Source: a virus. Taken from it: DNA of 64,000 nucleotides. The position numbers and the translations under genes are program-made. Shown here one piece after another: positions 1 to 64,000 of the stretch (position 1 is the first letter of the stretch; each line of letters begins with the position of its first letter). Location: positions 1 to 64,000 of the IMG/VR virus record IMGVR_UViG_3300044846_001970; one strand, 5' to 3'. The notes beneath the pieces were generated by a model. That model saw only the letters and a list, made by a program, of their open reading frames with translations. It did not search any database and was not told where the DNA came from.

Positions 1-3000
1 TCTTAGACTCTGACTCTATTACACCAAACTCAGTTAATACTTTAACTGCTGCTTTATCTTTTACATACATCTTAGAAGTATCTGCTCCTTCTACTAAATT
101 AGCATATGAACCACCAAGTAATCTTTGCTGTTTTGCATATTCCCGGATTAAAGGTTGAGATAAGAATTTAACAGCATGTGCTGCAGGTACACCCGCTTTT
201 AATAACATAAGTAGCATAGGAGATAACTCCATGTTACCTTGAATAAAAAATATCCAAGCATCTTTTTCAACATCAACTGTACCATTAATTAACTGTGAGT
301 ACAATTCTGATATTAAATCCCCATCTTGTGTTTGTATTCCTGATAAAGATATTCTTCCATCTTTTGTTATATTATGTGGTAGAAAAAGTTTTGAATCTAA
401 ATCTTTTGTTCCTTCTACCATTTGACCTAAATTAAAATCAAATTCAGTATTCTTATATGTCTTTGGCATTGCTGCACCTAGTGAATTAAATACAGGATGT
501 AATGCATTAAATAAGGCTACTAAACCTAACACAGATTTACCAACCATATTAGCTTCATGCTTATGAATATTATATAGAGGCTCTAATGTTCTTGTAGGGC
601 TAATAGCTCTTTTAGCTTTTTTGCCAGCTCTTTGTTCTTCACTATGGTAATTTTGAAATCTATTATAGTCAGTTACCTTATCCTCTAACTTATCAGCTAT
701 CTCATCTTTTAATAAGTAAGTAGCATTAGGTCTTATTAAAGATGCATAATTAGAAGGAAGTTTTAAAATATCATTAATAGTAGTAATTAATCTGTTTTCT
801 AAAGCTGCTTTTTGTTTTGCTATAACTCTTTCATTAAGAGCAGTTCCTTCAGCAGTTCCTTTATTTTGTTTTATAATATTTTTTAAACTTTCATTTGAAA
901 GACCCGATTCTATAAACTTACCAAATTTATCAAGAGCAGGCATAAATGTTGTAAGTTTATCAACATCAAAGTCAGCTCCTGATTTAGCAACAATCTCAGT
1001 TGGAGGTATAATAAGATTACCTGCAGACTCATCTAAAAATTCATGTACTTCCATAAACTCCATTGAGTTAAGTCCTTGTACAGGAATCCTAACAGCAGTA
1101 AGGGTTACAGCTTTTCTATTAGTACCTTCATTAAGCCATTCTTCATCTTTAATTGCCTCATTTAATCTTGCTCTAGTACCTATCTTTGCGCCTTTATAGT
1201 TTAAATTTAATAAATTTACAAAGTCTCCCTGTAAAGAAATAGCAACTTTCATTGCAGATGTACCATCCTTTGAATAGTTATAAAAAGGTAAATTATTAGT
1301 ACCCATAAACTTTCTTACAGACTCTTCATTACCTGCTTCAAACTTAGTACTTGTTCCCCACATACCATTTGTCATAGCACTGGAAACTTGTACAAGAGCT
1401 TCACCCTTAATTTTCTGACGGATTAATCTTTTCTCAATTAAAGAAACAAGAACTTTTTCTATATCATCAGATTTAAGATGTAATGATAGATCTGTCTTTA
1501 ATGTATTATCCAGATTCATATTAATAAACTCAATATGGTGTTCTGCTACATCTTTTCTAGTTAATTCTTTTTGAATTAATTTTAAGAAGTTTTCAAAATT
1601 ACCTGTATACTTACCTGTTTCTGGATTATACTCATAGTTAATTTCATTTAAAAGTTCAAGCTTAAGCAAATCTCCATAATCATCTACAGCTTTCTCATAT
1701 GCTTTTATAGCAGTTACATTATCTTTATTAATGATCTCACCATCTGCATACAAATTACTTAAAATAATCTTTCTTAACTGAGTAGCAAATACAGTCTTAC
1801 CTTTGTAAGTAGCTGGTACTTTAGTTACATCCTTAAGATATTCAAGGTATATAGTATTAGGAGTAAACTTAATATCTTCCTTTAAAGTTTTATTATCAGA
1901 ATTTGCTTCATAGATCTCATCTGCTGAACCATTACTTGTTACACTACCTACTTTAGATCCAGACTGAAATGTAACATACTGGATGTTCTTTTTCATCATT
2001 TGATTATGAAGATTTTCTAAATCAGAACCTTTAACCATTGATGGAATAAGAGGAGCTAATGCAAACTTATGCATAGCCATTACAGGAATCATTGTATTTG
2101 CTAAGTGACCGTAATTTTGTAACTTATATACTGGAAACATTTCTACAATATCTGCTTTAGATACTGGAATATTTTTAATTATTTTTTTAAATAAATCTTC
2201 TTGTAAATCACTCCATTGTCCAGAAGCTTGTTTAAGTGCCCGGTAGGCATCAAAAGTAATCCATCCTTGCCCATCACCTTCTTCCATTTCTAAATACTTA
2301 GAACTTTCAGCAGCAACTCTCATCTTTACAGCAGCCTGTACTTTATCCGCAGGTAATACTTTAGAAAGTTTTTCAGTATAATCTTTAGTTAAACCTTCTC
2401 TAATTTGATCTATATATTTAGAATCTCTTTTAAGTTCTTGAACTATTGCAGTATTAAGTTTACCAGTATATGTTAAAGTTTCCATACCAGGAATAGTAGC
2501 AGCAAAAGATACTTTAGAATTAAGATCATTTAAAAATGATTTTATAGTATTATCTACTCTAAACTTAAGACCACCAGAAGTTGATCCTGTATTTCTTTTA
2601 TGTAACTCTTCTTTTTCATGGTTGTATTGTGCAATATCTCCATAAACTAAAGTAGCTGTTTCAAAGTTCTGAATCCATGTATTTACAGTATAAGCTTTAA
2701 TTAAAGCTCTTTCTGTTTCTTCAGTACTCATGTTATATATCTTAAGGTTGTCCACAAGGTCAGGACTTAAGTATTTTGCTTGTTCATAAAAGCCTACTGA
2801 ATCATTTGTTAACTGAGTAAAATAAGATGTAATATCTTTTTCAATTTTTCTTTTAAGTTCAGGATCAGTTTTTAAATAATCTTCAAGTCTAATATTTGGA
2901 TCTGTAACAGCATCTAATATATCTTGTTTAGTTTTTTCAGTAAGGACATTATCAAAAGCTGTAAAGTTTTCTCCTGCTACTGTACCATCTGCCATTGGAC

Positions 3001-6000
3001 GGTTATATCCTTTATAATTTTTAAATAGTTCAGGATTACTTCTAAATTTATTAATTCTTTCAAGTTCTCCAGCAAGATAAGGAATCATATGTGTTTTGAT
3101 AGCATAGTCATCCGCAGTTCCTATAGCAAACTTATCTATGTTTACCCATAATCTTGAATCCTCTTTTCCTCTATCAATACCTTCATTAATACCACCATCC
3201 ACTCTCATACCAAATGAAGCTTGCTTAGATGCATGTCTTATAAACTCTATAAGACCACCTTTAAGCATACTATTCATTTCCTGTAAGAACTTTCCATTAG
3301 CATCTAAAGATGTAGTATTAGTTCCACCATCTTCTGCTTCTACTTGTGTTCCAGAGTTAATAAATAATTGTAAACTCTTACCTTCTCTCTTTGTAAAGTT
3401 ATCTCTAAAGTCAAATATGTTATTAAATGTTTGCAATCTTTTTGTGAATGAATTAATCTCAGGATTTAAGTAACTCATGAATTCAAATTCACTACCCTTA
3501 GTCCAAAGTTCCTTCATATTTTTTGCATTATTTATAGCATATGTAATCATACTAGCTGTATGATCATCTATATGTTCAAATACTAAATTTCTTTCTGCAT
3601 TTAATACTGCAAAATTTGCAGAGTCAGCTCCATATAAAGCTTGAAGAGAAACAATATTATTAATTGTACTTCTTTGATTTACTTCTTTTGTTCCAAGTAC
3701 ACCAGCTTCAATACCTTTAGATAAAGAAATAACTGGATTCATTCTAAAATTAGTTATTGCATCTCTTACTTTAGGTGATATATTTGCTGATTCATTAAGA
3801 ACATTCATATCAAAAAGATTCTTATAGATAAATGGTAAACCATATTTTTCTTTTGCTTTTTGATTTTTATTAAGTTCAGATTTAATAACTGTTAAATCAT
3901 CTAGATATAATCCTATTGCTCTAGCAAATTCATATGATTTACTAGCATTAAGAACTCCATTAATACCAAAGTCTTCAACTACTTTCTTTAAATTAAGGAA
4001 TGCAATATTATTATCTGTTGATCTTTCAATATATTTATTATTGAGATCACTCTTAAATTTAGCTTCAAACTTTTTAAGAATACTTAAAGTTTCTATTGAA
4101 GCTTTAGTAACTTCAGCAACATTATTTTCAAAAATAGTTGTTTGTAAGTAAGTTACTCTAGTTCTTTGCACATCCTGCCAAAAATTAGTTGATGTTTTTA
4201 AGTCATAAATATTTGCAATACTTTCTGATTTAGGTAATTTACTTTCTAAAAGTTGTTTAAATTCAGGATATGTTTCTTGACTAGCTTCTTTAATTTTTTC
4301 AAGAATTAATGGAAGATTTTTTTCTCCACTAACAGCTCTCATTAAGTTATTCCATGTAGTAGCAAAATCAGCTAGTTCTTTATAACCAAGTTCATTTAAA
4401 ACATTATTACCATTTTCAAGTTTATGTAAACTTTTAAGAATGTATAAAGTTTCTTTGCTAGCAAGATCTAATAAAGATTGTTTACCAACTTTTTTATCAA
4501 AATCATTTGGAACAGAGTCATCATTAGAAATAATTGGTGTACCATCTTTATCTAATTCTTCATCTACTTCTAAATCTACTTCAATAAATTTCTGAGCTAA
4601 TACATTAAAAGTACTATTCTCTAAATGATATTTAATAACACCTTTTTTTGCATCTCCAAAATTTTCTAAAGCTGCTTTAAAAATTCTAATTGTATTATTT
4701 AACTTTTCAGCTTCTATAATTTCTGCAGGATCTTCTTTGATTGCATCATATTTAATTTGAGCATCTCCAAGTTTTTTTTCAAAATCTTTTCTTACTAAAT
4801 CATATAAAGCATTACGGTTTGTTTCTCCTATAAATAATCTTAATGTAGGAGATGAATTGCCTTGCTCTTTACCAACATTATCAACAATATCTGAAATATA
4901 AGAGTCAATACTTTTTGATATTGTATTACTATCTTGTTTGCTTAATACATCAAGTTCAGTATTTTCAATACTACCAATGCCTCTATTAAGAACATTAAAA
5001 GAAAAAGTATCTACTACTGGAGAATACTTATTTAAAAAGTTTTTATTTTTATCAGCAAAATATAAATTTTTAAATAAAGTTTCTTTTGTAGATTTCTTAG
5101 TAAATAATTGCTTTAAGAAATTAGCAATCCTTCTAAAAATTGAATTTCTAACAGGAGATCCTTTCTTAACACCCTGGTCAATACCATATGTTCTAAAATC
5201 TTCTGCTAGGTATTCTTCAAGTTGTAAATAAGAAGCATCAGAAAACTTAACTGTAGTACCATCTAATAATGTAAATGTACCTTTCTGTTTTGCTACTTCA
5301 TTATATAATTGAGTTCTTTGTGCGGGAGTAAGAAATATTTGTGAGAATGCATGCCATGCTTCATGATAAACATCTACAAGAGTTCCCCTGGAACCAATTT
5401 CAATTTTACCAAACTTCTCATTTAACTTAGAACCATAAGCAATAAACTTAGCATATACATCTGAGTTAACAATGTTTACCATTGTTTTAAAATCAATATA
5501 TTTTGCTAATGGTGAATTACTCCACCACTCTTGAGCAGAATCAATATCTTGTTGTGTTATTTTACCTAAGTCAACTCCTTTTCTATCTAATTCAAATAAA
5601 GAAGAAAGACCTCCTTTACTTGGGTTATTAGTATTTTCTGGATTAACAATATTGTCTATAGATTTAGTAGTTGTAACAGGAGTACCTATTGATTTTTGAA
5701 TTGCATCTTTAATTTCTGCTAATACTCTTTCTGTTTCTGCAACTGTAGTCCTATCAGGATAATTAATTCCTTTTACAAGCTCTTCAAAAATAGTTTCATT
5801 AAAACCATTTGGAACTTTAACATTTACAATAGTACGTCCGCCCTCTCTTCCATCCATGGAAATACCTTCAATTATAACACCAAGTATACCATCCTTAATA
5901 TAGTGCTTAGTTTTACCATATCTTCTTAATTTACTTAACTCTTGACCTTCATCACCCATCTTTAAAGAATTGTCATCAGTGATAATAATTTCCATTCCCT

Positions 6001-8104
6001 TTACAGTAGTAGATTTCACATTAAAATTTAAAACTACAGGTTCAGCTTTAGTATCTGTAGTAGTAGAATCTAATTTTTTTCTTTCAGCAAATATCTTTTC
6101 CATATCTGCTGTTGTTGCTATAAAAATAGCTTGTTGTCTTATACTTAAAGGTTCTCCTTTTAAATAAGCATCAGCAATATCATTTAGAATTTTATCAGAA
6201 ACAAAATTTGATTCTGTAAATGCATTAAATGCTAAATCAGAAATAGGTTCTTCATTTAATTCTACTTCAGGTTCATTTAATGCATTATCTAATTGAGTAA
6301 CAAAATCAGAAGGTAGACTAAACTTCATGTATGAATTAAAGAAACCAGGATCTGTTTGTGGACTTAGTTTAATTTTAGCATTTGGTAATGTTTCAAGAAG
6401 AGGTAAATAAGGACTTAATTCAGTTGCTATTTCACCAGTTTCAAGATTATAATCTAAATAACCATTTCTTCCTAATGCTTCTGCATTATATGACATTTTA
6501 GCACCATAAAAATTACCATACTTATCTTTAGCTGCATTTGTTAATACCTCTTCAAATATTGACTCTTTTCCATTTAACTCTTCATTTGTAAGAGAAAATG
6601 TTTTACCAGAACCTTCTTCTAAAGTTTTTTCAGTATATGAAAATAATAAAGTATTAGTTCCTGCATTATAATTAATCTTATGTCTTCTAGTTGAAGGAGA
6701 AGCATTATCTGATAAAAATTGATTTACAAAATTATACTTTTTTTCATTAGATATTTCAGGATTAGCTAATACTGCAGCAATCTTTTTTATTAAATCTCCA
6801 GGTGTTCTTACACCTTTAACATTATCAACAGGTAAGTTAGGTCTATCAAGTGGATATTCTTTACCATCTAACTCTATTACAGCTGAGGTATCTCCACCAG
6901 GTGTCATAACAGGTTTAATAGTTCTAAATGTAGCATTATTTACAAAAGCAAATTCTCTTAAATTTTGTAATGTAATTACTTTTTGCCCAATAGATTCTTT
7001 TACTCCAGCACTAAGACCTGTAAAATTTAATAAAGGAGCTTCTCCTCTTTTAGCACTTTCTCTTAAAGCATCTAATTGTGCAAACTCAGCTTGTTGTTTT
7101 TTTGTAACTTCTTCTACAGATTCTCCTGTAATAGCTGCAATTTCTTGAGGTGTTTGTGTAACACCTGCAATACCATAAGCATTAACAACTTCAAATTTAC
7201 CAAAGTTCTTGCGAGTATTTCTTAAGAATTGATAAACAATACCTCCACCTTTTTCTTGTGTAGTAATATTACCCTCAACATCAAAGTATTGATACTTACC
7301 ATCTGCATCTGTTAAGACTAATGCAATAGTATTTATAGTATCTACACCTTTAGGAGTAAGACCTCTGTCATTTATTGCTTTAGATTTTTCAAGAAGATTA
7401 TTTCTTGTTTCTGTATCAAGTTGATCTTTATGAGTCTTTGCTAATTCAGATAAAAGTATTGGCTGAAGTTTTAACTTAACACCTTGGTATGTAATAGTTT
7501 CAGTTATTTCTGCATTTTCATTAGTAGAAACTTTTTTTGCTATACTTTCTAAAGCAGTATATATTCTTTGTTTACCAGTATCAATTCTTTCTTCTATTAG
7601 TCCTTGTTTCTTTGTTGGATTAACAGGAATTAATTGTGACATTGTGGATGTTAAAGCATCAGAAACTCTTAATCTAACAGTTTCCATTCCGTCTGCTGGA
7701 GGATCAACTTCTTTAGCATTTTCTGCCTCAATTTGATTAGCTCTTAATAAAGCCATCTTAGATCTTTGAGTCATCTGTGGTTTAAAATGCTTTAACACAT
7801 TATCAAAACCTTTATCAACATCTTTAAAGCTTTTGCCTAAATCTTTAATAGGATCTAATTTAAGATCTAAGTCATCAAAGGCTGGTTTAGAAGCTATTAC
7901 TCTAATAATAGAAGGAACTTGTTGTAAAAATTTAATGGCTGTATCTTCATCTTTCTTATCAGCAATGCTATTAAAAAGATTTTCCATATACTTATCTGCA
8001 TCAAATATTTTATCAGTACTTTTTAAAGACTCTGATAAAGATTTGTAAACATTTTTGTATAATTTTTCAGCTTGAGGCTGACTTAGTGCACAGGTCATTT
8101 TCAT
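1..8104 (-). CDS. Giant virion-packaged DNA-dependent RNA polymerase (crAss-like two-barrel type) with internal zincin domain; partial, >2700 aa, runs off the left edge
   Basis: Not in the ORF track (no stop in the window). ATG at 8104 (MKMTCALSQPQAEKLY...). In-frame motifs read manually: HEAWH at 5365-5351 followed by LEEYLAEDF, and RIPVQGLNSMEFMEV...GADFDVDK with DFDVD at 973-959. This matches the DxDxD catalytic motif of crAss-like virion RNAPs (DFDID in phi14:2 gp66). The frame was spot-checked at several positions, not codon by codon. Confidence 0.9.
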   Translation of the reverse strand, partial: MKMTCALSQPQAEKLYKNVYKSLSESLKSTDKIFDADKYMENLFNSIADKKDEDTAIKFLQQVPSIIRVIASKPAFDDLDLKLDPIKDLGKSFKDVDKGFDNVLKHFKPQMTQRSKMALLRANQIEAENAKEVDPPADGMETVRLRVSDALTSTMSQLIPVNPTKKQGLIEERIDTGKQRIYTALESIAKKVSTNENAEITETITYQGVKLKLQPILLSELAKTHKDQLDTETRNNLLEKSKAINDRGLTPKGVDTINTIALVLTDADGKYQYFDVEGNITTQEKGGGIVYQFLRNTRKNFGKFEVVNAYGIAGVTQTPQEIAAITGESVEEVTKKQQAEFAQLDALRESAKRGEAPLLNFTGLSAGVKESIGQKVITLQNLREFAFVNNATFRTIKPVMTPGGDTSAVIELDGKEYPLDRPNLPVDNVKGVRTPGDLIKKIAAVLANPEISNEKKYNFVNQFLSDNASPSTRRHKINYNAGTNTLLFSYTEKTLEEGSGKTFSLTNEELNGKESIFEEVLTNAAKDKYGNFYGAKMSYNAEALGRNGYLDYNLETGEIATELSPYLPLLETLPNAKIKLSPQTDPGFFNSYMKFSLPSDFVTQLDNALNEPEVELNEEPISDLAFNAFTESNFVSDKILNDIADAYLKGEPLSIRQQAIFIATTADMEKIFAERKKLDSTTTDTKAEPVVLNFNVKSTTVKGMEIIITDDNSLKMGDEGQELSKLRRYGKTKHYIKDGILGVIIEGISMDGREGGRTIVNVKVPNGFNETIFEELVKGINYPDRTTVAETERVLAEIKDAIQKSIGTPVTTTKSIDNIVNPENTNNPSKGGLSSLFELDRKGVDLGKITQQDIDSAQEWWSNSPLAKYIDFKTMVNIVNSDVYAKFIAYGSKLNEKFGKIEIGSRGTLVDVYHEAWHAFSQIFLTPAQRTQLYNEVAKQKGTFTLLDGTTVKFSDASYLQLEEYLAEDFRTYGIDQGVKKGSPVRNSIFRRIANFLKQLFTKKSTKETLFKNLYFADKNKNFLNKYSPVVDTFSFNVLNRGIGSIENTELDVLSKQDSNTISKSIDSYISDIVDNVGKEQGNSSPTLRLFIGETNRNALYDLVRKDFEKKLGDAQIKYDAIKEDPAEIIEAEKLNNTIRIFKAALENFGDAKKGVIKYHLENSTFNVLAQKFIEVDLEVDEELDKDGTPIISNDDSVPNDFDKKVGKQSLLDLASKETLYILKSLHKLENGNNVLNELGYKELADFATTWNNLMRAVSGEKNLPLILEKIKEASQETYPEFKQLLESKLPKSESIANIYDLKTSTNFWQDVQRTRVTYLQTTIFENNVAEVTKASIETLSILKKFEAKFKSDLNNKYIERSTDNNIAFLNLKKVVEDFGINGVLNASKSYEFARAIGLYLDDLTVIKSELNKNQKAKEKYGLPFIYKNLFDMNVLNESANISPKVRDAITNFRMNPVISLSKGIEAGVLGTKEVNQRSTINNIVSLQALYGADSANFAVLNAERNLVFEHIDDHTASMITYAINNAKNMKELWTKGSEFEFMSYLNPEINSFTKRLQTFNNIFDFRDNFTKREGKSLQLFINSGTQVEAEDGGTNTTSLDANGKFLQEMNSMLKGGLIEFIRHASKQASFGMRVDGGINEGIDRGKEDSRLWVNIDKFAIGTADDYAIKTHMIPYLAGELERINKFRSNPELFKNYKGYNRPMADGTVAGENFTAFDNVLTEKTKQDILDAVTDPNIRLEDYLKTDPELKRKIEKDITSYFTQLTNDSVGFYEQAKYLSPDLVDNLKIYNMSTEETERALIKAYTVNTWIQNFETATLVYGDIAQYNHEKEELHKRNTGSTSGGLKFRVDNTIKSFLNDLNSKVSFAATIPGMETLTYTGKLNTAIVQELKRDSKYIDQIREGLTKDYTEKLSKVLPADKVQAAVKMRVAAESSKYLEMEEGDGQGWITFDAYRALKQASGQWSDLQEDLFKKIIKNIPVSKADIVEMFPVYKLQNYGHLANTMIPVMAMHKFALAPLIPSMVKGSDLENLHNQMMKKNIQYVTFQSGSKVGSVTSNGSADEIYEANSDNKTLKEDIKFTPNTIYLEYLKDVTKVPATYKGKTVFATQLRKIILSNLYADGEIINKDNVTAIKAYEKAVDDYGDLLKLELLNEINYEYNPETGKYTGNFENFLKLIQKELTRKDVAEHHIEFINMNLDNTLKTDLSLHLKSDDIEKVLVSLIEKRLIRQKIKGEALVQVSSAMTNGMWGTSTKFEAGNEESVRKFMGTNNLPFYNYSKDGTSAMKVAISLQGDFVNLLNLNYKGAKIGTRARLNEAIKDEEWLNEGTNRKAVTLTAVRIPVQGLNSMEFMEVHEFLDESAGNLIIPPTEIVAKSGADFDVDKLTTFMPALDKFGKFIESGLSNESLKNIIKQNKGTAEGTALNERVIAKQKAALENRLITTINDILKLPSNYASLIRPNATYLLKDEIADKLEDKVTDYNRFQNYHSEEQRAGKKAKRAISPTRTLEPLYNIHKHEANMVGKSVLGLVALFNALHPVFNSLGAAMPKTYKNTEFDFNLGQMVEGTKDLDSKLFLPHNITKDGRISLSGIQTQDGDLISELYSQLINGTVDVEKDAWIFFIQGNMELSPMLLMLLKAGVPAAHAVKFLSQPLIREYAKQQRLLGGSYANLVEGADTSKMYVKDKAAVKVLTEFGVIESESK

Positions 8105-8107
8105 TTT

Positions 8108-11100
8108 CTAACAGTCTAAATCTTCTAATAATTCATTTAAGGTATCATCCACAGATCCTATTGCATCAGCTTCTTTTTCAAGCTTACTTTGTATAACTTT
8201 ATCATCAGTAAGAATACTAACTATATCATTTGATTCCTCTACTAAAATCTTATCTTCTGTTGTAGTTTTTGTTTCTTCTACTTTTTCTGTAGTTACTTCA
8301 GATTTTAGTTTAAATGTTTTATCTAATGTTTCCATAGGTACAGTCATTTCATTTGTGCGTCCAACAGGTCTTATAGTAACTGTATTAGCAGTAAAATTAA
8401 TTTTAATAATTGTAGCAACTTCATAAGGTTGTAAAAATACTTCTCCTTTATTCTTACCTTTCTCTGCAAATATAGTACTTTCAGCAAAAACTTCATCACC
8501 TGTAGTATAAGATTTTTCTTGCATTACAACAGTTTCCCCTGAAGTTAACAAAGCTCTTCTAGAATCTAACATTTCTTGAACTTGGAACACTTCTTCAGCT
8601 GTCATTGTAAGAGCCTTCATTCCAAAATTAAGTTCAATCATTTGTAATTTATCAAAGTCTGCTTTATTAATTTCAGCTTTAAGTTTTAAAACTGTGTCTG
8701 ATAACTTAGCATCTTCTTCACTTACAGATTTTTCTATAGGTTCAGGAACTTTCTCACCTACAATTTTTTCTACAGAAGCTGACAGAGGTACTGCAGATAC
8801 TGAAGGAGTAGTTGGTGGAATAATTTCATCTAACTTATCTTGCATTTCTTTTGTAATATCTAAATCAATTAGAATCTTACCTGGTTTTAATGCTGTAGAA
8901 GATGTAGGTTTTGATGCTTTAAGGACTTTACCTGTTGTACTATCAAGAAAAATTTCAATTGGAAAAATCTTAGGTGTTGCTTTAATACCAAACATATTGT
9001 ATAATAAGTTCACATAGGCACCTTGTTGGTATGTATTTTCTATTTTCTTTTGATAATCTGCTTTACCAGGAGTATTATAATCTTCCCATTTAGCTTTACT
9101 TCCTGTTTTTAAATCTACAATAAAGAACTCTCCTTTTTTATTTACAAGTAGTAAATCTATTTCTCCTGCAACTTTAGCTTGTTTGTCATAAACAACAAGA
9201 CCCTTAGATACAATAATTAAATCATTAGTATCTATCCATTGTTGAACAATTTGGAATAATCCATTATCACCATATAAAGCATCAAATGCTTCTTTAGTTA
9301 TTTTTTTAGGATCAAAAACAGGTTTTTCACCATTAAAGAAAAGTTTACCTTGAGCATCTATATAATTACCTCCAACTCTATTTTCTTCATATGTTTTTTC
9401 AGTAACTAATGCTTCTACTGCTTCTAATACAGAAGGTTTAGAAACTTCAGTAGTTGTTGTAGTTTGTGTTACTGGAGTTGTTTCTGGTAAAGATTCTGAA
9501 AGTTTAGCTAATCTACTTGCTTGCCGGTCAGTCATCCTATTAGGATTTCCATTATATGCAGCTTGTTCATCCCAAACACTTATAATATCATTAAGTTCAG
9601 CTTTTGATTTTATAACATTTGACTTAAGTGCATTTTCAAGATTTCCAAAAAATAAAAAATTTAAACCTTTAGTTTGATCTTGAGATTGTTGAGTTATTGC
9701 ATTATCTAAAAGACTTGCATAAGTAACAGCAACTTCTGTAGTACTAGTTTTAGCACCTTCTAAAGCAGCTAGTTCTGCATTATACATTTTTTCAAGTTCT
9801 GCAATAACTTCTTCTTTAGTATTTCTATATACACCCTCTCCATCTACCCCTGTAGTAGAAGGTTTAAAATACATACTACTCCATCTACCATCAGACTCTT
9901 GTCTTAAGTATGCGCCTTTAACAGGTCCTGTACTCCATTCTTTTTCTGAAAGACTTTGCTTTTTTCTTCTTTCTATGTCAGCTTTAGTATCTGTAGTAGT
10001 TGTATTTGTTTTATAAACAGGTGTACTAAAAATGTCTTTTGTTGTAAGAAAATCAGTTCTTGCATCACCACCTGAAAATGTATCATTACCTACAAGAGTA
10101 ACAGTAATTCTTTGTTGATAATTTCCTTTTCTATCATTACCTTCTATTGTTTTGTTAATTTTGATTTTTGTATTAGGGTCTAATTTTAATATAGTAAGGT
10201 CACCATTTTCATCTTCAGCATAAAAAGCACTACTATTTTCAGACACAGCTGCTAATTCTCCTACCGTAGTTATAATACCTCCTCCAGACATTTTTATTTC
10301 ATTACCATTTTCATCTACAGCATAAGAATTGTATTCAGTGACTTTATCACCTGATTTAGTAGTTGATCCTTCTTTTTTAACAATACTGTTTTTAAATCCT
10401 GGCTTTCTAGGTTGATTTTCTTGTACTACATTAGTATCTGTAGTAGGTTGTGTACTTTGATCAGCAATAGCAGCTTCTATATCTGCTTTAAATTTATCAA
10501 AGTTATAAGTGTCCTCACCTTTAGTAGACCACATATTAAATCCTGGTAGTTTTGCTTCTATAATTTTTTGAACAAAATCATCTACAGATAAACCAGCACC
10601 AATTGTTTGATTATATAATGCTCTTATCTCATCCATAGAACCATCCATGGCACCATACTGATATACTGAACCCTTAAGCCCTGCAATAACATTACTTACA
10701 CGTCTTAGAATATCTCCTTCTACATCATAACCTGTTGGCATTGGAGTAATCTTTTCTTGTTCTTTTTGAAGTTGATCAATTATTACTTGAGCTTTTTGAA
10801 GTTCAGGACTCATTTCCTTAACTCTTTCATTTTCAATATAAGCAGAAAGTATATTTGCTTTTATTTTAAGTCTAGCAAAATCTTCTCTTTCTTGTGGACT
10901 TAACTTACTAGCATCTTTGTTATTCATTTCTGATATAAGTAATCTATATCTTTTAAGAGCTGCCTGTAGAGTAGCATCATCTACTTCGTCAGCTGAAACA
11001 GTTTTACCATTTGGTAATGTAATCATTGGTACAACAACATCTCCAGAAGGTTCTGTAGCAGTTTTTAATTTTTGTTCTTTTAAATATGTTTCAATAATTT

Positions 11101-14100
11101 CCAGTGCTTCAGGTTCAGATTTAATATAAGTCTGAAACTTATTGCGTAAATCTTCTTCTGTAAGTGAATCTGGAAATAGTGATTTATTTTTTGGATCAGC
11201 TCTGTATGCATCATAGGCATCAATAAGCTGTACTCTTAAATCAGTTGGCATGTCTTCAACTAAAGTATCTGCAGTTATTTCTACAGCAGGGGTACTTTCA
11301 GTTGGAACAAAAGGCTTTGATGTTTCTTCTACAGATTCTTCAGCAGCTTTTGCTCTTGCTTCATCATATTTATCTTTTACTAGTTTAGCCTCTTCTACAT
11401 TAGGGGTTTCTACTAAAGAAAATATTTCTGCAGAATCAAACTTAATTTTTCCTTCTTCACCTTTAGCTTTAAGATCTACAGGTTCTCCAGTTGCATTATC
11501 AAATCTTAAAACACCATCTTTATCTTTAAAGTAAATTTGTGTTTTAACAGTACCATCATTATATGTAGCTTCAACATATTGATCAATACCAACTTGATCT
11601 GCTATAACTTGTATACTAAATGGTTTAGGACTATCTATATCCCTTACCTTAACCCTTTTTTCTTCACGGGGTAACTTGTTTAATTCATCTTGTTCTTCAG
11701 CATTTAATCTAGCAATATTATCATTAAGTTTATCACTGCCAGATTTTTGACTTTCTACCAATTCTAGTATGTAATGTAACTTGCTAAACTCAGTAAGTAA
11801 TTGCTCATATATTGGACTTCCTGCTTTAATAACTCTTTTATTAGTAGCATCAAAAAATTCTGTAGGTAATGTACCAAACTCTTTAAAGTCAGCAAACTCA
11901 TCTAGATCAACATAGATTCCTCTAGAAGCCATCTCATTTAGAAGTTGGTTATACTTAAGTCTTTCTAATTGATCATTAATATTTTTTTTAATACTTTCTT
12001 CTCTATTATTCCATGAATCAGACATCCAGTCATATGTTCTTTCTACATGATCCATAAAGCCAGAAGGATCTGTTAACATATTTACTGCATCAGAAAGCTT
12101 ATATGATTCCTCTCCTAGTCTATAATAGTCTACAAGTTTTTCAAAAGCTTGATCTATATTACCATCAAGAATTATATCATCACTTTGTTTAGCAAGAATC
12201 TTCATGTATTTTTTAAAAGAAGCTTCTAGTCTATTCATAATCATTTGATCTTTTACTTCTGATCTATCATTATTTTCAGCAGCTAAAATCCTTTGTTCTT
12301 TTTCTATTTTATCTATCTTTCTATCAATAGATTGAATTTCTTTTTCAGAATATTTACTATCATTTATATAAGTTTCATAATACTCAGGAGATTGTAATTG
12401 TTCTCTTCTAGCCTTAAGTTTAGCAAGCTCTGTAGATAAGGCTTCTTCTTTTTCTTTATATTCTAAATTAGCTGCATCATTTTCTTCTGCTTCAGTTAAG
12501 TTAGCTGATCTTTTTTCAAAACTTTTTAATTTAATTTCTTTAAGTTTTCTTTGAGATCTTTTATCTCCTTTTAAAGGAGCATTTGCATCAATTTCATCTT
12601 CAACATATTCTTTTTCTTTTGTATTTCCTTTTTGTTCATTATTATAAAAGTGGTCCATAAACCCAGAAAGCTCAACCTTAAATTCTTTTAATCCAGTTAA
12701 AAGCTCAGTTTTTTCTTTAACTTGTTTTTTTGAATAATCATCATCAAGACCTTTAAGACTTGTTAATTCATTTTCAATAATATTTATCTCACTATCTAAT
12801 CTACTTTCTTTAAGAAGAACTTGTACTCTGTTTGGATCAATTTTTCCAATTAATTTATTTGAAGCTAAATCTTGAAATACACTTTGCATACGCATAACTG
12901 TATTCTTAAATGTTTCATTATAAAATATAATTGCTTTTTTACCTTCTTCCCAAGCAGCATGACCTATTGCTGCTTTTTCATATGCTAGAGTACCTTTTTC
13001 ATAATCTTGTAAATTTACAGGATTAGGCATTACATCATTTATTTTCTTATACTGTTTTTCAATTTCTTGTGTTCTGGTAATAAGAACATCAAGTTTTTCA
13101 ACATGTCCTTTTGTTTCCTCTTCAGTTGAATTCATCATCTCTGCATACTCCTCAGAAGTTAATTGCTTTAATGATTCAAGATACTCAACATAAGTATCAA
13201 CTTGATCCATTTCTATTAGATTAGTAACTTGCTTTATAGTAGCTTCATTTCTTGCATCTAATTGTTCTTTAGTAGTTCCAGATTGTATAACTTTATTTAA
13301 TTCAGCTTGTTCTCCTAAACCAAATAAACGTGTATTAAAAAATTTAAGGGGATCATTTTGAAAAGTATCATTTACAGATTTGGCCATATTAATGCCATAG
13401 TTTTTTAAATATTCTTTATCTGCTTTATATTGTTCTTTATTAAATATTTTTTGTTTTGTTTTTTGAAGAAAAGGTAATGCCTTATTAAGTGGGTGTGCCA
13501 TTGTCCCCATAGCAAACCCTGATAAAAAAGTTTCTCCACCTTCCCAACTAAATTGTTTTCCAAGAGCATCTTTAAACATTTTACCTCCTGATCTTTTATC
13601 ACGAAGTACTTCTAATTGAGCTGTAGTAAAAAGATTAGCAGAAACAGGTTCAGAATAAAAAGCTTGTTTATGATAATCTTTTGATGTATTAGAAATTATA
13701 TCTTGTACAGATTCTTGTACACCTTCCATTAAATTAGCTTTACCATAACCAATGGTTTTTAAGGCTACCTTTTGAAAACCTTGTTTCCTTATTGATTGTG
13801 CTGTACCTTTAAATCCTTTCCAACCCTTATCAATCCAACTTAATTTAGGAGTTAAAACTTTTGCACCACTTTTTAATGTTTTTGTAGTAAATTCTCTAAC
13901 TGTTTGACCAGCTGCATTTTTCTTAACAGTAGAAAGACTTTTATTAAGTAATGCAGTTACTCCTCTTTTAGGATTCATTATGTTATCAAAACCAACTTTA
14001 TTACTTGCATAAATAATAAGAGTATTAGCAAACATTCCATCTGCACTTGCTTGACCAGCTTCATTTTTTATTCTATCTAATGTAGCATCATCAGGTCTTT

Positions 14101-15196
14101 CTCCATTATGAGTTTTTTTATATTCTTCAACTCTTTCATTAAAGAAATCATTTCTTATAAATCCTCCTTCAAGTCTAGCTTCAGATAAAGCCATATTTAT
14201 ATTTCTAACATCACTATATAAAGCACCTACTGTTTTAAATGTACCTGATGATGCTCTAGCCAAATTATTTAATTGACCTTTATTTCTTATAATATTACCA
14301 ATAGCCTCTGTAGTATTTGATAATGGATTAACAAAATTGACAATCTTTTTACCAATATTAGCACCTTTTTCTACTGCTTTTGAAGCAGCTAATAGTTCTC
14401 TTGTTTTGTGTAAAGCATTTAATTCTTGAAGATATTTTCCTGTTTTAAATGAAGCTTCAGCAACATTTGACATAGCTTTTATACCTTCTAATCCTTCTGC
14501 TACTCTTCTTCCTGCATTTAATAAACGGTAAGTTGTTACAGCACCTGTTGGTGTTGCTGTAAGGGCACTTATTCCCATACCAATTACTTCTTCTGCAATT
14601 GCTTCAGACATTATACCTGCTGTATAAGCAAAACTTACTCCTAAGTTATTAGTAAATCCTACAAATCCACCTTTAGTTGAATTACCAATAGCAGCTGCTC
14701 TAGCATAACCAGTTGCTTCTTCTGGATCATCTCCAAAATCACCTTGTAATGCTCTACCTAAACTTTTAACTCCTGATGTAAAACCTCTTGCAAATAAAGG
14801 AGCCATAGAATATGTCAAAGATCTTTTATATTCTGACATTGCACTTGTACCAGCATTAAATTCTGCATCATTATTTTTAAATGGAGAGAATCCTATTCTA
14901 TCAAAAGTTTCATTACCATAGGCTTTATATCTATTATAGTATGAACTACTGTTTATACCAGCATCATAAGTATAAGGTGTTATTACAGGAGCTGTAGCAA
15001 AGTTACCTACATCTTTTCTTAAAAATTGAGTTAGTGTTTCATTAGCAGCATCAGCAGGAGTATAACCTTTTTTTGGATCAGTTGGTGTTGGATTAAATGA
15101 TTCTTGAAGTTGTTTAGTAAATAAATCTTCAGAAGCATTAGCAGGTTCAGCCGGTATTCCAGCACTTGACATTAATAAATTAATATTATCAGGCAT
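8108..15196 (-). CDS. Giant virion ejection/cargo protein (2362 aa) with C-terminal PD-(D/E)xK nuclease-like domain
   Basis: Long ORF next to the vRNAP. N-terminal Ala/Gly-rich hydrophobic helices and an EGVQESVQ motif, a coiled-coil middle, and C-terminal AGEIDLLLV...IVDLKTG...YQQGAY (RecB/PD-(D/E)xK pattern). Confidence 0.75.
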   Translation of the reverse strand: MPDNINLLMSSAGIPAEPANASEDLFTKQLQESFNPTPTDPKKGYTPADAANETLTQFLRKDVGNFATAPVITPYTYDAGINSSSYYNRYKAYGNETFDRIGFSPFKNNDAEFNAGTSAMSEYKRSLTYSMAPLFARGFTSGVKSLGRALQGDFGDDPEEATGYARAAAIGNSTKGGFVGFTNNLGVSFAYTAGIMSEAIAEEVIGMGISALTATPTGAVTTYRLLNAGRRVAEGLEGIKAMSNVAEASFKTGKYLQELNALHKTRELLAASKAVEKGANIGKKIVNFVNPLSNTTEAIGNIIRNKGQLNNLARASSGTFKTVGALYSDVRNINMALSEARLEGGFIRNDFFNERVEEYKKTHNGERPDDATLDRIKNEAGQASADGMFANTLIIYASNKVGFDNIMNPKRGVTALLNKSLSTVKKNAAGQTVREFTTKTLKSGAKVLTPKLSWIDKGWKGFKGTAQSIRKQGFQKVALKTIGYGKANLMEGVQESVQDIISNTSKDYHKQAFYSEPVSANLFTTAQLEVLRDKRSGGKMFKDALGKQFSWEGGETFLSGFAMGTMAHPLNKALPFLQKTKQKIFNKEQYKADKEYLKNYGINMAKSVNDTFQNDPLKFFNTRLFGLGEQAELNKVIQSGTTKEQLDARNEATIKQVTNLIEMDQVDTYVEYLESLKQLTSEEYAEMMNSTEEETKGHVEKLDVLITRTQEIEKQYKKINDVMPNPVNLQDYEKGTLAYEKAAIGHAAWEEGKKAIIFYNETFKNTVMRMQSVFQDLASNKLIGKIDPNRVQVLLKESRLDSEINIIENELTSLKGLDDDYSKKQVKEKTELLTGLKEFKVELSGFMDHFYNNEQKGNTKEKEYVEDEIDANAPLKGDKRSQRKLKEIKLKSFEKRSANLTEAEENDAANLEYKEKEEALSTELAKLKARREQLQSPEYYETYINDSKYSEKEIQSIDRKIDKIEKEQRILAAENNDRSEVKDQMIMNRLEASFKKYMKILAKQSDDIILDGNIDQAFEKLVDYYRLGEESYKLSDAVNMLTDPSGFMDHVERTYDWMSDSWNNREESIKKNINDQLERLKYNQLLNEMASRGIYVDLDEFADFKEFGTLPTEFFDATNKRVIKAGSPIYEQLLTEFSKLHYILELVESQKSGSDKLNDNIARLNAEEQDELNKLPREEKRVKVRDIDSPKPFSIQVIADQVGIDQYVEATYNDGTVKTQIYFKDKDGVLRFDNATGEPVDLKAKGEEGKIKFDSAEIFSLVETPNVEEAKLVKDKYDEARAKAAEESVEETSKPFVPTESTPAVEITADTLVEDMPTDLRVQLIDAYDAYRADPKNKSLFPDSLTEEDLRNKFQTYIKSEPEALEIIETYLKEQKLKTATEPSGDVVVPMITLPNGKTVSADEVDDATLQAALKRYRLLISEMNNKDASKLSPQEREDFARLKIKANILSAYIENERVKEMSPELQKAQVIIDQLQKEQEKITPMPTGYDVEGDILRRVSNVIAGLKGSVYQYGAMDGSMDEIRALYNQTIGAGLSVDDFVQKIIEAKLPGFNMWSTKGEDTYNFDKFKADIEAAIADQSTQPTTDTNVVQENQPRKPGFKNSIVKKEGSTTKSGDKVTEYNSYAVDENGNEIKMSGGGIITTVGELAAVSENSSAFYAEDENGDLTILKLDPNTKIKINKTIEGNDRKGNYQQRITVTLVGNDTFSGGDARTDFLTTKDIFSTPVYKTNTTTTDTKADIERRKKQSLSEKEWSTGPVKGAYLRQESDGRWSSMYFKPSTTGVDGEGVYRNTKEEVIAELEKMYNAELAALEGAKTSTTEVAVTYASLLDNAITQQSQDQTKGLNFLFFGNLENALKSNVIKSKAELNDIISVWDEQAAYNGNPNRMTDRQASRLAKLSESLPETTPVTQTTTTTEVSKPSVLEAVEALVTEKTYEENRVGGNYIDAQGKLFFNGEKPVFDPKKITKEAFDALYGDNGLFQIVQQWIDTNDLIIVSKGLVVYDKQAKVAGEIDLLLVNKKGEFFIVDLKTGSKAKWEDYNTPGKADYQKKIENTYQQGAYVNLLYNMFGIKATPKIFPIEIFLDSTTGKVLKASKPTSSTALKPGKILIDLDITKEMQDKLDEIIPPTTPSVSAVPLSASVEKIVGEKVPEPIEKSVSEEDAKLSDTVLKLKAEINKADFDKLQMIELNFGMKALTMTAEEVFQVQEMLDSRRALLTSGETVVMQEKSYTTGDEVFAESTIFAEKGKNKGEVFLQPYEVATIIKINFTANTVTIRPVGRTNEMTVPMETLDKTFKLKSEVTTEKVEETKTTTEDKILVEESNDIVSILTDDKVIQSKLEKEADAIGSVDDTLNELLEDLDC

Positions 15197-15203
15197 AACT
15201 TAA

Positions 15204-18200
15204 TTATTTATTTTGAATGTTTTCTGCTTGCTTTACTGTCTTTGCTAATTGTTCATTGACATAAAAATTAATAGCATCAATACCATCATCTCTAGAATTA
15301 TCAATATTACTACCAAACCCTGTAACATTATTTTCTGCTTCTCCAACAAGTTTACCATCATAGTCAAACAACTTTATAGTTGTAACATAATCAGGTTCTC
15401 CTTTGCCTCCTATTCTAATATTATATTCTCCTAAATTAGAAGGATGTTTCCAGGTATAACCTTGTCTATAATCTACGTGAGCTTGAAAAGCAGATATTTG
15501 AGATTTAATTAATAGATTATTAAAGTCTCCTTGTTCACCAATAATACCTAAACCATTTAAAGTTAAAAGATCATAATCTTCTTTACTAAGTGAACCATTT
15601 GGATTTTTATCAGCATCAATAAGTTCTGACTTTAAAAATTTATCAGGAAGCATAAATTTCATACCTGAATTATCTTTACTATCATTAGCATATTTTTGAG
15701 CAATCATATCAAAACCATTAGCTTTAGTTGCATTTTCTTTGGTCCACTCCATAAATTTATTCATTAGAGCAATTCCTTTTGTATTTACTTCTCCTATATC
15801 TCCATCTTCTCCTTCACCTGTATCCCAACCTGATGAACCTAAGCCACTAAAAGTCATTCTTCTATTATTACCATTAACTTTTCCTTTTATATTTTCCCAA
15901 TCTTGAACCCAAGTTCCGAAAGCTACAGATCCTGGACTATCAGCTTTTGCAAGATTAACATTTGCTTTTAATCCAGGTGCACCAATACCATATTTTGGAT
16001 CATATGCTCCTGGTGAAGCACTTGCAAAACCTGGTATAGTTTCAGTTAAAATACCTTTATCATTAGAATTACTATATATAGCTCTAGCTGACTCACCAAA
16101 TTTCTTAGCAAATATATTAGAAACTTCTGAAGGTGCATAATTAGTATATGTTGGACTAGTATTATAACCTTCCATTCCTGCACCATCAGAATTTTGCCAA
16201 CTTAAGTTATAAGCTTCTGAACCTTTAATATGTTTATTAGCATTCTTATTTGGATCTTTTCCAAAATATGCACTAGGTTGATTATCTTCATATACTCTAT
16301 TTAACTTAGTATCATAATCTCCTCTTCCAGAATAAGGATTTGCTACTCCACCAGTTGCTGGTCCTGTTTTAACCCATTCTTTACCACCAGGAACTTTAGG
16401 ATTATCTACTAAAGTTTTTCCTAAAGATGTTTCATACTTATTAACTTGTATTTCATAATTTGTTAGAGGTTTATAACTATAGTTAAAGTTATCAGCTGCA
16501 TCAAAAGAATTTTCAAGTTCTTCCTCATATCTACTCATATTATAACCTCTAAATATACCATTCTCTATAATAGGTGTTCCAAAATCTTGTCTTATCCCTG
16601 CATCATTTTTAAAAGAATTATACATATCAGCTATAATAGCTTTTTTAGAATTTGTTTTCCAAGTCTTACCATCTTGATAATTATCACTTACAGCATTTGC
16701 ATTTGCAAGTTTTTGAAATAATCCCTTCTCATTAACTTCTTGTTTAACTATAGAATTTTCTGAGTTTGCATAAATAAATTTTGTTATATTTTTAACTACA
16801 TTAGATGTATAATTATAATTAGGATCATCTGATACAACAAGATCCTTTGCTAATGGATCTTCATTAGTTCTTCCTAAAAAGAAAGCTCCACCAGACCTTT
16901 GAATAGTTTCTTTAAGTTTTTTTGGATCACTATATTGTTCTTCATCAAATATTGCTTTTCCAGTTTTTGTATTTATATTAGCATTCAAATCAATCCAACT
17001 TAGTTCAGTACTCTTTAAAGAGCCATCTCTTTTACGGCCAGTTGACTCAACCCAAGCTTTTACAGGATTATCAGTAACTCCTTTATTTACCTGTACCTGC
17101 CGTTCCTTAATACTTTTAAATATTGGATCTCCAACTGAAGTTGGGGCAAATATATTTTTCATATCATCAGCACTTATAGCACCTGCTGTTTTTAATCTTT
17201 CAAACATAGATAATGATTGTAATACTCCAGGTTCTATACTTGAACTAAACATATTATTGAGATCTATATTTAACATCTCATTTACATTTTGTTGATTAAG
17301 ATTTCCTCCTTCTGGTGCTACAACAGTAAAAGGATTTCCACTTGCATCATATCCATTATCTTTATTTTCTTTTGCAACTTTTGTTGCTTCAGCTAAATTT
17401 TCAGAAGCTGTTTTATTTGGATCTGGTGTAAATACTTGTGGTACATAACCAGGTTCTTTTTCACCTTTTTTACCACCACCACCTTTTCCACCGCCACCTT
17501 TACCACCACCAGTAAGTGGTTTTTTCTCTCCAGTATAAGTAAACTCATCATAATAGGCATCTGCTTTTCTTTTATTTATAGCATTATCACCTCTTAATTG
17601 TTCAGTTCTATATCTCCATGATCCAGCAGCATTAATCTCTGATAACTGTTGTTTATGTTTCATATCAAGAACAGCATAAGGATTTTCTTTAAAATCTTCT
17701 TTTGCATCTTTGTAAGCAAAAGTTTCTGCTCCATTCATAATGTCACCATTCATCATATCATATGCAACATTACCATCTACAATTCTTCTTAGTTGATCAA
17801 TATCTTTATAAGGATTATGAAATTCTCCAGTACTAGTATTACCACTACTTGAGTAAGCTCCATTTAAATCATCAAGTTGTGAATCAAGTTTTGATAATAT
17901 ATTATCATTAACATCTTTACCATCTTGATACTCTTTTAAAGTTTTTTCTAAAAGAGGATTAGTTCCTTTTTGTTTTATTTGCTTTTGTATATCTGCAATA
18001 CGGGCATCATAAGTTCCAGAAACTGATTGAACATTTTTTTGTCTATCAGCTACTCTATCTCTCATTCCAGTATAGGCTGTTTCAAGATATTTCATTTCAG
18101 CTTGTTGAACTCCACCATATTTATCAGCATCCCTATAGGCAGCATCTTTTCTATTAACATAAGATTGTGTTTTATAGACAGCTTGAACACCTGGATCAGA

Positions 18201-18869
18201 ACCTAATTGTGCTTCAAATAGTTTACTTAAAGGTTCTTTAAGTATTTCACCATTTTTATTCTTAATAATCCACATGCCATCTTGACTCATAGATGTTTTT
18301 TCAAAAGAAAGATCAGCATCTTTTGCAAGATCCATTATCTTTTTTTGAATATTAACATAGGGTGTATATACAGGAGAAGAAATTCCCATTGCAGTATTTG
18401 CATCAGCATTTTTAAATTCTTCTTTTCTATATTGAAGTTCTTTTATACCATCTTCCCAATAACTATCTCTTGCTTTTTGATCTTCACTCTTTAGTAAACC
18501 TTGTGCTTCTCCAAGTTCTTTATTAAAGTTCTTAGTCCAAGCCATATCTTTCATAAGATTAGTATCTTCATAAAAAGATTTAAAAATTTGACCTGCTTGC
18601 TGTACATTTTTTTCTTGAGAAAGATCAAGTCCAGCTATTCTTTTTAAATCAAAGTCTATTTGTTTTACTGTATTGTCTCTTTTTTTAATATTATCTTCTC
18701 TTGTTAGATCACCATAATAATATTGACCATACATTTTACCCAACTGAGCATAGTTAGTGTCATACTGAGATTGCTTCAGTTGAAGTAAATTTGAAACAAC
18801 ATTTAAACCATTATCATAAGGTTGTAATGATGGGATGATTGATTCAACACCTTGTAAATAAGTTCCCAT
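15204..18869 (-). CDS. Large virion cargo/ejection protein (1221 aa)
   Basis: Lies between the cargo genes and the giant ejection proteins. Helical N-terminus (QPYDNGLNVVSNLLQLKQSQYD) and a Gly/Lys linker GGGKGGGGKGGGGKKG. Confidence 0.6.
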   Translation of the reverse strand: MGTYLQGVESIIPSLQPYDNGLNVVSNLLQLKQSQYDTNYAQLGKMYGQYYYGDLTREDNIKKRDNTVKQIDFDLKRIAGLDLSQEKNVQQAGQIFKSFYEDTNLMKDMAWTKNFNKELGEAQGLLKSEDQKARDSYWEDGIKELQYRKEEFKNADANTAMGISSPVYTPYVNIQKKIMDLAKDADLSFEKTSMSQDGMWIIKNKNGEILKEPLSKLFEAQLGSDPGVQAVYKTQSYVNRKDAAYRDADKYGGVQQAEMKYLETAYTGMRDRVADRQKNVQSVSGTYDARIADIQKQIKQKGTNPLLEKTLKEYQDGKDVNDNILSKLDSQLDDLNGAYSSSGNTSTGEFHNPYKDIDQLRRIVDGNVAYDMMNGDIMNGAETFAYKDAKEDFKENPYAVLDMKHKQQLSEINAAGSWRYRTEQLRGDNAINKRKADAYYDEFTYTGEKKPLTGGGKGGGGKGGGGKKGEKEPGYVPQVFTPDPNKTASENLAEATKVAKENKDNGYDASGNPFTVVAPEGGNLNQQNVNEMLNIDLNNMFSSSIEPGVLQSLSMFERLKTAGAISADDMKNIFAPTSVGDPIFKSIKERQVQVNKGVTDNPVKAWVESTGRKRDGSLKSTELSWIDLNANINTKTGKAIFDEEQYSDPKKLKETIQRSGGAFFLGRTNEDPLAKDLVVSDDPNYNYTSNVVKNITKFIYANSENSIVKQEVNEKGLFQKLANANAVSDNYQDGKTWKTNSKKAIIADMYNSFKNDAGIRQDFGTPIIENGIFRGYNMSRYEEELENSFDAADNFNYSYKPLTNYEIQVNKYETSLGKTLVDNPKVPGGKEWVKTGPATGGVANPYSGRGDYDTKLNRVYEDNQPSAYFGKDPNKNANKHIKGSEAYNLSWQNSDGAGMEGYNTSPTYTNYAPSEVSNIFAKKFGESARAIYSNSNDKGILTETIPGFASASPGAYDPKYGIGAPGLKANVNLAKADSPGSVAFGTWVQDWENIKGKVNGNNRRMTFSGLGSSGWDTGEGEDGDIGEVNTKGIALMNKFMEWTKENATKANGFDMIAQKYANDSKDNSGMKFMLPDKFLKSELIDADKNPNGSLSKEDYDLLTLNGLGIIGEQGDFNNLLIKSQISAFQAHVDYRQGYTWKHPSNLGEYNIRIGGKGEPDYVTTIKLFDYDGKLVGEAENNVTGFGSNIDNSRDDGIDAINFYVNEQLAKTVKQAENIQNK

Positions 18870-18933
18870 ATATTTATATTTCTTTGTATTGTAAAAATAT
18901 TAAAATTTATTTAGTTTACTAAACTTTAAAAGT

Positions 18934-21714
18934 TTAACGTAGTTTAAAAGGATATACTGTATCAGCTAAAAGAAACCCTCCTTCTGCAAATATATTACCA
19001 CCCATTCTTTTTTGTTGTTTATTCATTCTCATTTGTAAATCAATTGCTCTTAAAGCATCTGCATCACTTGTTATACCTTCTTTTTTATAATCAGACATTT
19101 GATCTAATACAGATTTAGTAGGAGCTGTTGGTGTAATAGGAGTATTATTTGTATTGTAATATCCTTCATTACCTTGAGAATCTATACCCCACTTCATACC
19201 TTGAGCTGCATTAGTTGCGGCAAGTGCTCTAGCATTACCCTTCATTTTACCATACTTATTAGCAACATTTGCCCATTGATTATTATTATCTTGGGCTACA
19301 TTACTTGCCCATGTAGCATGTTGAGGATTATAAGTATCTTGAGCTTGTTTGCCAAGTAATAATTGATCCCATTGATGAGAAACATTTGCTTTTCTAAGAG
19401 CTGTTGCTTTATCAGCATTACTAGCATTAGTTTGACTAGCAAGATTAATTATATTATTTTGACCAGCTGCTTCTGCATTAAACAAAGCTGCCATAGTACC
19501 ACCCGGATTATTACCAGATACTTTACGTATTGCATCTTGTGTACTTCTAGTTTGTCCTTTAAGAAGTTCAGCTTGTCCCATATAATCTGTACCCCAAGCA
19601 TCTTCACGTACTCCTGGTGCTTTACCCATTATAGGTGCTTCATTAACATTTCTTGCACCCATTGCAACAGCTAATTCAAATTCATCTTCTGGAAGATTTT
19701 GTATTGGTGTAAAGTTTGATTCAGTTTCTTTTTCTTGTTCCCATGAATGACAATCTGTTCCACAAGGAACTATTGTTTCTTCATTAGAATAAGGGTCTGT
19801 ACAAAAACATTCCTCTTCAGGATTTTCAGGGCATGCAGAACATTCTCCTGTTGCAGGATCTTTAGTTCTTACAATAGGAGCACCATTAGCATCAACCATA
19901 GCAACACCTGTGACAGGATCAATACATGGAGGACATTCTTCTACAGGCTCTGGTTGCATATAAATAGCTTCTTCTTTTCCTTCTTCACCTTTAACTTCAC
20001 ATCCTTTTAAGTAACCTAAATTTGAAGGATCAGTAATACCTGCTTTTATCATTTCTTCAGCAGAAACTCCATAATAAGATCCACCTTTTTTAGTCATCCA
20101 AGCACATACATCTTCTTTAGTATATTTACCACCTTTTGTTACTTTTCCACGAGGTGTGAGTTTAACATTAGCACCGGAAGTACCTTCAGTTTTATTATAT
20201 TTATAATCTCCTTTTTCATCTTTTCTTTGTTCCCAAGTACTTTTATTATACTCATCTTTTTTTACTTCTCTAGTATTAATAGGTCTTCCATTTGCATCTA
20301 CAGCAGCACCTGTTACAGCTCTAGGCAAGTAACCACCATTCCTATAATATCCACCATAAGCATATTGATCAAAAGGCATATCATAACCACCCATCTGCAT
20401 ACCATAAGCTGCCATAGGAGCTTGTTGCATCTGTTGTTGTTGCATTGCCATCATTTGTTCCTCAGAAGGTTGAGCTTGTTGTTGCTGTCTTGGATCCATT
20501 TGAGGTTGTCCTTGACCACCTTGCATTTGCGCAGCCATCATCTGGGCCATTCTTGGGTCCATTTGTTGTTGAGGAGGCTGTTGCATTCCACCAGGTTGCC
20601 CTTGCATCATACCTTGTTGTTGAGCAGCCATTTGTTGTTGCTGCTGTTGAGCATTTTGTTGATATTCTGAAAGAGCTGTAAGAACAAATTCCTGAGCTTG
20701 TCTATCAGGTATATTTAAATTCATTAATACTTTTTTAATATCATCTACTGAAACTTGGTTTTGAATTAGACTAATAATAATCTCAGTCATTGGTGTACCA
20801 TTTTCCATTGCAGATCTTACCTTATCAGTAATTTCAGATAACACTTGTTCTAATCCTTTTTTAGCTTGTGGTAAAAATCCACCACGTCTCATTCCAGGTT
20901 GTTGCATACCAGGTTGTGGCATTTCTTGTGCTGTTTCTTCTGGCATAGCTACTGGAGAACCATCAGGCATTGTTGGTTGAGCACCTTGTGGTTGAGGTGC
21001 TTGTCCTTGAGGAGCACCTTCCATTCCTTGTTGTGGAGCAGATTCTTCTTTTTGAGCATCTGGAAGAATGTCTGCTTCTGTTATATTATTTTCTTCCATA
21101 TAGGCTTTTGCAACTACAGGTATACCTTGAGGAAATCCTTTTTTACTTTCTTGTGCTAAAGCTAAAGCTCCTAATTTAGATACTGCTTTTTTAATCATTA
21201 ATTGTGCAGTCTGAACAGCAATCTTATCTGATGTAGAATCTTGAAGAATACCTCTATACTTATTTAGAGTTAAAAATTGTTTTGATAAATCTGCAGGAGT
21301 ATAACCACCTTTTTTAATAGGCTTGTTAAACATTTTAAGAATACCAGGATCTTTAATCATCATAGACTTAGTATCACTAAAAATAAAACTATCATCTGGA
21401 AGATTTAATGGTACTCCATTATTTGAATGTCTTGGTCCTTTTATTTCATAAAATAAAGGATAACCAGAAGGATCAAATGTTAATACAGTCTCACCACCTT
21501 CAGCTTCTAGATTAGCTTCTTCTCTAGGAACTTTAGTAATAGTTTTTGTTTGAACTGCATCTTTACTTGAAAGCTTTAGGTCAGCTCCACCAAATGAAGA
21601 AATATCATTAGCTAATGAACCATCAACTTGATATCCTGTTTTAGCTTTAGGAGGACTAGTAACCCTTACCTTATAAATATCAGGTTCTTGAGAAATTTTA
21701 ACTCTATATTGCAT
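18934..21714 (-). CDS. Internal virion/cargo protein (926 aa) with EAEGGE-G.RHS domain, Q/M-rich region and multiple GG motifs
   Basis: ANLEAEGGETV...KGPRHSNNGVPL...FIFSD resembles a module I recognise from crAss-like cargo proteins. Also has a Q/M low-complexity tract and a Cys cluster. Confidence 0.6.
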   Translation of the reverse strand: MQYRVKISQEPDIYKVRVTSPPKAKTGYQVDGSLANDISSFGGADLKLSSKDAVQTKTITKVPREEANLEAEGGETVLTFDPSGYPLFYEIKGPRHSNNGVPLNLPDDSFIFSDTKSMMIKDPGILKMFNKPIKKGGYTPADLSKQFLTLNKYRGILQDSTSDKIAVQTAQLMIKKAVSKLGALALAQESKKGFPQGIPVVAKAYMEENNITEADILPDAQKEESAPQQGMEGAPQGQAPQPQGAQPTMPDGSPVAMPEETAQEMPQPGMQQPGMRRGGFLPQAKKGLEQVLSEITDKVRSAMENGTPMTEIIISLIQNQVSVDDIKKVLMNLNIPDRQAQEFVLTALSEYQQNAQQQQQQMAAQQQGMMQGQPGGMQQPPQQQMDPRMAQMMAAQMQGGQGQPQMDPRQQQQAQPSEEQMMAMQQQQMQQAPMAAYGMQMGGYDMPFDQYAYGGYYRNGGYLPRAVTGAAVDANGRPINTREVKKDEYNKSTWEQRKDEKGDYKYNKTEGTSGANVKLTPRGKVTKGGKYTKEDVCAWMTKKGGSYYGVSAEEMIKAGITDPSNLGYLKGCEVKGEEGKEEAIYMQPEPVEECPPCIDPVTGVAMVDANGAPIVRTKDPATGECSACPENPEEECFCTDPYSNEETIVPCGTDCHSWEQEKETESNFTPIQNLPEDEFELAVAMGARNVNEAPIMGKAPGVREDAWGTDYMGQAELLKGQTRSTQDAIRKVSGNNPGGTMAALFNAEAAGQNNIINLASQTNASNADKATALRKANVSHQWDQLLLGKQAQDTYNPQHATWASNVAQDNNNQWANVANKYGKMKGNARALAATNAAQGMKWGIDSQGNEGYYNTNNTPITPTAPTKSVLDQMSDYKKEGITSDADALRAIDLQMRMNKQQKRMGGNIFAEGGFLLADTVYPFKLR

Positions 21715-21719
21715 ATTAG

Positions 21720-24700
21720 TTATTTTAAGTATTCTATTTTACCTCCGGCAGCTTCAATTTCTTTAATCTGTTTAAGAGTAAGTGTATATACTCTTCCTTT
21801 TTGATATTGTTTATTAGGTGTACCACCCATTTTAGTCACAACATTATTACCATCAAAACCAATATTCTGAATATTTTTACCATATTGATTGTACCAACCT
21901 TTATCTCCCATTTGAGAACCAGCAATTTCTGCAGAACCAAATCCTGATTGTCCAGTATTAGGACTAGCTGCATCAGAAGATCTATTTTGTTCTCTAAATG
22001 CTTCATCCTGTTTAGCTTGACTCCAAGAATTAGCTCCCTTAGTAACTATATCAGTAAGACTTCCTTTACCAAATAAATCTGCACCCATTTGTTTAGGATC
22101 AAAGGTATATGCATTTTGTGTAATAGTTCTACCAACAAAATTTGGATCATTAAATTCTGGTTGATCAACAGTAATACCATTTTTTGCTTCTTGTAGGTAA
22201 CCACCATATTCTAAGAACTGTGCATAAGATGGAACAAAACCACCTTGTTGTCTTCTTATTACACCAAATTGATTTACAGGAGGTCCTGAAGGATTCTGTA
22301 AGCCATTGTTTTGTAAAAAAGGATTACCTAATCCTGGATTAGATAAACTAGTTCCTTGTGCATTACCTGCAGGTTGTTGTGGTTGACTAGTTCCTTGAGT
22401 AGAAGATGATGGTTGATAAGTTGTATTTGTTGCTCCTACAACAGGAACTCCTGGATTTCCAACAGCTAAATTAGGATCAGCTGGTTTACCAGGAGCATTC
22501 ATATTTACTTGAGGATTTACTGCAGGAGAACTTGGATTTAAAACATCAGGTTCATTAGCATTATCATCTGGACTACTTGGACCATCAGCATAATCTTCTG
22601 GAAATGCAGCTCTTCCTCTAGCTTCATCTGCAGCTGCTTTTTTTTCACCTTTAGCAATTTTTCTTTGAGTACTCTTTTTAAAAGAAGAATAATCTCCAGA
22701 ATTTGTTCCACTGGAGTTAGTTGCATTAGCACCAGGTGCACCATCAGTTCCATTAGTACCAGGAGTTGTTCCAGGAGCACCATCTGCACTTGCAGGATCT
22801 TTAGCAGGATCTTTAGAAGGATCAGCATACCAATCAGTAACTCTTTTATTATCAAATGGATTCCATTTATTACCTCTATCTTTATAAGTTTCTTGTCTCA
22901 TATGTTCTGTTCCTTCAGGAACATTCCAGTTAGGAGAAAAACCTTGTGTATAACTAAAGTCTTTTGAAAAACCAAAACCAAGTTTTTTTGGAGGACCAAA
23001 CTGCATATTACCTTGTTGTCCTTGTTGTGATTTTTGATATTGTAAAAATTGTTCTATTTGTTGTGGAGTAAATTGTTGTTGTCCAGGAGCAGTAGTATTG
23101 GTATTGGTAGTTGTAGTTGTTGTAGTAGGGGCTGGTTGTTTTGTATTAGAACTAGGAATATTGCTAAAAGCATTTGAGCTATTAGCACCAATTAAATTTT
23201 CATTTGGTACTCCTTGTGTATTTCCTTTAGCAAATGGATTAGTTAATTCAGCACTTAATTCTGGTTTAAATTTTGAAGAACCATCTATATTAAATTTATT
23301 TTTAGCCCATCTATCAAAACCTCCACCAGGACCAAAACTTTGAATACCTCCACCATAAGCATATTCATCTCCACCATATATAAACTTTAATAATTCAGGA
23401 TTATTAGGATCTATCATAGATTGATCAACATATCCTCCATCATCCATATATCTTCCAACTTGCATACCGTATGCTGCCATAGGATCTACATCCATATCAT
23501 CTGTATAGGGAACTTGTGAAGGATCTATAGGATCTATGGTGCCATCATTACTAGGATCTTGAGGAATAAATTTATTTAAATTTTGTTGTTTTTGATTTTG
23601 GTAAGACCCAGGGATCATTGAGGCATAAGGATTAGCAAAAGGATTTGTTAATAAACTTTCTGCACTAGGAAGACTTACCTCTGGTACAACAGGTAAACCA
23701 TCTGGACCAATACATTGATCAGAAGAAGCATCATATACAGCTCCTGGAGGACAATTTAATCCTTTTTTATTAGAAGATAAATGACCTTGTGTTGCACTTG
23801 AACTTTTTGTATTTCCAGCAACTTCATCTAAGGCTTTATTATTAACACTTGTAATAACTTTTTGTCTAACTTGTGATGGATAAGAAACTGATTTCCAACT
23901 TCCTCTATTCATTCCAGACATCATTCCTGGCATCATTCCATATGCTCCAGGTAAAAGATTCACAAGATTTCCTAAAGCTTTTACATCCCAATCAGCTGTA
24001 GCTTTTCTTATACCACCTAATGGTCCAAATTCATAACTAGTATTAACACCTGGTATTGAATGAGGTGTTCCAAATAAAGCTCTGTTAGCTCTTCTTATCC
24101 GGCCTCCACGGCCATATTCATTTTTCATAATAGTTGTATTTAATGCATTTTCATCCATTTTTGACATAGTGTGCTGTAATGCTTCTCCATAACCATGAAG
24201 TTCATCAATCCAATCATGAGGCTCTTGAGCTCCACCATTTGCTTTTGTATTCATATTTTGATAGGACTCTTCAGCTTGTTTTTTCATCATTGCCTCATTA
24301 CCCATTTGTTTTACAGTACTTGCAAACATTTTATTTTGTTTTGTATTATTACCCATTGGGTCACCAATACTTCCTGCTGGAGGTAAATAAAATTCACTGT
24401 TTTCTACTTCTTCTCCTTCTGCAGCTTTTCTAAGTTTTTTTATATAATCATTAATATATTTACTTTTACTTTGTTTACTTCCTCCAAAAGCAAAAGATGC
24501 TGGTACAGCATTAGCATCCATTCCTACAAAGTAAGGTTGTTTAGCTTCAGGAATAACATTATCATTCATATACTGTCCACCTTCTGCATACTCTGCATCT
24601 TCATAACCATCATCTTCATTAGCAAGTTCACTTCCCAAATTATTACTTTCATAGTAACCATACGTTTCACTATCAGGTATTTCTTCTACAGCTTCTACTT

Positions 24701-25007
24701 CTTCTACTTTTTTATTATAAGGAGCTTCTTTATCATATGGAGCAGTTTGTGAAGATGAGTTATAGTTATCTAATTCTTGAAGTGTATCATACATTTCATA
24801 TACAGTATCTTCAATTTTTTCTCTAGGTATTTTAAAATCTACTAATGCAGAAATAACTTCTTCTGGAGAAGTTCCATTACTTAATTCAGAATCAATGTAT
24901 GCATCAATAGTATCTGATTGTCCACCCGCTTTCTTAACAAACTTATTAAGCTTGCTAATAAATCTTGGAGTTTCTCCAGGTTGTGCTTTACGTATTTTTA
25001 CTTTCAT
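21720..25007 (-). CDS. Internal virion/cargo protein (1095 aa), largely low-complexity, many GG motifs
   Basis: Long ORF in the cargo cluster with repeated YAEGG, FAFGG, KANGG, YMDDGG, YAYGG, RQQGG, LEYGG, TKMGG. Confidence 0.6.
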   Translation of the reverse strand: MKVKIRKAQPGETPRFISKLNKFVKKAGGQSDTIDAYIDSELSNGTSPEEVISALVDFKIPREKIEDTVYEMYDTLQELDNYNSSSQTAPYDKEAPYNKKVEEVEAVEEIPDSETYGYYESNNLGSELANEDDGYEDAEYAEGGQYMNDNVIPEAKQPYFVGMDANAVPASFAFGGSKQSKSKYINDYIKKLRKAAEGEEVENSEFYLPPAGSIGDPMGNNTKQNKMFASTVKQMGNEAMMKKQAEESYQNMNTKANGGAQEPHDWIDELHGYGEALQHTMSKMDENALNTTIMKNEYGRGGRIRRANRALFGTPHSIPGVNTSYEFGPLGGIRKATADWDVKALGNLVNLLPGAYGMMPGMMSGMNRGSWKSVSYPSQVRQKVITSVNNKALDEVAGNTKSSSATQGHLSSNKKGLNCPPGAVYDASSDQCIGPDGLPVVPEVSLPSAESLLTNPFANPYASMIPGSYQNQKQQNLNKFIPQDPSNDGTIDPIDPSQVPYTDDMDVDPMAAYGMQVGRYMDDGGYVDQSMIDPNNPELLKFIYGGDEYAYGGGIQSFGPGGGFDRWAKNKFNIDGSSKFKPELSAELTNPFAKGNTQGVPNENLIGANSSNAFSNIPSSNTKQPAPTTTTTTTNTNTTAPGQQQFTPQQIEQFLQYQKSQQGQQGNMQFGPPKKLGFGFSKDFSYTQGFSPNWNVPEGTEHMRQETYKDRGNKWNPFDNKRVTDWYADPSKDPAKDPASADGAPGTTPGTNGTDGAPGANATNSSGTNSGDYSSFKKSTQRKIAKGEKKAAADEARGRAAFPEDYADGPSSPDDNANEPDVLNPSSPAVNPQVNMNAPGKPADPNLAVGNPGVPVVGATNTTYQPSSSTQGTSQPQQPAGNAQGTSLSNPGLGNPFLQNNGLQNPSGPPVNQFGVIRRQQGGFVPSYAQFLEYGGYLQEAKNGITVDQPEFNDPNFVGRTITQNAYTFDPKQMGADLFGKGSLTDIVTKGANSWSQAKQDEAFREQNRSSDAASPNTGQSGFGSAEIAGSQMGDKGWYNQYGKNIQNIGFDGNNVVTKMGGTPNKQYQKGRVYTLTLKQIKEIEAAGGKIEYLK

Positions 25008-25020
25008 AATAATATATATA

Positions 25021-25034
25021 TTAAATATACTAAA
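25021..25034 (-). promoter_or_regulatory. Putative phage promoter motif (TTTAGTATATTTAA)
   Basis: Copy of a motif recurring in five intergenic gaps upstream of start codons. Confidence 0.5.
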
Positions 25035-25067
25035 TTTTAATTTAGTATTTAAACTAAATAAGTTTAC

Positions 25068-28000
25068 TTATTTAAAACCTTTTTCTTTCATATACTTTAG
25101 AATACGTTGATATTCTTTTGCAGTAACATCAGGTTTTCTATCTGGAGAAATCATTTGATGTGATATAACATCTTTTAAAGATAAATTATATTTTGTAGCA
25201 ATAGGACTATAATATTCTATAAAAGATTTTATTTGAGCTTCTGTTAAAGGAGTATTTACTGTATTACCTTGAAACTCAACACCAATACTAAAATCATTTA
25301 CATCTTTTCTTCCATTCCATTCAGACTCTCCAGCATGGAAAGTTACTTGTTCAGGTGAAGCATATACTGTTCTTTTACCATCTTCTTCAATAACAACATG
25401 AGATGAACTTTTTCCTGGTGTCATATATTGAGTTCTAACTTGACCCTCATTATTTTTAACATCTTCATAAGCAGTATGATGTAATACAATATTTTTTACT
25501 TCATTTTTTAATTTATGACCTTTTTTATAACTTGCATCATTTTTAGTTCTAAGGTTAGGCATGTCAAGTACATACTCTTCTTCATACTCATTAACAGGAG
25601 TTTTATAATTCATTATATATAAACCATTTCCTCCAGATGAATTTTCATTGTCATATGCTTTTAATCTGTCTGCAGTAAGTTTTTTATCATCATAAGATAA
25701 TCCTCTTGAATATGTTCCATTATCTAAAGTCCAAGCTTCAAGATATTGATTAGTTCCTTTTAATTTTTTAAATTCTTTTTTTATAGTTGATAAACTTCCA
25801 GATACTAAATATTGTTGTTTAGTTACAGGGTTAACAAAAAGAATTCTTCCTCCTTGAATTGAACCATAATAATCATCTTTATCTTTACCTTTTGTTAAAA
25901 TATTTAAAGAACCATCTTTTATTTTACCATTCTCAAGTACTTTTACTTTAGGTTGTTTGTATCCAGGATTACCTGATTTAGAACCATCTACATATAAATC
26001 TTCAATATCTATAATCTTATTCATATAAGTTTGACTAAACTTCCAGTCTTTGTTATTTTTAAAATCTTTAAATTGTCCAGTATGTAAATTACCATCAGCA
26101 TCTAAAGCAAATACACTTGTATTATCTGTTATATTTTTTAATTTATCAGAATTTGTGAATGGATGGAAAGTTGTAAGTTCTAAACCTTCAGATTCAATAT
26201 CATTATAATCTCCTCTATTTCTATAACCTAATTTTATATTTGATATAGGTAAGACTTGTTGTTTATAATTTCTATTACTATTAGGTATAGTAAATGATTG
26301 TTGAGTACTATTTAAATTTTTATAATACTCACTTATGCCTAATGGATTATCATTTTCTTTTAATTCAGGTACTTTAATATCATCATCATCTATAAGCCCA
26401 TAAGTTTTACTTTTACGAATTATACCTTGACTAACATATTCTATGTACTCACCTATAGATTCTTTAGTATCTTTTATAAATTCACCTGTGTCTTCAATTG
26501 TTTCTTTAAAAGGATAATTTGTTTGAAAATCAGACATCTTAGGTGTAATAGGTTTTATTTCTTTTCCATTAGCATCATAAGATTTTTTATTAAAATCTTG
26601 TTTACTAAATTGAGCTGCCATAGAATTAGGAATAGGCTCTACTTTATTTATTGGTTCTGGTTTTAATAAAGCTTTTTGTTGGGCAATAGTAGTTAACCTA
26701 TTAAATAAATCTTTTTCAAAATTTTCATTAATATTTTCTTTTGCTTTAGTTTTACCTTGTGTAAATGCTTGATCTATATATTTTTTTATATTACTAGGAG
26801 AAACAATTTTTGGTTCTTCAAAAGTAGTTATTCCAAATTTACTTAATATATCTTTTGGTGTTTCAACCTTTACTTCTTTTTGTGCTATACCAGGTCTTTG
26901 TAAATTTTTTATAAAAGTAGCTACATCAATTTTTGGTGCAACAATAGGATCTTTTGCTTTAGGTTTAGGAGTTAGTATTGGTTTAGCATTTTCTATTTGT
27001 TTAGGAAATACCTTAGAAAAAGGAATTCCTTTTGGAGCTATAGTTGCTGCATACTTTTTAAGATCTTCTTTAACAACAGTTTCTATTTTCTTTTCTATTT
27101 GCTTTGGGAATACTTTAGGTAGAGGAATTCCTTTTGGCTTACTTTGTGCAGCATACTTACTAAGGTCTTCTTTAATAGGAGTACTTAACTCTGAAAACAT
27201 ATTTGTTAAACCTTCTTTAGTACCTATACGTTTAGCAACTAAGTCTTCAAGAGTAGCACCTTTACTAATCATTCTGCTTACCATATTTTTGTATGCTTCA
27301 TGATTAAAAGTTTCTTTTCTATTAGGTATTTTAGCTTCTCCAAATTCTCCTTCTAATATTTTTTTTCTTAAACTCATATTAGATTCAAAACTACCATCTG
27401 TTAAACCTTGTTTTTTAGCTTCAGACCATGGTGTACCAGTATATTGTTGCCAAAGTTGAGATACTGTTCCTCCATCAGCTTCTTTAGATAATTCATTATT
27501 ATGTATTTCTTCTACTACATATCCTTCAGCAATAAGTTTTTGAATTTCTGATTTAGAAATATTTGTTTCTATTGCCCCACCTTCTTTTTTAAGTTTACCA
27601 ACTCTTTGTGCTAATTTAGAAAATACTATTGGAGCTCCAGTATTTATAGTTTTACTTGTTCCATCTGCTTTTCTAATTATATTAAATCCATCTCCTGATT
27701 CTACAGAATTTTCAAATGAAAATAATGATCTTGCTCCAGCTAAGAATGGATATAATGTTGGATCACTATACTTTGTAAATGGTAATATATTAGATGCACC
27801 TTTTATTAAATTAAATGTTCCACCTCCTATATCTCCTTGAGAATAATCAACTAAAGCATTTGGTATATGTTTAGTTCCTGTATTATACACACCATAACCT
27901 CCTAATAAATTATTAGCATTAAGTCCTGGTAAAGCTTTAATAGGTTCATACTTTAAATAAGGAGATGCTTTTTTAGATACCTTCATTATAGTTCTAGGCA

Positions 28001-31000
28001 CCAATCCAAAAAAGGCATCTGCTGGACCAGCTAAAGTTTTTGCTGCTAATGCTGATCCTCTAAGTCCTGATGCTACTTCTGCTGCTGGTAATATAATATT
28101 TAAAGGATTTGCTAATGTAGCTTGATCATAACTAACATTAGATTTTAATTCTCCACTTAATATACCAGGAGATTCTTGATAATTTCCTCCAGAAGCAGTA
28201 GATAAATCTACTACAGAATTCATAATACCCGCTCCTAAAGCATCTACACCTGATAATGTTTCAAGAGCACCTGTAGAACTATTATGTATAGCATCATATT
28301 CTTTTTTAGTAAAGTGTTTACGAAGAGCTTTTGAATCTATATAATCTTTATTATAATCACCTAATAAAGCTGGAACACCTGTTGCTTTAATTAAAAAATT
28401 ACCAAGTTCTTGTGCTCCAGCAGCAGTTTTAGCCCAAAGAGATGGTTTTAATTTAGATCCATATTTTGAGTTTGCTGCCATATCATAACTTACAGCTCCT
28501 TTATCTGCTAATTTTTCAACTAACTCAGCATGATTATTTGGATTAATTCCATTATCTTTAGCAAATTTTTCAATTACTGCACTGTTCTTGTCATATTCCC
28601 AATTTTTGTTATAATTACTTTCTACTTTTTCTGGAAAGTTATCTTGACTAAGTCCAGCCAATCTATTTAAACCTTTATGTTTATTAAGATATTCAGCCTT
28701 TTTTTGATATACATAAGCATCTCTAGGATGAGCTTCTTCATAAGCAGTTGTATATGGTGAGTATTGATTAGTATTTACTTGTCGTATATCTTGTACTCTT
28801 TCTGTAAGAGCCATTGGACTTACACACTCTCCTGTTACAGGATCTCTTTGAAATCCTTGTGGACAAGGTTCTCCACCATCATCCATATGATTTAATGAAG
28901 GTACAGAAATGTCTTCTATAACATAACCTCCTTTTCTATATTCTTCTATTTCTTCTGGAGATAAGTCAGCTATTATTCCACCATCTTCATAATCTTTTCT
29001 TCTGTGTAAATAAGGAGTTGAAAAAGTATGTTTCTTTTTACCATTAAATAAAGGACCTAAAGGAAAATGTTTATTTAATCTTGGTGTAGTAAAAGAATGC
29101 CATTTTTTATCCCATTCCCAATCTGATCCTTTAAGTTCTTCTGGATAGTCTTGTGTACCCATAGATTCTATTAAAGGACTTTCTTGTTTATTTATTACTG
29201 GTTCTACAGTAGGTACTATTACTTCTTCTTTAACAGGATCTATTATTTTAACAGGATCTATTACTTCTTCTTTAATGGGTTCAATTGGTATAACAGGTTC
29301 TTCTTCTTTATTATAACCTAATAAATAATTTGATGGTTTTGCATAGACTGGATAAAAATGTCCACCACCAGGATGTCCTTTAAAACCTATTGGTTTAACT
29401 GAAGATTTAGCCATCATTTTTTTCCATTCACCAAATGAAACCATTGGTTCATTTATAAATGGAATACCATCTTGAGGTGGCATTAATTTTCCAGTACCAT
29501 ATGACATCCACGGATCCCATCCAGTTCTAGGTATAGACTCAAAAGTTTTATAAAATTTATCTTTAGCTGATATAGTTCCATATTTTTTAAGTCTAGCAGC
29601 CTCATAAGTATTATGATTGTTAACTCTAGTAATATATTGATTATATAATTTTTGTTGTTCTTTTTTTGTTATATTTGATTTTGCTAATTCTGCCTCACTA
29701 TATACTATTTTTGTATTTTTAGGAATAATTTTACATTCAGTTCCTGTCCAGTATTGTCCTTCGGGACAACCACCTTCCATAGGAGAAAAAATTATTTTTT
29801 GTTCAGAAGCTCCACCTTTCTTTGCATGTATTAATCCTTGACCACCACACTTATGACAAGTAGTAATATCATCACCACCATCTGCAGCATCCCATTCCCA
29901 ACCACATTTTTTACATGTTACTTTCTTGGTAAGTAAAGCACCACCTTTAGCAGCTACTTTAATTTCTTCTTCTCCTTCATTATTTTTAGAAATATTTTGA
30001 AGCATCCAAAGAATTTCCTCATCTGTAAATTGTTTTCTAAGATCTTTAATTGGTTTCATTGGTTGCCAATTATCATCACTTCTTTTTTTATTTATATAAT
30101 TTTGAAATATTTCTGGAGTAATTTGTTCTGTAAATGGATCATAAATACCTTCTTTTTTAGCAAGTTGTCTAATTTCTCCTAGTCTTGCTCTAACTTCAGT
30201 TGGTTGAGAAATATAGTCATGACCTATAGTCTTCCATTCTTTTTGGTTAGAGTCAGAAGATATTTTATGATTTGTTTGAATTATATTTTTTAAATTTTCA
30301 AATTGTTTTTGAAAATCTTTGTCATCTTCAGTAAAACCTTGAGAATATAATATTTGTTTTATTTCTTCATCAGTTTGCATACTATAAGCTTCAGGCCATT
30401 TTTCTACTCTAGATTTATAGTCTTGATTATCTTTCCAATTAGAACCTCTATTTCTAGTAATATACAATTGATCAGATTCAGGCATTACTCTTTCACTAGA
30501 TTCTTCCTTATCATTTGGAAATCTTGGATCTTTAGAATTTATAAAATCCCAATTATATATTCCTTTTGGTCTATCAGATGTATGAAAATATTCATGTGTG
30601 TACATAGAAGGTCCATACTCAAAACCTTCAGGATACACTTTTACCTCTCCTGTTAAACTATTTGAAGTTGCTGCGGGGTTAAAACCATGAGAACTAATAG
30701 TTGACGTAGCCATAATATTTATCGGAGGTATATCAGCAATATTTTCTTTTCTAAGTTTTGTAACATAATCTGCACCTAGTTGATTACCATCAAAACTATT
30801 AAGAACCATTTGATTATACATAGGTGAGTCATGCCAACCCTTAACAAAGTCTAATCCTTCATCAGCATATTTAGGTTCATTTACTAAAGCTTTTTTATAA
30901 GCTTCATTTTTTTCTATATCCTCAAAATATTTTTTTTCTGTAATTTTTTCTTTTTTTCTAATAGCTTTTGTTTCTTCATCAGGTTCAGAAATTAATTTTT

Positions 31001-31388
31001 TATCAATAGTACTTAATGGAATTAAACTCATGTTTACTGGATCATAACCATACTTTCCACTATATAAATAATGTTTTATTTGATCATTATATTTAAGACT
31101 TATTTTATCAGGATCAGCAGAATGCATTGCCCAATTTGCAACTCCATCTATAAGTTTTTGATCAGTAGCATATGTTATAAGTCTTGTACATTTTTCACCA
31201 TCCCAATATTCCCCATCTTTACATTTATTTTTTTCTCCACCTTTATCAAATCTATATTTAGCTTTAGGATTATATACTCCAGGTGCTTTCTTTTTTCTTT
31301 TTCTAAAAAGTGGACTTTTTTTAAATAGTCTATTTGTAGCAAACAAATTGCTATTACCTTTTTCACCACCTGCTTTATAATTTTCCAT
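25068..31388 (-). CDS. Modular virion protein (2106 aa): zincin metallopeptidase, Zn-ribbon, Cys hairpins, C-terminal N-acetylmuramoyl-L-alanine amidase
   Basis: HEYFH (30596-30582) plus QPTEVRARL; CKKC...CHKC; C-terminal IVLHHTA...SSHVVIEEDG...TFHAGES...SIGVEFQG...SHQMISPDRKPD, an Amidase_2 (AmpD/T7-lysozyme type) pattern. Confidence 0.8.
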   Translation of the reverse strand: MENYKAGGEKGNSNLFATNRLFKKSPLFRKRKKKAPGVYNPKAKYRFDKGGEKNKCKDGEYWDGEKCTRLITYATDQKLIDGVANWAMHSADPDKISLKYNDQIKHYLYSGKYGYDPVNMSLIPLSTIDKKLISEPDEETKAIRKKEKITEKKYFEDIEKNEAYKKALVNEPKYADEGLDFVKGWHDSPMYNQMVLNSFDGNQLGADYVTKLRKENIADIPPINIMATSTISSHGFNPAATSNSLTGEVKVYPEGFEYGPSMYTHEYFHTSDRPKGIYNWDFINSKDPRFPNDKEESSERVMPESDQLYITRNRGSNWKDNQDYKSRVEKWPEAYSMQTDEEIKQILYSQGFTEDDKDFQKQFENLKNIIQTNHKISSDSNQKEWKTIGHDYISQPTEVRARLGEIRQLAKKEGIYDPFTEQITPEIFQNYINKKRSDDNWQPMKPIKDLRKQFTDEEILWMLQNISKNNEGEEEIKVAAKGGALLTKKVTCKKCGWEWDAADGGDDITTCHKCGGQGLIHAKKGGASEQKIIFSPMEGGCPEGQYWTGTECKIIPKNTKIVYSEAELAKSNITKKEQQKLYNQYITRVNNHNTYEAARLKKYGTISAKDKFYKTFESIPRTGWDPWMSYGTGKLMPPQDGIPFINEPMVSFGEWKKMMAKSSVKPIGFKGHPGGGHFYPVYAKPSNYLLGYNKEEEPVIPIEPIKEEVIDPVKIIDPVKEEVIVPTVEPVINKQESPLIESMGTQDYPEELKGSDWEWDKKWHSFTTPRLNKHFPLGPLFNGKKKHTFSTPYLHRRKDYEDGGIIADLSPEEIEEYRKGGYVIEDISVPSLNHMDDGGEPCPQGFQRDPVTGECVSPMALTERVQDIRQVNTNQYSPYTTAYEEAHPRDAYVYQKKAEYLNKHKGLNRLAGLSQDNFPEKVESNYNKNWEYDKNSAVIEKFAKDNGINPNNHAELVEKLADKGAVSYDMAANSKYGSKLKPSLWAKTAAGAQELGNFLIKATGVPALLGDYNKDYIDSKALRKHFTKKEYDAIHNSSTGALETLSGVDALGAGIMNSVVDLSTASGGNYQESPGILSGELKSNVSYDQATLANPLNIILPAAEVASGLRGSALAAKTLAGPADAFFGLVPRTIMKVSKKASPYLKYEPIKALPGLNANNLLGGYGVYNTGTKHIPNALVDYSQGDIGGGTFNLIKGASNILPFTKYSDPTLYPFLAGARSLFSFENSVESGDGFNIIRKADGTSKTINTGAPIVFSKLAQRVGKLKKEGGAIETNISKSEIQKLIAEGYVVEEIHNNELSKEADGGTVSQLWQQYTGTPWSEAKKQGLTDGSFESNMSLRKKILEGEFGEAKIPNRKETFNHEAYKNMVSRMISKGATLEDLVAKRIGTKEGLTNMFSELSTPIKEDLSKYAAQSKPKGIPLPKVFPKQIEKKIETVVKEDLKKYAATIAPKGIPFSKVFPKQIENAKPILTPKPKAKDPIVAPKIDVATFIKNLQRPGIAQKEVKVETPKDILSKFGITTFEEPKIVSPSNIKKYIDQAFTQGKTKAKENINENFEKDLFNRLTTIAQQKALLKPEPINKVEPIPNSMAAQFSKQDFNKKSYDANGKEIKPITPKMSDFQTNYPFKETIEDTGEFIKDTKESIGEYIEYVSQGIIRKSKTYGLIDDDDIKVPELKENDNPLGISEYYKNLNSTQQSFTIPNSNRNYKQQVLPISNIKLGYRNRGDYNDIESEGLELTTFHPFTNSDKLKNITDNTSVFALDADGNLHTGQFKDFKNNKDWKFSQTYMNKIIDIEDLYVDGSKSGNPGYKQPKVKVLENGKIKDGSLNILTKGKDKDDYYGSIQGGRILFVNPVTKQQYLVSGSLSTIKKEFKKLKGTNQYLEAWTLDNGTYSRGLSYDDKKLTADRLKAYDNENSSGGNGLYIMNYKTPVNEYEEEYVLDMPNLRTKNDASYKKGHKLKNEVKNIVLHHTAYEDVKNNEGQVRTQYMTPGKSSSHVVIEEDGKRTVYASPEQVTFHAGESEWNGRKDVNDFSIGVEFQGNTVNTPLTEAQIKSFIEYYSPIATKYNLSLKDVISHQMISPDRKPDVTAKEYQRILKYMKEKGFK

Positions 31389-34300
31389 TATCTAGGGGAG
31401 TATTGATTTTTAGTATTGTATAATTTTAAGATCATATTTGTATCATATGAATCTGTTTTAATTAAATACATTAGATTAACCATTTGTCTAAACTTCTTTC
31501 TTTGCATCTGAGGTTTACTATAATCTACTGCAAGAGGGTTAATAGATTTCTTATAACCATTTGATTCAGTAATCCATAATTTATCTTGAGGATAATTTCC
31601 TAATAACACTGTAGTACCTGGAATAAGTTGTCCTGTTGGAGGATAACCTGAACCTACTGGAAACTCTCCTCTATCTTTAGTTATATCCCAGAATTGGTTT
31701 ATTCTATATTTACTTTCTTCTTTAGAGAATAATATATCAAAGGATTGCCCTGAAGTATTTAATTTAGGATAATCTAATGATAAAGTTATATTGTTCTTAG
31801 GAAAAATATTTAAGTTTAAATAACCAGAAATTTGCTCTGTATTATAAACAACTAGTTTATCAAAATTATAATCTAATACATTAAACTGATCTACACAATA
31901 GTTATTATCTCTTCTGTAACATTCAAGAACATATTCCATTGATCTAAGAGTTGTTACAGTTTGTCCTGTGCTTACAGGAAATTCTATTTCAAATGGATAT
32001 TGTACACCATAAAAATTACAATATGTAATACAATCAAAATTATGTTTATATAAACCATTATTATGTGTACTTACAAAACTTGCTTTTGATGGTATAGTTA
32101 AGTCAGGATGCCAGTCATGAAAGCTAATCCAAAATTTACTTTTAGGATCATAACTTACTGTAAATGAAGCATCTTCAAAAATCATTGGATCTCCTAATGG
32201 TAAGTAAAGTGGTGATGTAGGATTACCTGCTGAATCTGTTGGTGTATATTGGAAAGAACTATTTCTACCATCATTTATATAAATAACTTTGCCATCTAAT
32301 AAATTACCTTGACTATCAAACTTTTTAAGTTTATAATCTTTTTTACAAAAATATAGTACTGAATTATAGTTATCATAAATTGCTTGAGTACCTACACCAG
32401 AAACAGGATTATCTAAATAAGGATATTCAGGAAAGTCTTCTGTTAATTTACATGGTAAGAATTCATCAAACCACCATTTCATACCAGCTTGATTTATTTC
32501 TTGTAAACCTTCTCCATAAGTAAATACTTTACCTTGATCTTGTGATATATAATAAAGACCAGCAGGAGTTGATATTACAGATAATTTTCCTTGACAAGAA
32601 CCATACATATATGGAGTATCTGCCACAACAATATTTTGTGCTTCTTTTGAAAACAAACCTCCATCACCAATAATAACTTTTGTTCCTGAGCCATCCATTT
32701 CTAATGTATCAACTCCTTGGAATACTTGAGGACTATCATTTTTAAATGTTAAAAAAGCTCCTGTTTTAGCAAATGTCTTAACTGAACTAACTTGACTAAT
32801 AAACTTTTTTCTATTAAATGGTAAAAATATAAACCAGTTATCTGTAGGAGCATCATCTGAAATACCTAATGAATAAGTAATAACATTTGGTAAATAAGTA
32901 TAACATAGTTGAGAAACTAATGGATCATAGTATGTACTTTGTAAAAAACCAAAAGATGTAAATCTATTTGTTAATCTAACAATGCTTAATGAAAAATCAT
33001 AAATATAAAAGTTACCTTCTGTAGCTGTTAGTTTATCCATTCTAAATAATGTATTTAGATCTGTAAACATATAAGGTTGGTAACACTTTTCAAAATCAAA
33101 TGTACCTACTTCTCTAAAGTCAAGTAATACATCTGATTCTACTACAAAGTCCCTTACTCCTGATGCAGAAAGATAAAAATAAGAATCTTTAGCAAATGTA
33201 AATCCTGGATAAGGACTTGGATCATCATTAGTTCTATTATAATTTTTACTATCTAAATTAAAATAATCATTTGGAAAAAATCCATAACCTGTTGTGTTAC
33301 CTTGAATTAGGTTAGACCATGCAGTAAAATTTGTAACTTGTAATTCTGCTACACTATACTTTTCACTGTTTGCCCAATATCTTGGCTCAGGAATCATTTG
33401 ATTATTAAAATAATTATAAGGATATCCATTAGGATCTCCATATAACCAATCATAAAAAAAGAACATTGGATTCTTTTCTGTAAATCTAGTTACATAAGTA
33501 TCTCCATTAAATAACTCTATAGTATTTTGAATTACTCTTTTATTATATGCTATTGTAACTACTGTACCATTTGGTTGTGTAACAGTAACATTAAAATCTT
33601 GAGATGGTAAAACAGGTATGTTTTGTTCACAAGGAGTAATAGGTAATTGTATAATTGAATTTAATTGTCCATACTGATCATCTAAGTCTACTTTGATTGC
33701 AGCATAGTGACTTGCTATTGGAACACTAAATTCAATACTCTTTTCCCTTTCATTAATTTTTGGACCAAAATTATTACCTATATTAGGTAGCTCATCATCA
33801 AACATTCCAAGACTTCCTAATGATAAATCTTGTCCAGTTAAAAATTTAGGACCATCTGTTTGATTATTGTTTGCAGTTTCTGTTCTTAATACAAGTAACT
33901 TAGGTCTCTTATAATTATTAATTGTATAACTATCAATATTACCTGTTACAGTATTTGTATAATTTTTAATTTCTTGAGATGTATTTGTAAACATATAAAT
34001 ACCATCAGCAACTTTAAATCTTTTTGTGTCAGTATTAGAAGGTGTAGTATATACATCATATAGACCATGTCCTAAAAGTTGTAAAGCTTGTTGTCTATAT
34101 GTACCTACAGCATACATTAAATCTACTGCAGCTTGAGCACCTTCTTGAAAATAATATGCTAATTGTGATAAGTCACCCCCAAAATTAATTAAAACATTAA
34201 CCCATGATGGTAACATTTGCATACCTGTTAATTCTGCAGTATAACTTTGTGGAGTTAAATTACCACCAGCATTTAATATACTAGTATTATTAGTTTGATA

Positions 34301-36799
34301 AATATTACCTAATAACTCTGTTCCAGCAAATGCATCTAATAAAGATCCACCACCACTTCCATAACCTGCTATAGCTGACTCAAAAGCACTTTCAATACCA
34401 CTAACTACACCTGCAGCAATAGAATTTGTTTGTATACCTACTGTTGAATTACCTGCAGCTGCTGCAAATGTCCATTGTAAACCATATTGTGATGTAAAAC
34501 CTCCAGAAGGATAATTAATTTGTTTTTTACCACCAGACTTTAATAACACATCTATTAAACCAGCTACTAGTATTAAAAATAAAGCATCACTAGTCATTAA
34601 CTTAAACTTAGGATGACCTTGTGGTTCAATAAATTGTTGTCTTGCTTGACCAGATAAATGGCCATACATCTTTAATTCATTTGTAGCAAGATAAGGATTT
34701 CTAAAACTTACATCAGGTGAATGAAAACTAATAATGTTTTTTGGCATACTAACATTAACAACATCATTATTCTGCTTGGTTGATTTTATAAAAGGATCAT
34801 TATATTGATAGTTATGGTGAGCAGGATTTGTACTATTTCCTAATGGGATAATAGTATTATAAGGATAGTTAGCATATAATCCTTTTCTAGTATTTGCAGG
34901 TACACCTTGTCTTCTGTAATCTCTAAAGTTATTTATCATACCTTTAGCAATAACAGTTTTATTTCCTTCTCTAGATCCTCTTAAAATTTCATAACCTACA
35001 AGTCCAGGAATATCAATACCATTATTATCTTTTGGGATCATAATGTTATTAAACTTTACTCCCATTATTCTTATAAATAAAGCTCCTGTAGTAACATCTT
35101 TTCTAAAATGATTAGAACCAGTAGCTGTACTTACTAAACCAGAAACATTATCATAAATTAAATTTTCAGGAAACTTATGATGTCTAATTGGTGTGCCACA
35201 TAAATCATAATTAAGACTTGGCACATTATATACACCACTCCATTGATGATAACTTGCATTATAAATATCTGGTCTATTATCTGGATATATTTCACTAGAC
35301 TGCCAGTAACCCATATCTCCAGTACCAATAACTACACCTCCATCAGATAATACTGTATTAGGTGAAGGAAAGTTTTGAGTAGCTGTATTTATAGTTTCAA
35401 ATAAAAGAATATCTCCTGGAAAACTATTTGCATCAGAATAACTTCCATTTTCAAATTGATTTGGATTTGGTCCCCATTGTCTTGGTCCTCTTCCTGGTAT
35501 ATGATAAGATGCTGTTTTATCTCCTGTATTATAGACCCATCTAATAAAGAAAGAATAAACTTCATCTCTCATGTAGTTTGTTTTACTACCTCCTTTAAAA
35601 TAATAATCAGATGGATATTCAACAGCAACCCATTCTGATGTAATTAAATTTGCTAATGGTTGATAATTAAAATCAAACTTAGATGTTGGTCCTATTCTTA
35701 ATAAAAAATTATTAAGTTGTGTCATTTGATCTGACTTTTCAAATATAGGTTGTATTATTCCTATAAGAGATACAGGAACACTTTCAAGACTAGGAGCATA
35801 AGCATCTATTGCAATTCTACTTGTTCTAGTTGAATAGTATCCAATTTCTCTTCCTATGGTATTCTCATTAATATTTGCTACTAAAACAAAAACAAATTCA
35901 TCAAAGTTATCTGAATCTGCAGTAACATTAAGAACTAAAGATCCCTGTGCTCCATTAACAGTATATACAGGTTGAACATTACTTGGTGCAAAATAATCAG
36001 TTACCTTTTCTCCTTTTATAGTATATGCTATTACTGCATAGTAACTACCATTTTCTAATGCTCCTGATCCATTTCCAATTTCTAAATTAAGACATGGTGT
36101 TTGCATTAATCTTGCTAATCTTGTTGCATCACAATCTAAAGTATTAAGATCAACACAAATATTACAAGAACTAACTACACTACAGAATTGATCCCATTGA
36201 ACTCCAGGCCATAAAATTTTTGTAGCTGGGTCTAATATGTTAATATAATAATTTACATTAGCTCCTGGTCCAGCCCAAATATATTCAGAAAGTGAAGGCC
36301 ATAGTTGTGAATCTCCAATATTTAAATATCTATCTGGATTAAGTCCATCAGCCCAATATGCTTGCCATGAACAATCTTGTAATTGTCTTGTTGCTCCAGA
36401 GATAAGATTAGTTTTACTAAAACCTAAACACTTATCTTGAACAATTGGTCTATAGATACAACTCTCTTCATCAAATATACCAATCTCTGACATAGCAGAC
36501 ATAATAGATATATCTGTAATATGTGCTGCTGTAAAGATGAGCCACTTATCACTAAACAAATGTATGGTGCCTATTATATATTTATAAGGAGCTACTATTG
36601 TTGCTCCTGCTGTTGCACATAATACATTTGCTGATTCATTAGATATAGTTCCAACATCTCCTTCAGAAGTATTGTTTACTGCATTTCTAGCATGAGTCCA
36701 CATTCCTTCTCCAAGAAAACCTTGATCAGAATCTTTATTAAGACCTTTAATAAAAGTAGATAACTTATCTAATCCGCTACTTGCTTCTTCTTTTGCCAT
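31388..36799 (-). CDS. Tail muzzle/stabilisation protein (crAss-like, P22 gp10-like)
   Basis: 1803 aa, beta-rich. N-terminal TFIKGLNKD...ARNA; YMRDEVYSFFIRWVY; C-terminal FTVSYDPKSKFWISFHDWHP. Directly downstream of the ring proteins, as in crAss-like tail modules. Confidence 0.75.
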   Translation of the reverse strand: MAKEEASSGLDKLSTFIKGLNKDSDQGFLGEGMWTHARNAVNNTSEGDVGTISNESANVLCATAGATIVAPYKYIIGTIHLFSDKWLIFTAAHITDISIMSAMSEIGIFDEESCIYRPIVQDKCLGFSKTNLISGATRQLQDCSWQAYWADGLNPDRYLNIGDSQLWPSLSEYIWAGPGANVNYYINILDPATKILWPGVQWDQFCSVVSSCNICVDLNTLDCDATRLARLMQTPCLNLEIGNGSGALENGSYYAVIAYTIKGEKVTDYFAPSNVQPVYTVNGAQGSLVLNVTADSDNFDEFVFVLVANINENTIGREIGYYSTRTSRIAIDAYAPSLESVPVSLIGIIQPIFEKSDQMTQLNNFLLRIGPTSKFDFNYQPLANLITSEWVAVEYPSDYYFKGGSKTNYMRDEVYSFFIRWVYNTGDKTASYHIPGRGPRQWGPNPNQFENGSYSDANSFPGDILLFETINTATQNFPSPNTVLSDGGVVIGTGDMGYWQSSEIYPDNRPDIYNASYHQWSGVYNVPSLNYDLCGTPIRHHKFPENLIYDNVSGLVSTATGSNHFRKDVTTGALFIRIMGVKFNNIMIPKDNNGIDIPGLVGYEILRGSREGNKTVIAKGMINNFRDYRRQGVPANTRKGLYANYPYNTIIPLGNSTNPAHHNYQYNDPFIKSTKQNNDVVNVSMPKNIISFHSPDVSFRNPYLATNELKMYGHLSGQARQQFIEPQGHPKFKLMTSDALFLILVAGLIDVLLKSGGKKQINYPSGGFTSQYGLQWTFAAAAGNSTVGIQTNSIAAGVVSGIESAFESAIAGYGSGGGSLLDAFAGTELLGNIYQTNNTSILNAGGNLTPQSYTAELTGMQMLPSWVNVLINFGGDLSQLAYYFQEGAQAAVDLMYAVGTYRQQALQLLGHGLYDVYTTPSNTDTKRFKVADGIYMFTNTSQEIKNYTNTVTGNIDSYTINNYKRPKLLVLRTETANNNQTDGPKFLTGQDLSLGSLGMFDDELPNIGNNFGPKINEREKSIEFSVPIASHYAAIKVDLDDQYGQLNSIIQLPITPCEQNIPVLPSQDFNVTVTQPNGTVVTIAYNKRVIQNTIELFNGDTYVTRFTEKNPMFFFYDWLYGDPNGYPYNYFNNQMIPEPRYWANSEKYSVAELQVTNFTAWSNLIQGNTTGYGFFPNDYFNLDSKNYNRTNDDPSPYPGFTFAKDSYFYLSASGVRDFVVESDVLLDFREVGTFDFEKCYQPYMFTDLNTLFRMDKLTATEGNFYIYDFSLSIVRLTNRFTSFGFLQSTYYDPLVSQLCYTYLPNVITYSLGISDDAPTDNWFIFLPFNRKKFISQVSSVKTFAKTGAFLTFKNDSPQVFQGVDTLEMDGSGTKVIIGDGGLFSKEAQNIVVADTPYMYGSCQGKLSVISTPAGLYYISQDQGKVFTYGEGLQEINQAGMKWWFDEFLPCKLTEDFPEYPYLDNPVSGVGTQAIYDNYNSVLYFCKKDYKLKKFDSQGNLLDGKVIYINDGRNSSFQYTPTDSAGNPTSPLYLPLGDPMIFEDASFTVSYDPKSKFWISFHDWHPDLTIPSKASFVSTHNNGLYKHNFDCITYCNFYGVQYPFEIEFPVSTGQTVTTLRSMEYVLECYRRDNNYCVDQFNVLDYNFDKLVVYNTEQISGYLNLNIFPKNNITLSLDYPKLNTSGQSFDILFSKEESKYRINQFWDITKDRGEFPVGSGYPPTGQLIPGTTVLLGNYPQDKLWITESNGYKKSINPLAVDYSKPQMQRKKFRQMVNLMYLIKTDSYDTNMILKLYNTKNQYSPR

Positions 36800-37854
36800 T
36801 ATATAACTCTTGTTGCATTAGGATTTGGTCTGTATGTATTTGCTGGTCTATTAGAATTAAACATATCATAATACTTAGAATACTGTGCTCTTCTATTAGT
36901 CCACCATAATTTTTCCATTTCTTTAAAGTTAGGAGTATTTACTAAACTTAAAGCATTATTTCTAGCAGACTTAACTCTTTGTTCTACTAACTGCATTCTT
37001 TGTGATACATCTTCTCCATTTAAATAAAGATTTTCAAGTATTCTTTGTTTAAATGAATACTCATAATATTCATTAAGAAGATCATGATCTGGAACTAATA
37101 ACTGTCCATCATCTGTCTCCATTTGACCTTGATAATTTAAATAAACTTTTCCTGTTTCAAAAGTAGTAAATAAAAAACCACCTTGTATCCAACCTTCATT
37201 ATTAGTATTCTGATATAAGTTAGGGCAATTACAATCAATACCTTGACTTTGTCTCATCCTTAAAGGTAAAAGACTTTTGTATGTTCTTGTTTGAGATGAA
37301 TTGACTACTTGAATAAGTTCCCATTTTTCTCCTTTACAGTTCATAAAAACTCTTGGTCTAATACAAGTATCCCCATAAGGACTTAAAGGGTCATAGGATG
37401 TAGGTATAGTAGGTGTAGGGCAAGTAGTATCACAACTGTTATTCATGCAAGCTGCTGTATGATTACATGGATTTGCATTACATACTGCACAGTTTACAGT
37501 TATAGGAGCACACACATCTACATTAGCAGGTACTTCTACATAAGGAACTTCTTGCATATTAGTACCACCAGTCATTCCACCATAACCAACACTTACTGTA
37601 TAGTCATTACAAATGAAGGCATAATTAAAAGTATAAAAATCATCAGGTAATTTTACTCTACCATGAGTTACATCTAGTATAACTTCTTTAGTTTGATTAA
37701 TTCTTAAACCTAAATCATAGTTTATTTTTTTAGCTAATTTGATAAGTTGTTGAGGCTCTATCATATTCTCTAAAGCAAATGTGTTTAGATCAATAGTAAC
37801 ATCTTCCAGCAACTGGTCAAATGTTCTATATTTAAGTGTATAATTAAAATCCAT
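36799..37854 (-). CDS. Tail ring/tubular protein (P22 gp4-like) with Cys-rich insertion
   Basis: GRVKLPDDF...FETGKVYLNYQGQMETDDGQLLVPD pattern; adjacent to the muzzle gene. Confidence 0.65.
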   Translation of the reverse strand: MDFNYTLKYRTFDQLLEDVTIDLNTFALENMIEPQQLIKLAKKINYDLGLRINQTKEVILDVTHGRVKLPDDFYTFNYAFICNDYTVSVGYGGMTGGTNMQEVPYVEVPANVDVCAPITVNCAVCNANPCNHTAACMNNSCDTTCPTPTIPTSYDPLSPYGDTCIRPRVFMNCKGEKWELIQVVNSSQTRTYKSLLPLRMRQSQGIDCNCPNLYQNTNNEGWIQGGFLFTTFETGKVYLNYQGQMETDDGQLLVPDHDLLNEYYEYSFKQRILENLYLNGEDVSQRMQLVEQRVKSARNNALSLVNTPNFKEMEKLWWTNRRAQYSKYYDMFNSNRPANTYRPNPNATRVI

Positions 37855-38513
37855 TATCTAAGAGTATTTTGACTATCATCAGCACCATCTGTTGGTATTG
37901 ACATAGACATAGTTAATTCTTTAATTACCATTTGTTCTACTTCAGAAAATAAATACTCTGGAATATTATAACTTTCATTTTGTCTAGTCATACAATCTTC
38001 TTCACAAATTTCTACTTTGTTTTCAAAAATAGCTTCCATCCTTATTGCTTCCCAATCTATATTAGGACAATAGATATATCCATTTAAATACCAAAAGTAT
38101 CTTCTTGTATTGTATTTGAAAGTTGTTGATTTTGTAATAGACACCCAAGTCCCTGGTTCTGTTCTAAACATTTCTATAGAACCATCTATAGAAGATGTAG
38201 TACGTATAATAGGACCAAACATACCATCTAGTATACTTGGTAATTTATCTTTTGATCTTTTAAAATAACATTCAGAATAAACTCCAACACATCCAGCTTC
38301 TACTTTATCTACATCTATTAGTTCTATATAAGGTAGAACTTGAAAGATCTGACTCATCTTCATTAACCTGAATTGATTGTCTTCTCTTTTAATTAAAGTC
38401 TTTGCATATTTTTGTATTGCAAAATAAATAGTTCTATCTGTTAAGAAAGGATCTTCCTTAACTGCCTTTAGAACATTTCTAACTCTTGATATGGCTTCTC
38501 CAATTGTTGTCAT
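37854..38513 (-). CDS. Tail ring protein
   Basis: MTTIGEAISRVR...YFWYLNGYIY...IFENK...IPEYL resembles crAss-like ring proteins; synteny. Confidence 0.6.
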   Translation of the reverse strand: MTTIGEAISRVRNVLKAVKEDPFLTDRTIYFAIQKYAKTLIKREDNQFRLMKMSQIFQVLPYIELIDVDKVEAGCVGVYSECYFKRSKDKLPSILDGMFGPIIRTTSSIDGSIEMFRTEPGTWVSITKSTTFKYNTRRYFWYLNGYIYCPNIDWEAIRMEAIFENKVEICEEDCMTRQNESYNIPEYLFSEVEQMVIKELTMSMSIPTDGADDSQNTLR

Positions 38514-39091
38514 AGGTCAAACTCATTATAATTTTCTAAAGCAATTTTTTGTTTCTTTAATATTATATCTTTTAAAATAGCTTTTTGATATGTAAGTCTA
38601 AGTTTTGTGGTCGCATCTACTACAACATACATATTCCAATTTTCTGGATAACTTTTAGCAACAGCTCTTTTAAATTCTCTACATGCTACAAAACTCCAAA
38701 ATTCTCTATTTTTCATTTTATGTTTTGGGGCATGACTTGTAAAAAAAATCTTTGCTAGTTTACCATCTGATTCCCAATTCCTATTTGTTACAGTAACTCC
38801 ATATTTGTTAGATTTAGCAAAGTCAATATTTTGTTTCTTACTTTCTTGACATGTACCAATAAATAACCAACCTATTGTTTCTGGAAGTTGAACTCCATCT
38901 CTTTTATCTATAACAGTTTTATAAACAGCATTATTAAAATTCTTTACTATATTTTTTAATAACCCATCATCTATATTTTTATACTTAGTATGTTTTTCTT
39001 TAAACTTTTTAAAAAACTCTTTATTTAGAACATTATAACTGTCCGGTCTAAATCTTGGAGCTTTAACATCTGGCTTTTTAAATTCTTTCAT
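38510..39091 (-). CDS. IHF/HU-like DNA-binding protein (crAss-like)
   Basis: Basic; helix-helix then GVQLPETIGWLFI beta segment; typical position in the crAss-like tail module. Confidence 0.5.
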   Translation of the reverse strand: MKEFKKPDVKAPRFRPDSYNVLNKEFFKKFKEKHTKYKNIDDGLLKNIVKNFNNAVYKTVIDKRDGVQLPETIGWLFIGTCQESKKQNIDFAKSNKYGVTVTNRNWESDGKLAKIFFTSHAPKHKMKNREFWSFVACREFKRAVAKSYPENWNMYVVVDATTKLRLTYQKAILKDIILKKQKIALENYNEFDL

Positions 39092-39100
39092 ACTATACTA

Positions 39101-39115
39101 TTTAATATACTAAAA
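39101..39115 (-). promoter_or_regulatory. Putative phage promoter motif (TTTTAGTATATTAAA)
   Basis: Directly downstream of a terminator, upstream of the IHF-like gene. Confidence 0.55.
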
Positions 39116-39142
39116 ATAAATGACTTTAGCAAATATAGGTAT

Positions 39143-39173
39143 AAAAACAAAACCTCCCACAAGTGTGAGAGGT
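39143..39173 (-). terminator. Rho-independent terminator
   Basis: Minus strand ACCTCTCAC-ACTT-GTGGGAGGT followed by TTTGTTTTT. Confidence 0.75.
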
Positions 39174-39215
39174 CTGTCTGTTGTTACAGAAACCAACAAC
39201 TGCAACTTTATTTTT

Positions 39216-39452
39216 TTATGCACAGAAATGTGCTACTATTAAAGCTAATGCATCTGCCATAGATGTATTAGTAGGAACTACTTCTACTAAACCACACATA
39301 ATTGGATCACCAGTATATATAGTACACTGAGCATCTGTTACTGTGTAACATGGTTCTGGATCAGGACATCCTCCTGGGGTTGGGCATGGAGCTGGACTAA
39401 CTAAAAAGCTATCTTTACATCCACATTCTTTACAAGTATATTTTGTTGCCAT
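39216..39452 (-). CDS. Small Cys-rich protein, stand-alone copy of the fibre N-terminal module
   Basis: CYTVTDAQCTIYTGDPIMC...TSMADALALI parallels CSPISSNCVIWQGPDLPC...DTISDVVEAL of the adjacent 561-aa ORF. Confidence 0.65.
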   Translation of the reverse strand: MATKYTCKECGCKDSFLVSPAPCPTPGGCPDPEPCYTVTDAQCTIYTGDPIMCGLVEVVPTNTSMADALALIVAHFCA

Positions 39453-39463
39453 AATTTAAATTA

Positions 39464-41149
39464 TTAAGTACAAGGTACAGGAGTTGGTATTAAAGTTTCA
39501 CAAGGTCCTATGTAAGACATAAGTCCTGATAATTGAATTATAAATCCACCAAGTTGATCAGCATGACCAGCATTTTGAGTAAAGGCCCAAGTATCAGCAT
39601 CACCTGTAAGACTAGGTGAATATGCACCTGCTGCTGTAGCATTATAACTTGAGGGTGCAGTTGGTGTAAAAGTTGGTATATTTTCACCAGATATAATATT
39701 ACTTATCACACTTCTACTTATAGCACTATATTCAATACCAGATCCTGCACTTGCATATGATTCATCATATAAAGGCCCAGATATTTGTAATACACCAGAA
39801 CTTGAAATAGAAACACCTACTAAAGAATTTAAACCAGCATTTATATTACCTGTAGTTCTTACTGTTCTTTGAATAATCTGTCTTGTACCTAAAACATAAC
39901 TTCCATCTAATGTATTACCTACTGGTATAACTGATGTAGGAATTACTGAATTACCTTTATTAAACCTAAGACCAATTGCAGTACCTGCCGCCCATACACC
40001 ACCATTATATCCTATTAATAAACATGAGTCAGCTGCATTAACAGAAGTAATAGTATTAAATGTATTTCCGTATGCTAATGGAACATAATCATCTGCATCA
40101 TTTGATGTATTAATAACACCTCCCGCACCAAAACTTGCATTTCCCATAGGAACAACAGCATATCCTCTAAAATGAATTACATTACCAATTCTTCTACATT
40201 GTGGTCTACCTGGATTAGCAGACATAAAAGCAAATCCTGATAAATTAACCCATCCTGTATCTTGAACATTTGCGGTTAATACCCCAGTTGTAAAATCTAA
40301 ATTAACAGAGTTTGTATCTTGTACACTTAAAGGTGTACTAGTTATTTGACAAAGAGCAATCCATATATTAGTTATACTTTCTGCTAAAGTTGTTGGAGTT
40401 GCTGTCCAATTTGGATTAGATGTAATGTCTGTACTAAAACTACAATCAGGAACTAATGAAGTTCCAATTTGAGATATAGTTCCTAATACACCCATTAAAC
40501 TACAATAACCATTAGTAGTGTTATTAATTAATTGATCAAGAACAATATCTAATGAGTATGAATTACCAGAAAGTAAAGTTCCAATATTACAATTAATAAC
40601 AATACTTGGAATTGGAATAGCTGGTGGAGGTGTATCTTCTAATGCAGTTACTCTTATTAATAAATTACTTATCTGTAAATTAATATTAGATATGTCTGTA
40701 ATGATTGAACAAATTCTTAATCCTATTGCATTAACATAATCTACTAATTGCATAGTAGTTTGTGTTCCTATTACAAAACATGGAGCTACACTTACTACAC
40801 AATCAGGACATCCTGTTAAATCTGCTGAACTACTTCTAGTTGAAAATGCATCACTTCTAGCTAAAGTTGTATCAATATTTTCTAAAGCACAAATTCTATC
40901 AATTAAAAATTGTATTAATGTAACAAAATCTTTTGGTCCACAAGCAGTAATATCAAAGCATGTAAGATCATAATTTTTTATATCTAATATATCTAATATA
41001 CCACATAGTTCTAAAGCAAGTGCTTCTACTACATCTGATATAGTGTCTCCTTTACATAACTTAATACATGGAAGATCTGGACCTTGCCAAATGACACAGT
41101 TTGATGAAATTGGGCTACAAGGAGAGTTATCGTAATTTAAAGGTTTCAT
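39464..41149 (-). CDS. Tail fibre/receptor-binding protein
   Basis: Cys-rich N-terminal module, coiled-coil shaft, then VQDTGWVNL...CRRIGNVIHFRG, a fibre-tip beta-domain pattern. Confidence 0.65.
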   Translation of the reverse strand: MKPLNYDNSPCSPISSNCVIWQGPDLPCIKLCKGDTISDVVEALALELCGILDILDIKNYDLTCFDITACGPKDFVTLIQFLIDRICALENIDTTLARSDAFSTRSSSADLTGCPDCVVSVAPCFVIGTQTTMQLVDYVNAIGLRICSIITDISNINLQISNLLIRVTALEDTPPPAIPIPSIVINCNIGTLLSGNSYSLDIVLDQLINNTTNGYCSLMGVLGTISQIGTSLVPDCSFSTDITSNPNWTATPTTLAESITNIWIALCQITSTPLSVQDTNSVNLDFTTGVLTANVQDTGWVNLSGFAFMSANPGRPQCRRIGNVIHFRGYAVVPMGNASFGAGGVINTSNDADDYVPLAYGNTFNTITSVNAADSCLLIGYNGGVWAAGTAIGLRFNKGNSVIPTSVIPVGNTLDGSYVLGTRQIIQRTVRTTGNINAGLNSLVGVSISSSGVLQISGPLYDESYASAGSGIEYSAISRSVISNIISGENIPTFTPTAPSSYNATAAGAYSPSLTGDADTWAFTQNAGHADQLGGFIIQLSGLMSYIGPCETLIPTPVPCT

Positions 41150-41164
41150 ATCTTTTCTATTAAT

Positions 41165-41178
41165 ATAATATACAAATT
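41165..41178 (-). promoter_or_regulatory. Putative phage promoter motif (AATTTGTATATTAT)
   Basis: Occupies most of a 27-nt intergenic gap before the fibre gene. Confidence 0.5.
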
Positions 41179-44125
41179 AATTTCCACAATTGCAAGAACT
41201 TGCTGGTCTGTTACAACAACTAGATAATGGTTTACATATATAATTTGGATTTCTTAAAGAATCTAAATCAATAAGTTGTTTTTTAATTAACAAGTCATCT
41301 AGTTCTTCTGGACAACAGTTTGAAATACCATATCTTAATTCTAGTACTGATTTATAAAGTAATTCAGCTGACCTACATGTTATTTCTTCATACTTCCAAA
41401 TAGAACAAAATGGTGTGTTATATCCTGGTGTTAAAGATTTTAATGGGTATACTTTTGGTGGGCATACTCCATTGTCACAATTACCAAAGTATGTTGCATA
41501 ATATACAAAAGCAATACTACTAATAGTTCTAGGATTTAATACTGGGATACTTGATATAATTTGCCAATCTCCTTGAGGACAATCTAAATTATTTACTAAA
41601 CCTAAATTATAAAGCGGATTCCCACTTGCATCATATATTTCCCAAGTAGTTCCATTATAGGCTACTGTTTTATTTGTTCCATAATTATATATTTTTTTAC
41701 CATTTGCTAATACACCTGTAGCTATTGCTAATACTATTGTATCAACAGAACTTACTGTTTCAGTAAATATTAAAATATCACAGTCTTCTTCTGGAAGTAA
41801 CCACTTTATTAAACAAATTCTATCACTAGTTTCTCCTGGTTGTAAAGTAAGAGTTTGTGTATCACCATAGCAATCAACATAATCATAAGTATATTCTACT
41901 AAGTTTTGATTTTTAATAGTTGTACATATACAAGGAGCACTTGTTATACATGTAATACAATCTATATAATCACTAATAACTATAACAGATCCTGGATTTA
42001 TTGGTACTATTGCTAAAGCTACAGTCCAACACTCATCACAATTATTAAGTTTAACAGTAAGACCTACATATAAGCTAAGATCTGTATATGTATAAATTAT
42101 ATTTTGAGGATCATTACAATCAGTTAATCTATAGTATGGTCTTTCACATTCAAAGCAATTAATAAAAGAAGTAATAATTACAATGACTTGTGTTGAAGGA
42201 GGAACAAAATTAATAAGTTCAACTATAAAGCATCCACAATCAGTTAAAAGAGTTTGTCCTACATATGCTGATAAATCTTGATAAGTATATTGAATATCAT
42301 AAATTCCTGTACAACTAGTAAGTTTATATGCAACAACAGTTTTACAACTATCACAACCGTCAGTAGTAATTAAAATTATAACTTCTATTGGACAATCACA
42401 TTCATCTAAGGGTGATTCTTCTACTATCCAACATGTATCATATCCTGCAATTCTAATTATAGAACCATTTATTGCAGGTACTATGAGACCTGCAGTATTA
42501 CTATAAATAATATTTGTAGGATCTTCACAATCTGTAAGTTTAAAACATTTTTCTGGACAAACATTATCTATACAATCTCCTAATGCAGTTATAGTATAAT
42601 CATCACTTGTGTTTCCTGTAATAGGTAAAATCTGAGAACATAGTGTTATCCAAGGTGGTGTTGATGCTGGATCAATATTTATTAGCACACCATCTTGTAT
42701 ATATGTAATACCTTGAGCACCTTCTATATAATAACATATTGTATCACAATCACATACAGTTTCTGGATTAATTGTTACAACTATTGCACCTTCACAATTA
42801 GGATCTTCTAGTTCAACAACAAAAACACAACCAGTAAAAACATCTGAATTAGAAACAGATACAAAAGTATTTACATAATCTATTAATCCATTTGTATTAC
42901 TTATAAAAGGTGGAGTTACTCCATCACAAGGTATTAGTAAAAAACATGGACAAATAAGTTCAAACTTAGTTTCAATAGTACATAATGGAACTCCTTGACA
43001 TTCATCTAAAACAGATCCTTCTGGACATTCCCAAATACCTGGATCATTTGGATCAGGTACTTGTAATCCAAGCATATTAGCTGTTGAAAATAAAGTAAAT
43101 GGAACTAAATCTGCTGGGACATTACCACAGTTACCTGGACCAAGAGCTGGATTTAATAAAGTAGATTGAAAAGTTGCAAGATCTATATCATATATTTCTG
43201 CACCAAAAGCTTCTTTGTTATTAATTCCTCCAGGTAAATTTATACCACATAAAGTTATTGTATGTGTTCCTGCTGTTAATGTAATTGGAAAAACATGCCA
43301 TGAAGTAAATGGAACACTAACATTATCATTAGGTACATTAAGATATACTGTAAGTACATTATCTATATAAAGTTTTACTTTATTATCTCCTGCAATACCA
43401 ATTAGATATTGTTTTGTTTCTGTTGGTATTACACAAAAATCAAAACAAAGTTCTACATTTACAGGAAATCCTGGTGCCCAAATACCAACAGTATTTAATC
43501 TACCTCCTATAGTTCCTGTTGGACAAGGACCCCATGAACCCCACAAAGTACTCATTACTTGATTAGTAACAGGAATAACCGCTCCTAAACCATTATTATC
43601 TTTTACAGAATATAAAGCATTACTAGCTCCCATTCCAAGTACTGGAAGTATTGCTGTACTAATATCACTATAAAGTCTAATACCAGCAGCTGAATAACTA
43701 GTAACCTTGTCACCTGCTCCTACAGTTAATAATCCACCAGTATAAGTTGCTTCTACTTCAACAACCTGAATACATTCTCCATCTATTTCAGTAAATCCTG
43801 GAGGACATTCACATACTACAGGAGTTGTACAAGGAGTACATATTGGATCATCACAATCAAGTGCTTTATTTGTTTCTACAAGAAATATAATATTTGGAAC
43901 AATAGGATATGATATTGGTAGTTGAGTTGTTAGTTGTACAACAGTATAACAGTACCCTGGTTCTAATGATCCTCCTGTTCCTGGAAAAGGTGTAGTACCA
44001 ACATATTTATATGTTGTACCACTTACAATAGCTATTAGTCCAGAAAAAAATATATCTTCACCACCACAACATGGTGTAAATTTATAATATATACTTACAG
44101 TAATTGCATTTAATGGACCTGACAT
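41177..44125 (-). CDS. Very Cys-rich structural protein (hub/fibre) with PA14-like domain and YKLTxC repeats
   Basis: 982 aa. IGIAGDNKVKLYIDN...WHVFPITLTAGTHTITL (PA14/jelly-roll-like); repeats CFKLTDC, YKLTSC, YYRLTDC. Confidence 0.55.
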   Translation of the reverse strand: MSGPLNAITVSIYYKFTPCCGGEDIFFSGLIAIVSGTTYKYVGTTPFPGTGGSLEPGYCYTVVQLTTQLPISYPIVPNIIFLVETNKALDCDDPICTPCTTPVVCECPPGFTEIDGECIQVVEVEATYTGGLLTVGAGDKVTSYSAAGIRLYSDISTAILPVLGMGASNALYSVKDNNGLGAVIPVTNQVMSTLWGSWGPCPTGTIGGRLNTVGIWAPGFPVNVELCFDFCVIPTETKQYLIGIAGDNKVKLYIDNVLTVYLNVPNDNVSVPFTSWHVFPITLTAGTHTITLCGINLPGGINNKEAFGAEIYDIDLATFQSTLLNPALGPGNCGNVPADLVPFTLFSTANMLGLQVPDPNDPGIWECPEGSVLDECQGVPLCTIETKFELICPCFLLIPCDGVTPPFISNTNGLIDYVNTFVSVSNSDVFTGCVFVVELEDPNCEGAIVVTINPETVCDCDTICYYIEGAQGITYIQDGVLINIDPASTPPWITLCSQILPITGNTSDDYTITALGDCIDNVCPEKCFKLTDCEDPTNIIYSNTAGLIVPAINGSIIRIAGYDTCWIVEESPLDECDCPIEVIILITTDGCDSCKTVVAYKLTSCTGIYDIQYTYQDLSAYVGQTLLTDCGCFIVELINFVPPSTQVIVIITSFINCFECERPYYRLTDCNDPQNIIYTYTDLSLYVGLTVKLNNCDECWTVALAIVPINPGSVIVISDYIDCITCITSAPCICTTIKNQNLVEYTYDYVDCYGDTQTLTLQPGETSDRICLIKWLLPEEDCDILIFTETVSSVDTIVLAIATGVLANGKKIYNYGTNKTVAYNGTTWEIYDASGNPLYNLGLVNNLDCPQGDWQIISSIPVLNPRTISSIAFVYYATYFGNCDNGVCPPKVYPLKSLTPGYNTPFCSIWKYEEITCRSAELLYKSVLELRYGISNCCPEELDDLLIKKQLIDLDSLRNPNYICKPLSSCCNRPASSCNCGN

Positions 44126-44136
44126 ATTTGGTATTA

Positions 44137-44322
44137 TTATCTAGTAAATTTTCTTAAATTCTGATTTTGTATTTGTAATTTGGTTAAACCATCCCTTACA
44201 ATAGGTTGAGTTTTTTTATCTACAGTTGTAATACAACTAGTACATCCTACTAAGCCTGTTGATGAAGTTCTTTTCTGACATCCACAAGACATATTTTTTT
44301 TACAGTTTGGACATTGAGCCAT
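44137..44322 (-). CDS. Small Cys-rich hypothetical protein
   Basis: MAQCPNCKKNMSCGCQ...CTSC; fills the gap in a tightly packed operon and has an A-rich leader. Confidence 0.65.
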   Translation of the reverse strand: MAQCPNCKKNMSCGCQKRTSSTGLVGCTSCITTVDKKTQPIVRDGLTKLQIQNQNLRKFTR

Positions 44323-44343
44323 AAATTATTGGTTTTTAAATAT

Positions 44344-44886
44344 TTAACAATTAACACAATCCATTTTATTTAGAAGTTTCCAAGCATAATTGTAAAGTGA
44401 CATTCCTTTTTGAGGTTCATGACAAAATTCTACTTTACCTTTTGCTGCTTCTAAATACATTTTAATAAGTCCTAATTCTTGTAATTTTTGTTTAACTTTA
44501 AATGGAGGATCACAATCTGCTACATCCACTCTACAAAGAATATTATAATATCTATTTAAAGCTTGAGTAATTCTTAAATGATTATACTCTACATATACTA
44601 GATCATTAGGAGAAACACTATACTTAATTATGTAAATACCATCTGGTATGTCTACAAGTTGAGTTCCACAATTTGATGTTTGTAAGTTTAAATCACAGGC
44701 TGTTATATGATCAAGAAATCCTTGAGTAACATCTAGTTGTACTGAATAAGTAAATCCAGGAACAGTTATGTTTAAAGTTTCACAAACAACAGGTATAAGA
44801 TCAGTATAGATACTAGTATCCATTATAGTTAAGATACAAGTATTCATAACTGTAGGTACTTCTAAACTTAAGATATGATTAGACAT
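44344..44886 (-). CDS. Putative tail hub protein
   Basis: DIPDGIYIIKYSVSP motif with a helical Cys-containing C-terminus; follows the auxiliary capsid gene as in crAss-like phages. Confidence 0.5.
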   Translation of the reverse strand: MSNHILSLEVPTVMNTCILTIMDTSIYTDLIPVVCETLNITVPGFTYSVQLDVTQGFLDHITACDLNLQTSNCGTQLVDIPDGIYIIKYSVSPNDLVYVEYNHLRITQALNRYYNILCRVDVADCDPPFKVKQKLQELGLIKMYLEAAKGKVEFCHEPQKGMSLYNYAWKLLNKMDCVNC

Positions 44887-44898
44887 AGTGATATAAAT

Positions 44899-44939
44899 AA
44901 AAAATGGGGAAAGGAGTATGAAACTCTTCTCCCCATTTT
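44899..44939 (-). terminator. Rho-independent terminator
   Basis: AAAATGGGGAGAAGAGT-TTCAT-ACTCCTTTCCCCATTTT plus T-tract, downstream of the 549-aa gene. Confidence 0.8.
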
Positions 44940-44961
44940 AGTTAGTAATTAATCTATATTC

Positions 44962-46611
44962 TTAGTAACAAGCTACTACATTGTACGGGTTATAAACTGG
45001 TACAGCAGGGAAGTTAATTGGAACATTACAAACTGTAGAACAGCTATAAGTATCAATTTCACAAACTCCACAGTTAGATAACCAATCAGAAGTATCAGTT
45101 ACAAAAGTAGTAAGTGGTACTAAAGAGAATACCTCTAACAAATACTGATCAGAATCAAATGTACCAGAAGGATTATAATTCCTTGGAACATTATGTTGTA
45201 ACATATATCTGTAGTATAATGCAGAACGGTCAATTGAACTAATAATTTGGTTTCCTTGAGTAATCTCACGGATCCTTAAATCAGTTGCTAAGAAGTTTTG
45301 TCTGTAAGATTCTGACATAGTCAAATCTCTTACTACAGTTTCTCCTAAACCTTGAACTTGAAGACCTTGACATTCTGTTACTACACAAAGAGTAGTAAAT
45401 GCACATGGGTCACCATTATAATCTACTTCAGAAGCATATAATCTAACTGCCTCTTTTTCATAGAAATCAGAAAGTTGGAAAGTACAATCTCCAAATTTAG
45501 TATCTACATAAGCACCATTTATAATTAAACCTGCACAATCACCAGCAGTATGTCCTGGAGATACATAGTTATCCCAAGTATCAGCACCATTTGCAGCTAA
45601 GAAAGCAGCAGATGTTCCTGGAGCATACCAAAGTGATCCATCTTCAGCTTGTACAACAATCTGTACAAAAGGACCTACAATTGGATTAGTTGTTAAACCA
45701 TTTGCCCATAAAATCATTACTTCAGTTGAGTCAACTGCAGTAGGAGCAATAGTACCAGCTGGACAACATCCAGTATAAGCATCTTGTGTTGTATATGCAT
45801 TGTGATCTAAGAATCTTAATGCAGGAGAACCTTTTACATCTAAACGTAAAGAGTAAGTCTCACCACATAAATATTCTTTACAACAGTCTGGAGAAATTCC
45901 ACATCCTGTTTGAGCATGAGGTTGAGTTGTTATAAATGCAGATATTACAGCATCATTACCACCACCTACTAAAGTTAATAAATCACCAAAAGTATATCCT
46001 TTTCCTGGATTTTCAACAGTAACTGTTAAAACATTACCAGCACCATCAGCAGTAAAAGAAACAACTAATCCAGTACCTGTACCACCAGTTACAGTAGTAA
46101 CACCTGAAAGAGCATAACCTGAACCATTAACTGAAATAATAACAGCTGTTACACCACCACCTGCAGTCCAATATGTAGAACCTACATGGATTACATTGTT
46201 TTGTGGAGCACATGGAGCAACTGAATAAAAACGAGATACATACTTAGGGTTAACCATTTTAGACTTGTTAGTCTCTTGGTAACCACCAGCTAAAGGTCCA
46301 ATCTTGTCATTAGAATAAATTGCAGAACCTGCAAGATATGCATTACAACAAACTGGAGTTGAAGGAGCAATATCAATAGATAAATTGCTTTTTGGATCAA
46401 ACCATCCAATATATCCATCAGTAGTAGCAGTTGTAGTACCTTGAGCAGATAATTGATTAAGTCCATAAGTTGGAATACCAACTGATGTTAAGTATCCTTC
46501 AGATGTTGTCGCAGCAACAGTAGTTCCATCAGGAAGTGTAATAAGAGTACCAGCTTGGGTTGCCCCAGTAGCTAGAAAGCTTTTCTTGAAAGCATGATTA
46601 AAATAAGCCAT
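44962..46611 (-). CDS. Putative auxiliary capsid/decoration protein
   Basis: Bracketed by its own promoter-like motif and terminator, suggesting high expression. CGETYSLRLDVKG motif; internal GSGY...GGTGTG...NPGKGYT beta insert. Confidence 0.55.
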   Translation of the reverse strand: MAYFNHAFKKSFLATGATQAGTLITLPDGTTVAATTSEGYLTSVGIPTYGLNQLSAQGTTTATTDGYIGWFDPKSNLSIDIAPSTPVCCNAYLAGSAIYSNDKIGPLAGGYQETNKSKMVNPKYVSRFYSVAPCAPQNNVIHVGSTYWTAGGGVTAVIISVNGSGYALSGVTTVTGGTGTGLVVSFTADGAGNVLTVTVENPGKGYTFGDLLTLVGGGNDAVISAFITTQPHAQTGCGISPDCCKEYLCGETYSLRLDVKGSPALRFLDHNAYTTQDAYTGCCPAGTIAPTAVDSTEVMILWANGLTTNPIVGPFVQIVVQAEDGSLWYAPGTSAAFLAANGADTWDNYVSPGHTAGDCAGLIINGAYVDTKFGDCTFQLSDFYEKEAVRLYASEVDYNGDPCAFTTLCVVTECQGLQVQGLGETVVRDLTMSESYRQNFLATDLRIREITQGNQIISSIDRSALYYRYMLQHNVPRNYNPSGTFDSDQYLLEVFSLVPLTTFVTDTSDWLSNCGVCEIDTYSCSTVCNVPINFPAVPVYNPYNVVACY

Positions 46612-46637
46612 TTTGTTTTTTGTTTTTAGTTAATAAT

Positions 46638-46661
46638 ATAATATACTATAATATAGTAAAA
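46638..46661 (-). promoter_or_regulatory. Putative phage promoter motif, tandem (TTTTACTATATTATAGTATATTAT)
   Basis: Upstream of the auxiliary capsid gene, with TTTG further upstream. Confidence 0.55.
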
Positions 46662-46679
46662 GTTTTTGATATAACAAAA

Positions 46680-47132
46680 TTATTTCAAGAACTTTAATTT
46701 ATATTTAGCTGAGTTTAAAGTATCCTTAACTGTATCAAGACTATTTACAAGTTCTGTATAAGGCATTTTTGCTTGAAGTGCATTTACCATGTTAGTTAAA
46801 TCTCTAAGGTATACTAATGCATCTTCTACAGTATCTAAGGTTCTTGCACCTACTTCAGAATATGTAAGTAACTTTTCAGAGGCACCTTGATATCCTTCTG
46901 CAAGGTCATCAGCATGTCCTGGCATTGCATCATACAATTCATTCAATGCTTTGTGTGCAGCATAAGATCCCATACCTGTTATCTTAAGATGTAATTTATG
47001 AAAGCTTGTTCCAGCATTCATTAACTCTGATATACATGCTGCAGTCATTGTATCACAATTGCCACCTGCAGGTGCGCTTGAGTATGAAGCAGTAGCTGCA
47101 GCATCTCTTTTTAACATTCTAGGTTTGTCCAT
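46680..47132 (-). CDS. Phage Dps/ferritin-like protein (DUF5856-like)
   Basis: FHKLHLKITGMGSYAAHKALNELYD...DDLAEGYQG...KYKLKFL, a ferritin-like four-helix pattern with His/Glu ligands. Confidence 0.75.
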   Translation of the reverse strand: MDKPRMLKRDAAATASYSSAPAGGNCDTMTAACISELMNAGTSFHKLHLKITGMGSYAAHKALNELYDAMPGHADDLAEGYQGASEKLLTYSEVGARTLDTVEDALVYLRDLTNMVNALQAKMPYTELVNSLDTVKDTLNSAKYKLKFLK

Positions 47133-47146
47133 TATTTTTTTATTTT

Positions 47147-47845
47147 TTAGTTATTTCTTTCAGCTCCTTCTGTACCTCTACCAAACTGACTAGTGGATTC
47201 AATATCTCCTGCTAAAATACTAACAGTTTCATCTATTAATAATTCTATTATATCATCTTTAAATTCACATTCTATATTTACAGGAGATTGTAAAGTTGTA
47301 TAAGGATCAACACATCCTTGTATTTGTATTTTTCTTGGTTGTCTGTAATATATTAAATCTGAAGATTCTATATTAAATTCTCCATTAGTGTATATATTAA
47401 CTTGATTATCTATTAAAGTAGCAAAGGTTTCAGCCCATTCAAAACTTGGTTTTTTTGAATCATCTCTTAAAAGTAAATTTAAGTTTGCTTCTTCAACAAA
47501 ATATACAACCATTCTTCTTTTATTACAACAATCTTTTTGAGCAAATACATCTACTCTTTTCCATTGTAAATATTCTTCTGGTAATGGGGAACCATAAAAT
47601 ATATCATCTTCATTTAATGTAAGTGGTATAGTTTTAAGAAGAACTTGTAAATCATCTTTTCTTCTAGTAGATTGTTCATCACCTTCTTTAACTACATTAA
47701 TACCATGTAACTGTCTTCTAGACCATTCTACTTGAGCTTTATTAAATGCTTCAACAATTTGCCAGCACTCTATATTATCAAAGTCTTGAGAATCAAGCTT
47801 ATTGATCCTTTGTTTTATCTTTATAGTAATGGTGCTATTTAACAT
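47147..47845 (-). CDS. Tail ring/neck protein (crAss-like)
   Basis: NKLDSQ...FNKAQ...YYRQPRKI...CEFKDDIIELLIDETV pattern of crAss-like ring proteins. Confidence 0.65.
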   Translation of the reverse strand: MLNSTITIKIKQRINKLDSQDFDNIECWQIVEAFNKAQVEWSRRQLHGINVVKEGDEQSTRRKDDLQVLLKTIPLTLNEDDIFYGSPLPEEYLQWKRVDVFAQKDCCNKRRMVVYFVEEANLNLLLRDDSKKPSFEWAETFATLIDNQVNIYTNGEFNIESSDLIYYRQPRKIQIQGCVDPYTTLQSPVNIECEFKDDIIELLIDETVSILAGDIESTSQFGRGTEGAERNN

Positions 47846-47848
47846 TTG

Positions 47849-48628
47849 TTATTTTTTTTTACTTGCATTTTTTTTAACTCCACTAATTCTATTAACAACA
47901 GTAGTTTTAGTTATCCCACCCATTTTTTGATAAGTTCCAGGTTGGTTTTCAATTTTTTTTGCTAATCTATTTGCTTGTCTTGTAGCTGCATTACCTGAAA
48001 TAGTTTTTGTTTTTTTAATTTCATCATCTCCCCAACGTTTTTCTGGACTTGCATTTTGTGCTCTATTAGCACTAACTTTTTTATATGTTGTTTTAGTATA
48101 AGTTTTACCTGCATTAGATGTATCAAATTTAATTGATTTATCTCCTATTTTTGAAACAGTACTAGTAGGATCTCCTTTAAATTTATTATATTTTTTATTT
48201 CTTGGATCTGTTTCACCACCCTCATCATATTTCTTTTTTACAGAACCACCCTTTTTCTGATAAGCAGCACTTCTAGCTTGCATAGTTCCAGAAGAATTAT
48301 ATTGACCTTTGTCCATATTATTCATTCTTTGTGTATCATCTCCCATAGCATCAATAGGATTAATCCCTGTAGGTCTAGAGCTATTCATTACAGGTGTTGG
48401 ATTAGCATATGGGATAGGAGGAATTGCAGGATCATTTTGAGGAGAAGCAAATGCAGCGTTTGCAGCTTGCTCTTGAGTCATAGGACCAACTTGACTACCT
48501 GTTACATCTCCTTGAAATCTTTTCAATGATTTCTTATACTTAGACATTTCTCCACCAGCTTTTTTATAAGCCATATCTTTATTATCATTAAAAAATTTAA
48601 GTGGATTTGAAGTATTAGTCTTTTTCAT
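47849..48628 (-). CDS. Lys-rich hypothetical protein with GG motifs
   Basis: KKAGG, QKKGG, YDEGG, QKMGG; tightly packed in the operon. Confidence 0.7.
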   Translation of the reverse strand: MKKTNTSNPLKFFNDNKDMAYKKAGGEMSKYKKSLKRFQGDVTGSQVGPMTQEQAANAAFASPQNDPAIPPIPYANPTPVMNSSRPTGINPIDAMGDDTQRMNNMDKGQYNSSGTMQARSAAYQKKGGSVKKKYDEGGETDPRNKKYNKFKGDPTSTVSKIGDKSIKFDTSNAGKTYTKTTYKKVSANRAQNASPEKRWGDDEIKKTKTISGNAATRQANRLAKKIENQPGTYQKMGGITKTTVVNRISGVKKNASKKK

Positions 48629-48630
48629 AG

Positions 48631-48969
48631 TTATTTCTTTTTTGCTATTTTTTTTATAGAACCACCTTTTTTCATTTTAGAATTAAATTGCATCCCTTTA
48701 TAATTAGGACTTTTAGGATCATGTGCATCAATCCATTCTTTTACACCTGAAGATCTTGGATTTATTTTTGTATCTTTTGATGACCTAGAAATTACATTAC
48801 CATTTTTATTAGTTCTAGTTTTTTCAACATGTTTACCACCTCCAGGCATTTTAAAAACCTCTTTAGTTACTTGACTACCAAACAAACCAGATCTTTCAAT
48901 AAGTTTTCCTTGAACTTCTTTTCCATCAAACTCTTTAGATATTGATGAAACTTTTCTACTTTTTGCCAT
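48631..48969 (-). CDS. Small basic hypothetical protein with GG motif
   Basis: C-terminal MKKGGSIKKIAKKK. Confidence 0.7.
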   Translation of the reverse strand: MAKSRKVSSISKEFDGKEVQGKLIERSGLFGSQVTKEVFKMPGGGKHVEKTRTNKNGNVISRSSKDTKINPRSSGVKEWIDAHDPKSPNYKGMQFNSKMKKGGSIKKIAKKK

Positions 48970-48971
48970 AG

Positions 48972-49328
48972 TTATTTATTTTTTGCCATTGCTTTAAATG
49001 TCCGAGCTAAAGCTTTTCTCTTTGGTGTGCATGTAGGTTTAGACATGGGAGTACAGAAACCTTTGTGTTTAGGGTTAACTGCTTTCTGTATCCATTTCTT
49101 ATCAGTAGCTCCACCTTTTTTTACCTGATATAATTTAGGTTCTGCTTTAGGTTCTTCTTTTATAATAGATGGTTTGTTAACTCCCCGAAAAACTCCTTTT
49201 AAAGTTCTTGTTTCTTTAACTTTTTCATCTTCACCATACTTTTTAGTAATTTTAGTTTTATAATTACCATCTGGAGAATAATACTTTAACTTGGCTTCTT
49301 TTGGATTTTTAGGTTTCTTAGTAGCCAC
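48972..49328 (-). CDS. Small basic hypothetical protein with GG motif
   Basis: VKKGG followed by the KKWIQKAV...KG...ALARTF module. Confidence 0.7.
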   Translation of the reverse strand: MATKKPKNPKEAKLKYYSPDGNYKTKITKKYGEDEKVKETRTLKGVFRGVNKPSIIKEEPKAEPKLYQVKKGGATDKKWIQKAVNPKHKGFCTPMSKPTCTPKRKALARTFKAMAKNK

Positions 49329-49330
49329 TA

Positions 49331-49564
49331 TTATTTCTTTTTAGCTTTTTTCTTAATAGCAGTAATAATATCAGCTCTTGTAATTTTGTTCTTAGGTGCG
49401 GCCATTCCAGCTAATTTTGCTTTTGCAGCACCACCTAATTTCATCATACCAGTCTTACCATCTGTAGCACCAGCTCCAATAGCATAAGGAATACCAGCAG
49501 CAAAACTACCACCATTAGCCATTTTAACTTTACCACCACATTTTGCACACATTAACTTTGCCAT
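49331..49564 (-). CDS. Small basic hypothetical protein with GG motifs
   Basis: CAKCGG, MANGG, MKLGG, then PKNKITRADII. Confidence 0.7.
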   Translation of the reverse strand: MAKLMCAKCGGKVKMANGGSFAAGIPYAIGAGATDGKTGMMKLGGAAKAKLAGMAAPKNKITRADIITAIKKKAKKK

Positions 49565-49576
49565 AATTTCTATATT

Positions 49577-49810
49577 TTAATTACCTTTAGTAAAATTGTT
49601 TAATACATTAACTTGTTCTTGAGCTAATTTTTTAACATCAGCCATCATCTTAGTGTTCTTTCTAATCTCATCAGCTCTTTTTAAAGTGCTTAATGCAGAT
49701 TCAACTTCCCACTTTTTCATGTCAGCTTTATTACCACCCATAATAGAAAGTCCTATTGAAGATTTCTTAGCAGGTGTTTTCTTAACAGTAGTTGTTTTTC
49801 TAATTGCCAT
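49577..49810 (-). CDS. Small basic hypothetical protein
   Basis: IMGG, then the helix WEVESALSTLKRADEIRK. Confidence 0.7.
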   Translation of the reverse strand: MAIRKTTTVKKTPAKKSSIGLSIMGGNKADMKKWEVESALSTLKRADEIRKNTKMMADVKKLAQEQVNVLNNFTKGN

Positions 49811-49812
49811 GA

Positions 49813-50517
49813 TTATTTCTTTTTAGTTGCTCCACCCATTTTTCTAACAGGTCGTGCTTTACCTGCACCTTTAAGACTTTTAAATCCAATAGGACTAGAT
49901 GCTTGATCTTTACCAAATTTAACATAACTACCTTTATTATCACCAGTACCTGGTGCATCTGTACTTGGATATTTATAATCCATCATTCCTTTACCTTTAG
50001 CTACTTTTCTAGCAGCAGCTCTTGCTGTAATAGGAATACCTCCACCTGTATTAGCTTTTTTAAGTGTACTACCACCCATTTTCATTTTAGTTTTCATAGT
50101 TCCTCCAGTTTTCATTTTAGTTTTTATAGCTCCACCTTTCTTTTTTTCTTCTTTTTTAACAAGATTTTTTATTCCTTCTGCAACACCAACAGCACTACTA
50201 AGACCTGTAAGAATTGCAGTTGCAACTTTTGCACCTTTACCTTCTTTACCTGCTTTTAAATCTGCAACTTTTATATTTCTTTTAATACCTTTTTTTTCTT
50301 TTTTAAATTCTCTATTAGAAAGACCAGCTACTCTTTTTTGTTCAGCTGCAGCAGCTGCTTCTTTTTCTTTTGCAATTCTTTCAGCTTTTTCTTCAGCTGT
50401 TTCAGTAACTTTTGTTGTAGTAGTAGTATTTGGTTTAGCAGGAAGTAATTGTTTACAACCACCTTTACCATCAGAAACTTGTCCTTGAGGACATCCTTTT
50501 GTTGTTTTTGTTGCCAT
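49813..50517 (-). CDS. Lys-rich protein with tandem GG motifs and Cys hairpin
   Basis: CPQGQVSDGKGGC; KKKGG-MKTGG-MKMGG-ANTGG in tandem; RKMGG. Confidence 0.7.
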   Translation of the reverse strand: MATKTTKGCPQGQVSDGKGGCKQLLPAKPNTTTTTKVTETAEEKAERIAKEKEAAAAAEQKRVAGLSNREFKKEKKGIKRNIKVADLKAGKEGKGAKVATAILTGLSSAVGVAEGIKNLVKKEEKKKGGAIKTKMKTGGTMKTKMKMGGSTLKKANTGGGIPITARAAARKVAKGKGMMDYKYPSTDAPGTGDNKGSYVKFGKDQASSPIGFKSLKGAGKARPVRKMGGATKKK

Positions 50518-50544
50518 CTTATTTAATTTTTTATAATTTATACT

Positions 50545-51561
50545 TTATGAATTCCAATATTTTTCAACAGCTGCATTAAGATCTTTTAAAATATCCTCAT
50601 TTAAAGGATTTTTTAAATGCTCTACAACATCTGATACATTCCTACCAAGCAAAGAATTTGATTTTGCATGATAAATATAACCATCAGCCTTTGGTATAAT
50701 ATACTTAAAAAAACTGGAATCTCTAACAATTGATTTAAGTTTTAATGTTTCCATATCCATTGTTGCAGTTTCCATAAAGGATTTAGCTGCTCTTTCTTTA
50801 TTATTTTCTCCACCATCACCATTAATATATCTATCCATATTTTCATAGATAACATCATTAGGTGTTGATTTTCTATATTGTGTACTATCTATATCTACAA
50901 CTTTTGCAATGTAGAATAACTTAGTACTGTTTTTATCAAATAATTTCTGAAGTTCAGATAATGCTTTATTTCTCATTTTCTTATATTCAGTTCTTGCCAT
51001 TACAGTTTCTTCTGTTTTATCTAAATAAAACTTAGGAGCTGTAGGTCTTGATCTTGCATCTTCAAAGCTTTTTGCAACAATTGCAAAACCACCTGCTTCA
51101 ATTGCATGCAATTTAATCCTATCATAAGGATCTTGTGGATCTAAGTATACTGGTTGATTACCACAAGCAATACTAATTCTATTCCAGAATTCAGCATTAT
51201 CAGGTCTAAGCAACTTTACTTTATTCCAAAAATCTTTATCTTCAACATCAATAACATTTGCTATAAGTTCTTTTTCTAACTCACATACTGCAGATCTTAT
51301 TTCTTTAATTCTTGCATCTCTATCTTCAGTATTCATTAATCTAATGTCTGGAGCAAATTCATTAAGTCCTGTTAAGTACCTAGTTACACCATTATTTTCT
51401 AAGCATGCCAATTGTTCATGATGAGTTACTCCATCAAATAAAGACATACCATATTCTTCTAATCCCATATTAGAAGCATTACTGTCAAAGAACGGGCGGA
51501 CTGCAATTGCTGTTTTTTTAACAGAGTCTTTGCGGGTCTCAATCATTGTGAAATTTTCCAT
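50545..51561 (-). CDS. Conserved crAss-like protein downstream of major capsid gene
   Basis: YLTGLNE...FWN...LDPQDPYD...LGRNVSDVVEHLKNPLN pattern; synteny (gene 75-like position). Confidence 0.6.
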   Translation of the reverse strand: MENFTMIETRKDSVKKTAIAVRPFFDSNASNMGLEEYGMSLFDGVTHHEQLACLENNGVTRYLTGLNEFAPDIRLMNTEDRDARIKEIRSAVCELEKELIANVIDVEDKDFWNKVKLLRPDNAEFWNRISIACGNQPVYLDPQDPYDRIKLHAIEAGGFAIVAKSFEDARSRPTAPKFYLDKTEETVMARTEYKKMRNKALSELQKLFDKNSTKLFYIAKVVDIDSTQYRKSTPNDVIYENMDRYINGDGGENNKERAAKSFMETATMDMETLKLKSIVRDSSFFKYIIPKADGYIYHAKSNSLLGRNVSDVVEHLKNPLNEDILKDLNAAVEKYWNS

Positions 51562-51600
51562 TTTGTTTGGTTTTTTTTGTTGGTTAAGTAAAAGTTAAAT

Positions 51601-51631
51601 AAAAAAAAGGAGGAGTGTATCTCCTCCTTTT
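51601..51631 (-). terminator. Rho-independent terminator after capsid gene
   Basis: Perfect stem AAAAGGAGGAG / CTCCTCCTTTT with a 5-nt loop and T-run. Confidence 0.85.
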
Positions 51632-51647
51632 AGTTTGTAATTATATG

Positions 51648-53264
51648 TTAGAAAGATCCACCAGTGATTGGATTTCTCATAACTATTTTCAACACTTTAG
51701 TTGGGTCTTTTACCCATATAGCTGGCATAGTTTGAGACATCATTACACGGTAACCATTGAATTGTCCAGAGGATTGGAAGCCTTGGCTACGTCCCATGTA
51801 ATCCATTGTACCATTTTGGTACCACCACTTTAATTGGTTATCCCAAGATAATTTCAATAAGAAAATATTATCATTTGTATTATCTGTGATATCAAAGATA
51901 ATGAATGAATAAGAACTTAAAGGGAAACCATCAATGATTGGGTTCTCAATATCATTTGTATGAACATTGTCAAAAGCAGGATTCAACACAAACTTTACAT
52001 TAGCCAAGAATGGGATAACATAAGAAGTGTAAGCAAATCCAAAGTTCAAGTCCATGCCTTTTCCAGTGATAGCACCAATGTCAGCAGCTTGAATTAAAAG
52101 ACCAGAAGCAACAGCTTCAGTTCTAATAGCTTCATTTACCATACGCATTCCACCCATACCTGTCTGAACTACTAGAGAACGCTTAGGATCTGGACCTTGG
52201 AATTCAACCTTACCATTAAAGAAGTTATAAATTTCTGAACGGAATAAGTCTAATGTAAAGTTATTTTTGTTATAAATCCTTTTGAAAGAGTTATCCAACT
52301 GTTTCCAAAGACCTACTGATAACCTTAGATCATCTGGACCATCTTGACGTACTCTACCACCTTGACCCCACATTAAGTAAGTTTCAATGTCAGTAGCAAT
52401 TTTAGACAAGTGAGCAGATTCCATAGCAGTAAGGAAAGTTCTAGATAAGTCACCATTATCAAATGCTTTCTTAACTTTATCTTTACCCATTACTTTAACC
52501 ATATCTTCTAAAGAAGAAACAGAAGGATCCATTTGCTTATCAAATGTTCTCCAGATTTCAGTTACAGGAACTGTACCATCTGCATTCATTCCACCTTTGA
52601 TCATTAAGTCTGCTCTTGAAGAGATAGAATAATGTACGTGAGCTTCTGCACCACCAACAAAGTTATAGAATTCACGGAATCCTGTTCTTGTTGTAATGTC
52701 AGAGAATCTTTCACCATACTCACCTCTTGCAGAACCTTTGCGGAATAACTTAGTTCCATTAGCCAAATACTTATTGTCAATGTACTTAAAGTTATCATTG
52801 TTAACAAGTTGTACTGTGTAAATAAAACCATCACCTAAAGGAAGAATATCCTCTGCAGTGATGTACATCTCTACACCATTGTATTTGTCATAAGTGATGA
52901 TATCACCATGTCCAAACTCACGTCTGCTTAATTTGATACGGAAGGTTGTTCCATCTATACCTTTAAAGTCATTAGATGCTTCAATGTCTTCTATAATGTA
53001 AGGAAGATCTATAGAGACAGGAGTCTGCCACTTGTACTCTCCACGAGCATTATCTACATTGATAACATTTTTCCCACCAAAACTTGACATTTGGTAAAGA
53101 GGCATTTGTACCTTTTGAGCCATAGCCCACAAATCCACTGGACCTAAATCCATTGGCTCTGCATCTTTTAGCATATTCACCAGGTGGTAAGAATCCACAT
53201 GGGAACTTGCATTGTAAGCGGTATCCCGGAGGAAAATACCATTGTTCATTACTGGAGTTGCCAT
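51648..53264 (-). CDS. Major capsid protein (crAss-like)
   Basis: 538 aa after portal and scaffold. GLWKQL, VQTGMGG, KFVLNPAFD, IWVKDPTK motifs; strong terminator downstream. Confidence 0.85.
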   Translation of the reverse strand: MATPVMNNGIFLRDTAYNASSHVDSYHLVNMLKDAEPMDLGPVDLWAMAQKVQMPLYQMSSFGGKNVINVDNARGEYKWQTPVSIDLPYIIEDIEASNDFKGIDGTTFRIKLSRREFGHGDIITYDKYNGVEMYITAEDILPLGDGFIYTVQLVNNDNFKYIDNKYLANGTKLFRKGSARGEYGERFSDITTRTGFREFYNFVGGAEAHVHYSISSRADLMIKGGMNADGTVPVTEIWRTFDKQMDPSVSSLEDMVKVMGKDKVKKAFDNGDLSRTFLTAMESAHLSKIATDIETYLMWGQGGRVRQDGPDDLRLSVGLWKQLDNSFKRIYNKNNFTLDLFRSEIYNFFNGKVEFQGPDPKRSLVVQTGMGGMRMVNEAIRTEAVASGLLIQAADIGAITGKGMDLNFGFAYTSYVIPFLANVKFVLNPAFDNVHTNDIENPIIDGFPLSSYSFIIFDITDNTNDNIFLLKLSWDNQLKWWYQNGTMDYMGRSQGFQSSGQFNGYRVMMSQTMPAIWVKDPTKVLKIVMRNPITGGSF

Positions 53265-53290
53265 TTTTATATTTATTTAATTGTTACTAC

Positions 53291-54556
53291 TTAAAATCTC
53301 TTGAACAAATTATTTTGTCTAGAGAGTGTCTTTTGAGGTTGTCTACTTGGAGAAGCTGTTCTTCTTTCTTCTTCTTGCTCATAATTACTTGAACCTAGTT
53401 TCCTAGACTCCTCAGTTTTTAATTTCCTTACTGTATCTTCTACAGTTTTTTTACTTCCTTGTTCTCTTACTTTACCTTTATATCCATCTGGATCTGCAAG
53501 TAACCAAAGTGCTTCTGCAATTAAGTCATGTCTTGGTTCTACAAACTGATACTTCTCTAAAAGGTGGCCTAACATATTTGTAGGTTTCCCAGATATTGAA
53601 GGATAGTTTGGTTGAACTAAACCAGAAAAAAGTAAACCTTGTGTTTTCTTATCTAGTCTAAGACCTCCTAACTCACCAGCTTGTAATGTATTAAAGACAT
53701 TATCTTGATAAGCTTTTGCAGCATTTGATTGTTGTTGTCTTCTAGATTCTTGATCTGCTAGTTGTCTTTGAACAATCTCATTTTGCATTCTATCTAACTT
53801 TGGTTTAAACTGAACAGCTTTTTGTTCTAATCTATCTAAGTCTAACCAATCTTGTATTTCTTCTTCAATTTCTTCTGGAGTTCCAAAACCAGTAGCATAT
53901 AGATACTGTCTTGCAATCTCTGCTTGATCACCTTCTTCAGAAGGATCAAGTTGTCTCATTTCTTCTACTTGAGCTAATGTTCTAAATAGACCTTTAAGAT
54001 CTTGTCCTCCATCAGCTACATACTTAGCAGCATATTGAAGTTCTTCTGGTAAAGATTGATAAAATTCTTTAGGAACATCATTCCTTACTTTATCTTCTCT
54101 CTCTTGAAAGTTAGCTTCAAATAATTCTCTAAAGTCTTTAGTGGTATATTCATCTAATGATTTATCATCATCAAAAGCCATTAAAGATCCTTCTTCAATC
54201 ATTTTAGTTGCTAACTCATAAAGACCAGACTTATCTACTTTTGGTCTTCCTTTATTACCAGTCTCTTCTTCTTGACTGATTAAACTATCTAATTCAGCAA
54301 TAGTTTCATCAACTTCTTCTTTCTTTTCTCTTGCCTCCTCTCTTTCTTTAGGAGTGGTTTTACTCATGTCAAGGAACGCAGTGTCTACATTTTCTTTTGA
54401 AAACATAGTCTTTGGTTTATCATCTTCTTCCTTAGAGGGAAGCATTACACTTTCTGCTCCAGGGTTTCCAAATATCTCATCAATATTTACATCTACTTGA
54501 CCTACCGTTGTAGTGTCTAAAAACTGAGTTTCCCCAGTATTTGTTACATTATCCAT
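53291..54556 (-). CDS. Putative capsid scaffolding protein
   Basis: Acidic, helical protein between portal and major capsid genes. Confidence 0.65.
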   Translation of the reverse strand: MDNVTNTGETQFLDTTTVGQVDVNIDEIFGNPGAESVMLPSKEEDDKPKTMFSKENVDTAFLDMSKTTPKEREEAREKKEEVDETIAELDSLISQEEETGNKGRPKVDKSGLYELATKMIEEGSLMAFDDDKSLDEYTTKDFRELFEANFQEREDKVRNDVPKEFYQSLPEELQYAAKYVADGGQDLKGLFRTLAQVEEMRQLDPSEEGDQAEIARQYLYATGFGTPEEIEEEIQDWLDLDRLEQKAVQFKPKLDRMQNEIVQRQLADQESRRQQQSNAAKAYQDNVFNTLQAGELGGLRLDKKTQGLLFSGLVQPNYPSISGKPTNMLGHLLEKYQFVEPRHDLIAEALWLLADPDGYKGKVREQGSKKTVEDTVRKLKTEESRKLGSSNYEQEEERRTASPSRQPQKTLSRQNNLFKRF

Positions 54557-54575
54557 AATTGTTGGTTTTTTATGT

Positions 54576-54595
54576 TATACTTTAATATACAAATT
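54576..54595 (-). promoter_or_regulatory. Putative phage promoter motif (AATTTGTATATTAAAGTATA)
   Basis: Upstream of the scaffold-capsid operon. Confidence 0.55.
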
Positions 54596-54651
54596 AAACT
54601 TGAAAAATTTAAAAGTAAAAAATAATTATTTAGCACTATATAGCTAACCCC

Positions 54652-57399
54652 TTATTTCTTTTTCACTTCTCCTCCTTTATCAAATTTATTTTTATTTACT
54701 CTTGCTATTTCAAGTTGCTTATTTGCTATATCTCTTTGAACATTAAGCTTCTCTCTTTCTAAATCTATTTTGTTTCTATCAATAATCATTCTATTAGTAT
54801 CCTTATCTCTTTGTAAAGATGTTTGAGCTTCATACTGTTCAGTCTGTCTAATATCTTTCATAGCATCTTGATAGTCAGATATTTCATTTTTATTAACATC
54901 TTGCATTGCTCCAAAACCTGCTGATCTAATTTCAGCAACAAGCACTTCATTTTGTCTATCTTTTTCTTTCTGAGTTTCCTCATAAGTTCTTCTAAGTTGT
55001 GCTTCCTCTGCATCTGCTTTAATTTTTTGTTCTTGCATTTGTTGTTGAGACTGCATCTCTTGTTCTTTCTGCTGTTTTAGTTTATTCTCAGAATCTTTAA
55101 GTACTGTATTAAGTTCAGCAATGGAATCAGATTGTACAATTTTACCAAGATCATATACTGATGCTCCTGTAGTATTGTTATTCATAGCCATTTGTTTTAA
55201 TTGTTCTAAGATGGCTCTATGGTTTGCAGTTGTACTACAGAAGATATTAAGATCTCTCATTAATAAATCAGTACCATTTATTTCAAAATTAACCTTTTCA
55301 TCAGCTGATGTAACATAAGTTAATCTTGCTGAAGGATTTGTTGAATTATAATACTGAGCTAAGTCAGTTCTCATTTGATGTACTCTTGGCATTAAGTAAT
55401 CACAGTGTTGTATAAAGAATACTTCTGTTTGTGCATAAGAAGCACTTTGTGCTTGTTCTACTCCAGTAGCAGTCATCTGAGATAACTGTTGTCCCATTCT
55501 TTGTGCATTAACACCAATCACTTCATATGCTTGTTGTTTAAAATGGTTTGCTAAGTTTACTCTTGACATTAATCTTTCTGTCTGAGATAGATCTAGTTTT
55601 TGGAAATGATTAAAGTTAAGAGCATTCTCTGTATTAGTAATAGATGTATCTAAAGGAAGCATTCCAAAATTCTTCATTGCTACATATGCTTTAGATAAAT
55701 TACCTTTTCCCCAGTCTTCTCCTAAAGAGTGTCTAGGAAGAGTGTTCTGGTCTAACATGATAATAGTACCTAACTCATCTACTAATATGTCAGCAATCTG
55801 GTTATTTACTATGTTATATCCAATCTGGAATGGCTTCATTAAATCAATGAGTGCAGTTGACTTAGTATTTCTATCAGAGAATACTGCACCTTCTACAGGA
55901 AGTTTACAACCATATAAAGTACTATCACCTTTAAATTGAAACTTAAGTGGTCCAATTTTTTTCTTTTCTACACCAATATACATAGGTGTAAATCCTCCTG
56001 GATTATTCATACCCCAGAAAGAAGGAATATTTGGTCCTATCTTTACACCACCCCATACTTCATTAATCCAGATCCAATCTATGTGTTCACCAAATATTAA
56101 ATTATCTTTAGTTTTATTTTTATTTAATCTAGTATCATAAATAGGTTTAATAGTTGTCTTGTAATTTTCATCTACAATTTCCATTTGAACTTCACCTTCA
56201 TCAGTAACAAGTATTAAATGGCCAACTTTTCTTTGAGACTTCCAATATACTGTTGTGCAACGTAATAAATAAGCAGTACCTTGATTATAGTAATCTTCAC
56301 TTTCAGCTAATATCTCAGTAATAATATCTCCTCCGCTAACTACAGCTCCTCCCATTGCAGTTGTATATTGTCTCATTGCAAGAGATGGCATGTTAGTATT
56401 CCAATCATGAGTCTTAGTACCATCATAGAAAGTACCATCATTTTGATAACCACCAATATTATAACCAGCAGATCTAATAGGATAAATAGCTTCTAATGCA
56501 ACCATTTGTTCTTCATCCATTAAATATCCATATTTATCTAGAGCATCAGAAGGAGTTAACATATCTGTTTTACCTACCCAGTTAGCTTGAGATATGTATC
56601 TTGCATCTGGAGATTTATGATAAAAAGTTACAGCAGGATTCCATAGCTCTACTTCATAGTCATCTTCCATCATTCTCATATGCCAGAATTCTCTGTCAGT
56701 AATAAGCATATCTCTGAATGCTCTTTCCTCAAGTTCATTCATACCAAATCTTTCAACATCTACTTTATGTTGGTGAGTAGCCCACTCTTCTACCATAGAT
56801 CTATAATCTTTTCTAAAGAACATTTCTATTTCTGGAAGAGATTTTAATTTATCATCTGCTGTTTCTTGTTGAAATTCTTCTGATGCAGGATCCATTCCTT
56901 GATCCATAAGAGCAGATGCTATTTTTAATTTAGCATCAGATAAAAGAACTTCTTCTACCATGGCTCTTTTTTGCTCAAGCATTTCATTATAAGATGTATC
57001 ATCTACTGCCCGGTATGTAAGTTTAGTAGATCTCTTTGCAAATTCAGCTACTAAAACATTAATAACATTTGGAATAATAGGATAAAACTTTAACTCTAAT
57101 GCAGATTCATCTTCTTTAGTAAGTACTTCTACAATATCTCTGTACTCATTATTATCTTCAACTATATAATCAGACTTATCTATAATACCTTTTGCAAGCT
57201 TATAATTCTTCATTAGCCTACGGGCATTTCTGCGGAGTTGTTTAAGACCTTGCCATTCAACCCAATCTAAATTCCATGCAGCCCATCTATCATCTTTTTC
57301 TTCTTTGGATAAAAATTGAAGTGGTTGGGTAATACTACCCATTCTATTAGTTTCAACTTTGGCTCCTGCTTTAGCCTGAAGTGCATTAATTATTTTCAT
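54652..57399 (-). CDS. Portal protein
   Basis: 915 aa directly after terminase. FYPIIPNVINVL, WINEVWGGVKIG, CKLPVEG, LMKPFQIGYN motifs typical of crAss-like portals; coiled-coil C-terminus. Confidence 0.9.
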   Translation of the reverse strand: MKIINALQAKAGAKVETNRMGSITQPLQFLSKEEKDDRWAAWNLDWVEWQGLKQLRRNARRLMKNYKLAKGIIDKSDYIVEDNNEYRDIVEVLTKEDESALELKFYPIIPNVINVLVAEFAKRSTKLTYRAVDDTSYNEMLEQKRAMVEEVLLSDAKLKIASALMDQGMDPASEEFQQETADDKLKSLPEIEMFFRKDYRSMVEEWATHQHKVDVERFGMNELEERAFRDMLITDREFWHMRMMEDDYEVELWNPAVTFYHKSPDARYISQANWVGKTDMLTPSDALDKYGYLMDEEQMVALEAIYPIRSAGYNIGGYQNDGTFYDGTKTHDWNTNMPSLAMRQYTTAMGGAVVSGGDIITEILAESEDYYNQGTAYLLRCTTVYWKSQRKVGHLILVTDEGEVQMEIVDENYKTTIKPIYDTRLNKNKTKDNLIFGEHIDWIWINEVWGGVKIGPNIPSFWGMNNPGGFTPMYIGVEKKKIGPLKFQFKGDSTLYGCKLPVEGAVFSDRNTKSTALIDLMKPFQIGYNIVNNQIADILVDELGTIIMLDQNTLPRHSLGEDWGKGNLSKAYVAMKNFGMLPLDTSITNTENALNFNHFQKLDLSQTERLMSRVNLANHFKQQAYEVIGVNAQRMGQQLSQMTATGVEQAQSASYAQTEVFFIQHCDYLMPRVHQMRTDLAQYYNSTNPSARLTYVTSADEKVNFEINGTDLLMRDLNIFCSTTANHRAILEQLKQMAMNNNTTGASVYDLGKIVQSDSIAELNTVLKDSENKLKQQKEQEMQSQQQMQEQKIKADAEEAQLRRTYEETQKEKDRQNEVLVAEIRSAGFGAMQDVNKNEISDYQDAMKDIRQTEQYEAQTSLQRDKDTNRMIIDRNKIDLEREKLNVQRDIANKQLEIARVNKNKFDKGGEVKKK

Positions 57400-57404
57400 A
57401 ATAT

Positions 57405-59588
57405 TTATTTAAAGTTCTTAAATGCGGATCTTTTTAAATTGGATCCTACATTACGAAAAGGATTCCTATTTAATTTAAACAAATTTTCTGACTTTTGCAA
57501 GTTTTTAGCTGCATCATCCATAATAACTCTTTTAGAATATCCCTTATTTGCTTGTTGTATTCTCATAAATGCAACCATTGCAGAAAATGCAACTAGTCTA
57601 TCCACATTGAGTCCATCTGTGTAGGCATGCATTTCTTTTAGTAACATTATATCTGGTATTCTTTCTACACCATATGTAGTTCTTACTATAGTCCCATCAG
57701 GTTTAGTTACTGTATCTAATTCTTCTTTACAGTATTCTATGACATAACTTAATAAGTGATGTTTAAATAGTACTCCTGTATTTCTCCAACCATACTCCTG
57801 GAAGACGTTAGCATTTGCACCTAAGTCTTTTAAGAACATAATCTGATTTTTGGGAACAAGATACTTCTGTCTTTTCCTAGATATCATATATAAGATAAAC
57901 AAAGAAATGTTATTCTCAATTACAGTCTGAGCATTATACCACTCTATGATCATCTCTAATCTTTCATGTGTTTGTTTGATATCATCAAATCTTCCACACC
58001 ATGCAGCTACTATTTTATCTTGTTCTATGTAAGTTTCTGAATCCCCTGCTGTATGTTTAGTTACTTCTATAGGAGCTTTCATAACATAGATAGAACATAA
58101 TGAATCTGAAGTAGTTGTCTTTCCCTCAGCTACAGGGTCAATAGATGCATAGTACTGACCATATTCAGGATCTTTAATAGGTCTTTCCCATACAACTAAA
58201 CATCCAGTTTTATCTTCAGTCTTTTTACTTATTGGAAATTCAGATATTGGTAACTTATTACTTGTCTTAACTTTAATCTTTCCTATTTCATCTCTAGATA
58301 TATCTAGATATTCATATGGATATTCTTTATCTTCTATTCTTCTTATTTGTGCAGTAACAAGATGTGATGGAAACTTAGATACTTTTCTATGTTTAAATGC
58401 TTCTGCTATATTTCTAGGGTGCTGAGATATTTCTAACTGATAATCTTCAGGGTCCATAGATTTCTTTATCTTCTCAAAATAATCATCTAATGCTTGTAAT
58501 GCTTCTTCTACAAGTGAATTACCATAATCATCTATGTAAGGAGGCATTGACCATTGTTCTGGAATAAATAAACCTGACTTGCCTAAAGTACCTTGCTCAT
58601 CTAGTAAGTCTGTATCTACAGAAAATATATCATTAGCTTCTGGATCTAGAATCATTTTCTTTAAAGGTTCACATTGATCTAAGTCACCCACTGATCCTGC
58701 TGCAATAAATAAACCTGTAGTAATCATACCTGATTTAAGAGCAGGTTTAATGTATCCATATGTTGTATTCATCTTTGGAGCAATACCGGCCTCTTCATGG
58801 AAGAAGTATTTAACTGGTCCACCTACTCCATTTGTTGGATCTTTATCAAAAGACATTCCTTGTAAAGTTCCTTTTAATCCTACTTCAGCTTTTCTATCTC
58901 CTTTTCTTACTTCAATCTTTTGTTGCCACATCATTACTTTATCTGGTGACATTGGTCTATACCAAGCAGTGTGCTCATTTAAGAATGCAGCATATTCATT
59001 TAGAAATTTCCAAGTACCTTTCTCATTAATGTAATCTTTAAGACTTGCCCCCATCTTTAAGGTAACCCCTGCTTCAAACCATAACTGATTAATTAGTTTT
59101 CCTGCATGAAAATAACTAGATGCAATCTGTCTTTTCTTTAGTATAGCAGCATGTAAATAGAATAGTTCTGCAAGCACTTCATATAATGCCATATGATATT
59201 GTGCATCCCTTATTTGAGCAAAGTCAAATTTCTGTTGTTCCTTATCAAAGATTGGTAAGAAGTTTAACCACATATAATAATCTCTGGTAAGATACCATGT
59301 TTTATTATCTGATTTAATTAATACTCCTAGTCTGCATTTATTTTTTTGATCATCCCAGTAATTAACAAAGTCTCTGGATTTAAATGGTGCAGTACAGTAT
59401 ACTTTAGTTTCTCTAAACTTTCTAGACTCAGCAATAAATATTTCATTGGTTACTTCATTAAATTCATATTTTCCAGGTTCTCTAAATATAGAAAATAAAA
59501 AGTCTCTCCACTCATCTCTTGATTCAAAAGTTGTTGTTGTCCATGTACCATTATCCCATGTGGGAATATCTTTATAAATATCATCCAT
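57405..59588 (-). CDS. terL: Terminase large subunit
   Basis: Walker A-like LKKRQIASS, Walker B-like FFHEEAG, nuclease YYASIDPV...DSL...NVDRLVA. Confidence 0.92.
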   Translation of the reverse strand: MDDIYKDIPTWDNGTWTTTTFESRDEWRDFLFSIFREPGKYEFNEVTNEIFIAESRKFRETKVYCTAPFKSRDFVNYWDDQKNKCRLGVLIKSDNKTWYLTRDYYMWLNFLPIFDKEQQKFDFAQIRDAQYHMALYEVLAELFYLHAAILKKRQIASSYFHAGKLINQLWFEAGVTLKMGASLKDYINEKGTWKFLNEYAAFLNEHTAWYRPMSPDKVMMWQQKIEVRKGDRKAEVGLKGTLQGMSFDKDPTNGVGGPVKYFFHEEAGIAPKMNTTYGYIKPALKSGMITTGLFIAAGSVGDLDQCEPLKKMILDPEANDIFSVDTDLLDEQGTLGKSGLFIPEQWSMPPYIDDYGNSLVEEALQALDDYFEKIKKSMDPEDYQLEISQHPRNIAEAFKHRKVSKFPSHLVTAQIRRIEDKEYPYEYLDISRDEIGKIKVKTSNKLPISEFPISKKTEDKTGCLVVWERPIKDPEYGQYYASIDPVAEGKTTTSDSLCSIYVMKAPIEVTKHTAGDSETYIEQDKIVAAWCGRFDDIKQTHERLEMIIEWYNAQTVIENNISLFILYMISRKRQKYLVPKNQIMFLKDLGANANVFQEYGWRNTGVLFKHHLLSYVIEYCKEELDTVTKPDGTIVRTTYGVERIPDIMLLKEMHAYTDGLNVDRLVAFSAMVAFMRIQQANKGYSKRVIMDDAAKNLQKSENLFKLNRNPFRNVGSNLKRSAFKNFK

Positions 59589-59590
59589 AA

Positions 59591-60106
59591 TTAACTGTCA
59601 TATGCTAGACCTTGACCACCTCTTACTTTACTAGATTGTTCTTCTTGTAAATCTTTATATACTCCTTTAAATGAAGCTCTAATCTGATCAAAGTTTTTAG
59701 CTGCAGCAACTATAGAATTTATATTACCATCTCTTCCATCTGTAATAGGAGTATTCTCCATATATCTACCTAATCTATCTAACATAGATGCAATACCTTT
59801 ATATGCTCTAGATGTTGGTGTCTCATACATTCTTTTACAAAATTCTAAAGCAACATGTATGTCATCATCTTCTAATGAAAAATCTCCATTTATTTCTTTC
59901 ATAACTAAATACTCTTTGTCTATATCAGGTGCATAGAAAAAAGGATTCATATCTGGATTAGGACATGTCATATAAAACAAATACAAGTAAATCTTAAGAT
60001 GTTCTTCTGGATAGTTATCCATTATATCTTTTAAAGCTTTTAGTGTATAGCAATGTTCTGTTGGTACTACAATACCATTTTGTACATCAAATAGTCTTAC
60101 TAACAT
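59591..60106 (-). CDS. Conserved protein upstream of terminase (possible small terminase subunit)
   Basis: Helical 171 aa ending VRGGQGLAYDS, immediately before terL. Confidence 0.5.
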   Translation of the reverse strand: MLVRLFDVQNGIVVPTEHCYTLKALKDIMDNYPEEHLKIYLYLFYMTCPNPDMNPFFYAPDIDKEYLVMKEINGDFSLEDDDIHVALEFCKRMYETPTSRAYKGIASMLDRLGRYMENTPITDGRDGNINSIVAAAKNFDQIRASFKGVYKDLQEEQSSKVRGGQGLAYDS

Positions 60107-60107
60107 A

Positions 60108-60938
60108 TTATTTCTTTTTAATTGGATTATCTTTCATATAATTTATAATAGCAAGAACTTCATCATAAAGATAAGGTACTGACATTAAAGTAAGATCTTT
60201 AACTATAGGATCTCCATTATCTAAATACTTAGTTATTGGATATCCAAACTCATCTTTACCTTCTTCTTCAAAAGATATATGTTGTATAAATATTCTACCA
60301 GGAATTAACTTAGGATTATGTTTTATTATAATGTACATATAAATACTTAATTGTAAAGCATAATGATTAAAATTACAGTCATCAAGATGTGTTAATGGAA
60401 AAGATAATTTTTCAGATACACCTTCCCAATTTTTAAAAGATTCTGTTTTAATTTCTTTATTAGTTTTATAATCTATAATATTTACTTTATTATTAATTAC
60501 TTCAACAAAATCTGATTGCCCACATATACCTGCTGATTTAAGATATACCATATGTTCAGGATATACTCCTGGATCTAATTTTTGTGAAGGTGCAATTCTA
60601 ATACCATTAGTTTCTCCAGAAGGAGGGAATACAGGAATTACTATACCTTCTCTTTCCATAGATGATAATCCACATATATCAGATTCTCTTTGATTATGAT
60701 AGAAAGTACCTAGGGTCATAGCTCTATCTGATTCACTATTCCATATAGCTTCAATAGCAATAGGATCAATTCCAAACCATTTAGATTTTTTACTTTTAGT
60801 TACCTTAGCAGCTACTGCTTTAGCATCAAAAGGTTTTTTAAAATGAGATACTAGTGTAGTAACACTTATCCAATTAATTTTATCAGAATCATGTATACTC
60901 TTGTAACTATGATCTGAGGCTTGAAATACTATACTCAT
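60108..60938 (-). CDS. PD-(D/E)xK nuclease
   Basis: SVTT...GTFYH...ICGQSD...IIDYKTN...YALQLSIY motifs. Confidence 0.85.
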   Translation of the reverse strand: MSIVFQASDHSYKSIHDSDKINWISVTTLVSHFKKPFDAKAVAAKVTKSKKSKWFGIDPIAIEAIWNSESDRAMTLGTFYHNQRESDICGLSSMEREGIVIPVFPPSGETNGIRIAPSQKLDPGVYPEHMVYLKSAGICGQSDFVEVINNKVNIIDYKTNKEIKTESFKNWEGVSEKLSFPLTHLDDCNFNHYALQLSIYMYIIIKHNPKLIPGRIFIQHISFEEEGKDEFGYPITKYLDNGDPIVKDLTLMSVPYLYDEVLAIINYMKDNPIKKK

Positions 60939-61225
60939 AACTCATCTAGTTTATCTTCTTGTTTTTCTGTAATAACTTTTGTCCATTTATTTAGTGGACA
61001 ATTAGAAGACAATGATCTTGTTTTAAATGCTAATGAACAACCACATTCATTACAACAAGGTCCTGTTCCTTTTACAGCACACTTTTTACCTTTACTTGGA
61101 CACTCTGCACATATATCATTTCTTAGTGAAGCTACATGTTCTACAAAATCATCTCTAACAATACTATTGGTTATGCCTTCAATTATCTTTTTGCGGTCCT
61201 TCCAAATTTCTTTTAATGTATTCAT
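60935..61225 (-). CDS. Cys-rich Zn-binding small protein (DUF6171-like)
   Basis: RNDICAECP...CNECGC...KT...CPLNKW. Confidence 0.65.
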   Translation of the reverse strand: MNTLKEIWKDRKKIIEGITNSIVRDDFVEHVASLRNDICAECPSKGKKCAVKGTGPCCNECGCSLAFKTRSLSSNCPLNKWTKVITEKQEDKLDEL

Positions 61226-61580
61226 CTTTTAAGTTTTGAATTTTTTCTTTCTTTAATTCTAGTAAAACTATTTTTTTTTCAATTTCAGTTAAAGCAACAA
61301 TTTTTTCCTCTAACATTTTTTTATTATAGTATGCACTAAATGTAGATGTATCATGAGTTTCTAAGATTTTTTTATATCTTGGAATTGCTTTTCTAACTGA
61401 ATAAGTTCTTATAGCAAATTGTCCTAAACCATCAATATTAATTCTAGGATGTTTAAGTTCTGTTAAATTTGATCTTACTTCTTTATAATAAAACTCTACA
61501 AAGTCTTGTATTAAATCTTCAGAAAGATTTAGATCTTCAGAAATTTCTTTATATAAAGTTCTAGATTTTTTTGGAATCAT
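61179..61580 (-). CDS. HU/IHF-like DNA-binding protein
   Basis: YKEISEDLNLSEDLI...RINIDGLGQF, an HU-fold pattern. Confidence 0.7.
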   Translation of the reverse strand: MIPKKSRTLYKEISEDLNLSEDLIQDFVEFYYKEVRSNLTELKHPRINIDGLGQFAIRTYSVRKAIPRYKKILETHDTSTFSAYYNKKMLEEKIVALTEIEKKIVLLELKKEKIQNLKDEYIKRNLEGPQKDN

Positions 61581-61936
61581 TTGCCTAAAAACTTATAATC
61601 TAATAATACATCACCTTCAGCTTGAATTTGCATATTAGGATTAATTAAAATTATTTTTTTATTTTCTGTATCTTTTATTACAAGTTTATTTTTTTCACAC
61701 TTATTAATACAATTTCTTACAGTCTGTTCTGACTTAAAAATTTTATATTCTTCAGAGGCATCATAACAAAAAGCAGTAAGTTCTATAGGGCCAATACTAC
61801 ATAATAAAGTAAGGCACTCTAGATCAGATTCACTCACTGTTATTCTATTAATATAACAGTGAGTCAATATCTGAAATTTAACAACATCTGGTTTAGACAT
61901 TATTACTTTTTTCTGTACCTGATTAACTAAAGCCAT
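61577..61936 (-). CDS. Putative winged-helix DNA-binding protein
   Basis: SEQTVRNCINKCEKNKLVIK...ILINP, a helix-turn-helix plus wing pattern. Confidence 0.5.
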   Translation of the reverse strand: MALVNQVQKKVIMSKPDVVKFQILTHCYINRITVSESDLECLTLLCSIGPIELTAFCYDASEEYKIFKSEQTVRNCINKCEKNKLVIKDTENKKIILINPNMQIQAEGDVLLDYKFLGK

Positions 61937-61938
61937 TA

Positions 61939-62214
61939 TTACTTAGTCTTAAGTTTTCTAACAGGTTCTGAATCAATCTCTGTATCATCTGCATCTGAAG
62001 TTTCAGGAGTTTCTGAATTTTGTGTCATCATTGCAAATTGGTAAGCAATACTAGATCTTTTAAATCTTGCTTCATCAATTTTTAAAAGCATGTCTTCATA
62101 GTTTAGTTGTGCTTCTAAATAAGGTACTGAATCCTTATAAAAATTTAGCATATCTGCTTTCCTTTGTGCTAACTGTTCTGCACTCATGTTCTCTTGATCT
62201 TGTTGATTTTCCAT
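61939..62214 (-). CDS. Hypothetical protein
   Basis: 91-aa helical ORF with its own upstream intergenic region. Confidence 0.7.
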   Translation of the reverse strand: MENQQDQENMSAEQLAQRKADMLNFYKDSVPYLEAQLNYEDMLLKIDEARFKRSSIAYQFAMMTQNSETPETSDADDTEIDSEPVRKLKTK

Positions 62215-62238
62215 TATATATATTTTTAAAGTTTAAAC

Positions 62239-62247
62239 AAAAATACA
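62239..62247 (-). promoter_or_regulatory. Possible Bacteroidota sigma-A -7 element (TATTTTTG)
   Basis: Matches the TAnnTTTG consensus, between a terminator and the 91-aa gene. No canonically spaced -33 TTTG was seen. Confidence 0.35.
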
Positions 62248-62276
62248 TATAAAGTTTAAATAAAAAACATTTAAAC

Positions 62277-62310
62277 AAAAAAAATCCAGATAATTTAACT
62301 TACCTGGATT
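62277..62310 (-). terminator. Rho-independent terminator
   Basis: AATCCAGGTAA...TTATCTGGATT followed by a T-run. Confidence 0.75.
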
Positions 62311-62338
62311 TCTATACTTAGAGAAGCATAATTAAAAA

Positions 62339-62698
62339 TTACCCTTTAGTTCTTGGTTTTACCATTTTTTTTACATTGCTTATTACTGTTTTTGCATTAG
62401 TAACTTTAGCTGCAATTTTAGGATGGTTCTTTAAAAATTTACCACCACCTATTGGTCCACCATTTTTTTCTTGTTTTAACATTTTTTTAAGACCAAGTCC
62501 TGCAGCTGTAGCAGCACCAATACCTAATAAGGCACCTAATGCGCGACCACCACCTCCTCCACCTCCAGAAGATGTTCTGTATCTAGTTACTTTTCCACAA
62601 CCACTTTTCTTTTTTCTTTTTCTTTTTTTACCAGAAGCATCCATATATTCTTCCATACAAGAATCATCCATTGATCCTCCTGTTTCATACTTTTTCAT
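62339..62698 (-). CDS. Small basic protein with GG motifs and hydrophobic segment
   Basis: YETGG, EKNGG; GGGGGGGRALGALLGIGAATAAGLGLKK. Confidence 0.65.
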   Translation of the reverse strand: MKKYETGGSMDDSCMEEYMDASGKKRKRKKKSGCGKVTRYRTSSGGGGGGGRALGALLGIGAATAAGLGLKKMLKQEKNGGPIGGGKFLKNHPKIAAKVTNAKTVISNVKKMVKPRTKG

Positions 62699-62700
62699 AA

Positions 62701-62859
62701 TTACCTGTTTTTAAATGTAAAGTTTAATATTGTTAGCATATAAAAGTCTCTAGAGATATCTATTTCTAATGTAAAGAAATCTATAATACCTACTCTAAAT
62801 CTTATAGCAAATTTATCCCATTGTTTTCTTGATGTGTTCCAGTTGTTTCTAAATTTCAT
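62701..62859 (-). CDS. Small hypothetical protein (about 52 aa) after the endolysin
   Basis: ATG at 62859 (MKFRNNW...) lies just after the amidase stop, which fits better than the longer overlapping call at 62898. Confidence 0.55.
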   Translation of the reverse strand: MKFRNNWNTSRKQWDKFAIRFRVGIIDFFTLEIDISRDFYMLTILNFTFKNR

Positions 62860-62861
62860 AA

Positions 62862-63509
62862 TTATAATTTTTTTAACATTTCTATTACTCTTGGACAAGG
62901 GTACATATCTGACTTATCCTTTCTTACTGAGTTGTGTGTAAAGATACCTTTATTTCCTTTTAATGCATCTATATCTATATCCCATATAGATTCATTATAA
63001 TCTTTAGGTATATCATAAGTTTCACAAAGATATACTACTAATTGTCTTAGTGATTCTATCTGAGCATCTGTATAAGTAAACCAATGTTTGTGATTTTTAT
63101 AAGGCTTTTCTAAGGTAGTTACATTAGAAGCATTAACTTCTCCTCCTACATAATTATAGTACTTACCATTTTTAAAAGATATTGGTCCCCAGTTACATAC
63201 TTCAATACCTATACTTATAGGATCTAAAGATAAGTAAGGAACTTTACTAGCTTTAAAAATACTTTCTTTTAAACCTAAATGATATGCCCAGTCTCTAGAA
63301 CTAAAACATTGTACAATTGTACCGTTTGCTCCAATTATGAAGGCAGTGGCAACTCTCTCAGGTTTAGTATCAAAATACTTAGCTACTGATAGTGCATCTG
63401 GTCCACCTGCAGTATGGTGTAGATATATCTGTTTCTTTTCATGTTTAACTTCCATGAACTGACCAGGTCTTAACCTATGTTGAACTATTTTACTTATATC
63501 TAATTTCAT
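62862..63509 (-). CDS. Endolysin, N-acetylmuramoyl-L-alanine amidase
   Basis: IYLHHTAG...WAYHLG...SIGIEVCNWG...FTHNSVRKDKSD Amidase_2 motifs; adjacent to a holin-like gene. Confidence 0.88.
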   Translation of the reverse strand: MKLDISKIVQHRLRPGQFMEVKHEKKQIYLHHTAGGPDALSVAKYFDTKPERVATAFIIGANGTIVQCFSSRDWAYHLGLKESIFKASKVPYLSLDPISIGIEVCNWGPISFKNGKYYNYVGGEVNASNVTTLEKPYKNHKHWFTYTDAQIESLRQLVVYLCETYDIPKDYNESIWDIDIDALKGNKGIFTHNSVRKDKSDMYPCPRVIEMLKKL

Positions 63510-64000
63510 AATACATCATCTTTTGTATCCTTGTAAGCACTTGTAACGGTTTTAACAGTTTTTCTAATTCTATTGAAAGAGTTTGAAACACTTTTTAAAA
63601 TGTTATTCTTTGATATGTCAAACCAATTTTCATTTATTGAGGATACTTCCATAAGACAAAGTATTGCCAATAAAACATTAGTACATATTGCAGGTGTTAC
63701 AATTAAAACTTGTAAATTAAAAACCTTTAACATTGCTGATATAAATGGTGTTAATGCATAATAATCAATTGGAAATATAACTGCTGCCATTACTAAATAA
63801 CCGGCTGTCTTGTGTAAATAACCTAATCTTAATATTTTAGATTTAAATACATCTTTATATTTTCTATTTGTTTCTTCAGCTATTTTTTTAAGTGATATTA
63901 ATTTAACAACAGTATCTACAAAAATTGTAAACATTAAAATTAATACAAGCATTTGTATAGGAGCAAAGAAAGAGAACATAGCACTAAAAAAGAAAATTAA
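63506..64000 (-). CDS. Holin-like membrane protein (probably 5'-truncated)
   Basis: About three hydrophobic segments with DT...SK...K and EVSSINEN motifs. The frame stays open to the window edge (LIFFFSAMFSFF). Confidence 0.7.
   Translation of the reverse strand, partial: LIFFFSAMFSFFAPIQMLVLILMFTIFVDTVVKLISLKKIAEETNRKYKDVFKSKILRLGYLHKTAGYLVMAAVIFPIDYYALTPFISAMLKVFNLQVLIVTPAICTNVLLAILCLMEVSSINENWFDISKNNILKSVSNSFNRIRKTVKTVTSAYKDTKDDVL

What the first reader, a model, noticed from the sequence alone, without database searches (positions are those of the whole stretch)
18934..62698. Shared double-glycine motif across about ten internal virion proteins: candidate GG-based processing or capsid-loading system
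Seen: a motif roughly [MYFAKR]-[AKEDQR]-x-G-G recurs dozens of times. 2106-aa protein: YKAGG, FDKGG, AAKGG, AKKGG, YEDGG, MDDGG, KKEGG, EADGG. 1095-aa: KKAGG, YAEGG, FAFGG, KANGG, MDDGG, YAYGG, RQQGG, LEYGG, TKMGG. 926-aa: MRRGG, MQMGG, YAYGG, YRNGG, KRMGG, FAEGG. It also occurs in the small basic proteins at 47849-50517, the 119-aa gene at 62339 and the portal C-terminus (FDKGG). It sits at module boundaries and termini and is not obviously enriched in terminase, the tail proteins or the two giant proteins. Established: GG-type sites direct maturation cleavage in adenovirus (AVP) and ASFV polyproteins (pS273R), and T4 uses short capsid-targeting sequences for internal proteins. Inference: these motifs are either protease sites that cut cargo polyproteins into independent effectors or multivalent tags that load cargo into the procapsid. 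I know of no description of such a system in crAss-like phages.
Basis: partly seen in the sequence, partly recalled or inferred. Interest (0 to 1): 0.85.

Follow-up and report, generated by a model that had tools for sequence, protein, structure and literature searches.

The report
Double-glycine boundary motif in phage cargo
A short motif (a hydrophobic residue, two other residues, then two glycines) really does mark the ends and internal joints of the proteins that this crAss-like phage packs inside its head. It is conserved across a large group of related phages and most likely acts as a cutting or loading signal, but no enzyme or binding partner was found.

Summary
In the window, [MFY]-x-x-G-G occurs 24 times against about 5 expected in three cargo proteins, the small Lys-rich proteins and the portal. 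The rest of the proteome is at expectation, even with shuffles that keep local composition. A regex fixed on the window replicates in three related genomes. Across 79 related loci it occurs 778 times against 157 expected on the cargo side, and 38 against 35 on the giant-protein side.

The GG pairs are the best-conserved residues in the cargo families. Their codons vary, so selection acts on the protein.

The motif ends leader-like N-termini, precedes Lys-rich C-tails and bounds shuffled cassettes. In two cases a stand-alone gene starts where fused relatives carry KKGG.

Cleavage after GG is my preferred reading (0.4). An uncleaved docking tag (0.3) and a passive hinge (0.2) remain open. No known GG-directed or prohead protease family was detected.

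The portal tail and the 119-aa gene are weak members, and ΦcrAss001 does not clearly share the motif. An earlier scan note on an overlapping window flagged the same tag.

The parts
25068..31388 (-). 2106-aa cargo polyprotein built of GG-bounded cassettes: N-terminal leader, HExxH region, Zn-ribbon, two mini-domains and a C-terminal Amidase_2
   Evidence: 20 GG against 11 expected, and 9 reader-regex hits against 1.3 (0 of 300 shuffles). Amidase_2 E=5.5e-18. Cassette boundaries.
21720..25007 (-). 1095-aa cargo protein
   Evidence: GG residues have mean conservation 0.78 against 0.27 for all columns in 19 homologues. In 37 C-termini at 24% mean identity, the only invariant columns are two GG pairs and one Glu.
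18934..21714 (-). 926-aa cargo protein
   Evidence: More than 1000 homologues. GG conserved in 77-88 of 88 homologues at query positions 42, 73, 136, 278, 442, 454, 905 and 912; the GGs in the Q/M-rich low-complexity stretch are not conserved.
47849..48628 (-). 259-aa Lys-rich small protein with 4 motif sites
48631..48969 (-). 112-aa Lys-rich small protein ending ...MKKGG + 9-residue Lys tail
48972..49328 (-). 118-aa Lys-rich protein. Its C-terminal module follows YQVKKGG and is a stand-alone gene in 2 of 5 relatives that have the module.
49331..49564 (-). 77-aa Lys-rich protein with an N-terminal leader carrying two GG and a third GG before a Lys-rich tail
49577..49810 (-). 77-aa conserved small basic protein with one GG (SIMGG)
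49813..50517 (-). 234-aa Lys-rich protein with a tandem 10-residue GG array, ending RKMGG + ATKKK
54655..54684 (-). Portal C-terminal tail FDKGGEVKKK. A weak member, not conserved in the clade.
   Evidence: GG present in G000, G001 and G006 (locus L104); absent in G004, G005 and loci L105-L108.
29811..29954 (-). Zn-ribbon cassette bounded by GG on both sides (aa 479-526 of the 2106-aa protein)
   Evidence: Among 9 distinct contexts in related loci, 9 have GG within 14 aa upstream and 8 have GG within 16 aa downstream. Similarity stops at the GGs.
28872..28991 (-). Internal mini-domain 1, flanked by YEDGG and MDDGG (aa 800-839)
27468..27593 (-). Internal mini-domain 2, flanked by KKEGG and EADGG (aa 1266-1307)
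21723..21836 (-). C-terminal KMGG site plus terminal mini-domain of the 1095-aa protein
   Evidence: The last 30 or so residues are modelled at pLDDT 85-90, as helix, GG, then an extended end (no strand in the DSSP listing). Invariant GG pairs.
30582..30596 (-). HEYFH string: a candidate zincin active site, unverified
   Evidence: No Pfam family at E<=5. Atlas lead LPD23 at 0.91 only.
5351..5365 (-). HEAWH string in the giant virion protein, conserved in 4 of 4 genomes: a candidate zincin, unverified
53291..54556 (-). 421-aa acidic protein between portal and capsid genes, presumed scaffold from its position and composition; a possible receptor for tags
   Evidence: No Pfam or PHROG family. 71-78% identical in 8 relatives.

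Best explanation
Phi-x-x-G-G (Phi = Met, Tyr or Phe) is a motif selected at the protein level that closes each cassette of the proteins packed inside the capsid of this clade of crAss-like phages. In the small proteins its consensus is K-M-K-K-G-G-[A/S]-[V/T]-K-K.

Most likely reading (inferred, not shown): the motif is a processing site cut after the second Gly by a maturation protease that is not yet identified and is probably carried in the virion. Cutting would do three things. It would remove short Lys/Met-rich N-terminal leaders. It would release short Lys-rich C-terminal tails. It would split cargo polyproteins and fused small proteins into their units: wall amidase, HExxH domain, Zn-ribbon, mini-domains and DNA-binding basic modules. 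The leaders and tails may first serve to recruit the proteins into the procapsid, as the T4 capsid-targeting sequence does before gp21 removes it.

Shown: enrichment, position-specific signature, conservation, location at termini and junctions, cassette shuffling, and gene fission/fusion at the motif. Inferred: that the proteins are virion-internal (from synteny with ΦcrAss001 cargo genes and their place in the head module), that cleavage occurs, and the enzyme.
For: 1. Specific enrichment confined to cargo and small basic proteins, robust to local shuffles. It replicates in 3 relatives and across 79 loci: 778 against 156.6 on the cargo side, 38 against 35.2 downstream.

2. Sequence information is concentrated at -3, -2 and -1 (0.54, 0.46, 0.36 bits) and is lower at +1 and +2 (0.28, 0.21). 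In 125 sites of 42 hypervariable small proteins from 9 genomes: Met at -3, 47 against 5.2 expected; Lys at -2, 62 against 24; Ala/Ser/Thr at +1, 70 of 125. A pattern weighted to the P side with a small P1' is typical of GG-directed proteases (recalled knowledge).

3. Termini: GG lies in the first 30 aa of 20 of 38 and in the last 45 aa of 26 of 38 cargo and basic proteins (shuffle means 7.8 and 11.5). For other proteins the figures are 29 and 43 of 394. In 16 of the 40 small proteins that have a GG, only 4-9 residues follow the last GG.

4. Cassettes are bounded by the motif. The Zn-ribbon cassette has GG upstream in 9 of 9 and downstream in 8 of 9 contexts. The mini-domain lies within 3 aa of the C-terminus in 48 of 83 instances; of the 35 internal copies, 24 have GG within 20 aa downstream.

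5. Natural fission and fusion. Module 1 is a stand-alone gene in 7 of 9 genomes and follows KMK[KS]GG in 2 of 9. Module 2 is stand-alone in 2 of 5 and follows [FV]KKGG in 3 of 5. Cutting after GG would reproduce the stand-alone N-terminus to within 2-4 residues.

6. Selection acts on the protein: Gly codons at the sites are mixed GGT/GGA, as elsewhere.

7. Precedent. [quoted passage not shown] Adenovirus protease cleaves DNA-bound precursors and a basic C-terminal peptide is released (PMC4740752, passages). MPTase domains have been proposed to process virion-delivered polyvalent proteins (PMC5512222, passages).
Against: - No protease was identified. Pfam S78, C39, C5, C48 and ClpP give 0 of 5 genomes. 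The S77 search was silent everywhere, including its controls.
- The late-module proteins of 100 aa or more, apart from overlapping alternative-frame ORFs, give no peptidase family. All were scanned with PHROGs; Pfam was run on all except the 549-, 150-, 232-, 538-, 727-, 276- and 215-aa proteins.
- HExxH strings have no family support.
- Tandem sites 7-10 residues apart would yield very small peptides.
- In the 926 and 1095 families, +1 aromatic and +2 Val/Ile, often followed by Pro, are conserved. That looks more like a binding or structural element.
- At least one GG class is a structural turn in a confidently modelled mini-domain.
- In ΦcrAss001 the resolved gp45 domain begins A425-F-G-G, so that GG is not cut there, and the authors model gp45 as one chain. 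The fixed regex is not enriched in gp45 (3 against 1.33; 44 of 300 shuffles reach it).
- The giant virion proteins lack the motif.
- There is no proteomic evidence of any kind for this clade.
Confidence: 0.4

Rival explanations
1. Uncleaved docking or 'sticker' motif. Phi-x-x-G-G-x-Phi is a short linear motif that binds a conserved procapsid component (scaffold, capsid interior or portal) or other cargo modules. Its many copies recruit and condense internal proteins near the portal. Nothing is cut.
For: Tandem copies spaced 7-13 residues apart, and up to about 20 copies per protein, suit binding by avidity. Conservation on both sides of GG in the 926 and 1095 families. The tags are conserved while the proteins that carry them are hypervariable, whereas candidate receptors are 71-96% identical across relatives. 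In ΦcrAss001, gp45 segments are held by the portal wing and the tail rings (PMC10172136, section 10 and passages). The terminal mini-domain sits within 3 residues of the stop in 48 of 83 instances, like a C-terminal docking peptide.
Against: No partner was identified. The giant virion proteins are presumably packaged without the motif. Sequence information is weighted to the N-terminal side of GG. The fission/fusion junctions and the cassette boundaries are explained more simply by separable units.
Confidence: 0.3
2. Passive hinge or turn. GG with flanking hydrophobic residues is only a flexible joint or beta-turn that separates small modules, so that cargo can be stored partly unfolded and threaded through the tail. 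It recurs because modules are shuffled together with their linkers.
For: Most sites fall in regions the structure models leave at low confidence. One GG class is a helix-to-strand turn in a confident mini-domain. Glycines in tight turns are generally the most conserved residues. Cassette shuffling is evident.
Against: A passive linker does not predict a nine-fold excess of Met at -3, the exclusion of aromatics at -2 (0 of 61), or the +2 Val/Thr/Ile preference. It does not predict invariance at 24% overall identity, or enrichment at the extreme N- and C-termini where nothing is being joined. The low model confidence may only reflect shallow alignments.
Confidence: 0.2
3. DNA-binding unit. In the Lys-rich proteins, K-M-K-K-G-G-A-V-K-K is a repeated DNA-contacting element of protamine- or histone-like head proteins.
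For: The carriers are 17-33% Lys+Arg and sit in the head module. The tails after GG are runs of Lys. In adenovirus, short basic peptides bind DNA and slide on it (PMC4740752).
Against: The same core occurs in acidic contexts in cargo proteins (YEDGG, MDDGG, YEEGG, FQDGG). Met, Tyr and Phe at -3 are not expected for a DNA contact. So DNA binding may explain the flanks but not the shared core.
Confidence: 0.1
4. Artefact of composition, low complexity or a nucleotide-level signal.
For: Some GGs lie in Q/M/G-rich low-complexity stretches and are not conserved.
Against: Local-window shuffles, out-of-sample replication, conservation above that of lone glycines and mixed synonymous codons with no GGAGG bias.
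Confidence: 0.02

Closest known systems
T4 internal proteins: capsid-targeting sequence plus gp21 prohead protease
   Same: Hypervariable, basic, packaged proteins that share only a short tag (PMC3012670, passages). Here the small Lys-rich proteins have no BLAST match between relatives yet share the motif.
   Different: In T4 the tag is a single N-terminal peptide of about 10 residues cut at L/I-x-E (recalled). Here the tag is Phi-x-x-GG, found at the N-terminus, the C-terminus and internally, often in tandem. No prohead protease family was detected.
Adenovirus protease (adenain) sites in core-protein precursors, and the pVIc basic C-terminal peptide
   Same: Hydrophobic residue, GG, then a small residue. 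The substrates are basic, DNA-bound proteins. A short basic C-terminal peptide is released (PMC4740752, passages; the consensus (M/I/L)-X-G-G|X is recalled, not seen in a call).
   Different: The hydrophobic residue is at -3 here, not -2. Pfam C5 and C48 models find nothing in 5 genomes. This is a bacterial podovirus, and cleavage is unproven.
Polyvalent proteins with MPTase (zincin-like) domains of phages and conjugative elements
   Same: Large virion-delivered multidomain proteins, with a wall hydrolase here. Autoprocessing into units has been proposed (PMC5512222, passages). HExxH strings occur in the cargo and giant proteins.
   Different: That paper defines no cleavage motif: 'glycine' and 'linker' occur 0 times in its text. 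The zincin assignment here has no HMM support; there is only an atlas lead to LPD23 at 0.91.
ΦcrAss001 cargo protein C1 (gp45)
   Same: Same gene position, after the tail genes and before the RNAP-associated giants. GG-rich (21 against 13.3 expected), with [FY]GG sites and a GG plus Lys-rich C-terminus.
   Different: No detectable sequence homology. The fixed regex is not significant. The resolved domain starts at AFGG, so it is not cut there.
Double-glycine leader peptides of bacteriocins with C39 peptidase
   Same: Short N-terminal leaders that end in GG and are attached to varied downstream modules. An example is the leader of about 28 residues ending in GG that is shared by a 56-aa protein in L107 and a 116-aa protein in L108.
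   Different: No C39 domain. That leader consensus has its hydrophobic residue at -4 (recalled). The context there is export, not encapsidation.
Prohead-protease processing of ejected proteins in giant phages (SPN3US, phiKZ)
   Same: Many packaged and ejected head proteins share one short cleavage motif (PMC10052503; search listing and start of abstract only).
   Different: A different motif ending in Glu (recalled), and a dedicated prohead protease, which was not found here.

Membership tests
Crassvirales (crAss-like phage) | Crass-type tail ring proteins, portal, capsid and terminase in a conserved block | tested here: met
   Pfam CrAss_Ring_1 1.4e-09 and CrAss_Ring_2 2.4e-26. PHROG portal 1.1e-89, major head protein 5e-32 and TerL 1.5e-63. 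The portal hits crAss-like phages by tblastn at 21-32% identity.
Adenain-type GG-directed virion maturation | A clan CE cysteine protease is encoded | tested here: not met
   Pfam C5 and C48: 0 of 5 genomes at E<=0.1. Sequence HMMs only; a remote fold relative cannot be excluded.
Adenain-type GG-directed virion maturation | Site consensus (M/I/L)-X-G-G|X or (M/I/L)-X-G-X|G (recalled) | tested here: inconclusive
   GG and a small +1 residue fit. The hydrophobic residue is at -3 or -1, and aromatics are absent at -2 (0 of 61).
Adenain-type GG-directed virion maturation | Precursors are actually cleaved in the particle | not testable with these tools
   There are no proteomic data for this clade.
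T4-type capsid-targeting sequence with prohead protease | Diverse internal proteins share only a short tag | tested here: met
   The window's 112- and 234-aa proteins have no BLAST hit at 1e-5 in 3 relatives, and the 259-aa protein has only a 49-aa match. The motif logo is shared by 42 hypervariable proteins in 9 genomes.
T4-type capsid-targeting sequence with prohead protease | A prohead protease (S77, S78 or ClpP-like) is encoded in the head module | tested here: not met
   S78 and ClpP: 0 of 5 genomes. S77: 0 of 5, but its control was silent, so that search is uninformative. No peptidase family in the head-module proteins.
Double-glycine leader / C39 system | C39 peptidase domain | tested here: not met
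   0 of 5 genomes.
Polyvalent protein with MPTase | A recognisable zincin/MPTase domain in the polyprotein | tested here: inconclusive
   HEYFH in the 2106-aa protein and HEAWH in the giant protein, the latter conserved in 4 of 4 genomes. No Pfam hit at E<=5 on the segments. Atlas lead LPD23 at 0.91 with 128 shared features, a weak score.
Polyvalent protein with MPTase | Several unrelated effector domains in one virion-delivered polypeptide | tested here: met
   Amidase_2 at residues 1962-2086. A Zn-ribbon cassette, mini-domains and an HExxH region in separable cassettes. Delivery in the virion is inferred from synteny only.

The most novel reading that the evidence does not exclude
A large clade of environmental crAss-like phages, which lack a classical prohead protease, uses one peptide code for its internal proteins. 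Every cassette of the cargo polyproteins, and every member of a hypervariable array of protamine-like head proteins, ends in Phi-x-x-G-G. A protease carried in the virion, possibly one of the HExxH domains in the cargo itself, cuts after GG inside the filled or filling capsid. That would be a bacterial-virus counterpart of adenovirus core maturation. It would free effectors, short Lys-rich peptides and 25-35-residue mini-domains, and it would allow new cargo to be added simply by inserting a cassette between two GG motifs.
Probability: 0.3. Interest if true: 0.85.

Novelty: new variant of a known kind. Interest (0 to 1): 0.68.

Why it matters
How crAss-like phages load and mature the proteins they inject is unknown. 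The ΦcrAss001 atlas (PMC10172136) describes cargo zones but no targeting or processing signal: 'cleav', 'proteoly', 'glycine', 'protease' and 'scaffold' each occur 0 times in its text.

A conserved code with a clear sequence logo turns that question into testable experiments: mass spectrometry for termini at GG, reporter fusions to the leader, and GG-to-AA mutants. If the code holds, foreign proteins could be packaged in these phages as the T4 targeting sequence allows in T4. It would also explain how a hypervariable set of internal proteins, which are plausible counter-defence or DNA-condensing factors, can turn over quickly while still being packaged.

The cassette grammar is also a practical annotation tool for the otherwise unannotatable cargo genes of this clade. 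At least 168 IMG/VR stretches encode a relative of the 926-aa protein.

Tried and rejected
Things that led nowhere or were rejected:

- Structure of the 926-aa protein with a 28-row alignment: mean pLDDT 46.9, unusable for fold search.
- Homology of the 926-aa N-terminal region to the portal-bound domain of ΦcrAss001 gp45, which I suspected by eye. hhalign gave probability 0.3%. Smith-Waterman gave z=0.1 against shuffles. A PDB profile search found nothing relevant. Dropped.
- Extending the motif to ΦcrAss001. The fixed regex is not enriched in gp45 (3 against 1.33; 44 of 300) or in the whole proteome (13 against 14.3). gp47 has 4 against 0.89 (1 of 300), which I did not follow up.
- Systematic BLAST mapping of relatives' protein ends onto the 2106- and 1095-aa proteins gave a single case, 10 residues from a GG, because the cargo proteins diverge too fast. 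I replaced it with motif-anchored cassette counts.
- Zincin annotation: Pfam at E<=5 on five segments gave nothing relevant. The atlas gave only a weak LPD23 lead and nothing for the 338-aa protein.
- Nucleotide-level signal (an SD-like GGAGG): rejected.
- Complex prediction with three chains (the 421-aa scaffold-like protein, 926-aa residues 1-260, and the last 60 residues of the 1095-aa protein as partner) returned 'no answer' (score 0.24, mark 0.32). This is neither for nor against binding.
- Megablast of 11 kb of the head module against the phage collection: no match.
- Literature searches that found no description of a GG motif in crAss-like or other phage internal proteins: search listings; term search inside PMC10172136. 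The supplements and extended-data figures of PMC10172136 (gp45 peptide map, virion MS table) could not be seen, and they may bear on whether the gp45 termini are present.

Full report
WHAT THE WINDOW IS. All genes of interest lie on the minus strand of a linear IMG/VR virus record of 84.5 kb, about 71% complete. It is a distant crAss-like phage:
- Pfam CrAss_Ring_1 and CrAss_Ring_2.
- PHROG portal, major head protein and large terminase.
- Portal tblastn hits to crAss-like, Cellulophaga and Flavobacterium phages at 21-32% identity.

The gene order, in the direction of transcription, is:
- holin (63506-63979), amidase endolysin (62862-63509) and a Gly-rich 119-aa membrane-like protein (62339-62698);
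- terminase, portal (54652-57399), a 421-aa acidic protein, the capsid protein (51648-53264) and a 338-aa protein;
- six small Lys-rich genes (47849-50517);
- ring and tail genes, then an 1803-aa structural protein;
- three 'cargo' genes of 2106, 1095 and 926 aa (18934-31388);
- a 1221-aa protein and two giant proteins.

That the three cargo genes and the small basic genes encode virion-internal proteins is inferred. It rests on their position relative to ΦcrAss001 gp45/gp46 and gp47-50 (PMC10172136, section 10). It is not shown.

IS THE MOTIF REAL?

Raw GG excess is modest for any single protein, for example 14 against 7.4, 16 against 12.4 and 20 against 11.0. It is clear for the set as a whole: 81 against 45.4, reached by 0 of 300 shuffles. 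The other 23 proteins give 73 against 65.5.

I therefore derived a simpler rule from a position table. At the 61 isolated GG sites of the set:
- position -3 is aromatic 15 times (5.0 expected) or Met 7 times (1.9);
- position -2 is basic 22 times (8.3) and never aromatic;
- position +1 is aromatic 13 times (5.0);
- position +2 is aliphatic 22 times (9.4).

The 55 GG sites of the other proteins show no such pattern.

[MFY]..GG survives shuffling restricted to 15-, 30- or 60-residue windows: 24 against about 5, reached by 0 of 300 shuffles. The rest of the proteome gives 8 against about 8. So this is not a by-product of local composition. The Gly codons at the sites are a GGT/GGA mix like other Gly codons, with no GGAGG bias. 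Selection therefore acts on the peptide.

REPLICATION OUTSIDE THE WINDOW. The 926-aa protein has more than 1000 relatives in metagenomes. A profile of 28 of them found 168 IMG/VR stretches, of which 79 distinct loci were kept. I fetched three complete relatives and the head modules of five more.

With the regex fixed beforehand, the cargo blocks of G001, G004 and G005 hold 12, 15 and 19 sites against 2.7, 2.2 and 3.6 expected. Their small-basic blocks hold 5, 5 and 6 against 0.7, 0.5 and 0.5 (0 of 300 each). The remaining 103-110 proteins per genome are at or below expectation.

Across the 79 loci there are 178 distinct ORFs of 250 aa or more on the cargo side. They hold 778 sites against 156.6 expected. 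The 65 ORFs on the side of the 1221-aa and giant proteins hold 38 against 35.2. These sequences are related to one another, so the counts are not independent events. The small basic proteins are the most independent replicate. The window's 112- and 234-aa proteins have no BLAST hit at 1e-5 in the three relatives, and the 259-aa protein has only a 49-residue match.

CONSERVATION.
- In 88 full-length homologues of the 926-aa protein, GG is kept in 77-88 of 88 at eight sites. It is lost at the sites inside the Q/M-rich low-complexity stretch.
- Glycines in GG pairs have mean conservation 0.72, against 0.47 for all columns and 0.49 for lone glycines. In 19 homologues of the 1095-aa protein the figures are 0.78, 0.27 and 0.36.
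- In 37 C-terminal regions of the 1095 family, at 24% mean column identity, the only invariant columns are two GG pairs and one Glu.

ANATOMY: THREE CLASSES OF GG.

(a) Linker sites, Phi-x-x-GG, in regions that the models leave at low confidence.

(b) A turn inside a mini-domain of 25-35 residues. Its pattern is [E/D]-L-[T/S]-x-E-E-I-x-x-[Y/F]-x-x-x-G-[G/Y/F]-x-[I/V]-E-[E/Y]-[I/L].
- It occurs only in cargo-block proteins: 7 hits in four whole genomes, all in the cargo block.
- There are 83 distinct instances. Of these, 48 lie within 3 residues of the C-terminus, and 44 of those 48 have a GG within 22 residues upstream. Of the 35 internal copies, 24 have a GG within 20 residues downstream.
- The terminal copy in the 1095-aa protein is modelled at pLDDT 85-90, as helix, GG, then an extended end. 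DSSP lists no strand there. The 150 residues before it are below 50.

(c) In the small Lys-rich proteins the logo is sharp. It comes from 125 sites in 42 hypervariable proteins of 9 genomes:
- Lys at -4: 57 (24 expected);
- Met at -3: 47 (5.2), plus Tyr 11 and Phe 10;
- Lys at -2: 62, and Lys at -1: 47;
- GG;
- Ala 31, Ser 25 and Thr 14 at +1;
- Val 27, Thr 27 and Ile 11 at +2;
- Lys at +3: 57.

Gly is also raised near -8 and +8/+9, which reflects tandem arrays with a period of 9-10 residues.

In 26 of 42 proteins a GG lies in the last 25 residues, and in 19 of 42 in the first 25. In 16 of the 40 that have a GG, only 4-9 residues, mostly Lys, follow the last GG.

Over four genomes, GG is in the first 30 residues of 20 of 38 cargo and basic proteins and in the last 45 residues of 26 of 38. 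The shuffle means are 7.8 and 11.5, with maxima 15 and 21 in 200 shuffles. For the other proteins the figures are 29 and 43 of 394, against shuffle means of 31.6 and 46.9.

THE MOTIF BOUNDS MOVABLE CASSETTES.

A Zn-ribbon cassette begins right after GG and ends in K-GG. It occurs in 9 distinct contexts: after an HExxH region, after a basic N-terminal region, or after a mini-domain. GG is upstream in 9 of 9 contexts and downstream in 8 of 9. Similarity stops at the GGs.

The 2106-aa protein reads as a string of units that are separate genes or differently ordered in relatives.

Two modules of the small proteins give natural fission/fusion tests:
- One module is a stand-alone gene in 7 of 9 genomes. 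In the other 2 it is preceded by an N-terminal extension that ends K-M-K-[K/S]-G-G.
- Another module is stand-alone in 2 of 5 genomes and follows [F/V]-K-K-G-G in 3 of 5, including the window's 118-aa protein.

In both cases, cutting after GG would recreate the stand-alone N-terminus to within 2-4 residues.

A leader of about 28 residues that ends in K-M-K-[A/S]-G-G is attached to two unrelated downstream modules in neighbouring genomes.

WHAT DOES NOT BELONG. The portal tail has GG in 3 of 9 genomes only: G000, G001 and G006. The 119-aa protein sits beside the holin and endolysin. Its GG count is mainly a Gly run, and it has one motif-like site. The giant proteins, terminase, capsid and tail proteins are not enriched.

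MECHANISM. The data show a peptide element that is recognised or constrained as a peptide, confined to the presumed internal proteins, and placed at termini and cassette joints.

I favour cleavage after GG (0.4), possibly after the leaders and tails have served in recruitment. My reasons are:
- sequence information is weighted to the N-terminal side of GG: 0.54, 0.46 and 0.36 bits at -3 to -1, against 0.28 and 0.21 at +1 and +2;
- the +1 residue is small in the basic proteins;
- the proteins have leader-like N-termini and short tails;
- the fission/fusion junctions fall at the motif;
- the mini-domain is terminal when free and is followed by a GG when internal.

Precedents exist:
- Adenovirus protease cuts DNA-bound core precursors and frees a basic C-terminal peptide (PMC4740752, passages). 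Its (M/I/L)-X-G-G consensus is recalled, not seen in a call.
- MPTase domains have been proposed to process polyvalent virion proteins (PMC5512222, passages).

Evidence against the cleavage reading:
- No protease was found. S78, C39, C5, C48 and ClpP give 0 of 5 genomes, and S77 was uninformative.
- There is no peptidase family among the late proteins of 100 aa or more, setting aside overlapping alternative-frame ORFs. All were scanned with PHROGs. Pfam was run on all but seven of them, of 549, 150, 232, 538, 727, 276 and 215 aa.
- The HExxH strings are strings only: HEYFH in the 2106-aa protein, HEAWH conserved in the giant protein of 4 of 4 genomes, and HETMH in a 148-aa protein outside the window. 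An atlas lead to LPD23 scored 0.91.
- Tandem sites 7-10 residues apart, and the conserved GG-[Y/F]-[V/I]-[P/D] in the 926 and 1095 families, look more like a binding or structural element.
- One GG class is demonstrably a turn.
- In ΦcrAss001 the ordered gp45 domain begins A-F-G-G.

An uncleaved docking or 'sticker' motif (0.3) and a passive hinge (0.2) therefore stay open. A DNA-contact role may explain the Lys flanks but not the core, which also occurs in acidic contexts.

COMPARISON AND NOVELTY. The system works like known motif-coded handling of internal virion proteins in T4, the giant phages and adenovirus. It fails the membership tests for each of these, because no matching protease is present and the motif register differs.

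I found no description of such a motif in crAss-like or other phage internal proteins in four full-text searches or in the ΦcrAss001 atlas.

I rate it a new variant of a known kind. An earlier first-stage note on an overlapping window of this genome flagged the same tag.

Noticed in passing
window 46680-47132 (-): A 150-aa protein in the structural block, between a ring protein and the neck gene, matches PHROG 858 'starvation-inducible transcriptional regulator' (Dps-like) at 2.1e-21. In locus L107 its BLAST match was missed, but the 209-aa ORF in the same position looks ferritin/Dps-like by eye. A Dps-like gene inside the virion module is unusual.
   Followed up: no
G000 68765-69686 (beyond the window) compared with the head modules of relatives: Two conserved small basic proteins, of 90 and 112 aa, lie next to the capsid gene in all eight relatives. 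In the window's own record they lie about 17 kb away, followed by a 102-aa Lys-rich protein with three GG sites. This is either a rearrangement or an assembly join.
   Followed up: partly
window 27390-27467 (aa 1308-1333 of the 2106-aa protein); G004 54334-55026; L106 382-aa ORF: A module of about 26 residues (pattern SQLW...TG..WSEAK..GLTDGS) is shared between the cargo polyprotein and small Lys-rich head proteins of relatives. This links the two protein classes.
   Followed up: partly
window 5351-5365 (-), and giant proteins of G001, G004 and G005: The string VDVYHEAWH, with a downstream LAEDF, is conserved in the giant virion protein of 4 of 4 genomes. No Pfam family matches the surrounding 500 residues.
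   Followed up: partly
G001 109258-109677: A 139-aa Cys/His-rich protein that looks HNH-like by eye is inserted in the small-basic-gene array of one relative only.
   Followed up: no
window 62339-63979 (-): Lysis cassette: holin (Pfam Phage_holin_4_1, 3.3e-05), amidase endolysin (PHROG 1794), and a 119-aa protein with a run of seven Gly and a hydrophobic stretch.
   Followed up: partly
ΦcrAss001 (L102/L103) gp47, record 46119-53144: The RNAP-associated gp47 has 4 [MFY]..GG sites against 0.89 expected (1 of 300 shuffles reach it). It is the only ΦcrAss001 protein with more than one site near significance.
   Followed up: no
window 8102-8113: An earlier scan note reports an in-frame TAG between the 2362-aa ORF and the giant ORF. 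I did not examine it.
   Followed up: no
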